Positions 1-64,000 of a stretch of DNA of 64,000 nucleotides are shown piece by piece. A program made the translations under genes and the position numbers. The stretch comes from Myxococcales bacterium (GTDB taxonomy: Bacteria; Lernaellota; Lernaellaia; Lernaellales; Lernaellaceae). Location of the stretch: NCBI GenBank assembly GCA_012517325.1, contig JAAYVF010000074.1:13701-77700 (forward strand), in the 5' to 3' direction. Positions within the stretch are counted from its first letter, which is position 1, and every line of letters starts with the position of its first letter. The notes beneath the pieces are model-generated. The model saw only the letters and a program-made list of their open reading frames with translations. It ran no database searches and was not told the DNA's origin.

Positions 1-83
1 CAGCGCGTGATCACTTCACCGAGTTCTTCGCGCTCTTTTGCTTTGGTGGCAGTAAAAACCTTCACCGCATTAAACAAACTCAT
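1..83 (-). CDS. Small conserved deltaproteobacterial-type hypothetical protein, 5' part only (runs off the window)
   Basis: Not in the ORF track. Manual translation from ATG at 83: MSLFNAVKVFTATKAKEREELGEVITRW..., with a GGAGG RBS upstream. It resembles the VKVFSATKAKEREELGE small proteins I recall from myxobacteria. Confidence 0.75.
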   Translation of the reverse strand, partial: MSLFNAVKVFTATKAKEREELGEVITR

Positions 84-547
84 CGAAAAGACCTCCTTTT
101 ATCCTATTGCTGAACAACCAGTGTTGAAGTATGCCCGGACAAAATACAGAAAGAAACAGGATTTGGCAAGCTAGAAAATAAAAAAAAAGAATGTAACTTA
201 TTGAAATGACACTCAATCACTATATTCTCTAAAAAGTGATAAACAACGACGGCTTTCTTCAATATCACGTCAGAATAATTTGCCGTAAACCTGAACCGGC
301 TTCACCGCCGAATATAAAAAAAGCAAATTGATGTCATATATTTACATTCTAAACAATATTCCGGAAGCGGCTTATACCCGATGATTTTGTGTCAATTTCC
401 CTTGCTGCTATAGATATCAACGACAGTAACATGGCGCTTTTACAATAATAAATCCATTCGTTCACCCGCCGTTTCAGCTTTAACCGGAAATGTCGACTTC
501 CCGCCTCGATGTTGACGGACATTCTTCAAAATGACATGCTTGATCGC

Positions 548-1126
548 ATGACGATTTTACTCCACATTTGCTGCGCGCCCTGTAGCATCGTCCCGATCGA
601 CCGCTTCCGCGCCGAGGGAGTCGATCTACTCGGCTGGTGGTTCAATCCGAATATCCACCCTTACACCGAAAACGAAACCAGGCGGACAACCCTTGAAAAA
701 TACGCGGAAAAAATCGCCTTACCCATCCGGTGGCGAAACGAATACCGTCTCGAGGATTTTTTACGCGCGGTGGCGTTCAACGAAATGAATCGTTGCCGGA
801 CCTGTCTGCGCTGGCGACTGGAAACCGCGGCGGTCGAAGCCAAGTCGGCCGGTTGCGAAGCCTTTTCCACCACCCTGCTTTATTCCAAATACCAGCCTCA
901 CGAGCTGATCGCCGAAATCGGCGCGCAAGTTAGCGAGGCAAAATCCATACCGTTTCATTACCGGGATTTCCGGCCGTTCTGGCGCGAAGGAGTGGATCGC
1001 AGTCGGGCGGAAGGCATGTATCGCCAGAAGTACTGCGGCTGCATTTACAGCGAGAAGGAGCGTTATCTAGGAAAAAAGGACTCGCCAGCAGCCTCTTCAA
1101 GTGTTGCAAATCCACAACATACATAG
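548..1126 (+). CDS. queH: Epoxyqueuosine reductase QueH (DUF208)
   Basis: Motifs ILLHICCAPC, NPNIHP, RCxxCxxxRL, FSTTLLYSKYQ and YRQKYCGCIYSE. Start placed at ATG 548 (the ORF is open from 509). Confidence 0.92.
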   Translation: MTILLHICCAPCSIVPIDRFRAEGVDLLGWWFNPNIHPYTENETRRTTLEKYAEKIALPIRWRNEYRLEDFLRAVAFNEMNRCRTCLRWRLETAAVEAKSAGCEAFSTTLLYSKYQPHELIAEIGAQVSEAKSIPFHYRDFRPFWREGVDRSRAEGMYRQKYCGCIYSEKERYLGKKDSPAASSSVANPQHT

Positions 1127-1140
1127 TTGCAACTCAACTA
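1102..1140. promoter_or_regulatory. Paired dyad elements, candidate upstream activator sites for the lpxC sigma54 promoter
   Basis: TGTTG-N8-CAACA (1102-1119) and TAGTTG-N5-CAACTA (1124-1140). Both contain GTTGCAA (1103 and 1126, 23 bp apart) and lie about 110-150 bp upstream of the -24 element. Confidence 0.4.
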
Positions 1141-1248
1141 CAGTAAGGCCAAATCCGCCTCTCCGCGTATCAAAAATGCATCGGTAAAATTAATTCTATG
1201 TTGCTGTTTTTATTTGCATTTAATACAAACGCCCTTCGCCGGAAACCA

Positions 1249-1264
1249 TGGCACACCAATTGCT
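1249..1264 (+). promoter_or_regulatory. Sigma54 (-24/-12) promoter upstream of lpxC
   Basis: TGGCACACCAATTGCT matches TGGCAC-N5-TTGCW exactly, with GG-N10-GC spacing, and ends 56 bp before the lpxC ATG. Confidence 0.75.
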
Positions 1265-1320
1265 TACTCTTCTAGCTGATCGTAGCCGGTTTTACTACCG
1301 GCAAGGAGAAGACGGGAAAA

Positions 1321-2232
1321 ATGGATTATCAACAAACCATAGCCGCCGCGGTTCATTGCAGCGGCATCGGGCTCCACACCGGGAGCAAGATCACGCTGAC
1401 AATTCGCCCGGCGCCGCCGGATTCAGGCATTGTTTTCTTCCGCACCGATCTGGTGGGCAAACGAAAGGTGCGCGCCACGGCAAAAAGCGTCGGCGGCACC
1501 AATTTCGCCACCTCCCTGATCGGCGACGGGTTTGTCATCAGCACCATCGAACACTTGATGGCCGCCCTGCACGGTCACGGCATCGACAACGCGCTGGTCG
1601 AAGTGGACGGTGACGAATTGCCCATCATGGACGGCAGCGCCGCCGCGTTCAGCTATCTGTTCAACAGCGCGGGATTGAAATCCCATCAGGTTCCCAAACG
1701 GTACATGCAGATCCTCAAACCGGTGGTCATCACCGAAGGCGACAAGCGCGCGGCGCTCTACCCGGCTGACGGCTTCGCCCTGACCTACGAAATCTCTTAT
1801 ACCCATCCGGCGATCCAGAATCAGCGCTTCGATATCGTGGTGACGCCGCAGAGCTTCCAATCCGAACTGGCCAACGCGCGGACGTTCGGCTTTCTGGCCG
1901 AAGTCAACCTGATGCGCGAGAGCGGCCTGGCCAACGGCGGCGGGTTGGAAAACGCCATCGTGCTGGGCAACTATTCGGTGCTCAACGCCGGCGGCCTGCG
2001 CCACCCCGACGAATTCGCCCGGCACAAAGCGCTGGACATGCTGGGCGACCTTTATATGGCCGGATACCCGATCCTCGGCCGCGCGCACGGATTCAAAAGC
2101 GGCCATGCCATGAACCACAAGCTGGTCATGGCCCTGCTGGAAGACAAAAAGGCCTGGCGGCTCGTCGACGGGCGCCCGAACCGCAACGCGGTGGCGGACG
2201 AACGGCAAGCCGTTCAGGTTCAAGCTACTTGA
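1321..2232 (+). CDS. lpxC: UDP-3-O-acyl-N-acetylglucosamine deacetylase LpxC
   Basis: Motifs QQTI, GIGLHTG, STIEHLMAAL, ELPIMDGSA, ARTFGF and EFARHKALDMLGDL; GGAGA RBS upstream. Confidence 0.97.
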   Translation: MDYQQTIAAAVHCSGIGLHTGSKITLTIRPAPPDSGIVFFRTDLVGKRKVRATAKSVGGTNFATSLIGDGFVISTIEHLMAALHGHGIDNALVEVDGDELPIMDGSAAAFSYLFNSAGLKSHQVPKRYMQILKPVVITEGDKRAALYPADGFALTYEISYTHPAIQNQRFDIVVTPQSFQSELANARTFGFLAEVNLMRESGLANGGGLENAIVLGNYSVLNAGGLRHPDEFARHKALDMLGDLYMAGYPILGRAHGFKSGHAMNHKLVMALLEDKKAWRLVDGRPNRNAVADERQAVQVQAT

Positions 2233-2252
2233 TCCATTCCGCATCTCAAGTC

Positions 2253-2280
2253 GCGCGCTCGATCGGGCGCGCTTTTTTTT
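2253..2280 (+). terminator. Intrinsic terminator after lpxC
   Basis: GCGCGCTC-GATC-GGGCGCGC (8 bp stem, one G-U pair) followed by T8. Confidence 0.8.
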
Positions 2281-2399
2281 ATTGAAAAAGCGGCGCCGCT
2301 CGGCTCCCGTTCGAATCCGCCGTTTTACGGGTGGTGCTGGCCTTTTGTCCATTTTTTTGCTATTTGCTTTGTATTCGGCCAACTCGAAGGGAGAGGACA

Positions 2400-3491
2400 A
2401 TGCGATCGGCACGTTTTGTCGTCATTTTCCTTATATTGATAATGTTGCTCGCCTGCGGCGGCCCGCCGAAACCGCATTTTACCTGGCGGGAACCGGTCGA
2501 TATCAATTCAGCCTTACCGGGCAGAATCGCCCTTTTCGTCGATGCGTCCTACGTGCGCCGCACCGATGAAAAACGTCTTTACTTCTCGATCGAGGAATCC
2601 ATCGACCTGGGCAAACTGATCAACGACCAGGCCGAAGCCGCGCTGACCGGCAGCAAATATTCCCTGGCCCTGCAAAAACGCTTTTTCATCGGCGCCTATC
2701 GCGAACGCGAGGCCCTGGTGGCCGACCGTCCGGGCATCGCGCTCTATCAGCGACCCGCGCCGCTGCATCAGGATCCCGAGGCCTGCCGAACCGAAAAATC
2801 GACTAACGAATTCAGGCAACTCTGGCAAATTACCCGCAGTGTCCTGATCGGCCAAACCGACAAATTTCCCGAACAACTCACCAAGGAGTTGGGCGCGCGC
2901 TATCAAATCGACACGTTGGCGATGGTCGTCGGCATCTCGCGTAAAAACGACGATACGAACCCGATGCCGCCGCCGTTCGATCCGCGTTCGGCGCTGGACG
3001 ACCTGTCGGCTTCGATCCTCGCCGTCGTCATGGTTCGGGCGATCGACGGCGTGGTGGTCTATCAAGCCATGACTTCGATCCCCGGCCCGCAGCGCGACAG
3101 CACGATTCGCGGCGCGGTGGATACGGCGTTCAACGGCCTGCCGTTGCACCAGCGGCAAGTCCCCTATCCGACGCCGGTGGTCAAGCAAGCGGCGGAAAGC
3201 GGCGAAGCGACCGAACCGATGGATTCGCCGTGGCTGCAAAATCCGGAAGCCGAGAAGCCCGGTGATCAAGCGCCGGCTTTCATCACCCCGGCCGAGGGGC
3301 GTCCGGCGACGATCGTCGGCCAGGAAAAAGTTTTCTTGTTGCGCCGCCCCGGCGCGATGGGCGACCCGATCGCGACCGCCGTCCTCGGCACCAAGATCAA
3401 GGTGCTGAAAAAAGAAGTGAATTGGTATCTCGTCGCCTTGCCGGACGGCCGCAGCGGTTGGGTCTATTACAAATGGGTCGATTTTTATTGA
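2400..3491 (+). CDS. Lipoprotein with C-terminal bacterial SH3 domain
   Basis: ATG 2400 after GAGAGGA; hydrophobic signal with lipobox LLAC; Pro/Ala/Glu linker; C-terminal GTKIKVLKKEVNWYLVALPDGRSGWV (SH3b-like). Confidence 0.75.
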   Translation: MRSARFVVIFLILIMLLACGGPPKPHFTWREPVDINSALPGRIALFVDASYVRRTDEKRLYFSIEESIDLGKLINDQAEAALTGSKYSLALQKRFFIGAYREREALVADRPGIALYQRPAPLHQDPEACRTEKSTNEFRQLWQITRSVLIGQTDKFPEQLTKELGARYQIDTLAMVVGISRKNDDTNPMPPPFDPRSALDDLSASILAVVMVRAIDGVVVYQAMTSIPGPQRDSTIRGAVDTAFNGLPLHQRQVPYPTPVVKQAAESGEATEPMDSPWLQNPEAEKPGDQAPAFITPAEGRPATIVGQEKVFLLRRPGAMGDPIATAVLGTKIKVLKKEVNWYLVALPDGRSGWVYYKWVDFY

Positions 3492-3553
3492 TCGTTCGCG
3501 CCGACCGAATACCCGCCTGATCGCCTCCCGCCGCCGGCCGATGAACCGGGCGG

Positions 3554-5548
3554 TTGTTATTCCGCGAAAATCGCCGTAATTTTCTATTGATTGAGACGGC
3601 CGCGAAAGACGAGTCCGGAGAATTGACCAGACCGTTTGCCGATAAATACGAATTCATCCGTCGCCTGGGAATCGGCGGCATGGCCGAGGTATATCTGGCG
3701 CGGCAGCACGGCGTCGCCGGCTTCGAGAAACTGGTCGCCGTCAAGCTGATCCGGCCGGATCGCGAAGGGCAAAAACAATTCGTCGAGATGTTCATCGACG
3801 AAGCACGCACCGCCGCGCAGCTCGATCATCCGAACGTCGTGCAGGTCTACGATTTCGGCAACGCCGACGGCAGTTTCTTTCTGGTGATGGAATTCGTGCA
3901 CGGCTTCAGTCTGGCGCATTTGCTGGCCCTCTGCGCCGAGCGGCACCGGGAATTTCCGGTTTCGCTCAGCCTCGCGGTGATGTCCTCGCTTTGCCGCGGA
4001 TTGGATTACGCCCACCGGAAGACCGATCTGAACGGACGGCCGCTCAATCTCATTCATCGCGACATCGACACCCAGAACGTTTTCGTCTCGTTCGAGGGGC
4101 AGGTAAAGCTCGGCGACTTCGGCTTGGCTAAGGCCAGCACCCGGCTGCACGAATCGACCGACGGCACCTTGAAAGGCAAAGTGAACTACCTTTCGCCGGA
4201 GATGATTCGCGGCGAACCGCTCGATCAGCGCGCCGATATTTTCGCGCTCGGGGTCGTCCTTTATCGTTTGCTGACAGGCCGCCTGCCGTTCATGGCCGAC
4301 GGCGTGCCGCAAATCCTCGAAAACATCAAGCTGGGACGCTACGTCCGCGCCGGCGAGGCCAGGCCCGATCTGCCCGCAGCACTGGCGGCCATCGTCGATC
4401 GCGCCATGGCGACCGATCGCACGGCGCGATTCGGCTCGGTCGCCGAAATGCTCGCCGAATTGGAAGCCTGTCGGACGGCCGAATTGTCGGGCGACAACGC
4501 CGCCATGCTGCGCAAGTTCATCCACGCCCATTTCGCCGATCTGGCGGCGGCGCCGATCCTGCCGCCCGGCACGGACCCGCGCGAAGAGGCCGCCTTGAAA
4601 ACCGTGCTGACCGGCCGCCCGGGAGAGAAAACCCGCGACCGGACGCTCGTCAAACGGCAGACCGCGGTAACCGTCGCCATCGACGACCGCAAACCCGGCC
4701 GCGCCAAACCGGTGATGCTCGGCTCGCTGCTCATCGCCCTAGTGCTGGCGGCGCTGGTTCTTTTCCAAACCTACCGCTCGCCCACGCCCGCGATCCCCGA
4801 ATCGACGCCGGTGTCGTCGCCCCCGGCGCCGCCGCCCGTTCCGGCCAACGCGGAAACAACACCCGCAGCCGCGCCGCTCGCGCCCGTCGCCGCCGTCACG
4901 CCCGACGCCGCCGTTGCGGCGGGCGGTTTTCTGATCGTCGACGCCAAGCCGGCCGACGCCGAGTTGTACCTGAACGGGAAATTCCTCGGTTCGGCCGCCG
5001 TCAAGAAAAAGTGGCCCGCGCCCGCCGCCACCCCGCTGCTGATCACGGTAAAAAAGACCGGCTACCTGCCGCGCGAAAAATCCATTCAGCTCGCAGCCAA
5101 CGAAACGCGGAAACTCGACTTTGAGCTGACCGCCGCGCTGGGGGTGCTCAACATCGGCGCCGACGTCGGCTGCGAAGCCACGGTGGACGGCAAGCCGGCT
5201 GGTTCGACGCCCATCGCCGCCTTGTCGATCGGCGTTGGCCCGCACCAGGTTTCCTGCGTCAATTCGGCGGTCGGCGCGACGCTCACGAAGAGCGTCACGG
5301 TCACCGGCGTGCAGACGGCCAAGGTTTCGTTCACTTTTCTGGCTTCGTTGAAAGCCGAGGTCAGCCCCTGGGCGGAAATCTACCTGGACGGCGTCAAACT
5401 CGGCACGACGCCACTGAATAAGTCGGGAATCAAACCGGGCGACCATCTGGTCCGGCTCGTCAACAACCAATTGGGCAAGGACGTATCGTACACCAAGCAT
5501 TTTGAGGCGGGCGCGACGGTGACGATCGCCGAAAGCTTCGCCAAATGA
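3554..5548 (+). CDS. Membrane Hanks-type Ser/Thr protein kinase with extracytoplasmic PEGA domains
   Basis: LGIGGMAEVY, VAVK, FIDEA, HRDIDTQN, KLGDFG and YLSPE; one TM segment (LLIALVLAALVLF), a Pro/Ala linker and PEGA-like repeats. The true start may be slightly downstream. Confidence 0.9.
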   Translation: MLFRENRRNFLLIETAAKDESGELTRPFADKYEFIRRLGIGGMAEVYLARQHGVAGFEKLVAVKLIRPDREGQKQFVEMFIDEARTAAQLDHPNVVQVYDFGNADGSFFLVMEFVHGFSLAHLLALCAERHREFPVSLSLAVMSSLCRGLDYAHRKTDLNGRPLNLIHRDIDTQNVFVSFEGQVKLGDFGLAKASTRLHESTDGTLKGKVNYLSPEMIRGEPLDQRADIFALGVVLYRLLTGRLPFMADGVPQILENIKLGRYVRAGEARPDLPAALAAIVDRAMATDRTARFGSVAEMLAELEACRTAELSGDNAAMLRKFIHAHFADLAAAPILPPGTDPREEAALKTVLTGRPGEKTRDRTLVKRQTAVTVAIDDRKPGRAKPVMLGSLLIALVLAALVLFQTYRSPTPAIPESTPVSSPPAPPPVPANAETTPAAAPLAPVAAVTPDAAVAAGGFLIVDAKPADAELYLNGKFLGSAAVKKKWPAPAATPLLITVKKTGYLPREKSIQLAANETRKLDFELTAALGVLNIGADVGCEATVDGKPAGSTPIAALSIGVGPHQVSCVNSAVGATLTKSVTVTGVQTAKVSFTFLASLKAEVSPWAEIYLDGVKLGTTPLNKSGIKPGDHLVRLVNNQLGKDVSYTKHFEAGATVTIAESFAK

Positions 5549-5558
5549 GGATTTTCGC

Positions 5559-6311
5559 ATGCGGCGCGTGATGTTTCTCTGTTGCTTGCTCGGCTGCCTG
5601 CTGGGATCGGTCGCCGTCGCGGCCGCGCAGGCGTCCGATCCGTTGGCCGAGGGCAAGGCCGCCTACGAGGCGTTGGATTTCGAAAAAGCGCTGCTCCTGT
5701 TGCAGCAGGCAGTCGGGATGCCGTCGCGTTACACGCCCGGCGAACTGGCGGAGGCGCATCGCTACCTCGCGATGACCCTCCTGGCCTACAACCGGGCCGA
5801 CGAGGCGCGCGAGCAATTCGTGCAAGCCTTGCGGGCCAACCCCGACCTGGCGTTCGATCCGGATCTGACCTCGCCGAAAATTTTGCAGGCCTTCGCCGAG
5901 GCCAAACGGATTTTCGAGGAAAAATACGCCCGGCCCGCCGCCAAGAATGAACCGTTGCCGACCGGGCACACCTGGCGCTGGCCGACCGGTTGGACCCTGA
6001 TCGGCATCGGCGGCGCCTGTCTGGCGACGTCCGGCGTCACCTATGGATTGGTGTGGGACACCTACGGCAAATACCAGGCCGAGGACGAGGACCAGGACAA
6101 GCTGGACCGGCTGAAAAAGCAAGGCGAAACCTACGAGGCCGTCAGCGGCGTCAGCCTCGGCGTCGGCGCCGTGCTGACCGGTCTGGGCATTTATTTCGCG
6201 GCGACCGACCACCCGCGTCCCGTTCATGAAAGTTCGCTGTGGCCGCCGCTCGTGTCGCCGCTCGGGCCCGCCGGAACGACCGGCCTGACGATGGGATGGA
6301 GGTTCCAATGA
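5559..6311 (+). CDS. Exported TPR protein with C-terminal hydrophobic segments
   Basis: Signal peptide (AVAAAQA), TPR-like helices (GKAAYEALDFEKALLLL; AHRYLAMTLLAYNRADEAREQF), two Gly-rich hydrophobic stretches and a terminal aromatic residue (GWRFQ). Confidence 0.75.
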   Translation: MRRVMFLCCLLGCLLGSVAVAAAQASDPLAEGKAAYEALDFEKALLLLQQAVGMPSRYTPGELAEAHRYLAMTLLAYNRADEAREQFVQALRANPDLAFDPDLTSPKILQAFAEAKRIFEEKYARPAAKNEPLPTGHTWRWPTGWTLIGIGGACLATSGVTYGLVWDTYGKYQAEDEDQDKLDRLKKQGETYEAVSGVSLGVGAVLTGLGIYFAATDHPRPVHESSLWPPLVSPLGPAGTTGLTMGWRFQ

Positions 6312-7582
6312 AACGAAAGGAATCGATCCTGCCGCGCGGGCGATTCATCAGCCTTTTGCTTTGCTTGCTGCTGGCGGTCGGCGGCCTGACGGGATGCCCG
6401 ACGTTCGATAAAACGATCGAGGACGACGCGGACACGTCCGACGACGACAACGACGACAACGACAGCGCCGCGGACGACGACGACGACGATAACGACAACG
6501 ACGACACCGCCCCCGGATTCGGCGATTACGTGCTGTGGGCGATGGGACGCGACCGGCAGACCGACGCCGGTGTGTTGCTGGTTTCCGACGGCGGATCCTG
6601 GTTCAATTATCCGCTGTCGCCCGATCTGCCGGGCGAGAACTGGAATCTGATCGCCGGCGGCGCCAGCGCCGTAGGCCGCGGAATGCTGGTCGGCAATATC
6701 GATCACGACGGATCAAGCCTCGGTTTTGGTTTGCGCGTCAAGGAAAACGCACTGACGCCCGAAGTCCCGTCGTTTCAAAGCAATGATTGGGAAGTCAGCG
6801 GCGTCTCGTTTCTGCCGTCGGGCACCGCGACTCTCGGGTGGGTCGTCGCCACCGATCTGGACGACCAGGCCGGCGCGATCTTCCGCCTGGGCACCGACGA
6901 CTGGAATCAGGAGGACATCACTTTTACGGGTGAAAAATGGTCGCTCGTCGCCATTTCGATGCTCGACCAATATACCGGCTTTGCGTTCGGCTCCATCAAT
7001 GTCATCGGTCAAAGCAAGACGAACGGCCTGGCGTTGCGAAAAAGCGGCAGCACCTGGGTGCGAAAAAGCCTCCTGCCCGGATTGTTGAATTCCTGGGCCC
7101 TGAAAGACGGCCAAATGGTCGACGAAACCAACGTCTGGGCGGTCGGGGCCGAGGAAAAATTGGTCGGGAAGAATACCGGCCTCGTGCTTCACGGCGACGG
7201 CGCCGACGATTGGTCGCAATTCGACGTGCCGGATATCGGCAGCCAGAATTGGCTGCTCAATTCCGTCTCATTCGTTTCCTCGATCTTCGGTTTCGCCGTC
7301 GGCGACGACCTGGACAACGACGAGGGCGTGATCCTGGTTTTCGACGGCCCGGTCGAATCCGCATCCTGGGAAAAAATGACCGTCCTGGGACTGGCCAATA
7401 CCTGGTCGGCGCAACAGGTGGAAATGCGTTCGAATACCGACGGTTACCTGGTCGGGTACACCATCGATACCAAACAGGGATTGCTGCTTCACTTCAACGG
7501 CGATGCCTGGAAAGTGGTTTCGCTGGACAGCGTCTACCAATGCAGCGATTGGATGCTGTCCGGTTTCGCTTACGTGCCCTGA
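6308..7582 (+). CDS. Lipoprotein with Asp-rich linker and beta-propeller-like domain
   Basis: ATG 6308 overlaps the upstream stop (ATGA); lipobox LTGC; Asp/Asn tract; repeated blades ending in xxWxx with G(F/W)AVG-type motifs. Confidence 0.75.
   Translation: MKRKESILPRGRFISLLLCLLLAVGGLTGCPTFDKTIEDDADTSDDDNDDNDSAADDDDDDNDNDDTAPGFGDYVLWAMGRDRQTDAGVLLVSDGGSWFNYPLSPDLPGENWNLIAGGASAVGRGMLVGNIDHDGSSLGFGLRVKENALTPEVPSFQSNDWEVSGVSFLPSGTATLGWVVATDLDDQAGAIFRLGTDDWNQEDITFTGEKWSLVAISMLDQYTGFAFGSINVIGQSKTNGLALRKSGSTWVRKSLLPGLLNSWALKDGQMVDETNVWAVGAEEKLVGKNTGLVLHGDGADDWSQFDVPDIGSQNWLLNSVSFVSSIFGFAVGDDLDNDEGVILVFDGPVESASWEKMTVLGLANTWSAQQVEMRSNTDGYLVGYTIDTKQGLLLHFNGDAWKVVSLDSVYQCSDWMLSGFAYVP
6422..6505 (+). 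repeat. Asp-rich low-complexity coding tract (GAC/GAT/AAC)
   Basis: Encodes DDADTSDDDNDDNDSAADDDDDDNDNDD, shortly after the lipobox Cys. Confidence 0.9.
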
Positions 7583-7711
7583 AAAGATCGCTTGTTTGCC
7601 ACTTATTGATTTTTTATCTCAATAGCATTGACCTGATCCCCGCTCCATCCTTATCTTTCAGTTAGAGGAAGAAACGAGCGCCGCCAATGCGGCCGATCCC
7701 TCAAAACGGGA

Positions 7712-9358
7712 GTGAAAACCATGGCGACCTTACTGTCGAACCCAAAAATCACTCATGATTTCAGCTATATTCCAAAAAAAGATGGTCAAGCGCCGAAGCC
7801 CGACGTGAAAGCCGACGCCCTGACGATCACTTCCACGAGTCCGGCGACCGGGGAGTACCTGGGAACGGTGTCGGTGACCGCGCGCGAGGAAGCCCGCGCC
7901 GCCGTCCGCCGGGCAAGAATCGCGGCGAAAAAATGGGCGGAAACCTCGATCGAGGTGCGCGCGCAATATTTGAAGCGGGCCAACCAGTACATTTACGACC
8001 ATTTCGAGCGCATCGTCGAAACCATTTCCAAGGAAAACGGTAAACCGCGGACCGAAGCCGAAATCACCGACCTGCTGCCGGTGATCTACCACAACATCTA
8101 TTACGCCCGTCACGCGGAAAAACTGCTGCGCGACCGAAAAATTCCCTTGCGGTTATGGAGCTTCATCGGCAAGGCCAGCTATCAACGCTACGTGCCGTGG
8201 GGTGTTTTGGGCGTCATTTCGCCCTGGAATTATCCGTTCGGCATTCCGATGACGCAGATCGCCATGGCGTTGATCGCCGGCAATGCCGTTGTCCTCAAGC
8301 CCAGCAGTTCGACGCCGCTGACCGGCGAGATCATCCGGCAAATCTGGGAATCGACCGGCCTGCCCAAGGACGTGCTGACCGTCATTCAGGGTCCGGGGCG
8401 ACTGGGCGAAGCGCTGATCGAAGAGCCGGCGGACCGGCTGATCTTTACGGGCAGCGTCGCCATCGGCCGCCACCTGGCGAAACTGGCCGCCGAAAAATTG
8501 TTGCCGATCACCCTTGAACTGGGCGGCAAGGATCCGGCGATTGTGCTGGCCGATGCCGATCTCGAGGCGGCCACCAGCGGCATTCTCTGGGGCGCGATGG
8601 CCAACGCGGGCCAGACCTGCGCCGGGATCGAGCGGGTGTACGTCGAGCGGCCGATTTACGACGAGTTCGTGCGGCGCATCACCGACAAGGCCAAGTCCCT
8701 GCGGGTCGGCGCCGACCGGGATTTCGACAGCGACCTGGGCGCGATCACCAACCGCGGCCAATTGGAAACGATCGACCGCCAGGTTCGGGAAGCTGTCGCC
8801 CAAGGCGCGAAAATCGAGACCGGCGGACGGATCGTCGAGGACTGCTGCGGCGATTTTTACGCCCCGACCATCCTCACCAACGTCCGGCACGGCATGGCGA
8901 TCATCTGCGAGGAAAATTTCGGGCCCGTGCTGCCGATCATGCCGTTCGACACGATCGACGAGGCGGTCCGCCTGGCTAACGACACCCGGTTCGCCCTCTC
9001 GGCCAGCGTCTGGACAGGCAGCAACCGGCGCGGTCGCGAAATCGCCCGGCAATTGGTGGCGGGCACGGTCACCATCAACGACAGCTTGTACACCTACGCG
9101 CTGGCCGAAACGCCGTGGGGCGGCTATCGCGAATCGGGCATCGGTAAAACGCACGGCGAGGAAGGTTTGCTCGAAATGGTCCGGCCGGTGCACATCGCCT
9201 ACGACCGCTTCCCGCGGATCAAAAAACCGTGGTGGTATCCGTACGACGAGAATTTTTCGGTGGCGTTCGGCGCGGCGGTGAAGGCGCTGGCGGGCAAGGA
9301 TGTCGTCCGCTCGCTCTGGAAAGCGGCGGCGAACCTGAATTTCCGCGGCAAACTGTAG
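7712..9358 (+). CDS. NAD(P)-dependent aldehyde dehydrogenase
   Basis: GVISPWNYPF, VVLKPSS, FTGSVAIG, LELGGKDP (catalytic Glu), NAGQTCAG (catalytic Cys) and EENFGPVL. The start could be GTG 7712 or ATG 7721. Confidence 0.95.
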   Translation: MKTMATLLSNPKITHDFSYIPKKDGQAPKPDVKADALTITSTSPATGEYLGTVSVTAREEARAAVRRARIAAKKWAETSIEVRAQYLKRANQYIYDHFERIVETISKENGKPRTEAEITDLLPVIYHNIYYARHAEKLLRDRKIPLRLWSFIGKASYQRYVPWGVLGVISPWNYPFGIPMTQIAMALIAGNAVVLKPSSSTPLTGEIIRQIWESTGLPKDVLTVIQGPGRLGEALIEEPADRLIFTGSVAIGRHLAKLAAEKLLPITLELGGKDPAIVLADADLEAATSGILWGAMANAGQTCAGIERVYVERPIYDEFVRRITDKAKSLRVGADRDFDSDLGAITNRGQLETIDRQVREAVAQGAKIETGGRIVEDCCGDFYAPTILTNVRHGMAIICEENFGPVLPIMPFDTIDEAVRLANDTRFALSASVWTGSNRRGREIARQLVAGTVTINDSLYTYALAETPWGGYRESGIGKTHGEEGLLEMVRPVHIAYDRFPRIKKPWWYPYDENFSVAFGAAVKALAGKDVVRSLWKAAANLNFRGKL

Positions 9359-9365
9359 AACCTAC

Positions 9366-9400
9366 GTCGGGCGGCGAAGTCATTCGCTTTGCCGCCCGAC
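9366..9400. terminator. Hairpin between convergent genes (possible bidirectional terminator)
   Basis: GTCGGGCGGCGAAG-TCATTCG-CTTTGCCGCCCGAC, a 14 bp stem with one G-U pair and no clear U-tract. Confidence 0.5.
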
Positions 9401-9413
9401 CGATAAGCGACTC

Positions 9414-10055
9414 CTACATCATCCCCATATGATCGTCATCATGATGGTTGACATCACAATCGCCCCAATGGTGGTGATTGCCGTTGTCGGCATCTTGCCC
9501 GTCGTCCCACCAATTGGCGCACCGATCATGGAGTTCGCCCAGAAACCCGCGCATCAAGCCGACGTGTTCGGTACGGGCCGCGGCGCAAGTTTCCAGATCG
9601 GCCGATTCGGCGCACCGTTCGTGCAGATCGTTCAAAGCCTGCCGACAGCCGTCCAGGTCCAGCCGCATTTGATGCATGCGATCGCCGTCCATCATGTGCC
9701 CGCCCCACAGGCATGAACCCTCGACGTTGCCGGTCGCACCGCCGCCGGGTTCGCAATAGGCCGATTCCTTGCATTGATCGACCATGCGGTCATAAAGGGA
9801 ATCAAGCTCGTCCAGGTCGTCTCCGGCTTGGCGGTAATAGCCGTCGAACCCCGCCACCGGGCTTGTTTCAGCCCCGTATTGTGCCACTTTCTCATTCAGG
9901 CGGTTGATCGTCTGGAGGAACAATTGCTCGGTATCCGAGACGTAAACGTCCGAGCCCGAATCGGAATCCGCGGAATCGTCATCGGATGAATCGCACGCCA
10001 GAAACAGGAAGCCGGCGAGCAGCGCAAGAGAACCAGCGATAATCAGCAATCTCAT
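9414..10055 (-). CDS. His/Met/Cys-rich lipoprotein of unknown function
   Basis: ATG 10055; lipobox FLAC; short acidic linker; eight further Cys; C-terminus NHHHWGDCDVNHHDDDHMGMM. Confidence 0.75.
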   Translation of the reverse strand: MRLLIIAGSLALLAGFLFLACDSSDDDSADSDSGSDVYVSDTEQLFLQTINRLNEKVAQYGAETSPVAGFDGYYRQAGDDLDELDSLYDRMVDQCKESAYCEPGGGATGNVEGSCLWGGHMMDGDRMHQMRLDLDGCRQALNDLHERCAESADLETCAAARTEHVGLMRGFLGELHDRCANWWDDGQDADNGNHHHWGDCDVNHHDDDHMGMM

Positions 10056-10202
10056 TTTCCGCCCCTTTTTTATCGGCTTCATCCAATTCCTCGCCTAGAA
10101 TTTAATCACGGATCCAGATTGAAAGAGGACAAATCGACGCTGCTTTTATTTACGGCCAAAGTGCGACAAAATCGGGCGAATCTGCCGAAAGGGCGACCAA
10201 AA

Positions 10203-11186
10203 ATGAACAGGACATTCTGGCTGCTCATCCTCGCCGGCCTGCTGGTTTTTTCGTTTTCCTGCGACAGCGGCGACGATGATGACGACGATCCGGACGACAA
10301 CGATGACGATGATGCGGCCGGCGACGATGATAACGACAATGACGATAGCGCCGATGACGACGATATGACCGGCGACGATGATGACGACGACAACGATGAC
10401 GACAACGATGACAACGACAATGACGACAACGACGATTGGGACAACAGCCATCGGTGGGGATTCGTCGTCGTCGGCGAGGGTTTCGTTTCCTCGAACGTGA
10501 TCGGGACGGACTATTACAACTACGTTTCCGCGTCGTTCTCCGATCCGGCGGAAGCCGCCGGTTGGAATCCGCCCGTCGAAAGCGCGGGCGACTGTGATCG
10601 TTACTATTACGATTACGACAACAACCCGGATTACGACTACTACAACGGCGGAACGGTCACGGTGACCGGCGCGGCCGTTTCGCCGATCCACCTGAATCCC
10701 GTCGCCTATCTTTACGGGTATTACTATCAGGCCGATTACGACTCGACCGCCGTCGGCGACCTGTTCGGCCCGGGTGACACGATTCATTACTCCACCACCG
10801 GCAACGGTTCGATCCCGGCTTTTTCCGGGCAACTCGACGCGCCGGGAACGGTCACGGTGACGCAACCGGCGAATTTCGATTCGCTGATCAGCCTGCCGAC
10901 CGGCGACCTGACGCTGGCCTGGCAACCGGGCGACGGGAAGTGGGTGTCGGTCGCCATCACCACGGTGAAGAACAACCAGGCCCAATCGATCAGTTGCCTG
11001 GCCGACGACGAAGACGGGTCGCTCACCGTGCCCGCCTCGCTGATGGCTGATTTGTACGGCGATCCGCTGTCGTTTTCGGTCACCGTGACCCGCATCGCCG
11101 TGCAACGCGCTTCAGCGGGCGGCAAGGATCTCGATTTCGAGATCACGACCTATCGCGGGCGGAACTATCAAGCGACGGATCAATGA
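10203..11186 (+). CDS. Lipoprotein with long Asp-rich linker and beta-rich domain
   Basis: ATG 10203; signal ending SFSC; about 60-residue Asp/Asn tract; Tyr/Asp-rich segment; beta-strand-rich C-terminal domain. Confidence 0.8.
   Translation: MNRTFWLLILAGLLVFSFSCDSGDDDDDDPDDNDDDDAAGDDDNDNDDSADDDDMTGDDDDDDNDDDNDDNDNDDNDDWDNSHRWGFVVVGEGFVSSNVIGTDYYNYVSASFSDPAEAAGWNPPVESAGDCDRYYYDYDNNPDYDYYNGGTVTVTGAAVSPIHLNPVAYLYGYYYQADYDSTAVGDLFGPGDTIHYSTTGNGSIPAFSGQLDAPGTVTVTQPANFDSLISLPTGDLTLAWQPGDGKWVSVAITTVKNNQAQSISCLADDEDGSLTVPASLMADLYGDPLSFSVTVTRIAVQRASAGGKDLDFEITTYRGRNYQATDQ
10263..10445 (+). repeat. Asp-rich low-complexity coding tract
   Basis: Mixed GAC/GAT/AAC/AAT codons immediately after the lipid-Cys. 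Confidence 0.9.
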
Positions 11187-12274
11187 ACCCGGACCGGACG
11201 ATGAAAACGGCGCCAGCCGATTCGAAACGGGCCGCGCGCCGGTGGTGGCCGGCGATTGTATTCGGCTTGCTTCTGCTGGCTGCGCCGGCGCGAAGCGGTG
11301 AACTGTTCCAGACCGGTTATCGGCCGCTGGACCCGCTGGCACCACTTTCGCCCCTCCGTTCCACCCTGGCCGGCGCGCCACGTTTTCACCTTACCGTCCG
11401 CGCCGATCTGGCCGTGCAACGCAATCCCAAACATGAGCCGCTGCACGTTTATCTGCCCCTGCCCGCCGACGCGCCCTATCAACAGATTCACTGGTTCCGG
11501 TTACAACCGGAACCGGCGGAAATCCGCCAGACACGCGACGGTTATCGGATCGCGGTCTGGGACTGCGGTCGGCCGGCGCCCGGGACGGCGATCGACATCG
11601 TTTACGAAGCGGAAGCCAGCCTGGGCCGGATCGAATGGGAGATCGAGCCGAACAACGCCGGCGTACTCGGCGAAATCCCGCCGGCTATCACGCGGGAATA
11701 CCTTGCGGACCGGGAATCTTACGCTCTGCAAAATCCGCTGGTGATTCAGGCGGCTCGGGAAGCGGCCGGCGACAACCAGAACCCGCTGGCGATCTTGCGC
11801 GGTGTCGTCCGGACCGTAAAGAAGCGGCTTTCCTACCGGCTCGACAACGTGAAAAACGACGCCGGCGCGACTCTGGCCCAGGGCCATGGATCCTGCACCG
11901 AGTATGCTTTCGCGATGATCGCCCTGGCCCGCCGCAGCGGCTTGCCGGCCCGTTACGTCGCCGGCCTTCACGCGCGCCCGGTCGTTCCCGCCGCCGCCAA
12001 ACTGCATAAGGCGAACCACAAAATCGTCGAATTCTATCTGCCGCGCTACGGCTGGCTGCCCGTCGACACCACCAAAGCTTCGCTGAAATTCGACGACCCG
12101 AAGGGAAAAATCACCGGCCGGATCGATCGGACGATGATCTATTTCACGCACGAGCCCGAGGCCGACGCCGCGCCGCTCGATCCCCGCGTCCATCTGTTCA
12201 CCGCCACCTCGGGCGAACCCGATTCCGCTTTACTAATTAAAAAGCGCTCGACCGTTACCTGGGAAAAGAAGTAA
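11183..12274 (+). CDS. Exported transglutaminase-like (Cys-His-Asp) protein
   Basis: GHGSCTEYAFAMIALARRSGLPARYVAG (catalytic Cys), NHKIVEFY (His) and GWLPVDTT (Asp); N-terminal signal ending APARS; start overlaps the upstream stop. Confidence 0.85.
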   Translation: MNPDRTMKTAPADSKRAARRWWPAIVFGLLLLAAPARSGELFQTGYRPLDPLAPLSPLRSTLAGAPRFHLTVRADLAVQRNPKHEPLHVYLPLPADAPYQQIHWFRLQPEPAEIRQTRDGYRIAVWDCGRPAPGTAIDIVYEAEASLGRIEWEIEPNNAGVLGEIPPAITREYLADRESYALQNPLVIQAAREAAGDNQNPLAILRGVVRTVKKRLSYRLDNVKNDAGATLAQGHGSCTEYAFAMIALARRSGLPARYVAGLHARPVVPAAAKLHKANHKIVEFYLPRYGWLPVDTTKASLKFDDPKGKITGRIDRTMIYFTHEPEADAAPLDPRVHLFTATSGEPDSALLIKKRSTVTWEKK

Positions 12275-12420
12275 ATTTTCAAATCCCCAGTTGTTTCCCT
12301 AACCGGCGTCGAGTTTTTTGTTTTTCTTGCCTAACGAAAAAAACCGCGATACGATGAATCATCGTTTTTTCTGGCAAATTGATGGCCAACAGGCATTTTT
12401 TCGCTGACGGGAGGCGCGTC

Positions 12421-12729
12421 ATGATCGTCACCGGCGTCGAAATTTTCGTCAAAAGCGAGTTCGTCGAGCTGTTTATCGCCGCCACGCGCGCCAACCACGA
12501 AGGCGCGATCGCGGAACCCGGCAACCTGCGGTTCGACGTGCTGCAGGCCAAGGACGATCCCACGCGCTTTTTCCTTTACGAAGCCTACGAATCCGAAGCG
12601 GCGGCAAAGGCACACAAGGAAACGCCGCATTATCTGAAATGGCGAGACACCGTGGCCGACTGGATGGCGCAACCGCGGGTCGGCACGCCCTATCGCGTGC
12701 TGTTCCCACCCGACGCAAGTCACTGGTAG
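12421..12729 (+). CDS. ABM-family (LsrG-like) putative monooxygenase/isomerase
   Basis: EPGNLRFDVLQ, FFLYEAY, AHKETPHYLKWRDTVADWMAQPR; GGGAGG RBS before ATG 12421. Confidence 0.85.
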   Translation: MIVTGVEIFVKSEFVELFIAATRANHEGAIAEPGNLRFDVLQAKDDPTRFFLYEAYESEAAAKAHKETPHYLKWRDTVADWMAQPRVGTPYRVLFPPDASHW

Positions 12730-12768
12730 CGCCGCCCGACGGTCCGCGCGGCAACCGGGGAGGACGCG

Positions 12769-13893
12769 ATGCGGATCGAGTTGGATGCAAGCGGTTCGGT
12801 CGAGGGATTGGGGCAACTGATCCAAACGGTCGCGGCCGATCCTCGCACCCAGGGTTTGCTCATTCTGGCCGGCGACGATAATCAATTTACGCCGGAACAG
12901 GTCGACCCGTTGCTGCTCCAGACGACCTTGCCGTTGTTCGGCGGCGTTTTTCCGGGCATCATCTACGGCCGCAACAAGCTGATGCGGGGAACCATCGTCG
13001 CCGGGCTGCCCAAGCCGCCGAAGGTGCACGTGATCGCCGGCCTGAGCGACATGGACACCAACTACGACGACCTGATCGACGAGCGAATCCGCGAGATCGA
13101 TAAAACACGGACGATGTTCGTCTTCGTCGACGGTCTGGCCCGCCGCATCAGCGCCCTGATCGACGGCCTCTTCAACGTCTTTGGCCTGGAATTCAATTAC
13201 CTGGGCGGCGGCGCCGGCTCGCTCAGCCTGAAGCAAAAACCCTGCCTGTTCACCAATCGCGGCCTGCTGGCCGATTGCGCCGTGCTGGCCCTGTCGGAAC
13301 TGGAGAGCGGCATCGGCGTCGCCCACGGCTGGCGGGCGATCGGCGGCCCGTTTTCGGTCACCGAGTCGGACCGCAACATCATCCGCTCGCTCGATTGGCG
13401 CCCGGCGTTCGACATCTACAAAGACCTGGTTGAAAAAAGTGCGCGGGTGAAAATCACCGACGTCAACTTTTTCGACATCGCCAAGTACCACCCCTTTGGC
13501 ATCAGCAAGATCGGCACGGAGCGCGTGATCCGCGACCCGCTGCGCAAATTGGAGGACGGTTCGCTGGTTTGCGTCGGCGAGGTGCCGCCGCAAGCCCTGG
13601 TCGACGTCATGACCGGCGACGTCAACAGCCTGGTGGACGCGGCGGGAATGGCCCTGAACCTGAGCCTGGATTCCTACCGGGGCCCGGAAGCCGCCGAACG
13701 CACCGTGCTGTTCATCGACTGCATTTCCCGCGTGCTGTGCATGCAAAACGAATTCGAGCAGGAGTTGGAAGCCGTCCACCTGCGCGATACGCCGATGATC
13801 GGCGCGCTGACGATCGGTGAAATCGCCAACAGCGGCAAGGACTATCTGGAATTCTACAACAAGACGGCCGTGATCGGCGTGCTGGAGAGTTGA
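12769..13893 (+). CDS. FIST (NosP-like) sensory domain protein
   Basis: [53 protein letters not shown] and FYNKTAV: FIST_N plus FIST_C pattern. Confidence 0.88.
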
Positions 13894-15983
13894 TGGAACG
13901 CTTCGCCAAACAGATCCGCAGTTTGCTGTACGAAGTGGCGATGAACACCGGTACCAGCCTGAGCCTGCGGCCAATGCTGCGGCAAAGCCTGTCCACGCTG
14001 ATGCGCAAACTGAATTGCTCGGCCGGCTGCATCTACCGCTTCCGGCCGGAAACGCCGCCGAGCGCCGCCGAAATGGTTTTTTCGATTCCGCGAAAAATCA
14101 GCCACCAGCGCGCCCTGGAAGCCGCCGAAAGCCTGATCCCCTCGCTGCCCGTCGGTTCCACCGAGCCGCTGGTCGGCAGTGTGGGCGACGAAGCCTTTTT
14201 CTATCTCCTACCCCTGCCCGCGTTCGGCTTGATGGTATTGTTGAAAAACGGCGACCCCCTTCATCCGTTGATTCTGAAAGCGATCGCGCCGCTGCTGGAG
14301 CGTCTGGCCGAGGCCGCGCAAGCTTGCCTGCAAAGCGAGGGCCTGCGACAGGCGCACGACGAACTCGAATTGCGCGTCGCCGAGCGGACGGCCGAACTGG
14401 CGCGGATCAACGAGGAACTGCGCCACGAAATTTCCGAACGCCGCCGGGTGGAAGCGGAAATCATTCAGGCCAAACAGCAGGCCGAGACCTCGAATCGGGC
14501 GAAGAGCGAATTTCTGGCCAACATGAGCCACGAACTGCGAACGCCACTCAACGCGATCATCGGTTTTTCGGAAATCCTCGAACTGCAGATGATCGGCGGC
14601 CTCAACGACAAACAACAATCCTACATCCACAACATCGTCCTCAGCGGACGCCACTTGCTGCAACTGATCGACGACATTCTCGATCTTTCGAAGGTCGAGG
14701 CCGGCCGCATGATTTTGGATTACGCCGAATTGAATCCGCGCCAGACGCTGGAAACCTGTCTGGAACTCGTCGGCGAAAAAGCCGCCGAGCACCGGCTGCG
14801 ACTGTCGCTCGAAGTGGCGGCCGAGCTGGCGGATCACCCGTTCCGCGCCGATGAACGAAAATTCAAGCAAATCCTGTTCAACCTGCTGTCCAATGCCATC
14901 AAATTCACCCCCGAAGGCGGCGCAATCGTCGTCCGGGCTTTTCGCGAACCGGACCGGACCGTCTTCGAGGTGTCCGACAACGGCATCGGCATCGCGCCGG
15001 CCGACCAGGAACGGATCTTCCGCGAATTCGAACAGGTCGATTCGTCAGCCGCCAAAAAAACGCCCGGCACCGGATTGGGCCTGGCGCTGACGAAAAAGTT
15101 GGTCGAATTGCACGGCGGCCGGATCACCGTGCACAGCGAGGGCGACAACCGCGGCAGCCGGTTCACCTTCTTCCTGCCGGATCGGAGCACAGAGCCGGCG
15201 GCGGCGCCGGCCGCGGCCATTCCGCTGCCGCCACCCACCGGCCTGCCGGGACAACCGCTGGTGCTGGTCGTGGAAGACGATCCGCAAACCTGCCACCTGC
15301 TCGTGCACTATTTGCAAGAGGGCGGATACGCCACCGCGTGTGCAATTCAGGGCGACGAAGTCTTGCCCCTGGCCCGGCGCCTGCGGCCCGCCGCCATCAC
15401 CCTCGACATGCGTCTGCCGAAAAAGAACGGCATGAACGTTCTCGAGGAATTGAAGGCGCACCCCGAAACGAAAAACATCCCGGTGCTCATCGTTTCGGTG
15501 GCCGAAAAGGAACAACGCGCCATTCAACTGGGGGCGATCGAGTGGCTGGTGAAGCCGATTCGGAAGGAACAATTGCTGGCGCTGCTGGATCAATTCGGCC
15601 GCCAGGAGCACCTCGCCATCCGCGGTATTTTATTGATCAGCGACGATCCGACGGCCGCCGCCTTGTTGGCCGAGAGCCTGATCGCCCGCGAATACCGGGT
15701 CTGGACCGCGCAGGATCTCGTCGGCGGACGCGAAGTGGCGCGGCGGACGCGCCCCGATCTGATCCTGTTCGATCTCGCGACGCCGATCATGACCAGCCTG
15801 GAAGCAGTCGAGCAGCTTCGCGCGATCCCGGAGACGAAAGGCATTCCGACAGTCATTTTCACGGCCCACTCGCTGACGGAGGAAAAGAAAAAATTTCTTT
15901 CCATGCTGTCGGAAAGCATCGTGCCGCACGCCGACGGCGTGCCGCTGCTGAAAAAACTGGCGGATTTGTCCAAGCCCGGGTGA
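13893..15983 (+). CDS. Hybrid sensor histidine kinase with two receiver domains
   Basis: H-box [17 protein letters not shown]-box [11 protein letters not shown]-boxes DNGIGI and GTGLGLAL; REC1 (VEDD...LDMRLP...KP) and a second, partly degenerate REC. TGATG overlap with the FIST gene. Confidence 0.93.
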
Positions 15984-15985
15984 AC

Positions 15986-17368
15986 TCAACAACCGCAAGC
16001 GTCGTCGTCTGCACCGGCTGAAGACTTCTGCGCGGGCGACGATGTGTCGTCATCATCGGCCTGGGTGTCGTCATCGTCGTCCGGCGTGTCGTCATCGGAG
16101 GTATCGTTGTCGTCGTCATCGTCCGCGCCGGAATCATCATCGTCGTCGGTGGCGGCCTCGACGGTGAACGCCCCGGCCAACGAGGCTTGCTGGCCCAGCG
16201 AACCTACCAGCACCAGATCGTAAACGCCGGCCGGAATCGTCGCGGGTAACTGGGCTGTCGCCTCGGCGGCGGAAAGCACCGTCACTTGTTCGAGCGAAAT
16301 CAAATCGCCGCCGGCTACCGTGAAATAGGCCTGCACATCGGCTTCGAAACCTTGACCAGAAATGCTCACCGCCGTTGCGGCCGAACCCGCTGCCGGCTCG
16401 ATTTTTTCCGGGGTCGGCACGCAAGTCCGCCAGAGTTGCACGGTGCGCGATCCGTCCGGTTCGTCCGAACGGCAGCCGCCCGCCAGCACCACCCCGTACC
16501 CCGGCAAATACGCGGCGGCGGGAGCCACCAGCGCCCGAGCGATCTGCGTTCCCGTATCGCTCCATTGAGCGGAAAAATAATTTTCGTCGCCGCTTTGGAG
16601 TTCCTGCCAGCCATTGCCGCCCGCCGTCAGCCAAAGCAACTCGCCGGCCGCGATCAACGCCGGCCGGTTGCGCCCCAGCGGCGAATCGACGATTTCGTAC
16701 GTGTCGGCTTGCGGATCGTAAGCGAAGGTCGACGAATCCTGCATCCACCCGCCGGTGAGGTAAATCGATCCCTGCAGCGTCGCGGCGGCGCCGTAGACCT
16801 TCCCGGCGGGCAACGGCGCGATCGCCGTCCATTGATCGGCACCGGGGTCGTACACATAGGCGGCGGTCACCGCGGTCAAGCCATCGGAAGTGCCGCCGAA
16901 ACAATAGAGGCGCCACTCATGCTCGGCGCACATCACTCCGGCGATCGGGATCGGATAGGGAGTCACGATTTCCCACTCGTCCGCGTCCACCGCATAACGA
17001 AAAACGGTCGAGACGATTCCGTCATTGAACCCCCCGACCGAAAAAAGGTGGTCCTCGACCGCGGCGTTGCCGAAATCGCTTTTCGCAAAAGGCAGGTCGG
17101 CGCACCAGGACCAGGTTGCGAGATCCGGATCGAAGACCTGGCAGTCCGAACGATAGGTTGGCTCCGCGTTATCCACTCCGCCGAAAAGGTAAAATTTCCC
17201 CTCCGCCACCGCACCGCCGGCTCCGTATCGTTCGTTGGTGAATGAGGGCCAGTCGGATTGCCAGCCGATCGTGCAGAAATCGGCACTCGCCGCCGTCGGA
17301 CCGCCGAAACGGAAGCACGCCAGGAACAGCGCGATCCCGATGATTGCGGCGAAACGGCGATCGGTCAT
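15986..17368 (-). CDS. Exported Kelch-repeat propeller + IPT/TIG domain protein with Asp-rich tail ending in CGC
   Basis: Six GG-containing Kelch blades (YLFGG, FSVGG, YCFGG, YLTGG, LTAGG, VLAGG); TIG-like PTPEKIEP...SISGQGF; tail ...DDDACGC-stop. Confidence 0.85.
   Translation of the reverse strand: MTDRRFAAIIGIALFLACFRFGGPTAASADFCTIGWQSDWPSFTNERYGAGGAVAEGKFYLFGGVDNAEPTYRSDCQVFDPDLATWSWCADLPFAKSDFGNAAVEDHLFSVGGFNDGIVSTVFRYAVDADEWEIVTPYPIPIAGVMCAEHEWRLYCFGGTSDGLTAVTAAYVYDPGADQWTAIAPLPAGKVYGAAATLQGSIYLTGGWMQDSSTFAYDPQADTYEIVDSPLGRNRPALIAAGELLWLTAGGNGWQELQSGDENYFSAQWSDTGTQIARALVAPAAAYLPGYGVVLAGGCRSDEPDGSRTVQLWRTCVPTPEKIEPAAGSAATAVSISGQGFEADVQAYFTVAGGDLISLEQVTVLSAAEATAQLPATIPAGVYDLVLVGSLGQQASLAGAFTVEAATDDDDDSGADDDDDNDTSDDDTPDDDDDTQADDDDTSSPAQKSSAGADDDACGC
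16047..16147 (-). repeat. Asp-rich low-complexity coding tract
   Basis: Encodes DDDDDSGADDDDDNDTSDDDTPDDDDDTQADDDD before the CGC terminus. Confidence 0.9.
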
Positions 17369-17461
17369 GGGTTCCCCTTTTCAGGAAGATCTGGTGAACG
17401 GTTTTTACCATAATGTGAATAACCTGAACAAGAAGGAACTCGGGGGCGGCCAATGGCGCCG

Positions 17462-17490
17462 AAAAAAGGCAACCCCGTTCGGGTTGCCTT
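17462..17490 (-). terminator. Intrinsic terminator after the lipoprotein gene at 17520-18215
   Basis: Minus strand: AAGGCAACCC-GAACG-GGGTTGCCTT-TTTT, a perfect 10 bp stem followed by a U-tract. Confidence 0.8.
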
Positions 17491-17519
17491 ATCGGTTTCG
17501 CGAAGCGCGCTTCGGCGCA

Positions 17520-18215
17520 TCAAAGAGGCGTGAAAACGATGTCGAAGGAAGTACGCAGTTTGATTTCCAAATCCGGGTCCAGGCTCTCGATGCCGTGCGT
17601 CGGGACATTCAGCCGCAGGCAGAAGGCGAAGGGCGCGTCGAAATCGAGCATCTGCTCGCCCAACTTCTCCTGGCCCTTGGGCGAGAAATCGGCGTTCGCC
17701 CAATCGCTGACGTTCGTGCCGGCCGGGATGTCGACCGAAGCGACCAGATCGCTGTTGGCCAGCGAATCCGGCTCGACGATTCGCCACATCAGGGAGTCGA
17801 TTCCCAGGTCATCGAGATTGACCCCACCGCGCAAGCCCATCGCCGGCGGCAGGGTCTCCACCATGAACAGGTCCAACGTGCCGCCCTGGCTGATGTTGTC
17901 CCGAATCTTGGATTGGATGTTCTTGACGTTGATTTCGCTGATGTTGCCTTTCACCGTTTCCCACATATCGGCGTAGTCGGTGACCGACATCAAATCGTTG
18001 ATGCTTAACGCCTCGGCATAGCAGACGGCCGTCAAGGAATAATCCTGATAGGCCAGGGCGAAAAGCGGCGTCCAATCCTCGGTGATATCCAAGGTGAACG
18101 ATTCCGTTTTTTTCGTCTTATCATTGATTTCGTCCTTGATCGTATCGCAAGCCGCGAGGCTTAAAAATAAAACGACCGCCCAAATCAACCAAGCTCGATG
18201 GATCGGGGATTTCAT
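17520..18215 (-). CDS. Lipoprotein of unknown function
   Basis: ATG 18215 after a GAGGGAGGA RBS; lipobox LAAC; terminator downstream. Confidence 0.8.
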   Translation of the reverse strand: MKSPIHRAWLIWAVVLFLSLAACDTIKDEINDKTKKTESFTLDITEDWTPLFALAYQDYSLTAVCYAEALSINDLMSVTDYADMWETVKGNISEINVKNIQSKIRDNISQGGTLDLFMVETLPPAMGLRGGVNLDDLGIDSLMWRIVEPDSLANSDLVASVDIPAGTNVSDWANADFSPKGQEKLGEQMLDFDAPFAFCLRLNVPTHGIESLDPDLEIKLRTSFDIVFTPL

Positions 18216-18432
18216 CAAATCCTCCCTCGGTTAAATCGTTGATGCCGACCCGCCGCTTAATAATAAAGCGAACCAGGGCTTCTGGCTAGGGGTTTTCCGC
18301 GGCGGACGCAAAACCCGGCTTTCAGCTTGCGAAAACCGGACAAAGGCGGAAGAATTTTTCCGTGGGAGCTGTTTTTCATCGACTTGTTATGAGAATTTAC
18401 CGAATAAACCTGAGTAACACCTGGGGATAAAC

Positions 18433-18903
18433 ATGAAGGTCGACTACGTCAATCCTTTCCTGAACGGGATTCTCAACGTGCTCGCCACCATGGCGATGAT
18501 CGAGGCGGTTCCCGGCAAGCCCTACTTGAAAACCGGCGAAACCGCCAAAGGCGAGGTGACGGGATTGATCGGTCTGGCCAGTCCGGAATTGAAAGGATCG
18601 TTGGCGATCAATTTCACCAAGGGCGCGATCCTGAGAATCGCCGAGGCGATGCTCGGCGAGCATTTGACCGAAATCGATGCTACCGCCCTGGATGTCGCGG
18701 GCGAAATCACCAACATGGTTACCGGCGGCGCCAAACGCGAATTGTCCGAAAAAGGCTACAAGTTCGACATGGCCCTGCCGACCATCGTCAACGGCATCGA
18801 ACACTGCATTTCGCACGGCACCAAGGCGCCGACGATCGTCGTCCCTTTCACGATCGAAAGCGCGGGCGAATTCTACGTCGAGGTCAGTTTCGAGGAGCGC
18901 TGA
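18433..18903 (+). CDS. cheX: Chemotaxis phosphatase CheX
   Basis: YVNPFLNG, GEVTGLIGL, GSLAINF and GEITNMVTGGAK (E-x2-N phosphatase motif), then LPTIVNG. Confidence 0.92.
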   Translation: MKVDYVNPFLNGILNVLATMAMIEAVPGKPYLKTGETAKGEVTGLIGLASPELKGSLAINFTKGAILRIAEAMLGEHLTEIDATALDVAGEITNMVTGGAKRELSEKGYKFDMALPTIVNGIEHCISHGTKAPTIVVPFTIESAGEFYVEVSFEER

Positions 18904-18910
18904 CCCGCGC

Positions 18911-21529
18911 TCAATCGACGGTCACCGTCCCCGCTAAAAACGTATCGCGGATCCACAAATTGCCGGCGGTCGAGTCATAGAACCAACCGCTCGCCGCGGC
19001 GTCCCATTCGACATAGCTGGCGTATTCCGTCAACGCGCCGGCTGGTCCGGTGACGGTGCTCGGCGCGCCGCCGTCGTAAGTCGCCGGCACCGCCCGCAGC
19101 GAATAGGTCCGCGCCAGGGGCGCGCCCGAAACTGTCAGCGTGAATCCGCCGCCGCTCTGCGCCAGGGCGAACGCGGTATCGTCTTCCAGGGTGAACGAGG
19201 AATTGCCGTACGGATACAGTTCCACCCACAATAGGTCGGCGACATCGGTGTGATCGATCACCTCCGGATTGTCGGTCGGCCAGAGCGTTTCCACCGACGG
19301 ATCGAGCAAGGGGATGATCGCGCCGGCCTTGGCATAGACCGGGATATCTTCTTGCGGCACGTCGCGGGTGAAATTGTCGGGGCCGTCGTAGACCTCGTTG
19401 GTCCAGTAATCCACCCAGCGGTCGGCGGGCAGGTAAATGTCGCGCTCGAACTGATCGTGCAGATAAACCGGCTCGACCAGCAGCCAGTCGCCCAGGAGGT
19501 AATCCCAGTTGCGGTCGTAGGTGATCGTGTCGTCCAGGTAAACCAGCGGCAGCATGCGCATGATCGGGTGGCCGGTCAGCGTCGCCTCGCGGGCGTAGGC
19601 TTTCATGTACGGGAACAGCCGGGTGTGGATGACGGCGTAGCGACGGTAAACGTCTTCCATCGGCGCCGCGTAATGTTCCCATACTTCCTGCGCGCCGTTC
19701 TTCGGGCTCTCGAAAATCGGCCGAAACGCCGAATGCGCCGTCCATCGCATCAACAGTTGCGGATCGTCGGCGTCGTAACTGGCGAAGCCGCCGTCATTGG
19801 AACCGTAGTAGGGGAAGCCCGCCGTGCCCAGCGTCAGACCGCCGATGATATCGGCCGGCAAACCCAGGGCGAAGCTCCAATCGGATTCCATATCGCCCGG
19901 CCAAAAATAATTGATGTGGGTCTGCTCGCCCCAGACGGCGGTGCGCACCGTGCAAACGCCCAGCCCGCCGTTGTATTCCTGGGCCAGTTCCCAAAAGAGC
20001 TGGTGGTAGGCCCATTTGTACTCGTACTGTTCGGTCATGGCGTCGCCGAAATCGCCCAGGTTGAACGCATTGGCCGGCCACAAGCCCAGCGTATCGGCGC
20101 CGATGTACTCGCCGCCGTCCATCTTGAACCCTTGAACACCCATGTTCATCACGTTGCGCACCAAGTCCTGGTACCAGGTGTAGGCATTCGGGTTGAGGAA
20201 ATTGACCATGGCGCCGTTGTCGTGCCACCAGGGGTATTCGTAGAGCAGGCCGAGGATGGACACCAGGTAGCCGTTATCCTTGGCGAAATTGAATTGCGCC
20301 GAGTTGTCCTCGATCATTCCCGGCACTTCCACCGGCGAAACGCGGTTCACGAACTCCGCCGTCCAGAGATAAAACGCGTATCCCTGATCGTGAACGTAGT
20401 CGATGACCGCCTGGGCGTCGCTGAACTGGCAACCGGAGGGGCATTCGTTGAAGACGAACGTGCTGTATGAGGTTTGCCAGGGCGCGTCGACCATGATCGA
20501 GGAGGTCGGAATGCCGTGCTCGCGCAAAGCGTCGGCATCGGCATAGACCTCGCTCTCCGAATTGTTCACGTTCCGCCAATGCAGGTGCCCGAACAGGTAA
20601 TCGGGGTTCATCGGCGGACGGCCCGTCACGCCGGTGTAATTCTCGATGATGTCCAGCGGCGCCGGCCCCCAAAAAACGTGCGTCGTCAGTCGGTCGGTGT
20701 AGTATTTATAGCCGTAAGCGTCGTCGCGGGTGTAACCCATGTCGAAATAGCCCCGCCCCTTGTCTTCCACAAACAAGCCGTACCCGCGCGAGGAAAAATA
20801 GAACGGCATCGGCGCATGATTCTGAATCTGGTCCGTCAGGTCGACGCCCAGACCGACGAACATCGTGCGAATTTTACCCCGTTGATCGATGTCGTCGTAT
20901 TGCAGGCCCAGGCCGAAGAAGTGCTCGTCGGCGTCCAGCCGGTAACCGCCGGAGTAGTATTTGACCTCCTCTACTCCCGTCGCCGTCGTCGAAAAAACGA
21001 GGTGATTATCGGCGGCTTTTTCGAAAATCAGCGTTAGCCCCGCCTCGCGATTCCGCTCCTGCGTATTGACGGCCCGCACGTTGACGGTCCAGGTATCGCC
21101 GTCCTGCGACCAATCGAGCACTTCGGCGGCGTAATACCAGTTGTCGCCGAAATTCCCGGCCTGAAAACCGTGCGGCAGAAATGGCATGGGCGAGAGGTTC
21201 AGCGCTTTTTCCGGCTCGTTGGTCGCCAGCAAGGTCTGGCTGTCCGGACCGAGGATTTCGAGATAGTAGGGATTCAAGCGGATGTGCACGGACATTTGGC
21301 CGGCCGGGATCGTCAACCACTCCGGAGTGGTGTCGTCGTTGTCGTCGTTGTCATCGTTGTCATTGTCATCGTTGTCGTCGTTGTTGTCGTCGTTGTCGTC
21401 GTTGTCGTTGTCGTCATCGTCGGTCGGCGCATTGCCGGAATCATCATCGTCGTCATCCGACCCGCAGGAAACCAACAGGAAACCGAACGAGATCAGCAGG
21501 ATCACGATCAACAACCGAAACGATTTCAT
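18911..21529 (-). CDS. Glycoside hydrolase family 31 lipoprotein with Asp-rich linker
   Basis: ATG 21529; lipobox LVSC; Asp/Asn tract; FFGLGLQ, GFKMDGGE (nucleophile Asp), WPGD (acid/base Asp), RWTAHSAF, HPIMRML, YLLGDWLLVEPV and IPVYAKAGAIIP. Confidence 0.9.
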   Translation of the reverse strand: MKSFRLLIVILLISFGFLLVSCGSDDDDDDSGNAPTDDDDNDNDDNDDNNDDNDDNDNDDNDDNDDTTPEWLTIPAGQMSVHIRLNPYYLEILGPDSQTLLATNEPEKALNLSPMPFLPHGFQAGNFGDNWYYAAEVLDWSQDGDTWTVNVRAVNTQERNREAGLTLIFEKAADNHLVFSTTATGVEEVKYYSGGYRLDADEHFFGLGLQYDDIDQRGKIRTMFVGLGVDLTDQIQNHAPMPFYFSSRGYGLFVEDKGRGYFDMGYTRDDAYGYKYYTDRLTTHVFWGPAPLDIIENYTGVTGRPPMNPDYLFGHLHWRNVNNSESEVYADADALREHGIPTSSIMVDAPWQTSYSTFVFNECPSGCQFSDAQAVIDYVHDQGYAFYLWTAEFVNRVSPVEVPGMIEDNSAQFNFAKDNGYLVSILGLLYEYPWWHDNGAMVNFLNPNAYTWYQDLVRNVMNMGVQGFKMDGGEYIGADTLGLWPANAFNLGDFGDAMTEQYEYKWAYHQLFWELAQEYNGGLGVCTVRTAVWGEQTHINYFWPGDMESDWSFALGLPADIIGGLTLGTAGFPYYGSNDGGFASYDADDPQLLMRWTAHSAFRPIFESPKNGAQEVWEHYAAPMEDVYRRYAVIHTRLFPYMKAYAREATLTGHPIMRMLPLVYLDDTITYDRNWDYLLGDWLLVEPVYLHDQFERDIYLPADRWVDYWTNEVYDGPDNFTRDVPQEDIPVYAKAGAIIPLLDPSVETLWPTDNPEVIDHTDVADLLWVELYPYGNSSFTLEDDTAFALAQSGGGFTLTVSGAPLARTYSLRAVPATYDGGAPSTVTGPAGALTEYASYVEWDAAASGWFYDSTAGNLWIRDTFLAGTVTVD
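21332..21457 (-). repeat. Asp-rich low-complexity coding tract
   Basis: Encodes DDDDDSGNAPTDDDDNDNDDNDDNNDDNDDNDNDDNDDNDD after the lipid-Cys. Confidence 0.9.
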
Positions 21530-21764
21530 CTTCCCCTCCCGAAGCGGATTTTTCATTTTCTGGGAAACCGGCCGACCGCCGAGATCGGTGGAAACAAAAC
21601 ATAGCACGATACTTCGCTCTTTTCGAGACAAGTCGCGCGGCCGGCGGCTGACGGTAACCGCGCCGGAAGCGCCCGGATCGCGGAAAAATGACCGCGCGCC
21701 TTGCGCGAGCGGGCCAAGTCTACCAGAATGGTTCGACGCACATCATCCGAAAGAGGGAACAACG

Positions 21765-22802
21765 ATGACCCAAATCAAATTGGCTCCCGCTCCCGAAATG
21801 CTCATCGGACCCGAAGGTAAACCCCGGTACGGCAATTTCGCCGGCTCGATCCGCACCCTGAACCTCGACGACTTCGATTACCGATCCCTCCGCCGTCCGC
21901 CCTGGACCTGGACCCGGGACCTGGCGCGCCAGTTGCTTAAACGGTGGCAATTCGTGGGCGTGGTCGACGAGCACTTCGTTTTTGGCGCGGCCGTCGTTCA
22001 CGTGAATTACCTCGGCACCGGTTTTACCTACCTTTACGACCGCCGGACCAAGACGATCGTTCACGAAGAAATCAAAACGCCGCTGGCTGTGCGTACCTGT
22101 TTCTCGCCGACCGCGGTGGACGGAGTGAGCGAAATCCGCCAGGGCGCGAAGTCGATTTTCATGGACAACACGGTGCGCGACGGGCGACGCGAGGCCGCCG
22201 TGGATTTTGGCGACAAGCTCTCGGCGAAGGTCGCTTATCGTGAAAACGGCACCGGCGTGACTTCCGTGATCCGGCAATCGCTCTATGGGTTCAACCATAC
22301 CTACAAAGCGGCCGGATTGCCGGCTTTGGGGAGCTTTAAATTCAACGGTCAAGAATACCAGTTTTCCGATCGGGCGCTGGCGCTGATCGACTGGACCGTC
22401 GGCACCCCGCCGCGGGAAACGATCTGGAACTGGGCGGCCGCCATGGGCCGGGATAAGAAAGGCCGGATCCTCGGGCTGAATTTCGGTTCCGGCTTGAACG
22501 AATACGGCTTCACCGAAAATACGGTTTGGCTGGACGGCAAGCCGTTCATGTTTGCCGGGATTTCCTTCGAATACGACTCTTTCGACATTATGACCCCTTG
22601 GCGGCTCCTGAGCACCTTCGACGATGCGGTGGATCTGAACTTTCGCCCGGAGCACGAACGCTTCGAGCAGATCTACGCCGGCATCGCCTCCAGCCGTCTG
22701 CATCAACCGTTCGGTTTGTTCAACGGCCGCCTGGCACTGGGGTCCGAAAAGTTGAATGTCGAAATGTACGGATTCTGCGAAGAGCACTACGCCAAATGGT
22801 GA
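21765..22802 (+). CDS. DUF2804 family protein
   Basis: GAGGG RBS and ATG 21765; LKRWQF, WNWAAA, GLNFGSG, TENTVWLDG, HQPFGLFNG and GFCEEHYAKW. The longer upstream ORF extension is antisense to the Asp tract. Confidence 0.85.
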   Translation: MTQIKLAPAPEMLIGPEGKPRYGNFAGSIRTLNLDDFDYRSLRRPPWTWTRDLARQLLKRWQFVGVVDEHFVFGAAVVHVNYLGTGFTYLYDRRTKTIVHEEIKTPLAVRTCFSPTAVDGVSEIRQGAKSIFMDNTVRDGRREAAVDFGDKLSAKVAYRENGTGVTSVIRQSLYGFNHTYKAAGLPALGSFKFNGQEYQFSDRALALIDWTVGTPPRETIWNWAAAMGRDKKGRILGLNFGSGLNEYGFTENTVWLDGKPFMFAGISFEYDSFDIMTPWRLLSTFDDAVDLNFRPEHERFEQIYAGIASSRLHQPFGLFNGRLALGSEKLNVEMYGFCEEHYAKW

Positions 22803-22870
22803 GTTTCGTTATCCGTAAGTATCAATAAAATACCCTTCCAAAGATTGCGTTGAATCATCACTTTTTACCC

Positions 22871-22899
22871 TTGCAAAGATATAGGAACGGTATTATACA
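22871..22899 (+). promoter_or_regulatory. Candidate sigma70 promoter
   Basis: TTGCAA-N17-TATACA in an AT-rich gap upstream of the ORF at 22959. Confidence 0.4.
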
Positions 22900-22958
22900 T
22901 TTCTTTGTAGTCGGGGAGGCACAATTAGCCGATTTGATAGACAATACAGGATTGGGCA

Positions 22959-23219
22959 ATGAATATGGGTTGGCTTATTAAAAAAGGGGCGAACAAGAAA
23001 GAAACGACTTCGGCCAGGCAAAAAATGATTGTCTGCCCTGTATGCAAGGGTCACCGCGTTATTCGCACTCAACCCCAAGAAGTGTTGCCATGGGATCGCG
23101 TCATGAGCGCCGGGAATCATCGCGTCGCCATGGTGGAAACCACTTGTTGGGCTTGCCACGGCGAAGGCCGTGTACCGGCGAATCAGGGCGATTACGTCAA
23201 CGATCGTTTCAGTCGATAA
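22959..23219 (+). CDS. Small protein with DnaJ-type zinc-finger half-sites
   Basis: CPVCKGHR and CWACHGEG motifs; occupies an otherwise empty intergenic gap; candidate promoter upstream. Confidence 0.65.
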   Translation: MNMGWLIKKGANKKETTSARQKMIVCPVCKGHRVIRTQPQEVLPWDRVMSAGNHRVAMVETTCWACHGEGRVPANQGDYVNDRFSR

Positions 23220-23447
23220 TCATTTCCGCTTAGTCGAATTCCTTCAAACTGAAACCCTAAATGGACGCGCGGTTATCGCAAATGGAATGCGTTTATTCCG
23301 TCGACAAGAAGTATTCTGAAGTCGATAAAATGCCTCCGGAACCGAGCCCGTGACCGTGCGCGAAGTCTACTGGAAGGCTGGAATCTTTCTCAAACCGAAG
23401 GTAGATTCAGTCCGGCGCAGACAGAAAACAAACCGGAGAAAACCATC

Positions 23448-24365
23448 GTGCCGAACGACACCACCAAGCGCTATGCGCTCGAAGACGACCGCATCCTGCC
23501 GACCGACGAATTGAAAAAAATCATCAAATTGGAATTGTCCAAGTGGCTTTCGTCGGACAAGGACGCCGACCTGCCGATGCTGCCACACATCGCCGCGCAA
23601 GCCGTCGTCCTGATGAACAATCCGCAATCGTCGATCACCGAGGTCGCCCAGTTGCTCGAACAGGACCAGGTTCTCGCGGCGCAGGTGATCAAACTGGCCA
23701 ACAGCCCCTTCTATCGCTCGATCAAGGACGTGACGACGCTGTCCCGCGCCATCCTGGTCATCGGCCTGCGCAGCGTGCTCGATCTGATTTTCTCGATTTC
23801 CCTGCAAGGCAAAGTGTTTCGCCATCCGCGTTATTCGGCGCGGATGTCCGCTTTGTGGCGGCATTCGATGGGCGCCGCCTACATCTGCCGCGAGATCGCC
23901 AAAGGGATCAACGCCAACGTGGACATCGCCTTTTTATTCGGCCTGCTCCACGACATCGGCAAACCCCTGATCATCGACACCCTCACCAAGCTCAGCCAGA
24001 AAAATCCCGATCAGATCTCGCTGAAGCTGATCGACGACACACTGCTCGATGAGATTTTGGATGAATTTCACTGTTCGGTCGGCGGCTTGATCGCCCGGAA
24101 GTGGGGCTTCCCCGACAAACTCCGGATGGCGATCGTCTATCACCACGACCCGCTGGCCGACGGGAAGGTGCACAAGGGTGCTCTGGTGACGGGCCTGGCG
24201 GATCTCTTCTGCCATCGGTTCGGCATCGGCGTGCCGCCGGTCGACCGCGATTTCTCCGATCATCCCTGGTTGCAACCGCTCGGGATCGATTTCGCCACGT
24301 ACCTGGCGCTCGACGAGCAATTGCGCGACGAAACGCAGGCCTTTCTCGAACAGTTTTCGTTCTAG
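23448..24365 (+). CDS. Stand-alone HDOD domain protein
   Basis: LPMLPHIA, DQVLAAQVIKLANSPFY, LWRHS, FGLLHDIGK and IVYHHDP. Confidence 0.9.
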   Translation: MPNDTTKRYALEDDRILPTDELKKIIKLELSKWLSSDKDADLPMLPHIAAQAVVLMNNPQSSITEVAQLLEQDQVLAAQVIKLANSPFYRSIKDVTTLSRAILVIGLRSVLDLIFSISLQGKVFRHPRYSARMSALWRHSMGAAYICREIAKGINANVDIAFLFGLLHDIGKPLIIDTLTKLSQKNPDQISLKLIDDTLLDEILDEFHCSVGGLIARKWGFPDKLRMAIVYHHDPLADGKVHKGALVTGLADLFCHRFGIGVPPVDRDFSDHPWLQPLGIDFATYLALDEQLRDETQAFLEQFSF

Positions 24366-24448
24366 CGCGCCACGGACCGCGTTTTTTTCGCTCTCCTTCT
24401 TGATTCGTCCATCGCTTGTCGGCAAATTAACGCCAACCGGAGGGACGA

Positions 24449-25618
24449 ATGCCCGCGACCGTGTCGATCCGCCGTTGCGCGAACTACCAATCGGAGGCGA
24501 TCCAGCAAGCCGTGGGCGAAGCCGTCGCCGCGGTCGTCGATCTGCGCGCGCTCGTCGAAAACAAAGCGGTGCTGATCAAGGTCAACCTGCTGTTCAACGC
24601 CCCGCCCCCGCGGGCCGTCTGCACTCATCCGGAGGTCGTGCGCGCCCTCATCCGGCTCGCCAGGGAAGCCGGCGCCGCGGACGTCGCCGTCGGCGACATG
24701 CCCGCCATGCACCTGACCGACCAGCCGGAAATTGCTTTTCGGGAAAGCGGCATCGAGGCGGTTTGCCGGGAAGAAGGCGTCCGGATGTGTCCCTTCAGCC
24801 AGAACGGTTACCGCGAGGTTCCAGTGCCGAACTCTCGGCAACTGCCGACGGTCATCGCCGCCAAGGACGTGCTGGACGCCCCGGTGGTCATCAACGCGCC
24901 CAAGTTGAAATCGCACACCCAGGCGCTTTACACCGGCGCGATCAAAAACTGGTTCGGCGTCGTCGCCAACGCCACCCGGAAGGCCAGCCACGAATTGGCG
25001 GGGTTGGAGCCGTATTCGGGAAGCCTGGTCGACATTTTCAGCGTGCGGCCGCCCGATCTGACCGTGATGGACGCCGTGGTCGGCATGGAAGGCCGCGGCC
25101 CCAGCGAAGGCAAGCCGAGACATCTTGGGCTGATCCTGGCTTCGCGCGACGCGGTGGCGCTGGACACCGTGGCGCTGGAATGCGTCGATTACACCCGCCT
25201 GAACGTGCCGCACGTACGCCTGGCCGGTCAGGCGGGTCTGGGCGAGGCCGACCTGGCGCGCATCGCGATCGACGGGCCGCCGCTGCGCGAGGTGACGGTA
25301 TCGTTCGCCCTGCCGCCGAAGGCCTTCGGACAGCCGCCCCGGTTCATGATCCATTTCGCGTTTCTGCTCTGGCATATCCGGCCGAAGATGCATACCGACC
25401 TTTGCCAGCGCTGCGGCGCCTGCGTCCGTCAATGTCCGGTCGGGGCCATCGAGATCGGCCGGAAAAACGCGCGGATCGACCGGAAAAAATGCATCGAGTG
25501 TTTCTGCTGCCACGAAGTCTGCCCCCACAACGCCATCGGCGAGGACATGACTGTCGCCTACCGGATTCACCGCTGGTTCCATCAATGGCACACCGACCGG
25601 CGGCGTCTCCAGGGGTGA
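24449..25618 (+). CDS. DUF362 protein with C-terminal 2x[4Fe-4S] ferredoxin domain
   Basis: VLIKVNLL, THPEVV, VINAPKLKSH, TGAIKNWFG and MEGRGPS; CQRCGACVRQCP and CIECFCCHEVCP. Confidence 0.92.
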   Translation: MPATVSIRRCANYQSEAIQQAVGEAVAAVVDLRALVENKAVLIKVNLLFNAPPPRAVCTHPEVVRALIRLAREAGAADVAVGDMPAMHLTDQPEIAFRESGIEAVCREEGVRMCPFSQNGYREVPVPNSRQLPTVIAAKDVLDAPVVINAPKLKSHTQALYTGAIKNWFGVVANATRKASHELAGLEPYSGSLVDIFSVRPPDLTVMDAVVGMEGRGPSEGKPRHLGLILASRDAVALDTVALECVDYTRLNVPHVRLAGQAGLGEADLARIAIDGPPLREVTVSFALPPKAFGQPPRFMIHFAFLLWHIRPKMHTDLCQRCGACVRQCPVGAIEIGRKNARIDRKKCIECFCCHEVCPHNAIGEDMTVAYRIHRWFHQWHTDRRRLQG

Positions 25619-25723
25619 TTTGCGGCCGTTTTCCTTCCGTTATTGCGCCCTTAAATTCCCCGGAATCGCCCTTGCAATATTAAATGGAAAGTGGTATGGG
25701 ATTGGCACAATTTGTCTGCGTCG

Positions 25724-25756
25724 AAAGCGGGCAGCCCTTCAGGCACCCGCTTTTTT
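25724..25756 (+). terminator. Terminator-like hairpin in the rimP-nusA leader (candidate attenuator)
   Basis: AAAGCGGG-CA-GCC-CTTCA-GGC-A-CCCGC-TTTTTT: an interrupted stem plus U6, ending 46 nt before the rimP ATG and about 100 nt after the previous stop. Confidence 0.6.
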
Positions 25757-25802
25757 ACTGGGGGGGCCTGTCGTTCCCCCGGAGAAGAAAGGAACCGGAT
25801 CG

Positions 25803-26294
25803 ATGGCGTGGACCTTCATCCGCGAGACGCCGCTGTCGCGGCGCATCGCCGAACTGGCGGCACCCGTTTGCACGCACTGCGGCGTGGATCTCTATTTCGT
25901 GGAGATCGTCGAGGGACGCCGGCGTTCCGTCGTGCGCGTGGCGATCGACGCCATCGGCGGCGTGGATATCGAGGACTGCGCCAAGGTCAGCCGTCAGCTT
26001 TCGGCGGTATTGGACGTGGAGAATCCGATTCAGGGTTCGTTCGTGCTCGAAGTGTCGAGCCCCGGCCTGGATCGGCCGTTGCGCCATCTGGACGACATGC
26101 GGCAGTACGTCGGCCAGAAGGTGAAAGTGGAAACCAAGCAGCCGGTCGAAGGCCGGAAGCGTTTTTCGGGAAAATTGATCGCAGTGGACGAGGAAGCGAT
26201 GCAGGTGGAAATCGACGGCCGGCAGTATCGCGTGCCGGCGGCGGCGGTGCGCAAGGCGAACCTCGTCTATGACTTTGGGACTACCGGGAAGTAA
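25803..26294 (+). CDS. rimP: Ribosome maturation factor RimP
   Basis: GVDIEDCAKVSRQLSAVLDV, LEVSSPGLDRPL and GRKRFSGKL; located before nusA. Confidence 0.95.
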   Translation: MAWTFIRETPLSRRIAELAAPVCTHCGVDLYFVEIVEGRRRSVVRVAIDAIGGVDIEDCAKVSRQLSAVLDVENPIQGSFVLEVSSPGLDRPLRHLDDMRQYVGQKVKVETKQPVEGRKRFSGKLIAVDEEAMQVEIDGRQYRVPAAAVRKANLVYDFGTTGK

Positions 26295-26306
26295 AGGAGT
26301 GGACTG

Positions 26307-27947
26307 ATGTATTCAGACCTCAACCGCGTGATCGACGCCGTAGTAAAAGATCGTGGCCTTTCGCGGGCGGTCGTCGTGGAGGCGCTCAAGTTCGCGATTA
26401 TCTCGGCGGCGCGAAAGAAACTGGGCTTGGACTACAACATCGAGGCCGAATACAACGAGGAACTGGGCGAAGTCGAGCTGTTCCGTTTTCGCGAGGTCGT
26501 GGAAACGATCGAGGACCCGGCCCGGCAGATCAACCTGGAGGAAGCGCGCAAAATCGATCCGGACAGCGAGGTCGGCGACGAACTGGGCGACAAGATCGAC
26601 GCCAGCCAGTTCGGCCGCATCAGCGCGCAGATGGCCAAGCAGGTCATCTTCCAGAAAATCCGCGACGCCGAAAAGGAAAACGTGTTCAACGAATACAAAG
26701 ACCGCGAACACGAGATCATCAACGGCATCGTCCGGCGCTTTGAAAAACGCAACATGATCATCGACCTGGGCCGCGCCGAGGCGATCATGTACCAGAAAGA
26801 CCAGATCCCCAAGGAAGTCTACCAGAACGGCGACCGGATCCGCGGGTACGTCACCGAGGTGCGCAACACCGCCAACGCGCCGCAGATCGTCATGAGCCGC
26901 GCCTGCAACGAATTCATGATGAAACTGTTCGAAATGGAAGTGCCGGAAATCGCCGAGGGTACCGTGCAGATCGTCGCCTGCGCCCGCGAACCCGGGCAGC
27001 GCGCCAAGATCGCCGTGGCCAGCCGCGATCCGAACGTCGATCCGGTCGGCGCCTGCGTCGGCATGAAGGGCAGCCGCGTGCAGGCCGTGGTCAACGAGCT
27101 GCGCGGCGAAAAAATCGACATCGTTCCCTTCTCCGACAACCACGCCACTTTCGTCTGCAACGCCCTCGCCCCGGCCGAGATCACCAAGGTCATCATCGAC
27201 GAGGACAACCGGAAGATGGACATCGTCGTCGCCGACGACCAGCTCAGCCTGGCCATCGGCAAGCGCGGCCAGAACGTGCGCCTCGCGGTGCTGCTCTCCG
27301 GCTGGAAGCTCGACATCCACAGCGAAACGCAGATCAAGCGCATCGAACGCGACGCGCGCCGCATGTACAAGCGCCTGACCAAGGTGCCCGAGGGCGTCCG
27401 CGAAATCCTCATCAAGACCGGCTACACCGACATCAAGGATCTCGCCGAAGCCGAAATCGAGGATCTGGCCGCCTTCCCGGGAATCGACGATACCCTCGCC
27501 GAGGAAATCATCGACGAGGCTTACGCGGTGCACATCACCGGCGAATGGCCGCTGCCCGAACCCGAGGGCGAGGAAGAGGAAGACTACCTGGATCTGGGCC
27601 AGGCCGATCAAGCGCTCCAGGCCGCCCACGATCTGTTCGCGGAAAAGAAGCCGGTCGACGGCGAAAAAGCCGCGGCCAGCGAGCCTGCGGCGCCGGTCGA
27701 GCCCGAGATCGAACTGCCGGAAGGCGACGACTTCGCGATTCAACCCGAAGCGCTGCCGATGATCGCCGGTAAAACCGCGCAGTTCCTGATTCAGCGCGGT
27801 TACGGCACCCGCAACGCCATTTTGCGCGCCTCGATCGAGGAATTGTCCAAGGTGCCGGGCATGGGCCTGGCGCTGGCCGAGGATTTGAAGGAATCGGTCC
27901 GTAAACTGAAGAAGGAGGACGTCGAGTCGAGCACGCCTCACGAATGA
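26307..27947 (+). CDS. nusA: Transcription termination/antitermination factor NusA with extended C-terminus
   Basis: FGRISAQMAKQVI, S1 and KH motifs (REPGQRAKIAV, GACVGMKGSRV, LAIGKRGQNVRLA), then two HhH-like modules. Confidence 0.97.
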   Translation: MYSDLNRVIDAVVKDRGLSRAVVVEALKFAIISAARKKLGLDYNIEAEYNEELGEVELFRFREVVETIEDPARQINLEEARKIDPDSEVGDELGDKIDASQFGRISAQMAKQVIFQKIRDAEKENVFNEYKDREHEIINGIVRRFEKRNMIIDLGRAEAIMYQKDQIPKEVYQNGDRIRGYVTEVRNTANAPQIVMSRACNEFMMKLFEMEVPEIAEGTVQIVACAREPGQRAKIAVASRDPNVDPVGACVGMKGSRVQAVVNELRGEKIDIVPFSDNHATFVCNALAPAEITKVIIDEDNRKMDIVVADDQLSLAIGKRGQNVRLAVLLSGWKLDIHSETQIKRIERDARRMYKRLTKVPEGVREILIKTGYTDIKDLAEAEIEDLAAFPGIDDTLAEEIIDEAYAVHITGEWPLPEPEGEEEEDYLDLGQADQALQAAHDLFAEKKPVDGEKAAASEPAAPVEPEIELPEGDDFAIQPEALPMIAGKTAQFLIQRGYGTRNAILRASIEELSKVPGMGLALAEDLKESVRKLKKEDVESSTPHE

Positions 27948-28261
27948 GCGGTCACGTTCCCATACGCCGGTGCGTCGCCTGCGGCGCCCGCAAACCGCAA
28001 GCGGAATTGCTGCGCTTTTTCCGCCGGGCGGACGGAACCCTGACCCTGACGACGGATACTCGCCATCCCGGCCGCGGCGCCTACTGTTGTTCGGCGGAAG
28101 CGTGTCGGCGAAAGGCGATCGAAAAGCGATTGCTCGGCAAAAAACTAAAAGCGGCGACAACGACGACGAGTGAACAAGAACTCTCGAAACTAGCGTCGGA
28201 TTTGGCGGCAAAACGACGGATCAATTACGGAGTGGATGAAAATGGCGAAAATCACCGTTGA
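27944..28261 (+). CDS. ylxR: YlxR/DUF448 family protein
   Basis: HVPIRRCVAC, ELLRF and GRGAYCC; located between nusA and infB. Confidence 0.9.
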   Translation: MSGHVPIRRCVACGARKPQAELLRFFRRADGTLTLTTDTRHPGRGAYCCSAEACRRKAIEKRLLGKKLKAATTTTSEQELSKLASDLAAKRRINYGVDENGENHR

Positions 28262-30962
28262 GGCGGCGGCCAAACGGCTGGGCATGGAACCCGAGGAATG
28301 CCTGAAACGATTGCAGGAAATGGGCCTGATGGTCCGCGACCAGCTCGACAAAATCGATTCGGACGTCTTCCAAAAAGTGAAGCTGCAATTGGAAGACGAA
28401 AAAATGCGAGCCAAGGCCGCGGCCGCCAGCACCTCCAAGCGCATCGGTTCGAAAATCATCCGCCGCCGCCGCATCAAGGACGAAGCCGAGGGGGGAACCG
28501 AGGAAGAGCTGATGGCCGAAACCGCCGCCGCCGCGGAAGTTGCGACCGAACAGCCCCAGGAAATCCCCGCCGTTCCGCCGGCTGAGGATCTGCCCGTCGT
28601 CGAGGATGCCGCCGCGTCCGCCCGGGAAGAAACCGTCACGACCGAAGTCGCCGCCCCCGAATCCGAAATGCCGGAACCGGCAGCGCCGGAATTCCCGGCC
28701 GAGGAAACCGCGCTTCAATCCGAGGTCGAAGAACCGGCGGCCACCGGCGAAATCGAGGAATCGGCGGAGGAAGCCGTCGCCGAAACGGAATCCCCCGCTT
28801 CCACCGAAGCCGTGGAAGCCGCCCCCGCCGAGTCGGGCAAGCCCGCCCGCGGGAAGAAAAAAACCGTCGTCGAGGATTTGCGGCCCAAACGGCTCAAGCT
28901 GTACGAGGTCACCCGCGAACCGGCGAAAATCATTTCCAAGCCGGTGGTGCCGTTGGAAACGTTGAAACCGGCGGCCGGCGCCAAGCCGGCGCCCGGCGCG
29001 AAACCGGCCTCCGGCGAGGCCGCGCCGGCCGGTGAAACCAAGCCGCCCACCGACGCCGACAAACGCGAGCGCAAAGGGCGGCGGGTCGTCGATTTCGGCG
29101 AGCGCGACCGCCGCAAGGAAGAGGATCGCGAGATCGGCTTTTTGCGCAACCGGCGGCAGAAGAAAAAGAAGGCCGTGCAAAAAACCGAAATTACGGTTCC
29201 CAAGGCCATCAAGCGCAAAATCCGCGTCGGCGACCAGATTCAGGTGGGCGAACTCGGCAAGCGCATGGGCGTGAAAAGCGGCGATCTGATCCGCAAGCTC
29301 ATCGGCCTGGGCATGCTGGTGACCATCAACCAGAACATCGACTTCGACACCGCCTCCATCGTGGCGAACGAACTGGGCTTCGAGGTCGAAAAGAGCACGG
29401 TGCAGGAAGACGACATATTCAAGACCGTCGAAACCATTCCCGAGAACCTGCGAAGCCGCCCGCCGGTCGTGACCGTCATGGGTCACGTCGACCACGGCAA
29501 AACCACCCTGCTCGACGCGATTCGCAGTACGCACGTGGCCGACGGCGAAGCCGGCGGCATCACCCAGCACATGGGCTCCTACAGCGTCCGGCTGCCCGAC
29601 GACCGCCTGGTGACCTTCGTCGACACTCCCGGCCACGAATCCTTCGCCGCCATGCGCGCCCGCGGCGCCAAGGTGACCGACATCGTCATCCTGGTCGTGG
29701 CCGCCGACGACGGCGTCATGCCGCAGACCATCGAATCGATCAGCCACGCGAAAGACGCGGAAGTGCCGATCGTCGTCGCGGTCAACAAGATCGACAAGGA
29801 AAACGCCAGCCCCGAAAAGATCACCCGCCAGCTCATGGAATACGGCCTGGTGCCGGAGCAATTGGGCGGCGACACGCTTTTCGTCAACATCTCCGCGAAA
29901 AAGAAGATCGGCATCGAGGAGTTGCTCGAGGCGGTGCTGCTGCAGGCCGAGATGATGCAATTGACCGCCGACCCCGCGAAGGCGCCGCTGGCGATCATTC
30001 TCGACGCCCGGCTCGAGCGCGGCCTGGGCCCGGTGGTCGACGTGATCGTCCGCGAAGGCACGCTCCGCAAGAGCGACTTCATGGTCGCCGACGTTTTCTT
30101 CGGCCGCATCCGAATGATGCTCGACGACAAGGGCCAGCAGTTGGACGAGGTCGGGCCCGGCATGCCCGCGCAGATCATCGGCTTCAACGGCATTCCGCGC
30201 GCCGGCATGGTGCTCAACGTGGTGCCGGAGGAAAAGACGGCCAAGGCGCTGGTCAACCTGCGGGTCGAGAAAGGCCGCGCCGAGGAGCAGAAAAAGCGCG
30301 TCGGCATCCGCCTGGAAGACCTCTACGCCAAGGTGCAGGAAGGCGAAATCAAGGAACTCAAGGTGGTCGTCAAATGCGACGTCCACGGCTCTCTGGAAGC
30401 GGTGCGCGATTCGGTGTTGCGACTGGGCAACGAGGACATCAAGGTCCGTGTGCTGCATTCCGGCGTCGGCACGATCACCGAAACCGACGTCAACCTGGCA
30501 AGCGCCAGCGAGGCGATCATCATCGGCTTCAACGTCAAGCCCGAGGCCAAAACGAAGGAACTGGCCGAAACGCTCGGCGTGGAAATCAAAACCTACGCCA
30601 TCATTTACGACCTGATCCAGGAAGTGAAGGCGGCGTTGGAAGGCATGCTCGAACCGACGTACGAGGAAGTGGTGAACGGCGTGGCCGAGGTGCGCAGCAC
30701 CTTCAATATCAGCCGCGTCGGCACCATCGCCGGCTGTTACGTGCTGGAGGGCAAGATCGTGCGCAACAGCAAGGCCCGCCTGTTCCGCAAGGGCGAGTTG
30801 ATCCACACCGGTACGCTGTCGGGCCTGAAGCGGTTCAAGGACGACGCCCGCGAGGTGGCAAGCGGCTTCGAATGCGGCATCGCCATCGACGGCTATCAAG
30901 CGTACGAGGCCGGCGATCGCATCGAATCGTTCAACCTGTTGGAGCACAAGGCTACCCTGTAA
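28236..30962 (+). CDS. infB: Translation initiation factor IF-2
   Basis: [38 protein letters not shown] and GCYVLEGK; long Ala/Glu/Pro-rich N-terminal region. The start may be ATG 28242. Confidence 0.98.
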
Positions 30963-30985
30963 ATAAGCGAAGGGCTCGGATCGTC

Positions 30986-31273
30986 ATGACCATCGGCGCC
31001 ATCCGGATCACCCTCCTGTTACACGGTTGCTTCTCCCTGAAGGAAAAGCGGGCCCGGATTCGCCCGATTCTCGAACGGGTGAAAAACAAGTTTCATGTCG
31101 CCGGCGCCGAGGTCGAGTATCAAAACACGCACGATGCCGCCCAGCTGGCGTTCGTGTTGGTAAGTTCGGACGAGCGGCTGGTCAACCGGACGCTCGACCA
31201 GATCGTCGATTTCGTCGAGTCGCTGGGACTGGCGCAGATCGCCGACAGCGAAAGCGAAATGATGCAGTGGTGA
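30986..31273 (+). CDS. DUF503 family protein
   Basis: SLKEKRARIRPILERVKNKFHVAGAEVEYQNTH; canonical position after infB; ATG 30986. Confidence 0.9.
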   Translation: MTIGAIRITLLLHGCFSLKEKRARIRPILERVKNKFHVAGAEVEYQNTHDAAQLAFVLVSSDERLVNRTLDQIVDFVESLGLAQIADSESEMMQW

Positions 31274-31277
31274 GCGC

Positions 31278-31676
31278 ATGAGAAACAAGCAAACTCCCTT
31301 CAAACGCACGGATCGGCTCGGCGAGGAAATCCGCAAGGCGATCGGTCTGCTGCTGCTGGAAGGCGAACTGCGCGATCCCCGCTTGACCATGTGCAGCATC
31401 ACCCACGTCAAGCTGAGCCCCGACCTGCGCGAAGCCCGCATTTCGTTTTCGATCATCGGCGACGCCGAACTGCAGAAAGAAGCCGAAAAAAACCTGAACC
31501 GGGCCGCCGACTACATCAAAAACCAGGTCAGCCGGCGGTTGCGGTTGCGTTATACGCCCAACCTGACTTTTCGCTTCGACCCCTCGCTGGAGCGCGCCGA
31601 GCGGATCAACCAACTGCTGAAAGATGCGTTGCCGGCCGAAACCCCGGCACCGGAAGAGGAAGCTGGCGATGACTAA
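31278..31676 (+). CDS. rbfA: 30S ribosome-binding factor RbfA
   Basis: LRDPRL, ITHVKLSPDL and LRLRYTPNLTFRFD. Confidence 0.95.
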   Translation: MRNKQTPFKRTDRLGEEIRKAIGLLLLEGELRDPRLTMCSITHVKLSPDLREARISFSIIGDAELQKEAEKNLNRAADYIKNQVSRRLRLRYTPNLTFRFDPSLERAERINQLLKDALPAETPAPEEEAGDD

Positions 31677-32640
31677 CGACCTCGAGCGAGTCATTCATTT
31701 CCTGCGCACCGGTTCGTCGTTCCTGATCGTTACCCACGAAAATCCCGACGGCGACGCGATCGGCGCCAGCCTCGCGCTGACCCTCGCCTTGCAGTCCCTG
31801 TCTAAAAAAGCCGTCGCCTACGATGTCCATCCGCTGCCCAAGTACCTGCGTTTTCTGCCCGGCGCCGCGAATCTGACCCAGGAAGCCGACCCGGCGGCGT
31901 TCGATACCATCTGCATTCTCGACTGCGGCGCTCCGGCCCGGACGGGCCCGCTGAAGGAAAGCCTCCTGGCCCAGCCGCGCGTCGTCAACCTCGACCATCA
32001 CCTCACCAACGAGGGCTACGGCTCGGCCAATCTGGTCGAACCCAAGGCCAGCAGCACCTGCGAAATTCTGTCCGGCGTTTTGCGCGAATTGGGCGTCACC
32101 CTCACGCCAGCCATCGCCACCAACCTCTACCTCGGCATTTATACCGACACGATGATGTTCCAGAATTCGGCCAGCAATCCCAACGCCTATCGCATCTGCG
32201 GCGAGCTGACGGCGGCCGGCGCCGATTTCATGGCCGTCGCGCGCCGCGTGTACATCGACACCTCGGCCGAACGGCTGCTGATCCTGGGCCGCGCGCTCAA
32301 CTCGCTCCAGGTCCACGACGACGGCCGGATCGCCGGGCTCGTTTGCCGCCGGCAGGACATGCTGGAACTGGGCATCACTCCCGACGACATGGAAACCTTC
32401 GTCGAATACCCGCGCTCGATCGTCGGCACGCAGGTCGCCTACCTGCTGCGCGAGGAACGCGACAGCGAGCGCGTCAAGGGTTCTTTCCGCGCCAACATCG
32501 ACGTCGACGTCGCGAAGGTCTCCGCGAAATTGGGCGGCGGCGGCCATAAGAAGGCCGCCGGTTTCCGCGTCGAGGGCCGGCTCGACGAGGTGCGCGCCCG
32601 GGTGATCGAGCTGTTGCGCGAGGCCTTGGAGACGAAGTGA
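31669..32640 (+). CDS. nrnA: DHH/DHHA1 phosphoesterase (NrnA-like oligoribonuclease/PAP phosphatase)
   Basis: HENPDGDAIG, LDHH, GIYTDT, KGSFR and GGGGHKKAAG. Confidence 0.9.
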   Translation: MTNDLERVIHFLRTGSSFLIVTHENPDGDAIGASLALTLALQSLSKKAVAYDVHPLPKYLRFLPGAANLTQEADPAAFDTICILDCGAPARTGPLKESLLAQPRVVNLDHHLTNEGYGSANLVEPKASSTCEILSGVLRELGVTLTPAIATNLYLGIYTDTMMFQNSASNPNAYRICGELTAAGADFMAVARRVYIDTSAERLLILGRALNSLQVHDDGRIAGLVCRRQDMLELGITPDDMETFVEYPRSIVGTQVAYLLREERDSERVKGSFRANIDVDVAKVSAKLGGGGHKKAAGFRVEGRLDEVRARVIELLREALETK

Positions 32641-33575
32641 ACGGCGTGCTGCTGCTGGACAAACCGATCGGACCGACCAGTCACGACCTGGTGATGTTCG
32701 CCCGGCGGTTGCTGCACGAAAAGAAAATCGGTCACGCCGGGACGCTCGATCCTTTTGCCACCGGCCTGCTGGTGTTGCTGGTCGGCCAAGCCACCAAGAT
32801 TTCATCCTACCTGCTCGACCAGGACAAGGTTTACGAGGCGACGGTGCAATGGGGCCGGGCCACCGACAGTATGGATCACACGGGCCGGGACGTGGAAACC
32901 GACGACTCGCCCCTGCCCGACCGGACGGCGATCGCGGCCGCGCTGGCCAAATTCGTCGGCGCGCAACAACAGACGCCGCCGATGTATTCGGCGAAAAAAG
33001 TCGACGGCACGCCGCTCTACCAACTGGCGCGGCAAGGGAAAGAGGTCGATCGGCCGGCCAAGCAGGTGCACATCGCGGCGCTGGATTTGTTGGCGGTTGA
33101 CGAAACCGCAAAAACCTTTAGTCTCCGGGTGCACTGTTCGAAGGGCACCTACGTTCGGACGCTGGCCGACAGCCTGGCCAGGGAACTCGGGGGCAAAGGT
33201 TGCCTGGCTTCGTTGCGACGTTTACGGAGCGGCTTGTTCCACGTCGAGCAGGCATTGACGCCCGAGCAATGGCGCGAGTTGCCGCCCGAGGAGGTCGCTT
33301 CCCGGCTGCTGTCGCTTGACGACGCGCTGGCCGCGTTTAAAACGGTGACCCTGTCGGCGCCGGCGGGCGAAAGCCTCGGCCGTCACGGGACGCCGCCGCG
33401 GGCCGCCGACGTGCTCGCGGCCGACGATTATCAGTCGGGCGAAACGTTGCGTTTGCAGAGCCCGGACGGCGAGTTGGTGGCTCTGGCCCGGGCGCGTTTC
33501 GCCGCCGCGCAAGTGCGCGGGCCGGACGACGGCGAATGGCCGTTCGTCCTGTTGCGTGTCTTTTCGAGCAGTTAG
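32637..33575 (+). CDS. truB: tRNA pseudouridine(55) synthase TruB
   Basis: LDKPIGPTSHD, GHAGTLDPFATG, PPMYSAKK, CSKGTYVRTLA and LRR. Confidence 0.96.
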   Translation: MNGVLLLDKPIGPTSHDLVMFARRLLHEKKIGHAGTLDPFATGLLVLLVGQATKISSYLLDQDKVYEATVQWGRATDSMDHTGRDVETDDSPLPDRTAIAAALAKFVGAQQQTPPMYSAKKVDGTPLYQLARQGKEVDRPAKQVHIAALDLLAVDETAKTFSLRVHCSKGTYVRTLADSLARELGGKGCLASLRRLRSGLFHVEQALTPEQWRELPPEEVASRLLSLDDALAAFKTVTLSAPAGESLGRHGTPPRAADVLAADDYQSGETLRLQSPDGELVALARARFAAAQVRGPDDGEWPFVLLRVFSSS

Positions 33576-33593
33576 CGCGGCGCGAATGGCGGA

Positions 33594-33622
33594 TTGTTTT
33601 ACAACCGAAAAACACCGATAAT
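33594..33622 (+). promoter_or_regulatory. Candidate sigma70 promoter for rpsO
   Basis: TTGTTT-N17-GATAAT in the truB-rpsO gap. Confidence 0.4.
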
Positions 33623-33674
33623 TTAACGCATTCCGAAATGCGGAAAGTACAGAGCGAGAAGGAGTATTAGCGAA

Positions 33675-33944
33675 ATGGCAAAGGAAATTCAGCAGAAAGC
33701 CGAAATCATTAAAAAGTTCAGCAAGCACGAGAAAGATACCGGTAGCGCGGAAGTCCAAATCGCCCTGCTCAGCAGTCGGATTACGCAGTTGACCGAGCAT
33801 TTCAAAACCCACGACAAGGATCACCATTCGCGTCGCGGTTTGTTGAAGCTCGTCGGTCAGCGCCGGCGGATGTTGGACTATTTGAAAAGAATGGACATCG
33901 AACGTTACCGCAAAGTGATCGCTGAATTGGGAATTCGGAAGTAA
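33675..33944 (+). CDS. rpsO: 30S ribosomal protein S15
   Basis: [34 protein letters not shown] and LGIRK. Confidence 0.98.
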
Positions 33945-34062
33945 CCACATTGTTATCCGTCAGCTTCCAGTTTTTTCGGCGTTGCGGTGAGCGAGTTATG
34001 GCAGCGGATACCACGGTATTCGGACCGCGGGTAGAAATCCGTCTGCGAGAGGATAGCGAACC

Positions 34063-36186
34063 ATGTCAGTGACAGTAATTGAACGAGATTTCTTCGATTC
34101 CCGAGTGATCCTGGAAACCGGCAAGATGGCCAAACAGGCCGACGGCGCCGTGATGATTCGCCAAGGCGACACCATGGTGCTGGCGACCGCCGTCGTTTCG
34201 CCGAAACCGCGCGAAGGCACGGATTTTCTACCGCTCACCTGCGATTATCAGGAAAGAACCTCCAGCGCCGGGAAGATTCCCGGGGGCTTTTTCAAACGCG
34301 AAGGACGGCCCGGCGAAAAGGAAGTGCTGACCAGTCGGCTGATCGACCGGCCGCTGCGTCCCCGCTTTCCCAAGGGCTTCGTCAACGAGATCCAAATCAT
34401 CGCCACCATCCTGAGCAAAGACGAGGTCTACGACGGCGACGTGCTGGCCATCTGCGCCAGTTCGGCCGCCTTGCACATCAGCAAGATCCCCTTCGACGGC
34501 CCCATCGCGGCGGTCCGCGTCGCCTATTGCGACGGCAAGTTCATCGCCAACCCGACGCACCAGCAGACCGATCAATCGACGCTGGACATCGTGGTGGCCG
34601 CCAGCCGCGACGCGATCATCATGGTCGAGGGCGAAACCAAATTCGTCGCCGAGGACCTGCTGATCCAGGCGCTGATGTTCGGCCAGCAGGCCTGCCTGCC
34701 GCTCATCGAGATGCAGGAAGAACTGCGCCGTCGCGTCGGCGAACCGAAGATGGAATTCGTCGCCGTATCCCTGCCCGAGGACGTTATCGCGGCGATCCGC
34801 CCGCTGGCGCAGGCCGACCTGCCCGGCGCGATCACCGTCAAGGAAAAGCACCCGCGGCGCGAAGCGATCGAGGCCGTGAAGGAAACCGTCTTCGCGAAGC
34901 TCAACGAGGGTCGCGCCGAGGAAGAACTCATCACGCGCGGCGTCTTCGACAAATGCTTCGAGGAAGTGCTCAAGGAGACGCTGCAGCACCTGGTGCTGGT
35001 CGACAAGATCCGCATCGACGGCCGCCGCTTCGACGAAGTGCGCCCGATCAGCATCGAAGCCGGTTTGCTGCCGCGCACCCACGGATCGGCGCTGTTTACC
35101 CGCGGCGAAACCCAGGCGCTGGTCACCGCCACCCTGGGCACCAGCAGCGACGAGCAGAAGATCGACAGCCTGACCGGCGAGACCTGGCGGCGCTTCATGC
35201 TGCATTACAACTTCCCGCCCTTCTCGGTCGGCGAAGTGAAGTTCTTGCGGTCGCCCGGCCGGCGCGAAATCGGCCACGGCAACCTGGCGCGCCGCGCCCT
35301 CAATCCCATCCTGCCCACCGAGGAACAGTTCCCGTACACCATCCGCATCGTCAGCGACGTGCTCGAATCCAACGGCTCCAGCTCGATGGCCACGGTGTGC
35401 GGCGGCAGCCTGTGCCTGATGGACGCCGGCATTCCGGTGTCGGCTCCGGTGGCCGGCGTGGCGATGGGCCTGCTCAAGGGCGACGGCATGAATTTCGTCG
35501 TGCTGACCGATATTCTCGGCGACGAGGATCACCTCGGCGACATGGACTTCAAGGTCGCCGGCACCGCCGAGGGCGTGACCGCCATCCAGATGGACATCAA
35601 GGTCAACGGCATCACCGAGGCGATCTTCCGCCAGGCGCTGGCGCAGGCGCACGACGCGCGGCTGCACATCCTGGGCAAGATGAACGAAGTTCTCGGCCGG
35701 CCGCGGCCCGACCTGTCGCCCTACGCGCCGCGCATCGTCACCCTGCAAATCTCGGTCGATAAGATCCGCGATCTCATCGGTCCCGGCGGCAAGACCATCC
35801 GCGCCATCATCGAGGAAACCGGCGTCAAGATCGACGTCGAGGACGACGGCCGCGTGCTCGTGGCCTCGGCCGACGGCGACGCCTCCGCCCTGGCGATCCG
35901 GCGCATCCGCGAAATCACCGCCGAACCCGAGGAAGGCAAGTACTACCTCGGCAAGGTGGTGCGCATCGAATCGTTCGGCGCCTTCGTGCAAATCCTGCCG
36001 GGCACCGACGGCCTGATCCACATCAGCCAGCTCGCCAACGAACGCGTCAACGAAGTCGAGGACGTCATCAACATCGGCGACGAGGTGCTGGTGAAGGTCA
36101 TCGAAATCGACAAGGAACGCGGCCGCGTCCGCCTGTCCCGCAAAGCGGCGCTCGGCCTCGACCCGAAAGACGTCATCGAGCAGTGA
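34063..36186 (+). CDS. pnp: Polyribonucleotide nucleotidyltransferase
   Basis: [38 protein letters not shown] and DMDFKVAG, plus KH and S1 domains. Confidence 0.98.
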
Positions 36187-36242
36187 TTCCCGCGCGCCGG
36201 CCGCTTCGCCGGCCGGCGCGATCCCCGATCTCCGGAGGCGAT

Positions 36243-36692
36243 ATGACGCGTATTCGCGTGGCCGTGCAGCGGCTGCCGCACGCGGCCGGTTTGCCCCTGC
36301 CCACCTACCAGACGGCCGGCGCGGCGGGCCTGGACCTGCTGGCGGCGGTCGCCGATTCCCTCGTCCTGCCGCCCGGCGGCCGCGCGTTGATTCCCACCGG
36401 CCTGATCATCGCCGTACCGCCCGGTTACGAGGCGCAGGTGCGCATGCGCAGCGGCCTGGCGTTGCGCCACGGCCTCGTGCTGCCCAACGCGCCGGGCACG
36501 ATCGACAGCGATTACCGCGGCGAGGTGCAGGTCATCGTGGCCAACCTCGGCGCCGAACCCGTGACGATCCGACGCGGCGACCGCATCGCCCAGCTCATCC
36601 TCGCCCCGGTCGTGCAACTGGACTGGGACGAACGAGAAGAACTGCCGGCGACCGATCGCGGCGGCGGCGGGTTCGGCTCCACCGGCCAGTAA
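36243..36692 (+). CDS. dut: dUTP diphosphatase
   Basis: All five motifs: [25 protein letters not shown] and [13 protein letters not shown] 36243 after a GGAGG RBS. Confidence 0.96.
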
Positions 36693-36693
36693 A

Positions 36694-37389
36694 GTGCGGC
36701 CCGTTCTCGAACACTCCTGGAACCTGTCCCCCAAGGAAGCCGTTGAACTGCAACGCCGCCTGGCCGGCCGCGTGGAATTGGCCGACCGCTTCGGCCCGCT
36801 GCGCACCGTTTGCGGCGTCGATGTTTCCTACAACAAGGCCGACGACCGCTTCTTCGCGGCGGCGGCGGTCCTTTCCTATCCGCGATTGGAATTGCTCGGC
36901 GTGGCCACGGCGATGCGGCCGAGCTCGTTTCCCTACGTGCCGGGCCTGTTGTCGTTTCGCGAAATTCCGGTGATCGCCGCCGCGCTGGCGGAACTAAGCG
37001 CACCGCCGGACCTGATCGTCTGCGATGGTCAGGGTTACGCGCACCCGCGCCGTTTCGGACTCGCCAGCCACCTCGGCGTCTTGTACGACATCCCGGCGAT
37101 CGGCGCGGCGAAAAGCCGCCTGGTCGGCGAGGCTCCCGAGCCGGCGGTGCTCCGCGGGTCGTGGTCGTGGCTCACGCACGAGGGCGACCGGATCGGCCAG
37201 TTGGTGCGGACGCGCGATCGGGTCGCGCCGCTGTTCGTCAGTCCCGGCCATCGGGTTTCATTCGCGACGGCGCGCGATCTGACCCTGGCGCTGTGCGCGA
37301 AGTGGCGCCTGCCCGAAACGACGCGCCGGGCGCACCACGCGGTGAACGAATTGCGCCGCGCCGCCGGTCCCGTCAGCCGATTTCCTTGA
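36694..37389 (+). CDS. nfi: Endonuclease V
   Basis: GVDVSY, PYVPGLLSFRE, DGQGYAHPRRFGLASHLG, IGAAKS, FVSPGH and LPETTRRAH. Confidence 0.96.
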   Translation: MRPVLEHSWNLSPKEAVELQRRLAGRVELADRFGPLRTVCGVDVSYNKADDRFFAAAAVLSYPRLELLGVATAMRPSSFPYVPGLLSFREIPVIAAALAELSAPPDLIVCDGQGYAHPRRFGLASHLGVLYDIPAIGAAKSRLVGEAPEPAVLRGSWSWLTHEGDRIGQLVRTRDRVAPLFVSPGHRVSFATARDLTLALCAKWRLPETTRRAHHAVNELRRAAGPVSRFP

Positions 37390-37453
37390 CATCCGCGGCC
37401 GGCCGTGCCAAAAATGCCATGAAATCCAACAACTTCTGAGCTAAGAGTATCTC

Positions 37454-38401
37454 ATGGGCGAATTGATCATCATCACCAACCCGCACGCACGGCAAAATTC
37501 GAAAGACCCCGAACGATTCGAGCGTTTCCAGCGAATGGTCGGCGATCAAGGCACGGTTTACCAGACGCAGCAACTCGATCAGCTCGAACAAACCTGCCGC
37601 CAATTATTGACCAAGGAGATCGATCTCATCGCCATCTGCGGCGGCGACGGCACCAATCACCTGGTCACCACCGCCCTGATCCGGACCTTTCAGGAAGCCG
37701 CGCGCCCCCTGCCGCCCCTGACCTATCTGAAGGGCGGCAGCATGAACACCATCGCCTGGGGGCTCAATATCCGCTGCCCGGCCGAGAAAGTCCTGACCCA
37801 TCTGCTTCAGGTCCGACAAGCCGGCCGGCCCCTCGCCACGCAGCGACAGGGCACCCTGCACATCAACGACGCCTACGGCTACTTTTTCGGCAACGGCTAT
37901 GCGGTGAATTTTCTCGAGGAGTATTACAACGCCAACAGCACCAGCGGCCCGCGTCGCGCCGCCGAAATCACTTACAAGGCCATCGGCGCCGTGCTGTCGC
38001 GCAACGAGATGCACCAGCGGCTGGCGCGCAAATTCGAGGCCGAGATTCTAGCCGACGGCAAACCGCTCGGCTTTCCGGCCTACGGCATGATCATGGCCGG
38101 ATTCATCGAATACATCGGCATCGGCTTCAAGCCACTCTATCGCGCTCACGAACGCGAAGGCCATTTTCACCTGGTGGCCACCGGCTTCAATCCCGGCCGG
38201 ATTCTGGCGCAGATTCATCGTTTTTATACCGGCAAGCCCCTGATCGGCCCGCACCACTTCGACGACCTGGTACAGGATCTGCAAATCCGGGGCGCCGCGC
38301 CCATCGGCTATACGATCGACGGCGAACTTTACCGCAATGAGACCACGATCCATCTCCGTCCCGGGCCGACGCTGGATGTCGTGGTCGATTCGCCGCAGTG
38401 A
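37454..38401 (+). CDS. Diacylglycerol kinase-like (DAGK_cat) protein
   Basis: IITNPHA, CGGDGT, LKGGSMNTIA and YTIDGE. Confidence 0.88.
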   Translation: MGELIIITNPHARQNSKDPERFERFQRMVGDQGTVYQTQQLDQLEQTCRQLLTKEIDLIAICGGDGTNHLVTTALIRTFQEAARPLPPLTYLKGGSMNTIAWGLNIRCPAEKVLTHLLQVRQAGRPLATQRQGTLHINDAYGYFFGNGYAVNFLEEYYNANSTSGPRRAAEITYKAIGAVLSRNEMHQRLARKFEAEILADGKPLGFPAYGMIMAGFIEYIGIGFKPLYRAHEREGHFHLVATGFNPGRILAQIHRFYTGKPLIGPHHFDDLVQDLQIRGAAPIGYTIDGELYRNETTIHLRPGPTLDVVVDSPQ

Positions 38402-38402
38402 T

Positions 38403-40229
38403 ATGACCCGGCGACCGTCGGCCCGATCCGCGCGATTCGCCGCGACGTGGTTGCCACCGTTATTGCTCTTGCTGCTGACCGGCGCCTGCTACCTCAACGC
38501 GCTCGCGGCCGGTTTCGTCTGGGACGACCTCTCGCAGGTACGCGACAATCCGTATCTCCGCTCACTGCGCTGGGTGCCGGAAATTTTCACCCGCGACCTG
38601 TGGATCACGTCGGGCAGCGCCGAATTCTCCGGCTACTACCGGCCGTTGCAAAACCTTTCCTACGCGCTGGATTACGCGCTCTGGGGAAACCGGCCGTTCG
38701 GTTTCCACCTCACGAACCTGTTGTTGCATCTAGCGGTCTGCCTGTTGCTCTATGGGCTGGTCCGCCGGCAGGGTTTCGGTCCGCCGGCCGCCTTCGTTTT
38801 CGCCGCGGTGTTCGCCGTTCACCCGTTGCACGTCGAGGAAGCGACCTTCATCGGCGGGCGCGGCGGTTTGCTGTCCGCCGTTTTTCTCTTCGGCGGCCTG
38901 GCCTGGGTGCAACATGCTCTGCGACAATCCGCGCGGCTGTTCGCGCCGGCGACGGCGGCGTTTCTGTCCGTTTTCCTCGCCTTCCTGGCCAAACCGCTCG
39001 CTTTGTTGTTTCCCGTGGTGTTGGCGGCCGCGCCCTGGGTCGTCACCGCCGCGGAAAGTACGGCGGTCAAAATCCGCCGCTCGGCGGGACTGCTGGTGGC
39101 CGGGGGTTTGGCGGCCGGCGCGGCGTTCAGCATCCCCTACCTTTTTTTGCAAGTGCGTTTCGGCGATGCCGTGCCCGGTTCGTCCCTGTCGGGCGCCCTC
39201 GTCCGGCTGCCGGCGATCGTCACGGCCTACCTGGTGAAAATCTTTTTCCCGATCGGATTGGCGATCGATTATCCGCCGCCCGACTACGGCCAGCCACCGG
39301 CCTGGATCGCCCTGTTCTGGATCGCCCTGATTTTATTGCCGCTCGCGATCGCCGCGTTCGGCCTGGTTCATGGCCGGCGCTGGGCGTTCTGGCTTTTATT
39401 CGCGCCGCTTTTGCTTTGCCCTCTGGCCGGATTATGGAGCGGCTATTTCGTCGTCGCCGACCGCTATGCCTATCTGCCGGTCGCCGCATTGGGGGCGCTT
39501 CTCGCCTGGCCCCTGGAAGCCGCCGGGGAAAATCTCCGGCGGCGGACAGCCGCTTTGTCGCTGGCGATGATCCCGGTTCTGGCCTTCGGCGTCCTGACCA
39601 TCGCCCGCAACAACGTGTTTCTGAACCAGGACACGTTCTGGGCCGCCGCCGAACGCGCCGCGCCGCTACGACCCAAGGTCGTCGAGGGGGTCGCCGCCCG
39701 ACTCGCGCGACAGGGCCGCCTGGCCGAAACCATCGCTTATCTGGAAGCGGTCACGGCGCGGCTTCCCGACAACGCGAATCTTCGCCTCGAACTGGCGATG
39801 TATTTGTTCGACGCCGGCCGGACTGACGAATCGCAGCGGCTGACCGAGGCGGTCGTGCGGGAAAAGCCGCACCTCGCCAAGGCGCTCTGGCACCTCAGCC
39901 AGTTGTCTTTTGCCCGCCGCGATTATCCGACCGCGCTGCGCCTGACCCGCCGGCTCCTAGCTGAAAATCCACGCGACCTGGACGCGCTGGTTAACCTCGC
40001 GGTGTTGCTGAAGTTGGCCGATCAACCGCAACAAGCGCTGGCTGCGCTGGACGACGTGCTGGCCCAAAGCCCACTGCACGGCCTGGCCAATCTTTACAAG
40101 GGCATGATGTTGTTCGAAGCGGGACGACGCCGGGAAGCGATCGTTTTTCTGCGGCAAGGCCTCGCGGCGAACCCCGGTCACGCCAAAGCGCAAGAAATGT
40201 TGCGGGAAGCGGAAACGGGCGGGATTTAG
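38403..40229 (+). CDS. TMTC-like membrane glycosyltransferase (GT-C fold) with C-terminal TPRs
   Basis: FVWDD, YYRPL, FHLTNLLLH, AVHPLHVE, about 10 TM segments, ADRYAYLP and TIARN, followed by TPR helices. Confidence 0.82.
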   Translation: MTRRPSARSARFAATWLPPLLLLLLTGACYLNALAAGFVWDDLSQVRDNPYLRSLRWVPEIFTRDLWITSGSAEFSGYYRPLQNLSYALDYALWGNRPFGFHLTNLLLHLAVCLLLYGLVRRQGFGPPAAFVFAAVFAVHPLHVEEATFIGGRGGLLSAVFLFGGLAWVQHALRQSARLFAPATAAFLSVFLAFLAKPLALLFPVVLAAAPWVVTAAESTAVKIRRSAGLLVAGGLAAGAAFSIPYLFLQVRFGDAVPGSSLSGALVRLPAIVTAYLVKIFFPIGLAIDYPPPDYGQPPAWIALFWIALILLPLAIAAFGLVHGRRWAFWLLFAPLLLCPLAGLWSGYFVVADRYAYLPVAALGALLAWPLEAAGENLRRRTAALSLAMIPVLAFGVLTIARNNVFLNQDTFWAAAERAAPLRPKVVEGVAARLARQGRLAETIAYLEAVTARLPDNANLRLELAMYLFDAGRTDESQRLTEAVVREKPHLAKALWHLSQLSFARRDYPTALRLTRRLLAENPRDLDALVNLAVLLKLADQPQQALAALDDVLAQSPLHGLANLYKGMMLFEAGRRREAIVFLRQGLAANPGHAKAQEMLREAETGGI

Positions 40230-40798
40230 CGTCGACCTTCTTTTTCAGCGAGCCGCTTTTCCAGTTCCTCGATGCGGCCTTCGAGTTCCGTCAGATCGCG
40301 GTTGAGCGAGGCCATCGATTTGAGCAGATCCATCAGTTCCGTCACTCGCTCGTCGATCCGCGAGTAAACCTCTTCCAGGCCTTTCTGACCGCCGGCGAAC
40401 AGGTCCGTCAACATGCGCTTGCCCTCTTCGGGCTCGAGCTTACCGCGTTTGACGAGGCGGTTGACGTACTTGTCCATTTCACGGCGGGCCTGGGAGAAAC
40501 TGTGCAGGCCCGGAATGATGTGGCGATCGACGAAATCGCTGATCGACTCGCCGCTGGTGGCGATGATCCGTTTGAGCGCGGTCAACGGCAGAATGCTCTT
40601 CTGCTTTTTTTCTTCCTCGAAGATGATCTGGGTCAGCGTCAGGCTCGTCAGGTCTTTCTTGGATTTGTTGTCGACCACCTTGACGTCGATCCCGGCCTTG
40701 ATCATTTGGGAGATGTCGTCCAACGTCACGTAGGCCGACGCTTCGGTGTCGTACAATTTGCGGTTTTGATACCGCTTGATGATTCGCGTTTTCGACAT
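40226..40798 (-). CDS. Polyhydroxyalkanoate synthesis regulator-type DNA-binding protein (PHB_acc_N) with phasin-like C-terminus
   Basis: IIKRYQNRKLYDT...YVTL...VKVVDNKSKKDLT...LTQIIFEEE; coiled-coil C-terminus. Confidence 0.85.
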   Translation of the reverse strand: MSKTRIIKRYQNRKLYDTEASAYVTLDDISQMIKAGIDVKVVDNKSKKDLTSLTLTQIIFEEEKKQKSILPLTALKRIIATSGESISDFVDRHIIPGLHSFSQARREMDKYVNRLVKRGKLEPEEGKRMLTDLFAGGQKGLEEVYSRIDERVTELMDLLKSMASLNRDLTELEGRIEELEKRLAEKEGRR

Positions 40799-40824
40799 GA
40801 CCCACCCTTCCTTGAAGCTGCGCT

Positions 40825-40854
40825 ACAGTATTCCCGGACGATTCGGCAAGTCAA
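40825..40854 (-). promoter_or_regulatory. Candidate sigma70 promoter for the PhaR-like gene
   Basis: Minus strand TTGACT-N18-TACTGT, ending 26 nt before the ATG. Confidence 0.4.
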
Positions 40855-40870
40855 GCGACGAGGCCGCTGT

Positions 40871-42094
40871 TCACCGGCCGCCCGCCACTCGGACGCCGTC
40901 CACGCAGGCATAGGGAATCGTCAGCGTCAGACCGTCCGCCGCGGCGGCCAGCCGGTCGAGGCGTTTTTCCAATTCGGCGAAAACTTCCGTGCGGCGTTCG
41001 GCCGACACGATCTCCCGCCAGGTGGGAATGAACGCCAACCGCCAAAAACCGTGCGCGAACAGGGCTTGCGCCCCGGAAAATCGCCAGGTGAACTGGCGTT
41101 CCGCGACGCCGGTGATGTCGAAACCGGCGCGACGCGCCCGGTCCAGCATCCAGGCCAGCGGTTTGCGCTTGGAAAAAATGTGCGCCGGCAGGCGGTCGAG
41201 GCCGGCGGTGTCGCCGGATTCCTTCAAGATCGCTTCCAACGTCCGGTATACCTCGGTCATGCTCTCGGGCAGATTGAACGTGAACACCAACTGCGCGCCC
41301 GGCCGGGCGACCCGCGCGCATTCGGTCAGCGCGCGTTCCGGGTCCGCCACGTTGTTGAAGCCGTTGTTGGAAACCAGTAAATCAACCACGGCGTCGGCAA
41401 GCGGGATCGCCTCGGCGCGACCCTCGAGAAGCCGCACGTTGCCGACCTGCCAGGCGCGCAACTTCCGGCGAATGCGCGGCCAGCCTCCAGTCCACGGGTC
41501 CAGGCCGATCACCCGGCTGCCCGCGCCCAACCGTTGCGCCAACTCGACCAGCGGAAAGCCGGCGCCGCTGCCGATATCAAGCGCGAGGATATCACGGCGC
41601 AGCCGCACGGTTTCCAGCAGCGTCAGGCCGAACGGCGCCGACCAGAGCGGCAGATCGTCGTAGGCCTCCACGTCGAATTTTTCCGGCGGGGTTCCCTCGA
41701 GAACTTGTCCGGGAGCGCCGGCGGATGTTTCGGCCGCCTCGCGGCGCACCAGTTCCGGGCTGAACGCCGGGCAACAGACCGCCACGTATTCGGCGCCACC
41801 CGGTCCCGGCGTGAAATAGCGGATGCGGTTGCCGCGTGGCGCGACGATCGCCTGCCCCGGACCGGCGACGAGAATCCCGACATTCGTTTCGGCGCGGACT
41901 TCGCCGCGTAACACCACCGTGTATTCGTCGAATTCCGGCGTTTGCGCCGGCTCGCTCCAACCGGACGGGCTGACCATCCGCGCGACGCTGACCGCCGGGT
42001 TCTCCGTCGCCAACCGGCCGATGTATTCCTCGATCGTCTTGGGCGGCTCACCCGCGGCTTGCGCCAAGACCGGCGTCACTACTCTTGGTTTCAT
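40871..42094 (-). CDS. Cupin domain fused to class I SAM-dependent methyltransferase
   Basis: N-terminal IEEYIGR...SVARMVSPSGWSEPAQTPEFDEYTVVLRG...PAFSP (cupin); C-terminal LPLWSAPFG, LDIGSGAG, GLDPW and VSNNGFNN (methyltransferase). No stop between the two parts. Confidence 0.85.
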   Translation of the reverse strand: MKPRVVTPVLAQAAGEPPKTIEEYIGRLATENPAVSVARMVSPSGWSEPAQTPEFDEYTVVLRGEVRAETNVGILVAGPGQAIVAPRGNRIRYFTPGPGGAEYVAVCCPAFSPELVRREAAETSAGAPGQVLEGTPPEKFDVEAYDDLPLWSAPFGLTLLETVRLRRDILALDIGSGAGFPLVELAQRLGAGSRVIGLDPWTGGWPRIRRKLRAWQVGNVRLLEGRAEAIPLADAVVDLLVSNNGFNNVADPERALTECARVARPGAQLVFTFNLPESMTEVYRTLEAILKESGDTAGLDRLPAHIFSKRKPLAWMLDRARRAGFDITGVAERQFTWRFSGAQALFAHGFWRLAFIPTWREIVSAERRTEVFAELEKRLDRLAAAADGLTLTIPYACVDGVRVAGGR

Positions 42095-42139
42095 CGAAGG
42101 ATTGGTCCTCCCGCCGCGACATCCTGTCGGAAAAGGCGG

Positions 42140-45058
42140 TCAACAGCCGCAGCTTCCCGACGACGAATCATCGTCGTCATCCGGAGTCGGCTCCGGGCCC
42201 GACCCGGAATCGTCGTCGTCATTGTCGTCGTCGTTGTCGTCACTGTCGTCGTTGTCGTCGTTATCGTCGTTATCATCGTTGTCGTCATCGACACTATCGT
42301 CGTCATCATCGTTATCGTCATCATTATCGTCGTCATCGTCATCGTCATCGTCGCCGGCCGACAGCAGGAAATCCATCGCCGCACCCAAAACCTGTTCGCG
42401 GAACTCCGGCGAAAAAATCGTTTCGAACGGAAAACCCAGGTAGATCACCTTGAAAACGCCCGTATCGGCGACGACCGCCGCGCCCGCCCCGCCGTTGTAG
42501 GTCAGGTCGGTGAAACCGCCGGCGAGCGCTTGCACGACGTCCGGGTAATCGGCGGCGTAAATGGCATACGCGTCGTAGTCGAAATCGAACGACTCGATGC
42601 CGGCAAAAATTCCGCTCGGGTCGACGCGCCCCACGCCGCTCGAATCCGCAACGTACTCGGCGCGCAGATAATCGGCGTAAAAGAGCCGGTCGGCCGCCGA
42701 CCCCATCTGCCAGAGATCCCAGCCGATTTCCGAACCGGAGATGAAGAGCGCGCCGCCATCGTCGAGGTACTCCGCCAGCCGGGCTTGTTCAGCGGCCGAC
42801 AACGAAACATCGGCCGTCGATTCCTCGCCGGCGATCCAAAGCACCGCCGGATAATCGGCCAGCGACACCGCGCCTGCCGCGACCGCCTCGTGGTCGGCCG
42901 AATCGAAATCGAGGCCGGCCGCGGCCAGCGCCTCGGCGTAGGCGATCATGTAATCGAAGGAATTCATCCGCCACAGATAGCCGCGTTCGATCGTGCCGCC
43001 GCCGTAGTAGGCCTCGGGCACGTTCGCGAAACGGTCGAGCCGATCGAAGCCGTTGACCAACAGCACGCGCGGCGCGTCGCCGGTGGAAAAAACCAGGGTC
43101 GGGGTCGGAAAGCTTTCGCCGCCGTCGTTGAACGCCGTCAGCCGGACGAAACGCACCGCGCCGTTCTCCAGGGCGCCGCGTGGCGCGAGCGTCACCAGGG
43201 TGTCCTTGGTCTCGACGGCGTCGCTCTGACCTTTGCCGGTCCGGCTCAGGTAGGCGCGATAACCCGTCGCCGGATCGCCGGCCAGGCCGCCGTAGTCGTA
43301 ATCCGGCGGCTGCCAGGCGGCAACGGCCTCGCCGTCGATCCATTGCACCGTCAAGGCGCGCGGCGGCTCGGGCAGGAAGTGCGGCGTCTCCCCGTCGCGC
43401 GCCGCGAAGTAGCGGACGGCGCCCTGATAAACCGCGCGCGCCACCAACTGGCGAAACGCCGGCTCCTTCAATTGCAACGCGTCGGCGGGCGTGTCGTGAA
43501 ACGCCACCTCGACGATGATTCCCGGCGTCTCGTCGTTGTAATTCGGATTGATCTCGCCGTACCAGTTGGTGTGCTCGCCCAGGTCGATCCATGACGCCGA
43601 CCAGCCGGCGCGGATGTCGGCCACGATTTCATCGTGGATCGCCGCGCGCAATTCCAGACTGCCCGGCACGCCGTCGAACGCGGCGTCCCAACCGCCGGAG
43701 GCGTAGGCGAAGGTACTGGTGCCGCTGCCCGGATCGGGGGCGTTGGTGTGCCAACTGATGTAGATGCCGTCCTCCCAGGCTTCGTTTTCCCACTTCACGT
43801 AACGCGGCATGGTGGTGACGGTATTGGTGACGCATTCCGGGCAGCCCATGAATTCCGCCTGGTACATCCCCGACATTTCCCAGCGCGGCTTGCCGGAATC
43901 CGCCGGCGTGCCGCCGCCGAAACGGACCGCGTCGGCGATGACGACCTTGTTGGTATCGCCGCCCTCGTTGGAGATCGTCACCCGGCGAGCGGCGGGCGGA
44001 TCGTCGCGCAGAAAGTAGAAGCGTCCCAGATCCTTCCAGGTGAAGCCGTCGCGCTGCTGGTTGACGGCCAGGATCGTGTCGCCGTCGGCGTGGTGAACCG
44101 TGACACGGCAATCGACGGCTCGGTTGGCGCCGGCCGTATACCAGAGATACACGTGGTAGAAACCGTCGGCGGGAATCTCGGCCACGAAGTCGGCGGTGGC
44201 GCTTTCGGTCGCGGCGACCTGTACCGCCAGATAATCCTCGCCGTAGTAGCCGGGCGTGCTCGTCGACGACCACCACGAACCCGTGCTGGAAAAGCCGTCG
44301 TCCAGATTGTCGACGACAACCATCGCGGGATTCAGATCGCCTTCGCGCACCGGATAAACACCGGCGCCGGCATTCCACAGGTAGGGCAGCAGATATTGAA
44401 AAACCGCTTCCGCGTTGGAAAAGTCCTCGACGAGGCCGTTGGTGTTTTCACGCTGGGTCACCCACGCGCCGAGATCTTCGTTGTAATACCACCCATGGCC
44501 GGGAGAAAGAAAAACACTTTTCCCGGACAGAAAACCTGTCGGCTGCGGCTGGCCGAAACCCGGAGGCCGCGCGTTTTTATCAGCGGTTTCGTTCGGCTTG
44601 GCGCCGACCGGCGCGGGAGTACGGACCAGGCGGCCGATCGGCTCGTAACCGCGGCGCGGATCGTCGCGCGCCATCACCTTCGCCGGCACGCCCGGCGCGA
44701 CGGACCGCATCGTCGTTCCGAGGGCCGCCATGAAGCGATCCGATACGGCCTCATCGGGCCGCGCGGCGAATCCCGGCGGCATGGTCAGAAAGAGCGTCCA
44801 GCCGGACGCGTCGCGCGCCAGACGATCCATTTTTGTACCGGCGGGAAAAAACGAGCGATAGCCGCGACCGCCTTGCACAAGCAGCCGTAAAAGGCTTTCG
44901 ACGTCGGCGGCGCTTCGCCCGTCGAAGGTCGGCGCCAGACAAACGGGCCGACCGCGATCGGACAAGACGACGCAGGCCGATCCGCCGGCGGACGACACCC
45001 TTGCCGCCGGAACCAGAAAAAGCAGCAATAAAATGGTGAGGAAGATCGACTTTTTCAT
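42140..45058 (-). CDS. Exported multidomain N-acetylmuramoyl-L-alanine amidase with Asp-rich tail ending in CGC
   Basis: ATG 45058; SPase I-type signal; amidase_3 Zn/catalytic motifs SPGHG, EDFSNAE, SWHTNA and IVEVAFHD; golvesin-like insert and FN3-like domain; tail ...DDDDDSSSGSCGC-stop. Confidence 0.85.
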   Translation of the reverse strand: MKKSIFLTILLLLFLVPAARVSSAGGSACVVLSDRGRPVCLAPTFDGRSAADVESLLRLLVQGGRGYRSFFPAGTKMDRLARDASGWTLFLTMPPGFAARPDEAVSDRFMAALGTTMRSVAPGVPAKVMARDDPRRGYEPIGRLVRTPAPVGAKPNETADKNARPPGFGQPQPTGFLSGKSVFLSPGHGWYYNEDLGAWVTQRENTNGLVEDFSNAEAVFQYLLPYLWNAGAGVYPVREGDLNPAMVVVDNLDDGFSSTGSWWSSTSTPGYYGEDYLAVQVAATESATADFVAEIPADGFYHVYLWYTAGANRAVDCRVTVHHADGDTILAVNQQRDGFTWKDLGRFYFLRDDPPAARRVTISNEGGDTNKVVIADAVRFGGGTPADSGKPRWEMSGMYQAEFMGCPECVTNTVTTMPRYVKWENEAWEDGIYISWHTNAPDPGSGTSTFAYASGGWDAAFDGVPGSLELRAAIHDEIVADIRAGWSASWIDLGEHTNWYGEINPNYNDETPGIIVEVAFHDTPADALQLKEPAFRQLVARAVYQGAVRYFAARDGETPHFLPEPPRALTVQWIDGEAVAAWQPPDYDYGGLAGDPATGYRAYLSRTGKGQSDAVETKDTLVTLAPRGALENGAVRFVRLTAFNDGGESFPTPTLVFSTGDAPRVLLVNGFDRLDRFANVPEAYYGGGTIERGYLWRMNSFDYMIAYAEALAAAGLDFDSADHEAVAAGAVSLADYPAVLWIAGEESTADVSLSAAEQARLAEYLDDGGALFISGSEIGWDLWQMGSAADRLFYADYLRAEYVADSSGVGRVDPSGIFAGIESFDFDYDAYAIYAADYPDVVQALAGGFTDLTYNGGAGAAVVADTGVFKVIYLGFPFETIFSPEFREQVLGAAMDFLLSAGDDDDDDDDDNDDDNDDDDDSVDDDNDDNDDNDDNDDSDDNDDDNDDDDSGSGPEPTPDDDDDSSSGSCGC
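42167..42352 (-). repeat. Asp-rich low-complexity coding tract
   Basis: About 60 codons dominated by GAC/GAT/AAC/AAT before the CGC terminus. Confidence 0.9.
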
Positions 45059-45084
45059 CACCGTTCCGAGATTCCAGCCCGAAC

Positions 45085-47496
45085 TCAAGGTTCGCCGGCT
45101 TTGTTCCCGTTGTCCGCCTCCGGGGATGCCGTTTCGTCCAAAACTTTTCGGATCGCCTTCGCCAAGGCGCGCGGCGCGTAGGGTTTGCCGATGAAGTGCA
45201 GACCTTTATCGATCATTCCATGATGGGCGATGATGTCCTCGGTGTACCCCGATGAAAAAAGCACCCTGGTTTCGGGATGGATTTTCGCGAACCGCTCCGC
45301 CAGTTGCCGGCCGTTGATTCCCGGCATCACGACATCGGTGAGCAGCAGGTGGATCGGCGCGGGATACTGTTCGGCGATAACCAGCGCATCACCGCCGCTG
45401 TCGGCGTGCAGCGTTTTGTATCCCAGGCGTTTGAGGACCTTGATCGCCAGCTTCCGGACCAGTTCCTCGTCTTCCACCAGAAAAACCGTCTCGTCGCCGC
45501 CGGGAATTTCCCGCGGCAGGCCGTCGCGTTCGAGTTTTTCCGCTTTCTCCTCGATCCTCGGCAGGTAGATTTTAAAGGTGGTTCCCCGGCCTTCCTCGGA
45601 ATAGACCTCGATGTTTCCGCCCGCCTGTTTCACGGCGCCGTAAATCGTCGCCAAACCCAGGCCCGTGCCCTTGCCTTTTTCCTTGGTGGTGAAAAAGGGT
45701 TCAAAAAGATGCGCCTTGGTTTCTTCGCTCATCCCGAAGCCGGTATCGCTGACCGCGAGCATCACGCATTTTCCCGCCCGGGGATAGGAATGAGCGCGGC
45801 AGTATTCCTCGTCCAATTCGACGCCCGCCGTCTCGATCAGCAGGTTGCCGCCGTCGGGCATGGCATCGCGAGCGTTGATCGCCAGGTTCACCAGGATTTG
45901 CTCGAATTGCCCGGGATCGATCTTGACCGCGTCCAGGCCTTCCCCGAGGATGATTCGCAATTCGATGTCCTCGCCGATCAATCGACCCAACATCTTGTGC
46001 ATCGACGAAATCAGCTCGTTCAGGTCCAGTACCCGCGGCTCGATGAGTTGCTTGCGCGAAAAGGCCAGCAGTTGCCGGGTCAATGCGCCCGCGCTTTCCG
46101 CCGCCTTGCCGATCTCCGCCAGCGTCTCCGCCAACGGATCGTTCGGCTTCAAATCCAACAACGCCAGTTGTACGTTGCCGCTGATGCCGGTCAACAAATT
46201 GTTGAAATCGTGCGCCACGCCGCCCGCCAGACGGCCGACCGCTTCCATTTTCATCGCCTGTTGCAGTTGATCCTGGAGCTTCCGTTGCTCCTGATCGGCC
46301 TTGGCGCGCTCCGAGATGTCGCGGATATTCAGGACGATCCCTTGAACGGCCGGATCGTGCAACAGGTTGCTACCGATCGTTTCGAGGTGAACCCAGTTGC
46401 CGTTTTTATGCCGGTAACGATACTCGGCTTTGCGCACCGCGCCCGGCACTTGCAGGCCTTTGGCAAAAGTGTCGCGGATCATCGGCAAGTCGTCCGGATG
46501 AATGCCGTCAAAGGCCGAAACGCCATTCAGTTCCTCCGGCGAATAACCGAGAAGGCGCGTGATCTGATCGCTGGTATAGATGGGAATGCCGTAGCGGTCC
46601 AAAATCTGGATCACGTCGTTGGAATTCTGCACCAGCAAGCGGAAGCGTTTTTCGCTCTCGCGCAGCGCCTCTTCCACCCGCTTGCGGTCGGTGATGTCCT
46701 CGTGCACCAACGTGACCTCGCGGATTTTTCCGGCTTCGTCCCGGACCGGAAAAGCCCGCGCCTGAACCCAGCGCGTACACCCTTTCCCGAGAATTTTCTC
46801 CGCCGAATACTCTACGGCGGGAAGCACGACGGATTCGCCGGCGAACGCCTGCTTGATGAACGGCAGAATGCCGACCTCCGCGAGTTGGGGATCTTCCAGC
46901 ATGTTGTACTTTTCCAAATCGTCCAGCGTCGCACCCCAGAGCCGTTCCCACTCCTGATTGACCTGGATCGTCTTCCCGGTTTCATCCATGATCTGGATGC
47001 TGAACGGCGACTGTTCGACCAGTCCCTTGAACCGCACCTCGCTTTCCCGCAGGGCCTTTTCCGCCTGTATGCGGTCGGTGATGTCCCGCGCCACGGCAAA
47101 AGTGATGCCCTGCTCCGCCTTCGGATGGGAAGTCCACTCCAGGTGGTGGTAAACGCCGTCGGCGGCCCGATAGCGGTTTTCGAAGTGAACGACGCGCCTC
47201 CCGGCTTTCAGTTCCCGCTCGATGACCTCGATGGTCTTGGCGACATCGTCCGGGTGGATGAATTCCAGGAAAGGCCGGCCGAGCAAGTCGGCTTCCGAAT
47301 AACCCAGCACATCCTGAAAAGCCGGGTTGATCTTGAGGAAGGTGGCCGTGTTGATATCGGCGATGCAAACCAGATCCAGGGACATCTGAAAAATCATTGC
47401 CAAGTCTTGTTCGGCCTGTTCCAATTCGGCGATACGCCGGTGCGCTTCCCGCAATTCCCGCAGGAGTTGCTCTCTTGATTTACTATCGTCGAGCAT
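45085..47496 (-). CDS. Cytoplasmic hybrid histidine kinase (3 PAS/PAC - HisKA - HATPase - REC)
   Basis: Three PAS/PAC repeats ending in DIT/DIS-xRK; H-box [11 protein letters not shown]; [10 protein letters not shown] and GTGLGLAT; REC with [13 protein letters not shown] and GKP. Confidence 0.93.
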
Positions 47497-47665
47497 GATC
47501 CCGCCTCTTGATAAAACTATAGATGAGGCGGACCCTTTTATACAAGTTGAAAACTATTTTGCCGTTTCGTAAAAATATAAAAATAAGCATTACATAAACT
47601 AGTTATGTATATGATTTAATGTCTATTATCAGTTGACGATTGATTGAGTGGATCAAATGGTCCGT

Positions 47666-47863
47666 TTATTCGGATTTCATTTTTTTCCGCAAGGTATTCA
47701 GGCCGAATGGCAGGTATAGCGGGCACCAACGGATGGAGGCGGTAATCAGCGGAATAACGCCGAGCAAACCCCACCAGGTTTTCAAGTAGAGACCCACCCC
47801 CAGGATCGACAGGCCGGCGATTATCCGCAACGCACGGTCCAAGTCGCCGATGTTCTTCGTCAT
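47666..47863 (-). CDS. DUF2892 (YgaP-like) small membrane protein
   Basis: KNIGDLDRALRII, WGLLGVIPLITA and CPLYLPFGLNT. Confidence 0.9.
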   Translation of the reverse strand: MTKNIGDLDRALRIIAGLSILGVGLYLKTWWGLLGVIPLITASIRWCPLYLPFGLNTLRKKMKSE

Positions 47864-47954
47864 GATTTCCTCCGCCCCGGCGACCGGGTCGCCGACCGTT
47901 TCTTTCTTCCGTCAACCTAACGCCGAATCGCAATTTGTCGAGTAGACCCGTCCG

Positions 47955-48682
47955 CTATTTCGCTTCGACAGCGGTTTTTACGCGACCGCGCATCAACTCT
48001 TCCATCAGTTCGGTCTGCACCTGCTGGATCTCCAGTAACCGCTGCCACTGGTGATTGATCAACCGGTCCACTTTTTCGTTCAGGATGCGGATTTCCAGCT
48101 CGGCTTTCAAGTTGATGCGGTAATCGTTGTCGTCGCGCACCCGGTCGCGCGATTCCTGCCGGTTCTGGCTCATCATGATGACCGGGGCCTGGATCGCCGC
48201 CAGGCAGGACAACATGAGGTTCAAGAGAATGTAAGGAAACGGATCGAACGGCGCGCTGAACAGCCAATGTGAATTCGCCAGCACCCAGACCAGCATGAAT
48301 GCCGCGAAGAGGCCGATGAAATTCCAACTGCCGCCGAACGAAGCGACTTGATCCGCCACCCGCTGCCCGAAGGAAACCGACTGGCTGTATTCGCGGTCGG
48401 CGTTGGCGGTAAGCAATTCCTGGTCGCGGATCGCCTCCACCACGTCCTTTTCGAGGTCGGACAATTCGCCGCGATCCTCGGCCAGCAGATCGGCCACGTG
48501 CTCGGCGCGAAAGCTCGTCAAATCGGCCAGACAAACATAACCCGTAGGCGTCCAATCCGGATTTTTTTACGAATGACCTGGACGATGTTGTCGCGCAACG
48601 TTTCCGCGGGCATCATCTGGTTCAGCGGTTTTTCCTCGTGACAGACCTGGCAGACGGCGGTTTTCGCGGGGTTGTGGCTCAT
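47955..48682 (-). pseudogene. DUF1003 membrane protein gene interrupted by a one-base frameshift in an A7 run (or a sequencing indel)
   Basis: ATG 48682 gives MSHNPAKTAVCQVCHEEK...VIRKK. The DUF1003 frame (NPDWTPTGYVCLADL...GGSWNF...DPFPYILLNLMLSCLAAIQAPVIMMSQNRQ) begins after TAA 48567-48569. Adding one A at 48562-48568 joins the two frames. Confidence 0.75.
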
Positions 48683-48835
48683 TCATTTTCCCTTTTTCGG
48701 CGGTTGGTCGCGTGACTAATGAATGGCGCATTTTTTCCGTCGGCGCAACCGGAACGCAACTCTGTTCGGGAGCAAGCTGCCGGCGGGCCGGCGTTCGAAT
48801 CGCCAGCCCGCCCTTTATTCGAGGGATGGTTTCAA

Positions 48836-49840
48836 TCAATTGAACGCGTTGGCGACGTGCTTCCAGATCATGGCGATATTCAACACGGCGTCGTGCAGGA
48901 CGGCCCGATCGAATTCCTCGCCCGACACGGGCGCCTTGTCGGCGGCAAACACTTCGTCCAAGCTGATCAGATCATCCGAGTCGTAAGGGATTTTTTTCGG
49001 CGGCACGATCACCGACGACAGCGCGAACGAGCCGCGGGCAATGGTCATCATTTCGTTCCAGACGTCGTGATCCTTGTCGAGGTCGGGTATCGCCGGTTGA
49101 AAAGTCATTTTGAATTTGGCATCGACCTCGCGAACCTTGGCGAGAATGTCTTTCGCCGACAACTTACTCTGGAGAAAATCCTCCTTTTCAAAAAAAGTGC
49201 CGATTTTCTTATCCCAGCGCGCTTCCAATTGTTTGTGAAGTTTGCCTTTGTAATTGGTCAACACACGGCCGTCGCAGTGGCACGGCATACCGGCATCGGC
49301 GATGAAATGACTGAGCATGAAAAGAAAAGTGGCCACTTCTTCCTGCCGGGCCAAGGTGTTTTTGTCGACATCCCCGATGAAAGACACTTTACCTGGCAGA
49401 TAATCCTGGATTTGCTGATTGCCCAGAATCAACAAATCCTTGATCGTGATCGTCAACGCCATTGCGCGGTTGGCCAGATGTTGTCCGGGACTCGGATCCG
49501 CTTTATACGGCGTCTGCCACCAGGCACTGTCCAGCGATTGATCCTGCCGCAGCAAAGCCGTCACCTGCCGTTCCGAGCCCAAATCCTCCAACAACTTCTC
49601 TTTCTTCACGACGAACTTTTTCTTCAGGTCACCGAGATACGGCACCATCTTCAGGACGTGATTGTCGAGGTTCCCGCTTCCTTTTTTCGACTCCTGCAGA
49701 TCGGGAATCCAGGCGCCGACCGCCGCCGCTTTCGCATACGGCTCGATCAAATCGACAAACCATTGGTGCGATTGGCTTCCTTCGTCACGCAGCAGCGCGA
49801 TCGCTCGCAATGCCAGCCAGGTATGAGCTCGCTGTTTCAT
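48836..49840 (-). CDS. Zinc-dependent phospholipase C / P1-nuclease fold protein
   Basis: N-terminal RAH, WIPD, DNH, SHFIADAGMPCH and HKQLE match the tri-zinc ligand order; no signal peptide. Confidence 0.7.
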   Translation of the reverse strand: MKQRAHTWLALRAIALLRDEGSQSHQWFVDLIEPYAKAAAVGAWIPDLQESKKGSGNLDNHVLKMVPYLGDLKKKFVVKKEKLLEDLGSERQVTALLRQDQSLDSAWWQTPYKADPSPGQHLANRAMALTITIKDLLILGNQQIQDYLPGKVSFIGDVDKNTLARQEEVATFLFMLSHFIADAGMPCHCDGRVLTNYKGKLHKQLEARWDKKIGTFFEKEDFLQSKLSAKDILAKVREVDAKFKMTFQPAIPDLDKDHDVWNEMMTIARGSFALSSVIVPPKKIPYDSDDLISLDEVFAADKAPVSGEEFDRAVLHDAVLNIAMIWKHVANAFN

Positions 49841-50044
49841 TCAAATACCCCCTTTTACCGATGGTTAGATCAGGCCTTCCGGATGAAAAAAATACTTGGT
49901 GTGATATCTGCCTCTCAGGATATATTCCAAGTAACTATTTCTGACAAGCGGCCGTCCGACCCGCCGACGGGCGATGGCGGTCGACCGGAAAGCCGGCGCG
50001 AAACTTGTCGCTCCGAAGGGTTCGTGATAGCCTCACGGCCTCAA

Positions 50045-51223
50045 ATGAAAATCGTTTATCTCCATACCGATCCGCTTCCCTCGCCGATGGCCGGCAGCGT
50101 CTTTGCCTTGTCCACCGCCGTCGGCCTGGCCAAGGCCGGTCACGAAACCGTTTTGATCATGCCGCGGAACCGGCGGACCGTCGCCGAAGCGCTGGAATAT
50201 TACGGCGTCAAACCGCCGGAGAATCTGCGCATTCTGCTTCCCGCGCCGCCGGCCATCGAACTGGGTTCGTGGCGGATCGCTTATTCGCGGCGATTCTTCC
50301 GGGCCGCTTTCAAGTTGCTGCAAACCGAGGCGGTCGGCGCGGACGGGATCATCGTGCGCACGCTGACCCTGGCTCAATACCTGTCGCGGCACGAGTTGCC
50401 CGCGCCGCTCGTCTACGAAATGCACGACTGGTACGCCGACATCGAACGCAAATGGAGCGGCGCCGAGTGGATGATCGACGGCAAAAAGCTACGGCGCGAA
50501 CGGTTTCTGCAAGCGGTCGAGAAAGAAACGATCCCGCGGCTGGCCGGGGTGATCGCCTTGCGCCGGGCGACGGGCGAACTGATGCGGCAGTGCTATCCAG
50601 CGGCCCGGGTCGAGGTCGTGCCGACCGGGCTGGACGCGCCCGCCGCGTTGCCCGCCGTCAGCGCGGAACCGGTGGTCGTCTACGCCGGCCAGCTTCACAA
50701 GCACAAGGGGCTGCAACTGCTGTTCGAGGCGCTGAAACTGGCCCCCGACCTGCGGGCGATCATCGTGGGCGGCGGCGACCCGCTCGCCGACCTCAAGGCG
50801 GAAGCGGCGCGGCTCGGGGTCGAGGCTCGCGTGGAGTTCACCGGGCACGTGCCGGCGGCGGCCGTCCGGGAGCACCTGTCGCGCGGCCGGGTCGGCGTGC
50901 TGCCGATGCGCGATTGCTTTTTCAACCGCGTGCTCACCTCGCCGCTGAAAATCATGGAGTATTACGCGGCGGGGCTGCCGGTGGTGACGGTCGACGCGCC
51001 GGTGACGCGCGAGGTCGTCGAGCCCGAGCAGACCGGTTTGCTGGCGCCGTTCGACGATCCGGCGGCGCTGGCGGGGGCTATGCGGCGGCTGTGCCTGGAC
51101 GGCGAACTGCATGCCCGCTGCCGCGCCCGCATCGAACAACTCCTCCCCGATCTTTCCTGGACCCGGCGCGGCGAGCGGATCGGCCGCTTTCTGACCGAAC
51201 TCGCCTCGCCTCGCCCCGGATAA
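50045..51223 (+). CDS. Glycosyltransferase family 4 (GT-B)
   Basis: ATG 50045; YEMHD, VYAGQLHKHKGL, VEFTGHVP, SPLKIMEYYAAGLPVV and LSWTRRG. Confidence 0.93.
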   Translation: MKIVYLHTDPLPSPMAGSVFALSTAVGLAKAGHETVLIMPRNRRTVAEALEYYGVKPPENLRILLPAPPAIELGSWRIAYSRRFFRAAFKLLQTEAVGADGIIVRTLTLAQYLSRHELPAPLVYEMHDWYADIERKWSGAEWMIDGKKLRRERFLQAVEKETIPRLAGVIALRRATGELMRQCYPAARVEVVPTGLDAPAALPAVSAEPVVVYAGQLHKHKGLQLLFEALKLAPDLRAIIVGGGDPLADLKAEAARLGVEARVEFTGHVPAAAVREHLSRGRVGVLPMRDCFFNRVLTSPLKIMEYYAAGLPVVTVDAPVTREVVEPEQTGLLAPFDDPAALAGAMRRLCLDGELHARCRARIEQLLPDLSWTRRGERIGRFLTELASPRPG

Positions 51224-51226
51224 ACG

Positions 51227-52822
51227 ATGCCCAGTCCAACGCTGTCCGCCGCCGGCCGCTTCCTGCGCACCTATCCGCTGACGATCGTCGCGTTCGCGGG
51301 CGGCATCGCGGGGCTGGCGTGGTTTCCACGCTGGCTGGCCGACGACGCGTTCATTCTTTTTCGCTATGCCGACAATCTGGCGCGCCACGGCCAACTGACC
51401 TTCAATCCCGGCCAGACGCCGGTCGAAGGTTATACGGGCATCCTGTATCCGCTGCTGCTGGCCGCGTTGCGCCTGCCGGGAATTCCGGCGGATGTCGCCG
51501 GACCGTGGCTGCTCCCGCTGTCGACCTTGGGCGGCGCGCTTTTCCTGGTCTGGATTTTCAATCTTTTGACCGCCGGCGAAATCGTTCGCGGCGGGTGCGT
51601 TTTACTCTATTTTTCCTACCCGCTCATTTACCTGCACAGCGCCAGCGGCATGGAAACGATGCTCTTCACGACCGCGATGCTCGCCGCGATCTATTCGTTT
51701 CTGCGTTTGTTCTCCGATCGCGGGAAATTCCGCCATCGCGAAGCGTATTTTGCCGCGGCCTTGCTGATTCTCGGGCTGGCCCGGCCGGAGGGAGTGGCGT
51801 TCGCCGCCTTCCTGTTTTGCGCCGCGCTCGCGACTTACCGGAAACTGGGCCGCGCGACCCAACCGTTGTGGAAGCGGGTGCTGCTGTTTTTCATCCTGCC
51901 CGGGGCGGCCTATTTCGTCTGGCGGTTTTCCTATTACGGCCACCTGCTGCCGAACACCTTTTACGCGAAGCGGCACGCGGCGGGCTGGAACCCGGCGGTC
52001 TGGTTGAATCTGCAATCCTTCTTTTTCGAATTTCTCTTCCTGCCGGCCGGCGGCATTCTCCTGGGTGCGGCGTTCCTGATCGCCGGCCGGCAATCACGTC
52101 CAGAAACGCCCGTCGCATCAAGGGAATCCGGGCTTTCCCTCGCGGCGGCCGCCGCGGCCATGCTGCTGTTCGCCGCAACGCTGATCCTGACCTATGCGCG
52201 CGCCGAACTCTGGATGAATTTTTTCTTTCGTTTCTGGATGCCGCTGCTGCCGCCGGTGATCGCCCTGCTGGGCGTCACGCTCGGCCGGGCCTTTTCAGGG
52301 CTCGGCAGGTCGCCCGAGCGCGCTTCAATCCGCCGCTTTTTATTGCCGGCCTTCGCCGCGGTGATCCTCGGCGGGCAACTGGTTCTGAATCTTCAGGCCT
52401 TTCCCGTCGAAGTTCGCTATGCCAGGGATTACGCACTGCTGCACGAGGAAGAGCATCGGCCGGCCGGCCGGTATCTGCGCGACCAATTGCGGCCCGATCA
52501 GACCGTGGCCGTGTTCATCGACGCCGGGCGGATCCCTTATTACGCCGACCGGCCCGCGATTGACTTCGGCGGCCTGAACGACCCGTTCCTGCCGTTTTCG
52601 CCGCGCGATGCGCAAACGCTCCGCGAGTACTTCTTTCGCCGACAGCCGGCGGCCGTGGCGGCCACCAGTTTCGCCTGGGATCACCTGGCCGGACTGGCGG
52701 AATTCATGCCCATCGCCGCGGACGCGCGTTTTCAGAGCTATCGCCTGGTGGAAAAATTTCGCAGCCGGTCGCCGATCACCTGGTATCTGTTCATCTATCG
52801 GCGCGAGGAACCGGTCGAATAG
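51227..52822 (+). CDS. Multi-pass membrane protein, GT-C-like (DDAF...EGYT family)
   Basis: ADDAFILFRYADNLARHGQLTFNPGQTPVEGYTG, SGMET, LARPEG, YYGHLLPNTFYAK and GRIPYY; about 12 TM segments. Confidence 0.75.
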   Translation: MPSPTLSAAGRFLRTYPLTIVAFAGGIAGLAWFPRWLADDAFILFRYADNLARHGQLTFNPGQTPVEGYTGILYPLLLAALRLPGIPADVAGPWLLPLSTLGGALFLVWIFNLLTAGEIVRGGCVLLYFSYPLIYLHSASGMETMLFTTAMLAAIYSFLRLFSDRGKFRHREAYFAAALLILGLARPEGVAFAAFLFCAALATYRKLGRATQPLWKRVLLFFILPGAAYFVWRFSYYGHLLPNTFYAKRHAAGWNPAVWLNLQSFFFEFLFLPAGGILLGAAFLIAGRQSRPETPVASRESGLSLAAAAAAMLLFAATLILTYARAELWMNFFFRFWMPLLPPVIALLGVTLGRAFSGLGRSPERASIRRFLLPAFAAVILGGQLVLNLQAFPVEVRYARDYALLHEEEHRPAGRYLRDQLRPDQTVAVFIDAGRIPYYADRPAIDFGGLNDPFLPFSPRDAQTLREYFFRRQPAAVAATSFAWDHLAGLAEFMPIAADARFQSYRLVEKFRSRSPITWYLFIYRREEPVE

Positions 52823-52828
52823 CCGGGA

Positions 52829-54427
52829 TTATTTCTTTTTCGTATACAACACTAACCGCTGGCCGGGCTTGAGCGATTCGGAATGCAGACCGTTCCAGCG
52901 CTTGATGTCCTTGACGTTCAGCCCGTGCCGGTGCGCAATGCTCCACAGGTTGTCGCCCGAACGCACCCGGTAGCTGATCCGCGAACCGGAACCGGCCTGC
53001 TTTTTCCCGACCTTGGCCGTCATCGCCGCGGATTTTGCCGCGTCGGCCCCCGCCTCTGCGTTCAGTTGAGCGGGTTGTTCGTCTTTCGTCGCCTGCGGAG
53101 TCACGTCAAAAGTGACGGTCATCAAGCTGGCGATTCGCCGGCCGGAATTATCGGTGGTGATCGCCATTTGCCGCCGAATCATCGGCGCGGCGAATCCCTT
53201 GGGCGCCCAGTTGGCTTGCGCCAGGATGACCGGCGTCGAGGGCGGGAAGCGGCGCGCCGGGAGGCTCAGCGGCCCCGGAACTCGCGAGACGCCGCCACGG
53301 CAGGCGACGCGATAGGAGCGGCCGGCGCGGATGCTGTTGGAGCGCAAGCCGTTCGCCCGCTTCAACGCGGCCACGGAGGTGTGGTACCGCCGGGCGATTC
53401 CACCCAGGGTGTCGCCTTTACGGGCGCGATGATAGGTGTAGAAAGTCGGCGGCTTGACCTTACCGGCCGCCAAGAGGATCGGATAAGCCCGCCGGCCCAA
53501 TTCCTGGGCGCGCGGATTGTAGAAACGGACGTGATAATGCGTCGCATGCCCCCGGGCATGCCGGACGATCGACTGTCGACTGCCGTTGGGGTACTGGAAG
53601 ATCGTCGCCAGCCAGGCGGGATCCTCGCCGATGGAAAGCGCGTACTCGTAAAGCTCGCGTTGGATTCGCGAGTCGAGCAGAATGATTTCGATATCCGCAT
53701 GCACCACGAAGGCGCGGACCAGGGCCCAGTTGCGCGGCAGGTCGAAGGTGCCGTGGTTGCCGGGCGTATACCAGGGCGAACCGTCGGTGAAGTAGAAACC
53801 GACATCCGCGTCACGACCCGCCTGGTGACTGACGTGGCGATTGAGCCGGCCGCCGTCCTCGTCGCTGATGTCGCCGAGGTTCAGCGGCGGGGTATTGGGA
53901 AACGCCTCGTTGACCGTGGTGATCGCCGTGCGTAAGCCATCGATTGTTTCCTGGGTGCCCCAGGTTTCCCGCGGATTGACGATGCGCCACCGCGGGTCTT
54001 CCGGCATTTGCATTCCGCCCATCAAAGCGCCGCTGTTGGTGAAACCGATCGACATGGCTCCCAGAGCCGTCGGGTTTTCCTGCAACAGTTTTTGGAAATC
54101 AGCGTCGCTTATATCGGCGAAAGGCAATTCGGTTGGAGAAAGCAGGGAATAGGGAGATGGATTCGTGGATTGGAGACCGTCGGCGATGACTCCATCTTCG
54201 CCTTCGTCGCTGGCGGCATCCCCTTCTTCGTCGTTAATGGCCAGCGGAATCGTCTCTACGGTTGTCGCCTGATCGATGACGGGGGGAGTATCCCCGGCAT
54301 CCTCATCACCGTCTTCCTGACCGTCGTCCTGGTCGCTCTCATCGGGTTCCATCGCCAGGGCGGTCGAAACGAACACCAGCGTCACCAGGAAAATACTTAG
54401 ATACCACCACCAGTGTTTCCGGGTCAT
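52829..54427 (-). CDS. MepA-like murein endopeptidase with two LysM domains
   Basis: ATG 54427 after GGAGG; signal peptide; acidic N-terminal region; GDIS...HVSHQAGRDAD and HATHYHVRF (LAS Zn sites); LysM motifs GDTLGGIARRY and GDNLWSIAHRH. Confidence 0.88.
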   Translation of the reverse strand: MTRKHWWWYLSIFLVTLVFVSTALAMEPDESDQDDGQEDGDEDAGDTPPVIDQATTVETIPLAINDEEGDAASDEGEDGVIADGLQSTNPSPYSLLSPTELPFADISDADFQKLLQENPTALGAMSIGFTNSGALMGGMQMPEDPRWRIVNPRETWGTQETIDGLRTAITTVNEAFPNTPPLNLGDISDEDGGRLNRHVSHQAGRDADVGFYFTDGSPWYTPGNHGTFDLPRNWALVRAFVVHADIEIILLDSRIQRELYEYALSIGEDPAWLATIFQYPNGSRQSIVRHARGHATHYHVRFYNPRAQELGRRAYPILLAAGKVKPPTFYTYHRARKGDTLGGIARRYHTSVAALKRANGLRSNSIRAGRSYRVACRGGVSRVPGPLSLPARRFPPSTPVILAQANWAPKGFAAPMIRRQMAITTDNSGRRIASLMTVTFDVTPQATKDEQPAQLNAEAGADAAKSAAMTAKVGKKQAGSGSRISYRVRSGDNLWSIAHRHGLNVKDIKRWNGLHSESLKPGQRLVLYTKKK

Positions 54428-54500
54428 TCTTACCTCCGGGGGGTCGATCCGGTCGACCGGGCTCCTCCCCTTTCCCAATGCCTCCAGAAAAATTTGATCG

Positions 54501-54530
54501 AATATAGCATTTTTAATGCGGCAATTGCAA
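54501..54530 (-). promoter_or_regulatory. Candidate sigma70 promoter (extended -10) for the MepA-LysM gene
   Basis: Minus strand TTGCAA-N18-TATATT with TGn immediately before the -10 element. Confidence 0.45.
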
Positions 54531-54599
54531 AGAGACTTTTTCTTCAATGATTCTGAGAAGTTGAATTAGATAAAGGCGATTTTCCGGGTAAAATTGGCA

Positions 54600-56183
54600 C
54601 TATCCCTGGTCCAAAACTTCCCGCACCTTGTAGGTCAGGGTTTCGATCGTGAAAGGCTTGGCGATGAAGTGGGTCTTTTCGTCCAACACCCCGTGATGAC
54701 CCAGGATATCCTCGGTATATCCGGACATATAGAGGATTTTAAATCCTTTTCGCAGAGTGGAAAGCTTTTCGATCAATTGTTTACCGTTCATCTGCGGCAT
54801 GATGACATCGGTTAAAACCAGATCGAGCCGCCCGTCGTACTTTTCCAAGACCTCCAAGGCCACTTTCCCGTCCTCGGCCTCGAGAACCCGATAGCCCTGC
54901 CGCTCCAGAATCCGGCAGGCCAATTGACGGACCATCGGTTCGTCCTCGGCGACCAGGATGGTTTCCGACCCGCCTGGCAGAACTTCAACCTCCTGCTTGA
55001 CCGGCATCGGCTCGACCGCCGAAACCCGCGGTAGATAGATGCGGAAGGTGGTGCCGATGCCAAGCCGGGATTCCACTTCGATAAAGCCGTTGTTCTGCTG
55101 AATGATCCCGTAAACCGTTGACAAACCCAGTCCGGTGCCCTTTCCCACCTCCTTGGTGGTGAAAAACGGCTCGAAAATATGCTTCAGTTCCTCTTCTGCC
55201 ATCCCGACGCCCGTATCGGTGATGGAAATCCGGGCATAGGAACCCGGCAGACGATCCTGACTGTCCTCGCAATCGCTTTCGGTCAGCACCACCGGGTCGA
55301 TCCGGATCATGACCATGCCGCCGTCCGGCATGGCATCGCGCGCGTTGACGACCAGATTGACCAATACCTGCTCCATCTGGCCGACATCCAAATGCACGAA
55401 GCACTCCTCGGTGACGGGCTGGATCATCAGATCGATGTGTTCGCCGATCAAGCGTTTCAACATCTTGGTCGAGTCGCCGATGATGGTATTGAGATTGACC
55501 GATTGCGGTTTGATCATCTGCCGGCGGCTGAAAGCAAGAAGCTGTTGGGTGATGTTGGACGCCCTTTCGGCGGCCCGGCGGATCTCACCGGCGGTTTCCC
55601 GCATCGTCTTGGGGTCGAAATCCGGGTCCGTCAACAGGTCGGCATAGCCCAGGATGCCGGTCAGAATATTGTTGAAATCGTGGGCGACGCCGCCGGCCAG
55701 CCGGCCGATGGATTCCAGTTTTTGCGCCTGTTGCAATTGTTCCTGCAGCCGCTCCTTTTCTTCCTCGGCCTGCAGTTTCCCCGTGATGTCATGGCCGACC
55801 ATATGGATGGCCGGCCGGCCCTGATAATCGGTCGGGATCATCGACAATTCGACCACGATTTCCTCGCCGTTCAGGCGCGTCAGACGAACCTGAAGGGAAT
55901 CGAGGCTGGTCGCATTGTTTTTCAAGGTCTTCAGAACATTGACGATGCGACCGCGCTGTGTTTCCTGAATGTAATCGGCGAAAGCCCGGCCGATGAACCG
56001 CGTCGGGTTGTCGTCACCCAGCAGGCGGGCGCCGGTGCGGTTGATGAAGGCGATTTGTTCCTCATGCAGCACGACCACGAGGCTGGGCGCGCTTTCCACC
56101 AACAGCCGGTACCGCTCCTCGCTCGCGGCCAAGGCGGCTTCCGCTTTGCGGCGGTCGGCGATTTCGCGGTTGAGCTGCTCGTT
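54600..56183 (-). CDS. PAS-HisKA-HATPase-REC part of a hybrid kinase; continues in frame from the upstream ORF across a single TGA
   Basis: [29 protein letters not shown] and REC (AEDE, LTDVIMP, AKP). The frame is open from 56183, and the track start TTG 56132 lies inside a coiled coil with no clear RBS. Confidence 0.85.
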
Positions 56184-58136
56184 TCATTTGCTGATCTGGG
56201 CGTTCAATTCCTCCAGCGAATCATTGGACGCGACGAGCAAATTCACCAGACGTTTCAACTCTTCTTCGGCTTTTTTACGCTGGCTGATATCGCGCACGAT
56301 GGAGAGAATCACCGTTTTTTGCTGATATTCGATTTGCCGGTTGTTGATCTCCACCGGCACCGGGTTGCCGTCCGCCCGGATCAGCGTGGCTTCGAAAACC
56401 TGCTGACCCTGAAGCTCCATTTCCTGCATGTGATGGGCGATGTCCGGCTGGCATTCCGGGGAGCCCAGTTCGGCCATGGTCTTGACCCACAGTTCCTGGC
56501 GGGAAAAGCCGAGCAACGTGCAGGCCGTTTCGTTGACGGCCAGGAAGGGCTGGTTGACGCCGTGGATGAAAAAGGCGTCGGCGGCGCTTTCGAACAGCAT
56601 GCGATACCGCGATTCCGATTCGGCCAGCGCCAGCTCCGCGCGCTTGCGCGAAGTGATGTCCAGGTAAACGCCGATAATGCCTTGAATGTCTCCTTGGGGT
56701 CCGACCAGCGTCGAGCGGCTGAGCAAGACTTCCCTAGTGGCGCCGCTGGCCACCACCAGGGTGGTTTCCGTCATTTCCACACCGGGGTGAGCCAGCAATT
56801 CCTCGTCTTGTTCTCGCAGGGTTTCGGCTTGTTCCAAAGTGAATAATTCGAAGTCGGTCTTGCCGATGATTTCTTCGCGGGTCGCGTTGAGATGGCGGAA
56901 AAACGCGTCGTTGACGATGACGTAACGTCCTTCGGCGTTTTTATAAAAAACCGGATTCGGCAGGGCGTCGAAGACGTTTTGCAGAAACCGGATCTGATCT
57001 TCCTTCTCCTGCTGCCTTTGTCGCAAATCGCCAATGTTCTTGAATTGACCGATGACCCCGATGATGTTGCCGCCCGTACCGCGCAAGGGGAAAAAAGTCG
57101 CCCGGTAGGGAATTGCGCCGGTTCGCGGGTCCGGGAGGTCGTAATCGCGCTCGAGGTGGCTTTCGCCCATCAGCACCCGATGGACCGGACACTCATGCCA
57201 ATCGCAATGCGAACAAGGAAAAATCTCGTGGCATGACTTTCCGACGATGTTTTCCTCCGTTTGGCCGGCGATCTGACAAAATTGTTTGTTCACCCGAATG
57301 ATCCGCAACTGCCGGTCGATGATGCTCAAGCCATCGGCGGTGTTTTGCATGATTTGATCGAGGGCGCCTTCGGCGCGGGCGGTCGCTTCCTGAGCGGAAA
57401 ATTGCGCCACTTGTTCGCGACGATTGTAGCGAATAATCAGGAAAAGAATAATGACACCCGCGATCCAAACCAACAAATGGGCGATCGCGGACTGTTGCAG
57501 ATTGAACCGATGAATTACCGTCAACGACGACATGTTCAGCGAAACGCTGACCGCGCCGGCGATCTGCGATGAGCCAGATCCCAGATGTTCATGGCAACGC
57601 CGGCAACTTTCGCCCGCCGGCATCGGACGAACCATGCGGAAAAAGGGCGTCCCGTTGAGATCCACTTGTTCGGCCACTTCCGCCGCGCCGCCCGCCAGGC
57701 GATGCAAGGCATTCGTTTCCCATTCGTCGGCCTGATTGACCGGATTGATCGGATTGAGCGCCACCAGATGCACCCCGGCCGCGCCGGCTCGCGGCTTCTC
57801 CTGCCAGACAATCCGCATCATGTATTCCGGATTGATCAAAGTCAGGGTCTGGCCATCGGTGGTAGTCAGATCGCGATCGTCGACATGAAGAAACGGGTTG
57901 GGACTCGGGGAGCCTTTTCCTTCCAGGGCGTAAACCCCGCCGACGCCGGCGCTCCAGGCATGGTAGGCCAGATCGCGTTCGGAAGCGGCGACCGCTTCAT
58001 TGTAGGCGATCTCCCGGCAATCGGCCTTTTCGGCCCACAGTCGCAACAAACCGGACAGCACCAGAATCAACGTCCATCCCAGAATGAGATAGAAGAACGT
58101 CGACTTGGAAAAGGTCCCGATTTTCTGTTGCGTCAC
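56184..58136 (-). CDS. Membrane sensor part (DUF3365 c-heme domain + 3 PAS) of the same hybrid kinase, ending at an internal TGA
   Basis: Two TM segments flanking a periplasmic domain with NPINPVNQADEWE and SCRRCHE (CxxCH); three PAS/PAC domains; no kinase domain before the TGA. Confidence 0.85.
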   Translation of the reverse strand: MTQQKIGTFSKSTFFYLILGWTLILVLSGLLRLWAEKADCREIAYNEAVAASERDLAYHAWSAGVGGVYALEGKGSPSPNPFLHVDDRDLTTTDGQTLTLINPEYMMRIVWQEKPRAGAAGVHLVALNPINPVNQADEWETNALHRLAGGAAEVAEQVDLNGTPFFRMVRPMPAGESCRRCHEHLGSGSSQIAGAVSVSLNMSSLTVIHRFNLQQSAIAHLLVWIAGVIILFLIIRYNRREQVAQFSAQEATARAEGALDQIMQNTADGLSIIDRQLRIIRVNKQFCQIAGQTEENIVGKSCHEIFPCSHCDWHECPVHRVLMGESHLERDYDLPDPRTGAIPYRATFFPLRGTGGNIIGVIGQFKNIGDLRQRQQEKEDQIRFLQNVFDALPNPVFYKNAEGRYVIVNDAFFRHLNATREEIIGKTDFELFTLEQAETLREQDEELLAHPGVEMTETTLVVASGATREVLLSRSTLVGPQGDIQGIIGVYLDITSRKRAELALAESESRYRMLFESAADAFFIHGVNQPFLAVNETACTLLGFSRQELWVKTMAELGSPECQPDIAHHMQEMELQGQQVFEATLIRADGNPVPVEINNRQIEYQQKTVILSIVRDISQRKKAEEELKRLVNLLVASNDSLEELNAQISK

Positions 58137-58425
58137 TCCAAATCCCTTATTTTCGTTTTGACCTCATAACGCCGTTGGAAAAGTAGCAAATTCCGTGGTT
58201 TTCAGAGGCAATCACATGCGGAGTTTGGTTTTCCCCCTTCCATGGTGTTAATCTGATCGACACCTCAGCGATAAAAGATAAGCGAAAAAATACTCAACAA
58301 CGTGAAATATCAAGAAATTCCAACAGCCTTATTCATCGCGCCCCGGAAGTGGTTTTCATGCTTTGACTTGCCGCAAAGGGAAGTGTACTTTCACTGACAC
58401 GGAGAACTCTGCAACCGGAGAACAA

Positions 58426-58767
58426 ATGACTCAAATGGACTGGATCGGCGTCGGCATCCTTGCGGGTTCATTGGCTCTTTTGGGGATTTTCCTGCGTTTT
58501 CGCTTCATTCGGCAGCATCCGGTCCTGCTGGTCAGTTTTATCGGCAACCCCGGTCTGGTCGGCGTTCTGGCCGCTTTTGCCTTCTGGTACCGCGACAATC
58601 CGACCTGGGGCACTCCGCTCTGGATCGGCGCCATGTTGCTGACCGTTCCGACGGCGTTGACGGTCATGATCGTGGCGCCAAAGGCTTATTTCAAGCAAAT
58701 TCAAGCCGAAATCGACAAAATGCCGCCTTCGGAAGCCGCTGAAAGCGCCGCACCGGATAAAAAGTAG
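58426..58767 (+). CDS. Small three-TM membrane protein of unknown function
   Basis: GGAGA RBS and ATG 58426; three hydrophobic segments and a charged tail. Confidence 0.7.
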   Translation: MTQMDWIGVGILAGSLALLGIFLRFRFIRQHPVLLVSFIGNPGLVGVLAAFAFWYRDNPTWGTPLWIGAMLLTVPTALTVMIVAPKAYFKQIQAEIDKMPPSEAAESAAPDKK

Positions 58768-58826
58768 CGTCATTTCCCGGAATTGAGCCAAAATTTCGAC
58801 GAATGATTGCCTGCGGGGCGATTATT

Positions 58827-61800
58827 TCATTCCCGGCGATAGATTTCGGCCAGCAGTTGTTTGGCTCCTTTGACCACCTCGTGTTCCGGGGGACCGCCGG
58901 CGATGATTTCCTGTAGGAGATCGACGGCGCGTTTTTTATCGCCGAGACGAACATAAAGGCGGGCTGCGTTGGCCTTGGCAAAAAGCGCTTCCTCGCTTTG
59001 CGGGTACTCCTGAACGATCGACAAGTATTCCCGCAGGGCCGGGGTAAAATCTTCCTGCGAAAAGTACAAATCGGCCAGGGTGAGGCGGGCATTGCGCACT
59101 ACACTTGGGTCTTCGGTTTGTTCGGCGATGAGTCGCCGCAAGATCGCTTTCTGTCCGTCCACATTTCCCGACTCGCCGTATAGATCGGCCAACAATTGCA
59201 TCGCCCGCACGGTAATCCGGTCATTGGGATAGCGCTCGATGATCGACTGGAATTGCGTGATCGCGGCAGCCGTCTGGCCTGCGGCGCGTGTCACTTTAGC
59301 CAATCCCAATTCGGCCTCTATCGCCGCGACCCGATCCGCCGCGAAAGTCGCGCCGACGAATAAAAAGTCTTCCCTGGCTTTGGCCAGGCGGCCCGCTTGC
59401 AGATCCAATTGAGCACGGCGCAAATAAACCGGCGCCATGGCCGGCGTTTCGCCGTAAGCCTGGATCAGCAGCGCCAACTGTCGGTCGGCGCCATCCCAAT
59501 CCAGCCGTTGGACGAAATGCTCGGCCGCATTGAGCCGCAACCGGATGGGCAACGACGGGTCGGCCGGCGAATGCCGGACCGCGCGGTCGACCAATGCCTC
59601 GAACTCAGCCATCCGATCGGCGGTTAACGACCAATTGGCCCAATCGGCAAGCACTTCGCCGGCGATCGGTTGGCCGGAAGCAGCGTCGCTCGCTTGTTTG
59701 AAATAATCGCCCGCGGTTTGCGGCTGCTGCAACGCCACGCTTAAATTCGCCAGGTCGAGCAGGGTCCGAGCGCGGGTCGGCGGCGCGATTTTGTTTTCGG
59801 CCAGGACGCGGCGGAAAGTCGCTTGGGCTTCAGTCAACCTACCGGCTTTTTGCTGCGCCCGCCCCAATCCCAGCAAGGCTTGCGCTTTCTGCTCGACGTC
59901 GGACGCGAAGCCGAGGGCCGCCTCGAATTCACCGGCCGCCTCGTCGCGCCGGCCGATCCGTTCCGCCCAATCGGCCAGTCCGAGATGAATGGGATAGGCG
60001 ATCGCCGCACTGCCCTTCACCTCGGAAATCAAATCGGTCATTTCCTTTTTCGCCCGCGGGTAATCGCCGCCCTCTCCGTACAACCGCACCAATTCCGTCG
60101 CCGCCATGGCGCCATCCGCCGAACCGGGCGAACGCCGTAGCACTTCGCGATAGACCTTGGCGGCCGCGTCAGGATCGCCGCTCTGCACCATCAATTCCGC
60201 CAAGCCCATTTCCACCGGACCGGACTTGGCGGCCTTGGTTTCATTGGCCATCTCCAGAAAGATCGCTTTGGCGTGTTCGACGTCGCCCTGTTGCAAATAG
60301 AGTCGCGCCATTTCCGTCCGCGCGCTTCGCCGGACATTCACGTCGGCGGTTTCCGTGAGCGCGCGGCGATAAACCGTCATGGCTTCGGCGATCCGGCCTT
60401 GCGCCCGATCGATCTCGGCAATCCCTTTTTCGGCCTGCCAGCGAGCCACGGGCAGATGCCCGTACTGATCCGTCATCGATTCGAAGGTTTTTTGCGCCTC
60501 CGCGAAGCGTCGTTCCGCCAGGAAAGATTGGGCGGTTTTTTCCAAAGCCGGCCAACGCAAATCGCTCTCGACCGGTGTTTCGATCGCTTGCCGATAATAC
60601 TGGCGGGCCGCTTCATAATCCTGCTTTTCCATGGCCATCCGGCCCAAGCCCAGCCAGGCATCAAAGCGAAAACGCGGGTCGATGCTTTGCTCCCACATCC
60701 GAAATATTTTTTCCGCTTCCGCCGGATTTTGGCTTTCCAACCGGACGGCCGCCAACGTGGCTTCCAACGAATGCTTCAGCGCCGCATCGCCGAATTGGGC
60801 GATCCCTTCGGTCAACACGGCGGCGGCATCATCCCAATTTCCGCTCCGACGGAACAAATCCGCCAATTGCTGGTAGCCGTCGCGCCTGACGATCGGGGAA
60901 ATTTGCGAATCGACGGTAAGCTCGCGGAATGTTTGCCGCGCCTCTTCCGTTTTGCCTTGCGCCTTGAAAACCGTCCCCAGGCCCAGCCGGGCTTGTCCTT
61001 TGAGATCGGGATCGGGAACCTCGTTCGCCAAATTGCGATAAATCTCCAAAGCCTCATCGAACCGGCCGACGCCGGTTAATTCGGCCGCTTGATCCAAGGA
61101 GGCATTCCATCGCGCCAAAACGCTGTCGGGAAAGCTTTGTTCCATTTCCCGCATCAGGGTTTCCGCCGTCGCTTCGTCCCCCTGCTGCCGATAAAGACGG
61201 ATCATCGACAGATAGGCATCCACCTTTTCCTTTTCGCCGAACGGCAATTGCAGGATTCGCCGATAGTCGGCGATGGCTTCGTCCGGATGACCGGTCATGA
61301 TCATCAGCGAAGCCAGGCCCTGGAAAGCCGCGCCCTGGACGGCGGGAAAATCGACGAATTCCTCGGCGGTCAATTGATACAAGCGTATGGCGTTGTCCGG
61401 GCGCTTGCCGGCCGCGGCGATTTCCGCGAGCGCCAAAAGCGCTTGGGCGCGTTCGGCGGGGTATTCCTTTTGGTCGGCGATTCGCCGGAGCAGCGTTTCA
61501 GCGGTCGCATAATCGGCGTGTTGCCGCAGGATTTCGGCCCAATAGAAATCTGCGGCGAAAACCTGTCCCGGGTCGCCGCTGATCGCGTTTCGCCAGCGAG
61601 TAAAAACTTCTTCGGCGTCCACCTGTCGGTTCCGGTTCATGAGGAGGGAAATCAAGGAACGATTGGCTTCCGCCAGGTTCAATTCGTTGTCGGACGACGA
61701 GACGATTTTTTCATACCCGGCGATGGCTTCGTCCGACCTGCCCTGTCGAGCCAGGATCGACAGCAAAGCCAACTCGGCGGCATCGACCTCGGCCGGATGA

Positions 61801-64000
61801 TCCGGGTATTTCTTTTTCAGATCCGCCAGAATTCCCCGCGCCCGGTCGGCCTGCCCGTTTTCCGCGGTTACCCGAATGATCGCGGTCAAAATCGACAAAC
61901 GAGGTTCCGCCTGTTCGGCGAGCGACAAGGCTTGCTCGTACTCGCGGATGGCTTGCGGGTAATCGCGCTGTTGTTCGGCGATCAGTCCCAAGCCTTGCCT
62001 GGCTTGAAAAGCCACCGCCGAACCGTCGCCCGGCGAATCGGCCAACACTTGTTGATAAATGGAAATCGCCTCGCTGAATCTTGCCAGGCTGAAATAGCTT
62101 TTCGCCAGGCCCAATAACGCGCGAAGGGATGCCGACTGATCGACTGATTGCCGGGAGAGAGCAAGAAATAGCTCCGCCGCCTCCGTGGCTTTTCCCGCCT
62201 GAAGAAAATATTCGGCGACCGCCAGGCCGGTGCTTGCCAGCACATTCGGATCATCGGCGTATTCGCTCTGAATTCGCTCCTGGACCTCTCGGACTTTCTT
62301 CTCGCGGTTCAGTTGAAAATAGATCTTCAGCAACGCTTGCAGGCCTTCCAGGCGGATCTCCGGACCGCCGCTGTCGGCGATGGATTCGTAAATCCGGATG
62401 GCGTTTTCGATATTTCCATGCCGATATTGCAGGTCGGCCAGCTGCAAGCGATTGGAAAAACCCTGATCCGGGTTGTAGGGAATGCGTTTCAGCAGTTCGG
62501 CATTGATCTGGGCGACCCGGGTCAGATCGCCCTTGGACAAATAGTACTCCTTCTTCTTTTCCAAGGCTTGAGCCAGCCAGAACCGCGTCCCGCTTGCCGC
62601 TATTTCATCGATTAATTGGAGTGCTTGACCGGAATTGTTTTGTTTCAGCAAATTATCCGCGAGCCAGAACTTGACAGCGAGCCGCAATGAAGAATCGATG
62701 CCCCAGTTATTCACCCATTGGTTGAAGTAATGGCGTTCCTCATAAAGTCCTTCGCGTGCCCTGAGGTCCAGGGCAATTTGCTTTACGGCCTCAAAAACGA
62801 TGGCCTGATCCTTTGAAAAATCGGTAACCCGACGATAAATCCGCATCGCCTCCGCAGTGCGGTCCAAGGCTTGCAACAATCTGGCTTTCGCCATGAGCAC
62901 CTCGGCGAACGGCGACGGCGCCGCGGCGAAATCCTGAAGCAGCCGGTCGTACAACTCCATCGCTTCCACCGGCCGCTCGGCGGCGATCAACGCTCTCGCC
63001 CGCAGAAGCAATAGGTTTTTGAAATAAATTCCCGGCGGACGATTCGCCATCCTCGCGTCAATGCGGGCAATCGCCTGATCCGGCTTTTTCTGCAAGAGGT
63101 CCAATTCGACGAGCCGTGCGGTGAGGTCGAGCCAACGCAAGCCGTGATCGTGATCGGCCGACAACAATTCCTCGAGCCGGGCGCTGGCTTCCGCGTAACG
63201 GAACCAGCTTTCCAGATAATTCGCCAAACAAAGTCCGGCGGAGATCCCCAGGGCATCTTGCAAATGTTGTTGAAAAAGAAGCTGTAGTTTGTCGAACGCC
63301 TCGCTATTTTCCTCGACGCCGTTCAACATTTGGCATTGGACCAGGATCTCCGCTTCGGTCGAAACTTCCTGATTTTCAGGAAATCGCTGCTTTATTTCAG
63401 AAAAAATCGCCAGCCCGTCTTCCGACAGGGCCAACGATTTGTTCAATTCGACCCGAAGACGTTCGAGACTGATTTGGGCCAGCAGACGAGGCCCGGTGAT
63501 TTGCTTTTCAAGTCGAACATAATAGGTATCGGCGTTCGCGAAACAACCATGGCGATAAAGGTACTTTGCTCCGGCAAAGGATTCCCAGCCGATGGTTTCG
63601 CCTTGGTTGATCGGTGTCCGCGTCTGCTCCGCCAGCAATTCCCGCGCCAGCGAAAAGTCGCCGTCGGTCTTGGCCAATTCAACTAATCGTAACCAGGCTT
63701 CCGAAAGCAGAGGATGGTCGCTGTATTGTTGCGTCAGGCTCCAGATTTCATTTTCGGCGGCCCGGGTTTTACCCAACGCCGCCAGAATATCGGCATATTC
63801 CAAATGCATCTGAAAAATCGAGGTGAAAATGTAGGCATTGTTGAGCAGGTAGAATTTCCATTGGGGGCCCAGGTTGTTCAACTTCTGGTTTAGATAATTA
63901 TTGACGCTGATGATAGGCCGACTTGGCTTTTGCTCGACCTTTTCTCCCACGGGGTCTACCTTCTCGCAAAGCAAACCATCCAAAGAAAGTTCTTGCCCCA
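58827..64000 (-). CDS. Giant TPR-repeat protein, N-terminus beyond the window
   Basis: The frame is open to the window edge upstream of TTG 63983. More than 1,700 codons of tandem helical repeats (e.g. ALLGLAKSYFSLARFSEAISIYQQVL; ARLGLGTVFKAQGKTEEARQTF). Confidence 0.88.
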   Translation of the reverse strand, partial: GQELSLDGLLCEKVDPVGEKVEQKPSRPIISVNNYLNQKLNNLGPQWKFYLLNNAYIFTSIFQMHLEYADILAALGKTRAAENEIWSLTQQYSDHPLLSEAWLRLVELAKTDGDFSLARELLAEQTRTPINQGETIGWESFAGAKYLYRHGCFANADTYYVRLEKQITGPRLLAQISLERLRVELNKSLALSEDGLAIFSEIKQRFPENQEVSTEAEILVQCQMLNGVEENSEAFDKLQLLFQQHLQDALGISAGLCLANYLESWFRYAEASARLEELLSADHDHGLRWLDLTARLVELDLLQKKPDQAIARIDARMANRPPGIYFKNLLLLRARALIAAERPVEAMELYDRLLQDFAAAPSPFAEVLMAKARLLQALDRTAEAMRIYRRVTDFSKDQAIVFEAVKQIALDLRAREGLYEERHYFNQWVNNWGIDSSLRLAVKFWLADNLLKQNNSGQALQLIDEIAASGTRFWLAQALEKKKEYYLSKGDLTRVAQINAELLKRIPYNPDQGFSNRLQLADLQYRHGNIENAIRIYESIADSGGPEIRLEGLQALLKIYFQLNREKKVREVQERIQSEYADDPNVLASTGLAVAEYFLQAGKATEAAELFLALSRQSVDQSASLRALLGLAKSYFSLARFSEAISIYQQVLADSPGDGSAVAFQARQGLGLIAEQQRDYPQAIREYEQALSLAEQAEPRLSILTAIIRVTAENGQADRARGILADLKKKYPDHPAEVDAAELALLSILARQGRSDEAIAGYEKIVSSSDNELNLAEANRSLISLLMNRNRQVDAEEVFTRWRNAISGDPGQVFAADFYWAEILRQHADYATAETLLRRIADQKEYPAERAQALLALAEIAAAGKRPDNAIRLYQLTAEEFVDFPAVQGAAFQGLASLMIMTGHPDEAIADYRRILQLPFGEKEKVDAYLSMIRLYRQQGDEATAETLMREMEQSFPDSVLARWNASLDQAAELTGVGRFDEALEIYRNLANEVPDPDLKGQARLGLGTVFKAQGKTEEARQTFRELTVDSQISPIVRRDGYQQLADLFRRSGNWDDAAAVLTEGIAQFGDAALKHSLEATLAAVRLESQNPAEAEKIFRMWEQSIDPRFRFDAWLGLGRMAMEKQDYEAARQYYRQAIETPVESDLRWPALEKTAQSFLAERRFAEAQKTFESMTDQYGHLPVARWQAEKGIAEIDRAQGRIAEAMTVYRRALTETADVNVRRSARTEMARLYLQQGDVEHAKAIFLEMANETKAAKSGPVEMGLAELMVQSGDPDAAAKVYREVLRRSPGSADGAMAATELVRLYGEGGDYPRAKKEMTDLISEVKGSAAIAYPIHLGLADWAERIGRRDEAAGEFEAALGFASDVEQKAQALLGLGRAQQKAGRLTEAQATFRRVLAENKIAPPTRARTLLDLANLSVALQQPQTAGDYFKQASDAASGQPIAGEVLADWANWSLTADRMAEFEALVDRAVRHSPADPSLPIRLRLNAAEHFVQRLDWDGADRQLALLIQAYGETPAMAPVYLRRAQLDLQAGRLAKAREDFLFVGATFAADRVAAIEAELGLAKVTRAAGQTAAAITQFQSIIERYPNDRITVRAMQLLADLYGESGNVDGQKAILRRLIAEQTEDPSVVRNARLTLADLYFSQEDFTPALREYLSIVQEYPQSEEALFAKANAARLYVRLGDKKRAVDLLQEIIAGGPPEHEVVKGAKQLLAEIYRRE

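Follow-up and report, generated by a model that had tools for sequence, protein, structure and literature searches.

Aspartate-rich tracts beside terminal cysteines in exported proteins of a putatively Lernaellota-like bacterium

The window, i.e., the whole 64-kb stretch of DNA analyzed here, contained exactly five dense Asp tracts (at least 45% D in 20 aa) in a six-frame scan of its full length, and all five adjoined a terminal Cys. Three began 1–9 residues past a lipobox Cys (6422–6505, 10263–10445, and 21332–21457), and two ended 12–22 residues short of a C-terminal CGC-stop, in the proteins encoded at 15986..17368 and 42140..45058. The same scan of the 64 kb found no Asp tract in window proteins without an export signal.

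The first N-terminal tract belonged to a predicted lipoprotein of unknown fold, at first described as a propeller (6308..7582, + strand). Its signal peptide started with MKRK and ended in the lipobox LTGC (6308–6397, Cys codon 6395–6397); the sequence from the Cys was CPTFDKTIE, leaving an 8-residue gap before a 28-aa Asp/Asn tract (6422–6505). A second predicted lipoprotein of unknown fold, initially called beta-rich (10203..11186, + strand), had the lipobox SFSC (..FSFSC; Cys codon 10260–10262) and, with no gap, a tract of 61 Asp/Asn-rich residues (10263–10445) recovered by both translation and the six-frame scan; it contained impure repeats with a period of 9–51. Neither protein had a Pfam match. 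The third was a GH31 alpha-xylosidase-like lipoprotein, assigned by GH31 domain matches (18911..21529, - strand; lipobox LVSC, ..LLVSC), whose Cys (codon 21464–21466) was separated by GS from a 42-aa Asp/Asn tract (21332–21457). A small lipoprotein (9414..10055, - strand; lipobox FLAC, ..FLFLAC; Cys codon 9993–9995) carried a short 15-aa Asp/Ser linker, DSSDDDSADSDSGSD (9948–9992), and had a His/Cys-rich C-terminus. All four showed the K/R n-region and lipobox of lipoprotein signals, for which a hydrophobic h-region and a [LVI..][ASTG..][GAS]-C lipobox near position 15–35 are diagnostic; n-region, h-region, and lipobox were likewise present in ∼25 related proteins.

At the opposite end, an exported Kelch beta-propeller and TIG protein (15986..17368, - strand; Pfam Kelch and TIG) with an SPI-type signal (..TAASA/DF) bore a 34-aa Asp tract (16046–16147), a 12-aa gap on its C-terminal side, and a terminal DDDACGC-stop (15986–16009); its 43% identical ortholog P0002 terminated in (DDDxV)n..DDDDDDDDSCCGC. 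An exported 972-aa Golvesin_C/Amidase_3-like protein, identified by Pfam and translation (42140..45058, - strand; SPI-type signal), carried a 48-aa Asp/Asn tract (42209–42352, also found in the six-frame scan), then a 9-aa gap and a terminal DDDDDSSSGSCGC-stop (42140–42181). Translation thus reproduced exactly the tract coordinates of the preliminary description, and its account of three lipoproteins with an Asp/Asn tract beside the lipobox Cys, a short version in the small lipoprotein, and the same kind of tract at the other end of CGC-tailed proteins (two in the window) held in full. In contrast, an SH3-domain lipoprotein (2400..3491, + strand; LLAC/GGPPKP; translation and Pfam) and another lipoprotein (17520..18218, - strand; LAAC/DTIKDEIND) had no Asp tract, the latter showing the highest contig depth in metatranscriptomes. 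The tract genes were covered by transcript contigs of three anaerobic-digester metatranscriptomes, and the gene at 6308..7582 was covered by independent DNA and RNA contigs. As a side observation, tract DNA is repetitive enough for mis-joins in short-read assemblies.

The placement of tracts was examined in a census of 542 kb, drawn from the window, a contig of one relative, and 63 loci in 10 related MAGs (409 heuristic genes). In this census, whose loci were selected for having a CGC tail and whose counts are approximate because gene, signal, and lipobox calls were home-made heuristics, tracts occurred in 23 of 50 complete lipobox proteins (∼46%) and in 47 of 150 other signal-bearing proteins, compared to ∼1 of 114 proteins with neither a signal nor a terminal Cys (Fisher p ∼3e-12). 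Tracts started 1–15 aa after the lipobox Cys in ∼25 true cases, and nearly all of those in the other signal-bearing proteins ended 4–6 aa before the terminal Cys motif. The median distance between Cys and first DDD was 3 aa at the N-terminus; at the C-terminus, the last DDD preceded the first terminal Cys by a median gap of 2 aa, which was a single G in 27 cases. Most tracts opened with C-G/S/x-DDDD. The preliminary description had named, as observations against it, tracts equally common in cytoplasmic proteins and tracts with no association with terminal cysteines; this test was run, and the census opposes both. Its statement that the tract always sits between a terminal Cys and the working domain was nevertheless too strong, as a few tracts were internal inter-domain linkers or followed a Cys-less signal-peptidase-I site. 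Tract-free lipoproteins and ones with Pro/Gln-rich linkers also occurred in these genomes.

Scanning 185,579 species genomes for an Asp run with a CGC-stop returned ∼70 in-frame ORF ends, found only in 10 related MAGs; the ∼50 remaining matches were out-of-frame junk from unrelated taxa. The pattern had been proposed to be lineage-wide, and the scan bears this out. Two of the 10 MAGs are FEN-labelled (FR-FEN-1099-1 and HK-STAS-FEN-2), and one family member is annotated as Candidatus Lernaella stagnicola. The window organism, an anaerobic-digester bacterium, would accordingly be a FEN-1099/Lernaellota-like member of a candidate phylum, an assignment based on shared features and homologs rather than on marker phylogeny. 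This phylum is active in anaerobic digesters, fens, and anoxic lakes. The closest GH31 relative was not syntenic with the window, and its neighbors were again lipobox proteins with DDN tracts. Short Asp runs (D5–8) straight after a lipobox Cys were widespread outside the lineage in metagenomes, where loci picked by the N-terminal pattern yielded only ∼6 long-tract loci (∼50 kb). Judged from sequence, the lineage-specific part is only the long tracts and their C-terminal mirror.

Tract length varied much more than tract character. Among GH31 orthologs (61–74% identity) the Cys-to-domain linker ranged from 14 to 66 aa and was always acidic, the short-linker orthologs keeping acidity behind the Cys (CGSDDDG, CNSDEES, and CHSSNNDSED), while linkers of the lipobox members of family A4 spanned 3–71 aa. 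Variable length with conserved composition, expected of a spacer, was therefore borne out by both sets. Several family members had non-acidic short linkers (CKVEKKP and CRPDIK). Since tractless lipoproteins exist and some orthologs have linkers of 3–17 aa, a long tether is not required for enzyme function. An AlphaFold2 model of the GH31 protein gave pLDDT <50 and coil for residues 18–66 and a first strand at residue 71, predicting a disordered linker and a folded part from about residue 70.

The codons of the tracts were mixed, as noted before, with a GAC:GAT ratio close to that of the window overall (634:407), and TRF detected impure repeats only (66–88% matches). The Kelch tract differed from that of a 95%-identical ortholog by 8 synonymous and 2 non-synonymous changes, the latter acid-preserving (A>D and D>E), without any indel, whereas the folded part of the same protein had 32 synonymous and 23 non-synonymous changes. 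These counts reveal purifying selection on the tract, in agreement with the earlier suggestion of selection at the protein level. The non-Asp residues of N- and C-terminal tracts were correlated within a genome (r = 0.87) and less so between genomes (r = 0.57), forming a dialect that was DDN in the window and its closest relative, and DDDxV in contig L001. A mostly neutral origin of the tracts, in which a short acidic motif is functional and slippage-prone GAY repeats have grown in tolerant disordered linkers, would make length and dialect products of mutation and drift rather than of selection for a long stalk. The 3–71 aa range among homologs, the impure tandem repeats in the DNA, the dialect common to unrelated genes of a genome, and the frequency of D5–8 runs behind lipobox cysteines elsewhere fit such an origin, but slippage should act everywhere, and proteins without signal and terminal Cys were essentially tract-free; with mixed codons, mostly synonymous changes, and no indel at 95% identity, we consider it unlikely.

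The C-terminal motif was looser than the strict CGC first reported. About 72 tails had a Cys motif inside the last 1–6 residues, with the variants GCGC, CCGC, GCCG, CCG[NKR], GGCG, and GCA. CGC was the real C-terminus, the stop codons being TGA (50), TAA (19), and TAG (3), with a second in-frame stop directly behind the first in 13 of 72. This mixture of stop codons, often doubled, excludes both selenocysteine and read-through beyond CGC. The cargo of CGC tails comprised Kelch and PKD proteins and C25, M14, and S8 peptidases, families that elsewhere bear LPXTG, MYXO-CTERM, GlyGly-CTERM, or T9SS signals. The CGC-tailed C25 peptidases were excluded as a PorU-like sortase, scoring 38–70 bits against a cutoff of 420.

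Tail and lipobox replaced each other. In a 73-member family, 33 members had a C-terminal linker ended by the Cys motif, 33 had a lipobox, and none had both (p ∼1.6e-16); a dense Asp tract was present in 29 of the 33 Cys-tailed members, and one homolog (P0074) had a tripartite-like Cys/hydrophobic/RGRRR tail in place of the Cys tail. Within one alignment of the same domain (A1), one member with lipobox and tract stood against three with tract and GCGC. The CGC end, which the preliminary description took for an anchor, thus behaves as an anchor-type signal, being mutually exclusive with the lipobox in this family. No tail model from Pfam or NCBIfam matched the window proteins or the 72 CGC-tailed proteins, and no description was found in the literature of Asp-rich lipoprotein linkers, of Cys-Gly-Cys ends, or of either in Lernaellota. 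All-vs-all clustering of the 409 genes, with Pfam searches on multi-TM neighbors, gave no consistently recurrent neighbor enzyme (only TPR membrane proteins, PMT_2 glycosyltransferases, MatE, and AcrB), and nothing in the gene neighborhoods qualified as a candidate enzyme acting on the C-terminal Cys.

Instead of a lipid anchor, the C-terminal motif might provide a handle for redox chemistry or cross-linking, through a CXC disulfide or a mixed disulfide formed with an envelope partner or polymer, or else be a secretion tag that is removed by cleavage. CXC motifs can be redox-active: CGC occurs in the flexible tail of Erv2, and CGC peptides mimic PDI. The motif also lacks a hydrophobic segment and an Lgt-type context, and its exclusivity with the lipobox would fit two surface routes, comparable to T9SS cargo and LES lipoproteins in Bacteroidota. 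Yet the single-Cys variants GCA and GGCG show that the motif can do without a CXC disulfide, no partner was identified, and many organisms of the lineage are anaerobes (PMC9324843); such a role appears improbable.

We suggest that the tract is, on balance probably, a disordered polyanionic tether between an anchoring or sorting Cys and the folded domain of exported proteins. At the N-terminus, an SPII-type signal with lipobox would lead to the Cys, 0–15 small or acidic residues, an Asp tract of 28–61 aa, and the enzyme, and the Cys would presumably be diacylglyceryl-modified via the ordinary Lgt/LspA pathway. In the C-terminal version, one or more folded domains would come after an SPI-type signal; the Asp tract would then lead into an Asp run and 1–2 small residues, and the chain itself would end in a Cys motif, typically G-C-G-C. 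As alternatives to each other, both layouts would serve to anchor proteins of the same kinds (glycosidases, peptidases, and propellers) at the envelope or cell surface, or to route them there. Tract length would drift freely, while charge, the unstructured state, and the place beside the Cys would be retained. The Asp run nearest the Cys may also have a sorting role comparable to that of the acidic lipoprotein export signal (LES) in Bacteroidota.

Sorting could even be the main function, an acidic run beside a (lipidated) Cys routing the protein to the surface in a LES-like manner and the remaining tract being a tolerated extension, which is compatible with a tether. The C-G/S/x-DDDD start of most tracts resembles the B. 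fragilis LES consensus C-SDDDD (PMC5080379), acidity behind the Cys persists in the short-linker GH31 orthologs, the cargo consists of nutrient-degrading enzymes, and C-G-x-D5 lay in a lipobox context in 50 of 123 metagenome occurrences, implying that acidity beside a lipid-Cys is widely favored. However, CPTFDKTIE precedes the tract of the 6308..7582 lipoprotein, the short linkers CKVEKKP and CRPDIK are not acidic, LES function is demonstrated in Bacteroidota only, and lengths of 30–90 aa are left unexplained, so that sorting as the main function is somewhat doubtful. A further alternative is a cation-binding role of the tracts, with high-capacity, low-affinity binding of metals such as Ca2+ or Mg2+, or adhesion of the enzymes to minerals or cationic surfaces; the terminal Cys residues would contribute a soft-metal site. 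The poly-Asp of calsequestrin tails, osteopontin, and mollusc shell proteins binds Ca2+ and mineral, cation binding follows from composition alone, and the small lipoprotein has a His/Cys-rich end. But the tracts contain no defined Ca2+ motif (DxDxDG, EF-hand, or RTX), and binding predicts neither strict placement by a terminal Cys nor exclusivity with the lipobox, making it the least likely of these explanations and a distinctly remote one.

Beyond the tether itself, we tentatively propose that the Asp tract with G-C-G-C-COOH could be a new, non-tripartite C-terminal anchoring or sorting signal confined to FEN-1099/Lernaellota-like bacteria, without a TM helix or basic cluster. Its Cys would be covalently modified outside the cytoplasm, e.g., S-lipidated, by a hypothetical enzyme, mirroring the N-terminal lipoprotein anchor, with poly-Asp, readable from both directions, as the shared tether and sorting element. 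Only a handful of bacterial ways of fixing proteins to the envelope are known, and the Cys-tail pattern points to a sorting or modifying enzyme. The same poly-Asp module by a lipobox Cys or a GCGC end, never both, constitutes a natural experiment on the anchor and tether reading. For annotators, it offers a simple rule to predict which glycosidases and gingipain-like or subtilisin-like peptidases belong to the surface proteome in a little-studied phylum.

Among known systems, E. coli RcsF, Pal, and NlpD are outer-membrane lipoproteins with disordered N-terminal linkers (El Rayes et al., bioRxiv 10.1101/2021.01.05.425367). Like these, the tracts lie between lipobox Cys and globular domain, are predicted to be disordered, are not conserved in sequence or length, and exceed 22 unstructured residues (28–61 aa, and the GH31 model); they differ by extreme poly-Asp low complexity, a genome-specific dialect, and a mirrored C-terminal counterpart. 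The LES of Bacteroidota places acidic residues behind the +1 Cys (SDDDD in B. fragilis; Lauber et al., 2016, PMC5080379; Valguarnera et al., 2018, PMC6222051), the rule being a polar residue and then at least two acidic ones (PMC5080379), and its cargo comprises surface glycosidases and proteases. With a polar or basic residue and then at least two acidic residues at +3 to +6, the pattern fits CGSDDDD, CDSGDDD, and CDSSDDD, but not CPTFDKTIEDD; a LES is 3–5 residues at fixed positions in another phylum, whereas the tracts reach 28–90 residues and do not all start from +2/+3.

At the C-terminus, tripartite domains of the MYXO-CTERM type are likewise lineage-restricted Cys signals on diverse exported enzymes, often with low-complexity sequence ahead, but here neither a TM segment nor an Arg cluster follows the Cys, and the protein stops 0–3 residues later. 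The 25 NCBIfam families most often shared by the 72 CGC-tailed proteins included no CTERM model, none matched the window proteins, and no cognate CPBP/Rce1-like protease was seen in the gene neighborhoods. T9SS cargo has a folded C-terminal beta-sandwich of ∼80 aa, whereas the tail here is low-complexity Asp plus 4–6 residues. Eukaryotic prenylation ends (CaaX; Rab -CXC, -CC, and -CCXX) similarly have 1–2 Cys in the last 1–4 residues, where the membrane is attached, and the variants GCGC, CCGC, GCCG, and CCGN resemble them, but prenylation substrates are cytosolic, while the tailed proteins have Sec signal peptides and any modification would take place outside the cytoplasm. Finally, the calsequestrin tail, osteopontin poly-D, and mollusc Asp-rich shell proteins share the composition and polyanionic character of the tracts, but the defining feature here is their place by the terminal Cys of exported bacterial enzymes.

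A six-frame scan of the entire window revealed exactly five dense Asp tracts (long, low-complexity Asp/Asn stretches), and the coordinates of every tract element in the preliminary description were reproduced by ORF listing and translation. Three tracts were downstream of the lipobox Cys of predicted lipoproteins, separated from it by 0–8 residues in the translations: a 28-residue tract (6422–6505) in the lipoprotein labelled 'propeller', a 61-residue tract (10263–10445) in that labelled 'beta-rich', and a 42-residue tract (21332–21457) in a GH31 lipoprotein. The other two were near the C-termini of exported proteins ending in ...CGC-stop, a Kelch/TIG protein (15986–17368) and a Golvesin_C/Amidase_3-like protein of 972 aa (42140–45058). 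Pfam domains in the tract proteins were GH31, Kelch/TIG and Golvesin_C/amidase, with no Pfam match for the 'propeller' and 'beta-rich' lipoproteins. A small lipoprotein (9414–10055) carried a 15-residue Asp/Ser version of the tract, while two further lipobox proteins of the window had none upon translation. Mixed codons had been proposed to reflect selection at the protein level; codons were used in the tracts as in the genome overall, and the repeats at the DNA level were impure. The C-terminus of the small lipoprotein (9414–9500, reverse strand) was rich in His, Cys and Asp (...NGNHHHWGDCDVNHHDDDHMGMM), a composition that could represent a metal-binding site. The lipoprotein at 17520–18218 (reverse strand), with neither an Asp tract nor a convincing family match, had the top metatranscriptome contig depth of the region (∼25).

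The window sequence was present in metagenomes from sludge, biogas and anaerobic digesters, as well as in three metatranscriptomes of digesters. Contigs from public runs fused Asp-tract regions (6488 to 10398, 6495 to 10305, and 16131 to 21384), such joins falling in the tract stretches 6488–6500, 10289–10436, 16064–16131, and 21331–21422; word depth at 20928–21478 rose to 450–600 in three metatranscriptomes. Tract DNA cross-maps among many genes, which results in assembler mis-joins.

The position of tracts was surveyed in the window, a relative's contig with DDDxV tracts (L001) and 63 loci positive in the genome scan for Asp tracts with CGC-stop, in total 542 kb and 409 genes, with gene, signal and lipobox calls made by home-made heuristics. 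Of 50 complete lipobox proteins, 23 carried a tract, compared to ∼1 of 114 proteins with neither a signal nor a terminal Cys (Fisher p ∼3e-12), both classes being free of ascertainment by the search pattern; tracts were not equally common in proteins expected to be cytoplasmic. For about 25 true cases, the start of the tract lay 1–15 residues past the lipobox Cys. Among other signal-bearing proteins, whose C-terminal class was ascertained by the search pattern, 47 of 150 had a tract, which in nearly all of these cases ended 4–6 residues ahead of a terminal Cys motif (GCGC 29 times; also GGCGC, SGCGC, CCGC, and GCA). A handful of tracts were internal linkers or lay downstream of a signal peptidase I (SPI) cleavage site. 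Two small exported proteins (L005 1177–1938 and L047 3002–3748) had repeated Cys-rich modules with internal Asp tracts between them and ended in ...NGCA or ...SGCA, a tail variant with only one Cys. In the same genomes, three lipoproteins (L036 2178–3074, L102 64–891, and L113 2044–3060) had a Pro/Gln/Ala-rich linker after the Cys and no Asp tract; two classes of linker, differing in destination, may exist.

Both layouts were found within a single domain family that has no Pfam model. A profile search recovered 73 homologs, one of them annotated as Candidatus Lernaella stagnicola. In 33 homologs an SPI signal was combined with an acidic C-terminal linker that terminated in a Cys motif (dense Asp tract in 29), and another 33 had a lipobox, with tracts of 38–71 aa in 13 and short linkers in the others; the remaining members were fragments or ambiguous. 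None of the 73 had both a lipobox and a Cys tail (Fisher p ∼1.6e-16). One member, P0074, ended in ...PPFCGTVPADARGGHGWIVLAYGAAAIAYAGRGRRR, where a Cys motif precedes a hydrophobic stretch and an Arg cluster (RGRRR), in the place of its relatives' Asp tract and GCGC; this tail had no NCBIfam model match.

The tracts varied in length with conserved composition, as expected for a spacer. GH31 orthologs at 61–74% identity all kept the lipobox Cys and an acidic linker, which spanned 14 to 66 residues between the Cys and the conserved domain start, PEWxxIPAG. An AlphaFold2 model built on ortholog sequences placed the first strand of GH31 at residue 71 and left residues 18–66 without secondary structure, at a pLDDT <50. 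Relative to an ortholog of 95% identity, the tract of the Kelch protein had no indel and differed by 8 synonymous and 2 non-synonymous changes, the latter preserving acidity; the folded part differed by 32 synonymous and 23 non-synonymous changes. The non-Asp residues of N- and C-terminal tracts were correlated at r = 0.87 within and 0.57 between genomes, and the closest GH31 relative used the same DDN dialect as the window in three adjacent lipoproteins.

Homologs of the Kelch protein numbered only three among 5.8 billion proteins; one, 43% identical and on a 442-kb contig, had an Asp tract of DDDxV units followed by ...SCCGC. Its gene was one of four adjacent ones (L001 3279–11452), the others encoding a second Kelch protein, a PQQ-like protein and a C25 peptidase, that all ended in an Asp-rich stretch and CGC, close to two lipoproteins with a DDDxV-type tract after the lipobox Cys. 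A scan of 185,579 species genomes with the pattern GACGAYGAYGAY-N(0-18)-TGYGGNTGY-TRA yielded at least 120 loci. Among the matches listed, ∼70 were in frame at the ends of long ORFs, all in 10 MAGs, including FR-FEN-1099-1 and HK-STAS-FEN-2, which agrees with the lineage-wide distribution first proposed; the other ∼50 were out of frame and in unrelated taxa. The consensus tail was an Asp tract, DDDDDD, G/S/C, C-G-C and stop. FEN-1099 corresponds to the candidate phylum Lernaellota (PMC9324843, PMC13248872), and these two papers make no mention of Asp tracts or Cys tails. Leaving the tracts aside, the window was most closely tied to the CGC-positive MAGs by the ORF at 24449–25615 (forward strand), whose ortholog in MAG CTOTU29523 (L054 2388–3533) was 64% identical.

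In metagenomes, the pattern Cys-Gly-x-Asp5 had 123 matches, 50 of them in a lipobox context, indicating that acidity directly after the lipid-Cys is common outside the lineage. Most of these 50, among loci L126–L244, were on contigs of 65–74% GC and looked like solute-binding-type lipoproteins, with C-G-(D)5-8 followed by a Gly/Ser/Thr linker; long tracts occurred at about six loci. Short poly-Asp after the lipid-Cys is thus widespread, and the long tracts and their C-terminal mirror are special to the lineage.

The best-supported reading is that the Asp tract serves as a polyanionic, disordered tether linking a folded domain to an anchoring or sorting Cys, in two interchangeable layouts, beside the N-terminal lipobox Cys or beside the C-terminal Cys motif. 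The architecture, lineage-wide spread and rarity in signal-less proteins claimed or anticipated in the preliminary description are upheld, except that not every tract adjoins a terminal Cys. The preliminary interpretation is thereby supported in part, its functional side (Ca2+ binding, lipidation of either Cys, final location) being putative. The Cys tail was the true C-terminus, and no candidate processing enzyme was found in the gene neighborhoods. Homologous multi-TM and TPR proteins were encoded at 38337–40226 (forward strand), <∼2 kb from a CGC-tailed gene of the window, and at L046 4201–6636, directly adjoining such a gene in a different genome.

Disordered lipoprotein linkers are already known as a general idea (bioRxiv 10.1101/2021.01.05.425367). 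The first Asp residues of the tracts resemble the lipoprotein export signal of Bacteroidota, C-SDDDD (PMC5080379), and by analogy may act as a sorting cue. Cys-tail cargo comprised Kelch and PKD proteins and the C25, M14 and S8 peptidases, homologs of which elsewhere rely on LPXTG, myxosortase, rhombosortase or T9SS signals. The GCGC tail might plausibly be a new kind of C-terminal anchor. It is alike in role to the Cys-containing sorting domains described by Haft, but lacks their tripartite architecture and matches no curated model. The arrangement of tract and Cys is a new variation on known anchoring and tether themes.

What the first reader, a model, noticed from the sequence alone, without database searches (positions are those of the whole stretch)
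15986..45058. Candidate new C-terminal anchoring signal: Asp-rich spacer followed by Cys-Gly-Cys-COOH on two unrelated exported proteins
Seen: the Kelch/TIG protein (15986-17368) ends ...DDDDTSSPAQKSSAGADDDACGC* and the amidase (42140-45058) ends ...GPEPTPDDDDDSSSGSCGC*. The two share no other homology and lie about 25 kb apart. Both have N-terminal signal peptides, and both put CGC at the very last residues after a long Asp tract, with no hydrophobic helix or basic tail. Established: MYXO-CTERM tags use a GC/CGC-like motif followed by a TM helix and basic residues, and are cleaved by myxosortase with the Cys implicated in lipid attachment; GlyGly-CTERM and PEP-CTERM tags also need a TM helix. 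Inference: this looks like a pre-processed, helix-free tag in which a terminal Cys is lipidated, or disulfide/thioester-coupled to a surface carrier, by an unknown enzyme. No sortase-like gene is recognisable in the window.
Basis: partly seen in the sequence, partly recalled or inferred. Interest (0 to 1): 0.85.

Follow-up and report, generated by a model that had tools for sequence, protein, structure and literature searches.

The report
Acidic, Cys-ended, helix-free protein sorting tail
Dozens of exported enzymes in bacteria of the little-known phylum Lernaellota end in a long run of aspartates followed by Gly-Cys-Gly-Cys, which looks like a helix-free version of the myxobacterial surface-anchoring tag and offers a natural test of how such tags fix proteins to the cell.

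Summary
Both window genes end in an Asp-rich tract, then CGC, then a stop, with no helix or basic tail. By composition 0.0003 such endings are expected in the window (P about 5e-8). The window belongs to Lernaellota (FEN-1099). Sampling about 0.67 Mb from 9 related MAGs gave 102 more ORFs with the same tail. The tail has a median of 42 residues and is 59% Asp. It usually ends GCGC or CCGC, and CCG in Ca. Alcyoniella. The cargo is proteases, PKD, FG-GAP and Kelch proteins and glycosidases. Signal peptides are enriched among them.

Three results tie the tail to anchoring:
- GCGC is the signature of MYXO-CTERM, and one clade protein carries a full MYXO-CTERM (28.5 bits against a cut-off of 20).
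- In the same genomes the N-terminal lipobox Cys is followed by the same poly-Asp tract, in 32 of 62 cases against 0 of 244 controls. This is a mirror image of the tail.
- Homologous cargo carries one arrangement or the other.

No curated model matches the tail.

Best reading: a new helix-free variant of Cys-based C-terminal sorting signals. The chemistry on the Cys and the enzyme responsible are unknown.

The parts
15986..17368 (-). Gene for an exported Kelch(x4)+TIG protein, 460 aa, carrying the C-terminal tag
   Evidence: ORF. Pfam Kelch_1 3.5e-25, TIG 4e-4. Orthologues P0001 (95% identity...ACGC) and P0002 (43%...DDDDDDDDSCCGC).
17279..17368 (-). Signal-peptide-like N-terminus of the Kelch/TIG protein (MTDRRFAAIIGIALFLACFRFGGPTAASA)
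   Evidence: Hydrophobic-core heuristic. Coordinates. Not run through SignalP.
15998..16147 (-). Acidic tether of the Kelch/TIG protein, residues 408-457 (50 aa, 26 Asp)
   Evidence: AlphaFold2: the last strand ends at residue 403, and 404-460 is coil with block-mean pLDDT 39-49 from residue 411 on, 60 for residues 401-410 (shallow alignment, weak evidence).
15989..15997 (-). Terminal Cys-Gly-Cys codons (TGC GGT TGT). The TGA stop is at 15986-15988.
   Evidence: C-G-C is invariant in an alignment of 78 tagged proteins.
42140..45058 (-). Gene for an exported Golvesin_C / amidase-like protein, 972 aa from the ATG at 45058 (an upstream TTG at 45088 is possible), carrying the C-terminal tag
   Evidence: ORF. 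Pfam Golvesin_C 2.4e-30, Amidase_3 24.7 bits against a cut-off of 27. Eight of the ten closest full-length homologues (55-65% identity) end in an Asp tract followed by GCGC, SCGC, CGCG or CCG; P0016 adds residues (…RECGCGNL) and P0018 has no tail.
44969..45058 (-). Signal-peptide-like N-terminus of the amidase-like protein (MKKSIFLTILLLLFLVPAARVSSA)
   Evidence: heuristic.
42152..42352 (-). Acidic tether of the amidase-like protein, residues 903-969 (67 aa, 42 Asp, 8 Asn)
42143..42151 (-). Terminal Cys-Gly-Cys codons (TGC GGC TGT). The TGA stop is at 42140-42142.
18911..21631 (-). GH31 glycosidase with the mirror-image arrangement: lipobox ...FLLVSC (Cys at 21464-21466), then a poly-Asp tether (21320-21463)
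   Evidence: Pfam GH31. N-terminal lipobox and Asp tract.
10119..11186 (+). Lipoprotein of unknown family: lipobox ...VFSFSC (Cys at 10260-10262), then a 63-residue poly-Asp tether (10263-10451)
   Evidence: No Pfam family.
6239..7582 (+). Lipoprotein of unknown family: lipobox ...GLTGC (Cys at 6395-6397), then an Asp-rich tether (6398-6517)
   Evidence: No Pfam family.
9414..10082 (-). Small lipoprotein: lipobox ...FLFLAC (Cys at 9993-9995), then a short Asp/Ser tract (9957-9992)

Best explanation
The Asp-rich tract plus terminal Gly-Cys-Gly-Cys (variants CCGC, SCGC, ACGC, CCG) is a lineage-wide C-terminal sorting and anchoring tag of Lernaellota (FEN-1099).

Proposed path:
1. The protein crosses the inner membrane through Sec, using an ordinary N-terminal signal peptide.
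2. The 20-100-residue poly-Asp tract stays unfolded and acts as a tether.
3. The terminal Cys thiol(s) receive a covalent membrane anchor, most likely a lipid. This is the modification predicted for the invariant Cys of MYXO-CTERM.
4. Because the protein already ends at the Cys, no membrane helix, Arg cluster or myxosortase-type cleavage is needed.
5. The acidic stretch next to the modified Cys may also act as a surface-export signal. Short acidic stretches after the lipidated Cys do this in Bacteroidota lipoproteins.

Shown: the tag exists, is conserved, sits on exported cargo, shares its signature with MYXO-CTERM, and mirrors and swaps with the clade's N-terminal lipobox plus poly-Asp arrangement.

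Inferred: that the Cys is modified, that the modification is a lipid, the cellular destination, and the enzyme.
For: Scale and conservation
- 104 tagged ORFs were found in the window plus about 0.67 Mb sampled from nine MAGs. Counts are at least 28, 21, 19 and 16 in four of the genomes.
- C-G-C is invariant across 78 otherwise unrelated proteins.
- Orthologues of both window proteins keep the tail at 43-65% identity. Those at 49% identity or less, from other phyla, do not.
- Asp-rich tails without a terminal Cys are almost absent in the clade.

Export and cargo
- Signal-peptide-like N-termini: 18/23 against 55/131, p = 0.0014.
- Cargo domains: PKD, S8, M14, C25 and M28 peptidases, FG-GAP, sortilin/BNR, Kelch, purple acid phosphatase, GH43.

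Link to MYXO-CTERM
- The literature gives GCGC as the generic MYXO-CTERM motif, with cleavage proposed distal to a lipidated Cys.
- The scan for DDDDGCGC without a stop codon gave two classes. In this clade a stop follows at once. In Myxococcota MAGs 25-34 residues of helix plus RRRR follow.
- Clade genome DAIMDW also encodes ...DDDDDDGCGCVVGGEGGDAALVWLLLTLATAFLLLRKKATR. This scores 28.5 bits on TIGR03901.2 against a cut-off of 20.

Mirror image
- 32 of 62 lipobox-like N-termini in the clade are followed directly by poly-Asp (for example ...LVACGDDDDDNDND). The figure is 0 of 244 in control loci. Four of these are in the window.

Anchor swap
- One family has a lipobox, a poly-Asp tether and then the domain in three genomes. 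In a fourth genome it has an ordinary signal peptide, the homologous domain (33% identity over 445 aa, E = 1e-63), a poly-Asp tract and GGCGC.

Other support
- Distant amidase homologues carry a Pro/Thr linker, a helix and a basic tail at the same position.
- Acidic residues after the lipidated Cys drive surface exposure in Bacteroidota (PMC5080379).
- Taxonomy: NusA is 76% identical to that of Ca. Lernaella stagnicola and 79% to that of DAIMDW, with shared synteny. Ca. Alcyoniella australis carries a CCG variant.
Against: - No modification has been observed. Lipidation of MYXO-CTERM is itself only predicted.
- A soluble, highly acidic C-terminus has no obvious way to reach a membrane-embedded transferase such as Lgt, which acts on a lipobox held in the membrane.
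- No candidate enzyme was found in the window, and none recurs next to tagged genes. Whole genomes could not be profiled.
- The signal-peptide statistic rests on a crude heuristic with a high background (42%).
- Poly-Asp could simply be this clade's general linker, found near either terminus for reasons unrelated to a lipid.
- Five of the nine MAGs have no taxonomic name, so 'Lernaellota-wide' is partly inferred.
Confidence: 0.55

Rival explanations
1. Non-covalent retention. The poly-Asp tract binds Ca2+, Mg2+ or Fe and bridges the enzyme to LPS, exopolymer or mineral surfaces. The terminal Cys pair only caps the tail, as an internal disulfide or a metal ligand. No enzyme modifies it.
For: The tract is 59% Asp with a period-5 DDDxx pattern, and the last 30 residues hold on average 0.15 basic and about 1.2 hydrophobic residues. 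This suits cation binding. No dedicated enzyme was found. The same tract occurs at N-termini, so it may have a role of its own.
Against: This does not explain why C-G-C is invariant and always at the very end. It does not explain why Asp-rich tails without Cys are nearly absent. It does not explain why the motif equals the MYXO-CTERM signature and co-occurs with a full MYXO-CTERM. At N-termini the tract always follows the lipidated Cys.
Confidence: 0.2
2. Disulfide or thioester hook. The terminal CxC couples covalently to a Cys-bearing partner such as an outer-membrane or S-layer protein, or to other tagged proteins. This would build a cross-linked surface layer without lipid.
For: There are two closely spaced thiols on a flexible arm at the extreme C-terminus. 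Several loci have two or three tagged genes side by side.
Against: These organisms are reported from anoxic lake water and anaerobic digesters (PMC9324843), where stable extracellular disulfides are less likely. No recurrent partner gene was seen. The swap with an N-terminal lipobox points to a membrane anchor rather than a protein partner.
Confidence: 0.1
3. Decayed MYXO-CTERM. The tails are remnants left when stop codons removed the helix, releasing the enzymes as freely secreted proteins. The GCGC would have no present function.
For: The clade still holds a few full tripartite tails (L165, L209). A single stop codon converts one form into the other.
Against: Neutral remnants would not keep C-G-C invariant in 78 unrelated proteins, nor across orthologues at 43-65% identity. 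They would not always stop exactly after the Cys. A variant (CCG) is fixed in another genus.
Confidence: 0.08
4. Recoding. The TGA after CGC is read as selenocysteine or read through, so the true C-terminus lies further downstream.
For: All 31 tagged ORFs of the first scan ended in TGA. TGA is still preferred in the unbiased scan: 41 of 65 against a 41% background, p = 8e-4.
Against: The first scan's pattern required TGA. In the unbiased scan TAA (15) and TAG (9) are also used. The sequence downstream is not conserved. In five cases a second stop follows at once, and in the window the next genes abut.
Confidence: 0.01

Closest known systems
MYXO-CTERM sorting domain (NCBIfam TIGR03901) processed by myxosortase MrtX, a CPBP/Rce1-type intramembrane protease (Haft 2023 preprint 10.1101/2023.06.07.544157; Guo, Haft and Wall 2025, PMC11980579)
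   Same: It lies at the C-terminus of signal-peptide-bearing surface proteins and occurs dozens of times per genome. It follows a low-complexity disordered region. It has an invariant Cys, often doubled as GCGC. The tail here ends where cleavage 'distal to the lipidated Cys' is proposed. One protein of a clade genome passes the MYXO-CTERM model.
   Different: The tail here has no transmembrane helix and no Arg cluster, so it is not tripartite and needs no endopeptidase. The linker is almost pure poly-Asp. The host is Lernaellota, not Myxococcota. The curated model does not detect it.
Classical bacterial lipoproteins (lipobox Cys; Lgt, LspA, Lnt) and the Bacteroidota lipoprotein export signal C-S-D-D-D-D / K-(D/E)2 (Lauber et al. 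2016, PMC5080379)
   Same: A Cys lies directly next to an acidic stretch. In this clade the N-terminal lipobox Cys is followed by the same poly-Asp tract. Homologous cargo uses either the N-terminal or the C-terminal arrangement. Gly precedes the Cys, as at lipobox position -1.
   Different: The Cys is at the C-terminus with no adjoining hydrophobic signal-peptide core. There are two Cys rather than one. The tract is 20-100 residues, not 3-5. Nothing is known of a transferase acting on such an end.
Eukaryotic Rab C-terminal CXC / CC / CCX double geranylgeranylation motifs, and CAAX processing (Rce1, ICMT). This comparison rests on my own knowledge, not on a tool result.
   Same: The motif set at the extreme C-terminus is the same (CGC, CCG, CCGC), after a disordered tail. 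Myxosortases are Rce1 relatives.
   Different: Rab modification is cytosolic. These proteins are exported. No prenyltransferase was looked for or found. This is resemblance only.
Other tripartite C-terminal sorting signals (LPXTG/sortase, PEP-CTERM/exosortase, GlyGly-CTERM/rhombosortase, JDVT-, Synerg- and CGP-CTERM)
   Same: The cargo classes are the same. The position matches: distant homologues of the window's amidase-like protein carry a linker, a helix and a basic tail where this clade has the acidic Cys tail.
   Different: All of these have a helix and a basic cluster and are cleaved by a dedicated enzyme. None ends at the signature motif. Those distant tails matched no curated model either.

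Membership tests
MYXO-CTERM (TIGR03901) | Located at the C-terminus of a protein with an N-terminal signal peptide | tested here: met
   (signal peptides by heuristic).
MYXO-CTERM (TIGR03901) | Signature motif with an invariant Cys, often a second Cys (GCGC) | tested here: met
   Window tails end ACGC and SCGC. Among 104 clade tails, 78 end GCGC and 7 end CCGC, though both scan patterns required a terminal CGC and the second one GCGC, so the GCGC share is inflated.
MYXO-CTERM (TIGR03901) | Hydrophobic transmembrane segment after the motif | tested here: not met
   The stop codon directly follows the last Cys. The last 30 residues hold about 1.2 hydrophobic residues on average.
MYXO-CTERM (TIGR03901) | Arg-rich cluster at the extreme C-terminus | tested here: not met
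   0.15 basic residues on average in the last 30.
MYXO-CTERM (TIGR03901) | Score at or above the curated cut-off (20 bits) of TIGR03901.2 | tested here: not met
   Window tails and model GCGC tails gave no hit at E <= 10. Positive controls from Myxococcota scored 25-36 bits. The tripartite tail of clade locus L165 scored 28.5 bits.
MYXO-CTERM (TIGR03901) | Cognate myxosortase (CPBP family, MrtX/MrtC/MrtP) in the same genome | not testable with these tools
   No CPBP gene lies in the window. One YhfC-type intramembrane protease lies next to a tagged gene in L235, which is anecdotal. Whole genomes could not be scanned.
Classical bacterial lipoprotein | N-terminal signal peptide ending in a lipobox [LVI][ASTVI][GAS]C | tested here: not met
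   The two tagged window proteins have signal peptidase I-type ends (AASA, VSSA). Of the 31 clade ORFs with a lipobox followed by poly-Asp, only 2 also carry the C-tag, against 59 tagged ORFs without one. Four other window proteins do have a lipobox followed by poly-Asp.
Rab-type C-terminal CXC/CC prenylation motif | Cytosolic substrate with a terminal CXC, CC or CCX | tested here: not met
   The terminal motif fits, but the proteins carry export signals. Prenyltransferase genes were not searched for.
Selenoprotein / TGA recoding | In-frame TGA used consistently, with a conserved downstream element and a continued reading frame | tested here: not met
   TAA and TAG are also used. The downstream sequence is not conserved.

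The most novel reading that the evidence does not exclude
Lernaellota attach a lipid (or another covalent anchor) to one or both thiols of a free C-terminal Cys-Gly-Cys outside the cytoplasm, with no membrane helix and no sorting protease. This would be a bacterial, extracytoplasmic counterpart of Rab-type double-Cys lipidation and a naturally 'pre-cleaved' MYXO-CTERM. The poly-Asp tract next to the modified Cys would be a bidirectional surface-export and tether signal that works at either protein end. It would imply an unknown periplasmic or outer-membrane Cys transferase, and would show that the Cys modification of MYXO-CTERM-type tags does not depend on the helix or on myxosortase.
Probability: 0.35. 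Interest if true: 0.9.

Novelty: new variant of a known kind. Interest (0 to 1): 0.78.

Why it matters
All C-terminal protein-sorting signals so far assigned to a sorting enzyme in prokaryotes are tripartite: a motif, a membrane helix and a basic tail. The motif is cut by a dedicated enzyme. A tag that keeps only the Cys motif breaks that rule, so the Cys motif alone must carry function.

This bears on an open question stated in the myxosortase papers: what is attached to the invariant Cys, and by which enzyme. A natural substrate that needs no cleavage separates the modification step from the proteolysis step.

The mirror-image N-terminal arrangement gives a second handle. It suggests that acidic tracts next to an anchoring Cys are a general surface-export device beyond Bacteroidota.

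There are practical uses too. The tail is a simple regular expression that marks the surface and secreted degradative enzymes of a poorly known phylum found in anoxic sediments and anaerobic digesters. Current annotation models miss it.

Tried and rejected
1. Selenocysteine or read-through of TGA. This was raised because all 31 first-scan ORFs ended in TGA. It was rejected once a stop-free pattern showed TAA and TAG as well.
2. Curated models. NCBIfam scans of the window tails and of model tails gave nothing.
3. Profile search of nine aligned tails against 1.84 billion representative proteins gave 0 hits. The profile is low-complexity, so this says nothing about prevalence.
4. Two genome-contig scans were wasted. 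The amidase query was swamped by its DDDDDDDD peptide pattern. Taxonomy came from NusA instead.
5. Search for a sorting enzyme.
   - Pfam on 41 window genes found no CPBP, sortase, exosortase, rhomboid or Lgt.
   - Multi-helix proteins near tagged genes were transporters, TatC, a PMT_2 glycosyltransferase and one YhfC protease.
   - All-against-all clustering of 590 clade ORFs found no untagged family recurring beside tagged genes beyond plain synteny.
6. The SAM methyltransferase directly downstream of the amidase gene (40871-42094) was considered as a carboxyl-methylating partner. It was rejected: it has no export signal, and the adjacency is absent in Ca. Alcyoniella.
7. Paralogues of the two tripartite clade proteins with truncated tails: none in the sample.
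8. Distant amidase tails (Pro/Thr linker, helix, basic residues) could not be assigned to a named sorting domain.
9. AlphaFold2 of the Kelch/TIG protein gave a poor model (mean pLDDT 57). I used it only to note that no secondary structure is predicted after residue 403.
10. Literature searches for the tail (GCGC motif, aspartate-rich, Lernaellota) found no description of it in the held library. That is not proof that none exists.

Full report
**1. The observation**

The minus-strand ORF 15986..17368 encodes a 460-residue protein with four Kelch repeats and a TIG domain. It ends ...DDDDTSSPAQKSSAGADDDACGC, then TGA. The minus-strand ORF 42140..45058 encodes a 972-residue protein with a Golvesin_C domain and a sub-threshold Amidase_3 match. 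It ends ...GPEPTPDDDDDSSSGSCGC, then TGA.

The acidic tracts are 50 residues (26 Asp) and 67 residues (42 Asp). No helix or basic tail can follow. A convergent histidine-kinase gene ends three bases from the first stop, and the next gene starts 46 bases after the second.

The two proteins share no detectable homology (E = 0.31). Both begin with signal-peptide-like sequences. From the window's own composition, 3.3e-4 CGC endings are expected among 49 genes, so P(2 or more) is 5e-8. None of 2689 ORFs in 1.35 Mb of unrelated control loci ends in CGC.

**2. It is a lineage-wide feature**

The 95% and 43% identical homologues of the Kelch/TIG protein end ...ACGC and ...DDDDDDDDSCCGC. Among the ten closest full-length homologues of the amidase-like protein (55-65% identity), eight end in a long Asp tract followed by GCGC, SCGC, CGCG or CCG. 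One adds residues (…RECGCGNL) and one has no tail. Homologues at 49% identity or less, from other phyla, end differently. Several of those have a Pro/Thr linker, a hydrophobic helix and basic residues at the same position.

I ran two DNA-pattern scans of one genome per GTDB species. In-frame Asp-rich ...CGC-stop ORFs came from only nine MAGs:
- JAOSJX01, labelled FEN-1099
- DAIMDW01, DAIPLW01, DAINPV01
- CAZQAE01, CAZEDX01, CAXXWT01, CAYSHR01, CAZPJD01

All other rows were out-of-frame chance matches, Myxococcota tails (section 3), or His/Cys/Asp-rich metal-binding regions.

The window plus about 0.67 Mb sampled around these hits contains 104 tagged ORFs:

| Source | Tagged ORFs |
|---|---|
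| DAIMDW | 28 |
| DAIPLW | 21 |
| DAINPV | 19 |
| JAOSJX | 16 |
| CAZEDX | 5 |
| CAXXWT | 5 |
| CAZPJD | 5 |
| CAZQAE | 3 |
| Window | 2 |

Tagged genes often sit side by side. Both patterns required a terminal CGC, and the second one required GCGC, so the share of GCGC endings below is inflated.

Features of the tail:
- An alignment of 78 otherwise unrelated tagged proteins has C-G-C as its invariant core.
- The tract has a median of 42 residues and a maximum of about 100. It is 59% Asp with a period-5 DDDxx rhythm.
- The last 30 residues hold on average 0.15 basic and 1.2 hydrophobic residues.
- The commonest ending is D-G-C-G-C.
- Asp-rich tails without a terminal Cys are almost absent, so tract and Cys motif form one module.

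**3. Relation to MYXO-CTERM**

The myxosortase papers describe MYXO-CTERM as follows. It has a short signature with an invariant Cys, generically GCGC. It follows a disordered region. A transmembrane helix and an Arg cluster come after it. The working model is lipidation of the Cys, then cleavage by MrtX distal to that Cys, then type II secretion to the surface.

The scan for DDDDGCGC with no stop codon in the pattern split into two classes. In the nine MAGs the stop follows immediately (65 ORFs). In Polyangiaceae, Kofleriaceae, Nannocystaceae and other Myxococcota MAGs, 25-34 residues of helix plus RRRR follow.

The NCBIfam model TIGR03901.2 scores the Myxococcota tails at 25-36 bits against a cut-off of 20. 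It gives no hit to the truncated tails. One protein of clade genome DAIMDW, an M10 peptidase in L165, ends ...DDDDDDGCGCVVGGEGGDAALVWLLLTLATAFLLLRKKATR and scores 28.5 bits. So the full and the helix-free forms coexist in one genome with the same Asp tract and GCGC. The helix-free tail ends exactly where the mature MYXO-CTERM protein is proposed to end.

**4. Export and cargo**

Signal-peptide-like N-termini occur in 18 of 23 tagged ORFs with complete N-termini, against 55 of 131 other ORFs of the same loci (p = 0.0014). The heuristic is crude. Most failures were frameshifted fragments or contained runs of N.

Pfam on 78 tagged proteins found the following:
- PKD domains
- subtilases and M14, M28 and gingipain-type C25 peptidases
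- FG-GAP, sortilin/BNR and Kelch repeats
- purple acid phosphatases
- GH43

This is the usual cargo of surface-sorting systems. It fits the reported abundance of secreted degradative enzymes in Lernaellota (PMC9324843).

**5. A mirror image at the N-terminus, and anchor swapping**

Untagged neighbours showed a second pattern. In the clade, 32 of 62 lipobox-like N-termini are followed directly by a poly-Asp tract. Examples are ...LVACGDDDDDNDND...FLGCGDDDDDDNDDD and ...LVSCGGDDDDNDNDD. The count is 0 of 244 in control loci.

The window holds four such proteins: the GH31 glycosidase (18911-21631) and three proteins of unknown family (6239-7582, 9414-10082, 10119-11186).

The clade therefore writes 'Cys-Gly-(Asp)n-domain' at one end and 'domain-(Asp)n-Gly-Cys-Gly-Cys' at the other. 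The two rarely occur together: 2 ORFs have both, 29 have only the N-terminal form and 59 only the C-terminal form.

One protein family shows a direct swap. Three genomes have lipobox, an 80-residue Asp tether and then the domain. A fourth genome has an ordinary signal peptide, the homologous domain (33% identity over 445 residues, E = 1e-63), an Asp tether and GGCGC.

In Bacteroidota, a few acidic residues after the lipidated Cys (C-S-D-D-D-D; K-(D/E)2) are sufficient to send lipoproteins to the cell surface (PMC5080379). These results are the strongest indirect evidence that the terminal Cys is an anchoring residue and the Asp tract its tether or export signal.

**6. Taxonomy and limits**

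- The window's NusA is identical to a protein on a 95-kb public contig. It is 76% identical to that of Ca. Lernaella stagnicola. It is 79% identical to a protein on a 143,418-bp contig, the same length as DAIMDW010000013. The gene order rimP-nusA-infB-rbfA-nrnA-truB-rpsO-pnp-dut-nfi-phaR is shared.
- The next tier of relatives drops to 59-68%.
- In Ca. Alcyoniella australis the amidase orthologue and the adjacent FG-GAP protein end ...NECCG and ...AVCCG, and an N-terminal Asp-tethered lipoprotein lies nearby.
- A sister lineage with NusA at 63% probably shares its 411,824-bp contig with amidase homologue P0027. That homologue is untagged, and a neighbouring lipoprotein has no Asp tether. This is a small sample.
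- The window encodes LpxC, so the organism is diderm.

**7. Mechanism**

What is shown: a conserved, clade-restricted C-terminal module on exported cargo. It shares its signature with MYXO-CTERM. It mirrors and can replace the N-terminal lipoprotein arrangement.

What is inferred: the Cys thiol(s) receive a covalent anchor, most likely a lipid. The poly-Asp tract serves as tether and perhaps export signal. No protease step is needed. I put this at 0.55. The weaker claim, that this is a sorting or retention tag of some kind, I put at about 0.8.

Main difficulties: no modification has been seen, MYXO-CTERM lipidation is itself only predicted, and a soluble acidic end has no evident route to a membrane transferase. 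No candidate enzyme turned up in the window or beside tagged genes.

Rivals and my estimates:
- cation-bridged non-covalent retention by poly-Asp: 0.2
- disulfide or thioester coupling: 0.1
- functionless remnant of MYXO-CTERM: 0.08, contradicted by the conservation
- TGA recoding: refuted by the use of TAA and TAG

**8. Comparison and novelty**

The tail fails the defining tripartite features of MYXO-CTERM (helix, Arg cluster, model score). It should not be filed as a member of that family. It most plausibly works like the mature end of one.

It resembles the Rab CXC/CC motifs in form only. I found no curated model or paper in the held library that describes it.

I rate it a new variant of a known kind, namely Cys-based C-terminal sorting signals. 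The unusual point is that the motif alone, at the very end of the protein, is kept.

Noticed in passing
window 18911-21631 (-), 10119-11186 (+), 6239-7582 (+), 9414-10082 (-); also L122, L185, L205, L208, L217, L219, L225 and others: N-terminal lipobox Cys followed directly by a long poly-Asp tract (C-G-DDDDD...). Seen in 32 of 62 lipobox-like ORFs in the clade and 0 of 244 in controls. It mirrors the C-terminal tag and resembles an extended Bacteroidota lipoprotein export signal.
   Followed up: yes
L165:2364-3743 (+) (DAIMDW010000011) and L209:753-1922 (-) (DAINPV010000036): Two proteins of Lernaellota-type MAGs carry full tripartite Cys tails. L165 passes the MYXO-CTERM model (28.5 bits), although that domain is described as restricted to Myxococcota. 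L209 (GGSGGCGG, helix, RRKK) matches no model.
   Followed up: partly
L181, L182 (CAZXHG01) and L148 (CAYTBN01): MAGs labelled 'uncultured Rickettsiales' encode Asp-rich linker + GCGC + helix + RRR tails. L181 scores 28.9 bits on MYXO-CTERM. Either the bins are mislabelled or MYXO-CTERM reaches beyond Myxococcota.
   Followed up: no
65 stop-after-GCGC ORFs in loci L121-L236 (DDDDGCGC pattern, stop codon not specified; window genes not included): The stop codon after the terminal Cys is TGA in 41 of 65 ORFs from the unbiased scan, against 41% in other ORFs of the same loci (p = 8e-4). TAA and TAG also occur. The cause of the preference is unexplained.
   Followed up: partly
window 41942-43594 (+), 42085-42453 (+), 21282-~21930 (+): The reverse complement of the GAY-rich tether DNA gives long spurious Val/Ile/Ser/Arg-rich ORFs. 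The listed start of the DUF2804 gene (21282) lies in such antisense sequence. The Pfam match begins at residue 219, so the true start is probably near 21900.
   Followed up: partly
L323:9594-14227 (Ca. Alcyoniella australis, JAVCCG010000093): In this genus the tail ends CCG rather than CGC. Two tagged genes, the amidase-like one and an FG-GAP one, are adjacent. A small prepilin-type N_methyl protein is encoded just upstream.
   Followed up: no
L235:5652-6461 (-): A YhfC-family intramembrane metalloprotease gene lies convergent to a tagged gene, about 150 bp from it. This is a single instance, not recurrent in the sample.
   Followed up: partly
window 37454-40229 (+): A diacylglycerol-kinase-like gene and a gene for a multi-helix TPR protein sit between nfi and phaR. 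In DAIMDW, in the contig carrying NusA P0140 and in Ca. Lernaella, nfi and phaR are adjacent. This looks like an insertion specific to this genome.
   Followed up: no
window 51227-52822 (+): A 531-residue protein with about 6 predicted helices and no Pfam family lies directly after a GT4 glycosyltransferase gene (48719-51223). It may be an envelope glycan enzyme.
   Followed up: no
L034:2653-5301 (-) (JAOSJX010000022): Two neighbouring Kelch-type tagged ORFs lack recognisable N-termini. They look like frameshifted pieces or assembly errors. One ends ...GGRCGC.
   Followed up: no
window 58827-63983 (-): A very large TPR protein, at least 1718 residues, runs to the edge of the window.
   Followed up: no

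Follow-up and report, generated by a model that had tools for sequence, protein, structure and literature searches.

The minus strand of the window (the whole stretch of 64,000 nucleotides analysed here) carries, between positions 54600 and 58136, two predicted proteins that lie in the same frame and are separated by a single TGA. The locus thus raises the question of whether these are two genes, one for a sensor and one for a soluble kinase, or a single gene with a stop codon inside it and, if the latter, whether that stop is real, how old it is and what it does. The initial annotation, made from the sequence alone, had proposed one hybrid kinase split by this codon and left three explanations side by side: a recent nonsense allele, a sequencing or consensus error, or functional readthrough giving a sensor-only decoy plus a full-length kinase.

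One interrupted gene for a hybrid sensor histidine kinase

Translation of 54600-58136 (-) yielded 1,179 codons (1,178 sense codons plus a terminal TAG for the whole gene, codon 651 being a stop here), with a single internal stop, as had been proposed. This stop is the TGA at 56184-56186 (-), read as ...GCC CAG ATC AGC AAA TGA AAC GAG CAG CTC AAC CGC GAA ATC..., and its variable base is +56186, an A in the window.

The upstream ORF (56184-58136, -) starts with a GTG that has the motif AAGGGA 7-12 nt on its 5' side, and encodes a truncated, sensor-only product of 650 aa. Kyte-Doolittle profiles (19-residue window, above 1.6) predict a transmembrane helix at aa 13-33 (58038-58100, -) and a second at aa 215-237 (57426-57494, -). 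These hydrophobic segments flank a Tll0287-like, or sCache_heme, domain (PF11845, 53.3 bits versus a cut-off of 24.1) at aa 97-184 (57585-57848, -), an arrangement consistent with an extracytoplasmic location, and within this domain lies the CXXCH haem-c motif CRRCH (aa 178-182, 57591-57605, -). Three PAS domains follow: PAS 1 at aa ~261-363 (57048-57356, -; Pfam PAS_8 and PAS_3), which contains a C-X5-C-X2-C-X4-C motif at aa 302-316, PAS 2 at aa 384-499 (56640-56987, -; PAS_4 and PAS) and PAS 3 at aa 520-619 (56280-56579, -; PAS_9). Pfam identified no output domain in this ORF.

The stop itself falls in a helical linker between PAS domains (aa 620-672, 56121-56279, -), as judged from the sequence and its translation. 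Downstream of it, 527 codons encode four domains, all above their Pfam cut-offs: PAS 4 at aa 674-785 (55782-56117, -; residues 23-134 of the downstream protein), a HisKA dimerisation and phospho-acceptor domain at aa 811-873 (55518-55706, -; PF00512, 46.9 bits versus a cut-off of 26.9), a HATPase_c domain at aa 919-1037 (55026-55382, -; PF02518, 79.9 bits) and a receiver domain, Response_reg, at aa 1060-1171 (54624-54959, -; PF00072, 74.2 bits). The catalytic motifs 3' of the stop are all intact. The H-box GGVAHDFNN (aa 815-823, with HDFNN at aa 819-823) retains the phospho-acceptor His and aligns with homologues, HATPase_c has its N (NARDA, 931), G1 (DTGVG, 974) and G2 (GKGTGL, 998) boxes, and the receiver has the acidic pocket (AEDE, 1063), the phospho-acceptor Asp (TDVIMP, 1109) and the conserved Lys (AKPF, 1159). 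The division into sensors without a kinase and a kinase downstream therefore stands as the initial annotation described it, and neither half showed further decay in Pfam searches, motifs or codon comparison with another strain (see below), again in agreement with it.

A shared frame alone is unremarkable, because chance alone places several adjacent gene pairs of the window in a common frame. What raises the one-gene reading above chance is that the two halves carry complementary domains, that the linker is continuous across the stop and that other populations have a sense codon at this position. The two ORFs belong to a single gene, which encodes a membrane-bound hybrid sensor histidine kinase. 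The intact protein would comprise, in order, a transmembrane helix, an extracytoplasmic haem-c sCache/Tll0287-like domain, a second transmembrane helix, four PAS domains, HisKA, HATPase_c and a receiver.

The suspicion that the downstream half has no convincing start was well founded. The earliest candidate 3' of the stop is a TTG (codon 669, 56130-56132, -), which gene callers used as the start of a 510-aa product and which is preceded only by GGAAG at -11 to -7. There is no in-frame ATG over 100-odd codons past the stop, and none of the candidate starts has a Shine-Dalgarno (SD) sequence at proper spacing, only weak or mis-spaced SD-like motifs being present. The restart candidates lie 52-85 nt past the stop and include TTG 56102 and GTG 56099, which have GAGGAG 12-15 nt upstream. 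Between the two halves, the minus strand has no promoter-like site. The downstream 527 codons are thus without a credible independent start.

Codon 651 in other populations of the species

Three independent DNA metagenomes that contain the same species (X1, X2 and X3) have G at +56186, which makes the minus-strand codon CGA (Arg); this corresponds exactly to the CGA-to-TGA transition guessed from the window sequence. Their identity to the window is at least 99% for X1 and X3 and about 97% for X2. The allele evidence comes from assembled contigs, with low depths of 3.3x for X1, 3x for X3 and 2.8x for an RNA contig, X4, considered below. A sense codon in close relatives had been named in advance as the mark of an error or a strain-specific mutation, and CGA is what all three populations carry.

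When the SNPs listed for X2, with no indels, were applied to the window sequence, they gave an uninterrupted ORF of 1,178 codons with Arg651; about 55606-55790 and about 56896-56984 are unread in this rebuild, which omits a few differences near contig or stretch ends there. One uninterrupted frame for sensor and kinase, as in a hybrid kinase, is therefore present in X2 and absent from the window and from two further assemblies, L041 and L042. The X2 SNPs comprised 74 at the third codon position, 21 at the first and 7 at the second, and synonymous to nonsynonymous codon changes with respect to the window were 37:14 upstream of the site and 34:12 downstream. These ratios, together with the codon-position bias, indicate that the two halves have evolved as a single protein, with purifying selection acting equally on each.

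The X1 pieces, with a total length of about 1.9 kb, showed only three differences from the window, the stop among them, indicating that the mutation is recent. No decay was seen downstream of the stop; at only about 3 SNPs per ~1.9 kb from X1, the TGA lineage is too young for relaxed selection to be measured. Eight more runs (X12, X13, X14, X15, X6, X7, X8 and X9) had no contig over the junction, and a search limited to RNA runs listed none. In the comparison of contigs from the X runs, we also observed many apparent joints, and spikes of depth, at 55070-55203 and 55606-55739; a rearrangement at these positions was rejected, the matches being short contigs from other organisms that resemble the conserved G2 and H boxes.

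A probable nonsense allele and competing explanations

We consider it likely that the TGA is a derived state that arose recently from CGA within the species, and that this nonsense allele is a null or a strong hypomorph and represents an incipient pseudogene. As in pseudogenes, close relatives have a sense codon, CGA in each of X1, X2 and X3, and the stop is derived; because other populations of the same species are intact, the allele is best seen as an ordinary recent knock-out and not as programmed recoding. In the lineage that the window represents, a single C-to-T transition would have turned the CGA (Arg) of codon 651 into TGA, in the helical linker between PAS 3 and PAS 4, and the TGA allele would now be segregating within the species. 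Ribosomes starting at GTG 58136 would mostly stop at the UGA, releasing a 650-aa membrane sensor without an output domain, and the part with the kinase and receiver, lacking a proper start, would be made in trace amounts only, either by near-cognate (Trp) readthrough of the UGA or by weak re-initiation at TTG 56132. We infer both the proteins made and the functional loss, the latter on the grounds that a mostly sensor-only product would leave the pathway abolished or strongly reduced. UGA readthrough amounts to 2-4% in E. coli K-12 reporters (PMC10570021), a level that may suffice for a protein acting in signalling. It seems doubtful that the TGA allele is kept in digester populations for its benefits, whether because loss or attenuation of the pathway is advantageous in reactors or because a leaky UGA plus the sensor-only product acts as a tunable decoy/kinase pair.

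An error of sequencing, consensus or assembly, in an organism that truly has CGA, would account for a difference of a single base. The TGA is found in the window and in two assemblies of run ERR1876141, from ENA (L041) and Logan (L042); these three assemblies may use common reads from one run or project, which makes a single contig from X4, a metatranscriptome of a different study, the only clearly separate confirmation. This RNA contig, of depth 2.8, spans 56028-56200 with zero mismatch and reads TGA. Against an error, the window, the MEGAHIT-style contig k127_197551 and the Logan contig all agree on T, as does the X4 contig from its separate study, and the site has no homopolymer or repeat. 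Furthermore, L041 (over 10 kb) and L042 (over 7 kb) depart from the window at a single SNP, at 56632, and this difference between the window and L041 indicates that the two are not merely the same consensus. An assembly artefact is therefore disfavoured, and we regard an error of any of these types as very unlikely, so that this option of the initial annotation is not sustained. The X4 metatranscriptome may also contain DNA. C-to-U RNA editing was rejected, since the T is already present in DNA assemblies. If the stop is real, the gene might still be functionally split into a membrane sensor-only protein and a soluble PAS-kinase-receiver protein whose translation restarts at TTG 56132 (or TTG 56102 / GTG 56099), the nonsense allele being tolerated or favoured and the halves perhaps still interacting through their PAS and coiled-coil parts. 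The downstream part does retain complete PAS 4, HisKA, HATPase_c and REC domains, the restart candidates and the GAGGAG motif described above lie close to the stop, the TGA allele is present in one data set each from two studies and the junction is covered by RNA (X4). Natural proteins of about 510-550 aa with such a soluble PAS-HisKA-HATPase-REC layout are, moreover, common (for instance P0003, P0023, P0025 and P0036), so the product of a translational restart could be active. However, a properly spaced SD, an ATG and an internal promoter-like site are all missing, and the protein database yielded no relative of the Tll0287-like sensor part whose chain lacks an output domain, which was either HK or GGDEF. 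The split arrangement is also absent from the 97% strain (X2) and from X1 and X3, which argues that it is not an evolved design, and the elapsed time is too short for measurable selection on a split form. We thus consider a functional split unlikely.

Programmed or regulated UGA readthrough, or other recoding, would set a ratio between a sensor-only decoy and the full-length kinase. Such a role would suit the intact state of both halves, the A that follows the TGA and the fact that UGA is the leakiest stop codon in E. coli and B. subtilis (PMC10570021; PMC7918605). Nevertheless, the stop is not conserved within the species, with CGA in three other populations; the RNA 3' of the stop (fold of 56110-56200, -) is no better folded than shuffles (z = -0.54) and contains no stimulatory structure or SECIS-like hairpin; and an Rfam search of the window gave no match at gathering thresholds. 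The functional readthrough offered in the initial annotation is hence highly improbable, leaving the recent nonsense allele as the option that held, and any readthrough would be of the background kind occurring at any UGA. The prokaryotic in-frame stops with apparent readthrough collected by Belinky et al. 2021 (PMC7918605) also include TGA in otherwise undegraded genes, but the argument there was built on stops conserved at orthologous positions and on downstream dN/dS <1, whereas the stop reported here is unconserved even within a species. The in-frame UGA alone could suggest selenocysteine or a code in which UGA is sense (tables 4/25), and both are effectively refuted, with hardly any probability remaining. 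The homologous codon in other populations is Arg (CGA), not Cys or Sec, the position sits in a helical linker and not at a redox site, and neither a SECIS-like hairpin nor an Rfam match accompanies it. As to the code, both PNPase (34063-36186) and many ORFs of high GC3 have the expected length when read to a terminal TGA, GC content being 60%, and the standard code is in use.

Relatives, known systems and annotation

The locus has been deposited as two separate proteins, of 650 aa (P0002/P0125) and 510 aa (P0001), which are halves of one gene; annotation should mark them as parts of a disrupted kinase and should not present them as a sensor-only protein next to a soluble kinase. In an exact look-up for contigs, P0125 matched one, and P0002 and P0001 matched none. 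A strain-specific nonsense allele involves no new mechanism. It resembles other nonsense alleles or incipient pseudogenes of bacterial two-component sensor kinases in its single transition, in the otherwise intact gene with no further decay yet, in the sense codon of close relatives and in the two ORFs given by gene callers, and differs from them in that it belongs to an uncultured bacterium of anaerobic digesters or sludge known from metagenomes alone. This natural pair of intact and nonsense alleles in one uncultured species could serve as a strain marker for digester time series, and possibly as a natural test of the importance of the sCache_heme-PAS hybrid kinase in reactors.

Outside the species, only distant relatives were found. 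For the PNPase of the window, used for taxonomic placement, the best match reached 59% identity. In the protein database, the junction segment and the N-terminal sensor, used as queries, retrieved the window's own products and then matches of at most 45% and at most 30% identity, respectively, and GTDB representative genomes contained paralogue-level relatives only (24-45% identity). No orthologue above 45% identity was present in either collection, and the exact junction pattern (with R/Y degeneracy) was absent from JGI metagenome contigs and GTDB genomes. Alignment to distant homologues is uninformative at codon 651, because the long linker cannot be aligned to most of them; P0010, the only homologue with a comparably long linker, reads through it in the alignment.

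The protein shares with multi-PAS 'CckA-like' hybrid histidine kinases from Desulfobacterota, Acidobacteriota and other phyla (30-45% identity) the PAS S-box repeats joined by linkers, the H-box GGVAHDFNN, HATPase_c and a C-terminal REC domain. It has no orthologue among them above the 45% limit, and CckA, as given in the sources, is an annotation label and not a statement of orthology. Likewise, as in fusions of sCache_heme to histidine kinases (PMC12889525), a putative N-terminal extracytoplasmic domain lies between two predicted transmembrane helices, and the intact allele joins it to PAS and HisKA/HATPase_c domains. CRRCH corresponds to the CXXCH motif, which is reported to be 99% conserved in the sCache_heme family (DUF3365 / Tll0287-like, PF11845; PMC12889525). 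Unlike these fusions, the protein has an unusually long cytoplasmic part, with four PAS domains and a receiver, and the interrupted allele of this strain no longer joins the sensor to an output domain in one chain. The haem-c sensing pathway is possibly one for NO or redox.

Structure of the interrupted gene

Translation of 54600-58136 on the minus strand yielded 1,179 codons with a terminal TAG and a single internal stop at codon 651, which the window reads directly as TGA (56184-56186, minus strand) inside an otherwise continuous coding sequence. Pfam searches placed a Tll0287-like domain (PF11845, 53.3 bits) and three PAS domains upstream of the stop, and a fourth PAS domain, HisKA, HATPase_c and a receiver domain downstream of it. 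None of the kinase or receiver motifs is damaged (HDFNN, NARDA, DTGVG, GKGTGL, AEDE, TDVIMP and AKPF), so the initial annotation had described this locus accurately, with sensors before and a whole kinase after an in-frame TGA.

The Tll0287-like domain is flanked by hydrophobic segments (aa 13-33 and aa 215-237) and contains a CXXCH motif, CRRCH (aa 178-182); a recent preprint re-classified the family as haem-c Cache sensors (PMC12889525). With identities of at most 45%, the gene is a new, distant member of the multi-PAS hybrid kinases with sCache_heme input. PAS1 includes a Cys/His-rich stretch, CHEIFPCSHCDWHECPVH (57189-57233, minus strand; aa 302-316), with the pattern C-X5-C-X2-C-X4-C, which falls outside ordinary PAS profiles and may coordinate a metal or an Fe-S cluster.

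Codon 651 across runs and assemblies

Contigs over the junction were present in only four indexed runs, and the allele calls rest on assembled contigs rather than raw reads. Two sludge metagenomes from different studies, X1 (depth 3.3x) and X3 (3x), both at least 99% identical to the window, and a biogas fermenter metagenome, X2 (about 97% identity; 11.9x, within a 5,785-nt contig), have G at plus-strand position 56186, i.e. CGA (Arg) on the minus strand. The metatranscriptome X4, from a different study, carries the T allele, and thus TGA, in a 173-nt contig (56028-56200, depth 2.8x) with zero mismatches to the window. TGA is thus not conserved at codon 651, three of these four runs having a sense codon, and CGA is the ancestral state.

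The X2 allele, rebuilt with its 102 listed differences and no indels, is one unbroken 1,178-codon ORF, not base-verified at about 55606-55790 and 56896-56984, close to the ends of contigs or stretches, where a few differences are unlisted. The codon before 651 is changed synonymously in X2, from AAA to AAG. The differences fall mostly at third codon positions (74, against 21 at first and 7 at second), and the ratios of synonymous to nonsynonymous codon changes from the window are alike in the N-terminal (37:14) and C-terminal (34:12) halves, indicating that purifying selection has acted equally on both, as parts of a single protein. In about 1.9 kb of X1 pieces there are just three differences to the window, the stop itself among them, indicating that the mutation is very recent, which explains why neither half has decayed further. 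The intact motifs and the unbroken X2 frame agree with the earlier remark that no other decay is visible, and the CGA codons in X1, X2 and X3, together with the near identity of X1, support the proposal of a recent CGA-to-TGA nonsense allele: this is one gene, broken in one lineage by one derived transition. Nonsense polymorphisms are a familiar phenomenon, and the practical gain here is the right annotation of both deposited half-proteins and a ready strain marker.

The 650-aa upstream product is known in two versions that differ by L502R, one from NCBI (P0002, 94,874-nt contig) and one from ENA and Logan (P0125, 95,010-nt contig). We located P0125 in ENA assembly ERZ928041 and in the Logan assembly of run ERR1876141 (project PRJEB19890), whose loci are identical to the window over 9,953 and 6,988 bases, save position 56632, and both read AGCAAATGAAAC at the junction. 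Since both assemblies and the X4 contig carry TGA, an assembler artefact is unlikely, and the initial suggestion of a sequencing or consensus error is disfavoured.

Position 56632 belongs to minus-strand codon 502, CTG (Leu502) in the window, within the PAS2-PAS3 linker SRKRAE[L]ALAESESRY. This codon is CGG (Arg) in the ENA and Logan loci and in X2, and probably Arg also in X1; it is the sole difference between the window and the ENA locus in about 10 kb. Either TGA is found together with L502 as well as with R502, or the sample is polymorphic.

Recoding, re-initiation and predicted products

TGA is a normal terminator here: it ends PNPase (34063-36186) and many high-GC3 ORFs at their expected length (GC 60%). 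Selenocysteine insertion is ruled out for practical purposes, the homologous residue being Arg and not Cys. RNA editing is excluded, since the T is already in the DNA assemblies. Background leak at codon 651 is possible, UGA readthrough in E. coli K-12 reporters being about 2% at 37 °C and 4% at 25 °C (PMC10570021). In-frame stops without other decay are a poor marker of complete loss (PMC7918605), but that argument requires a stop conserved across orthologues, unlike the one observed here. The predicted fold of the 91 nt spanning and following the UGA is no better than those of shuffled sequences (z = -0.54), and the window holds no Rfam match at gathering thresholds and no tRNA gene. Functional readthrough, also raised initially, is not upheld, because the close relatives X1, X2 and X3 show a sense codon.

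For the kinase half, the earliest in-frame start past the stop, TTG 56132, is preceded solely by GGAAG at -11 to -7; TTG 56102 and GTG 56099 have a GAGGAG, badly spaced at 12-15 nt upstream; no in-frame ATG occurs within more than 100 codons after the stop, and a consensus scan of the minus strand found no promoter-like site between the halves. For comparison, well-defined genes of the window (PNPase, IF-2 and an 803-aa PAS kinase) carry GGAG or GAGG 5-9 nt upstream. The downstream ORF thus lacks a convincing start, as had been noted, and its deposited 510-aa product (P0001) is a gene-caller default rather than proof of a real start. A re-initiated soluble PAS-kinase-receiver of 510 aa would look like many natural proteins, which leaves a low probability of some residual or altered function, but the TGA allele most likely amounts to a null or strong hypomorph. 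Its main product would be a membrane haem-c/PAS sensor of 650 aa that stops within the inter-PAS helix and has no output, and the kinase-receiver part would be made in traces only. Every relative found of the sensor part (P0121-P0124) carries an output domain on the same polypeptide, indicating that a sensor-only form is not a known design among them.

Expression and genomic surroundings

The kinase gene is barely covered in metatranscriptomes, in which the neighbouring LysM/M74 peptidase gene (54300-54474; about 8 in X4 and the further runs X12 and X14) and a small ORF upstream of the kinase (58425-58500; about 2-3 in X4 and X12) reach RNA depths between about 2 and 8. Such a pattern is compatible with a regulator expressed at a low level and is not decisive. 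At 55070-55203 and 55606-55739, depth peaks at up to about 400x and there are many apparent joints; a rearrangement was considered, but these signals were attributed to short kinase contigs of other organisms and coincide exactly with the stretches coding for the G2 box and H-box.

The best match of PNPase (plus strand) among GTDB representative genomes has 59% identity, in Binatia MAGs; the host is an uncultured lineage with no close relative among those genomes. Metagenomes holding near-identical DNA all came from sludge, biogas fermenters or anaerobic digesters, apart from one soil run (0.06 of sampled words).

Signalling genes are plentiful in the window, among them a second PAS-PAS-HisKA-HATPase-REC hybrid kinase (45085-47496, minus strand), a histidine kinase with two receiver matches (13890-15983, plus strand) and a PEGA-domain Ser/Thr protein kinase (3554-5548, plus strand); IF-2 lies at 28236-30962 (plus strand). 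Upstream of the interrupted gene, on the same strand, a giant TPR protein of at least 1,718 aa (58827-63983, minus strand) runs off the window; in the ENA locus (L041, 1-3310) it is called as 2,028 aa, with pentapeptide-repeat and many TPR matches. A 982-aa Golvesin_C-domain protein (42140-45088, minus strand) stops at TGA and is followed 45 nt on, in the same frame, by a 407-aa high-GC3 ORF (40871-42094, minus strand); these are probably two ordinary neighbours, in frame by chance.
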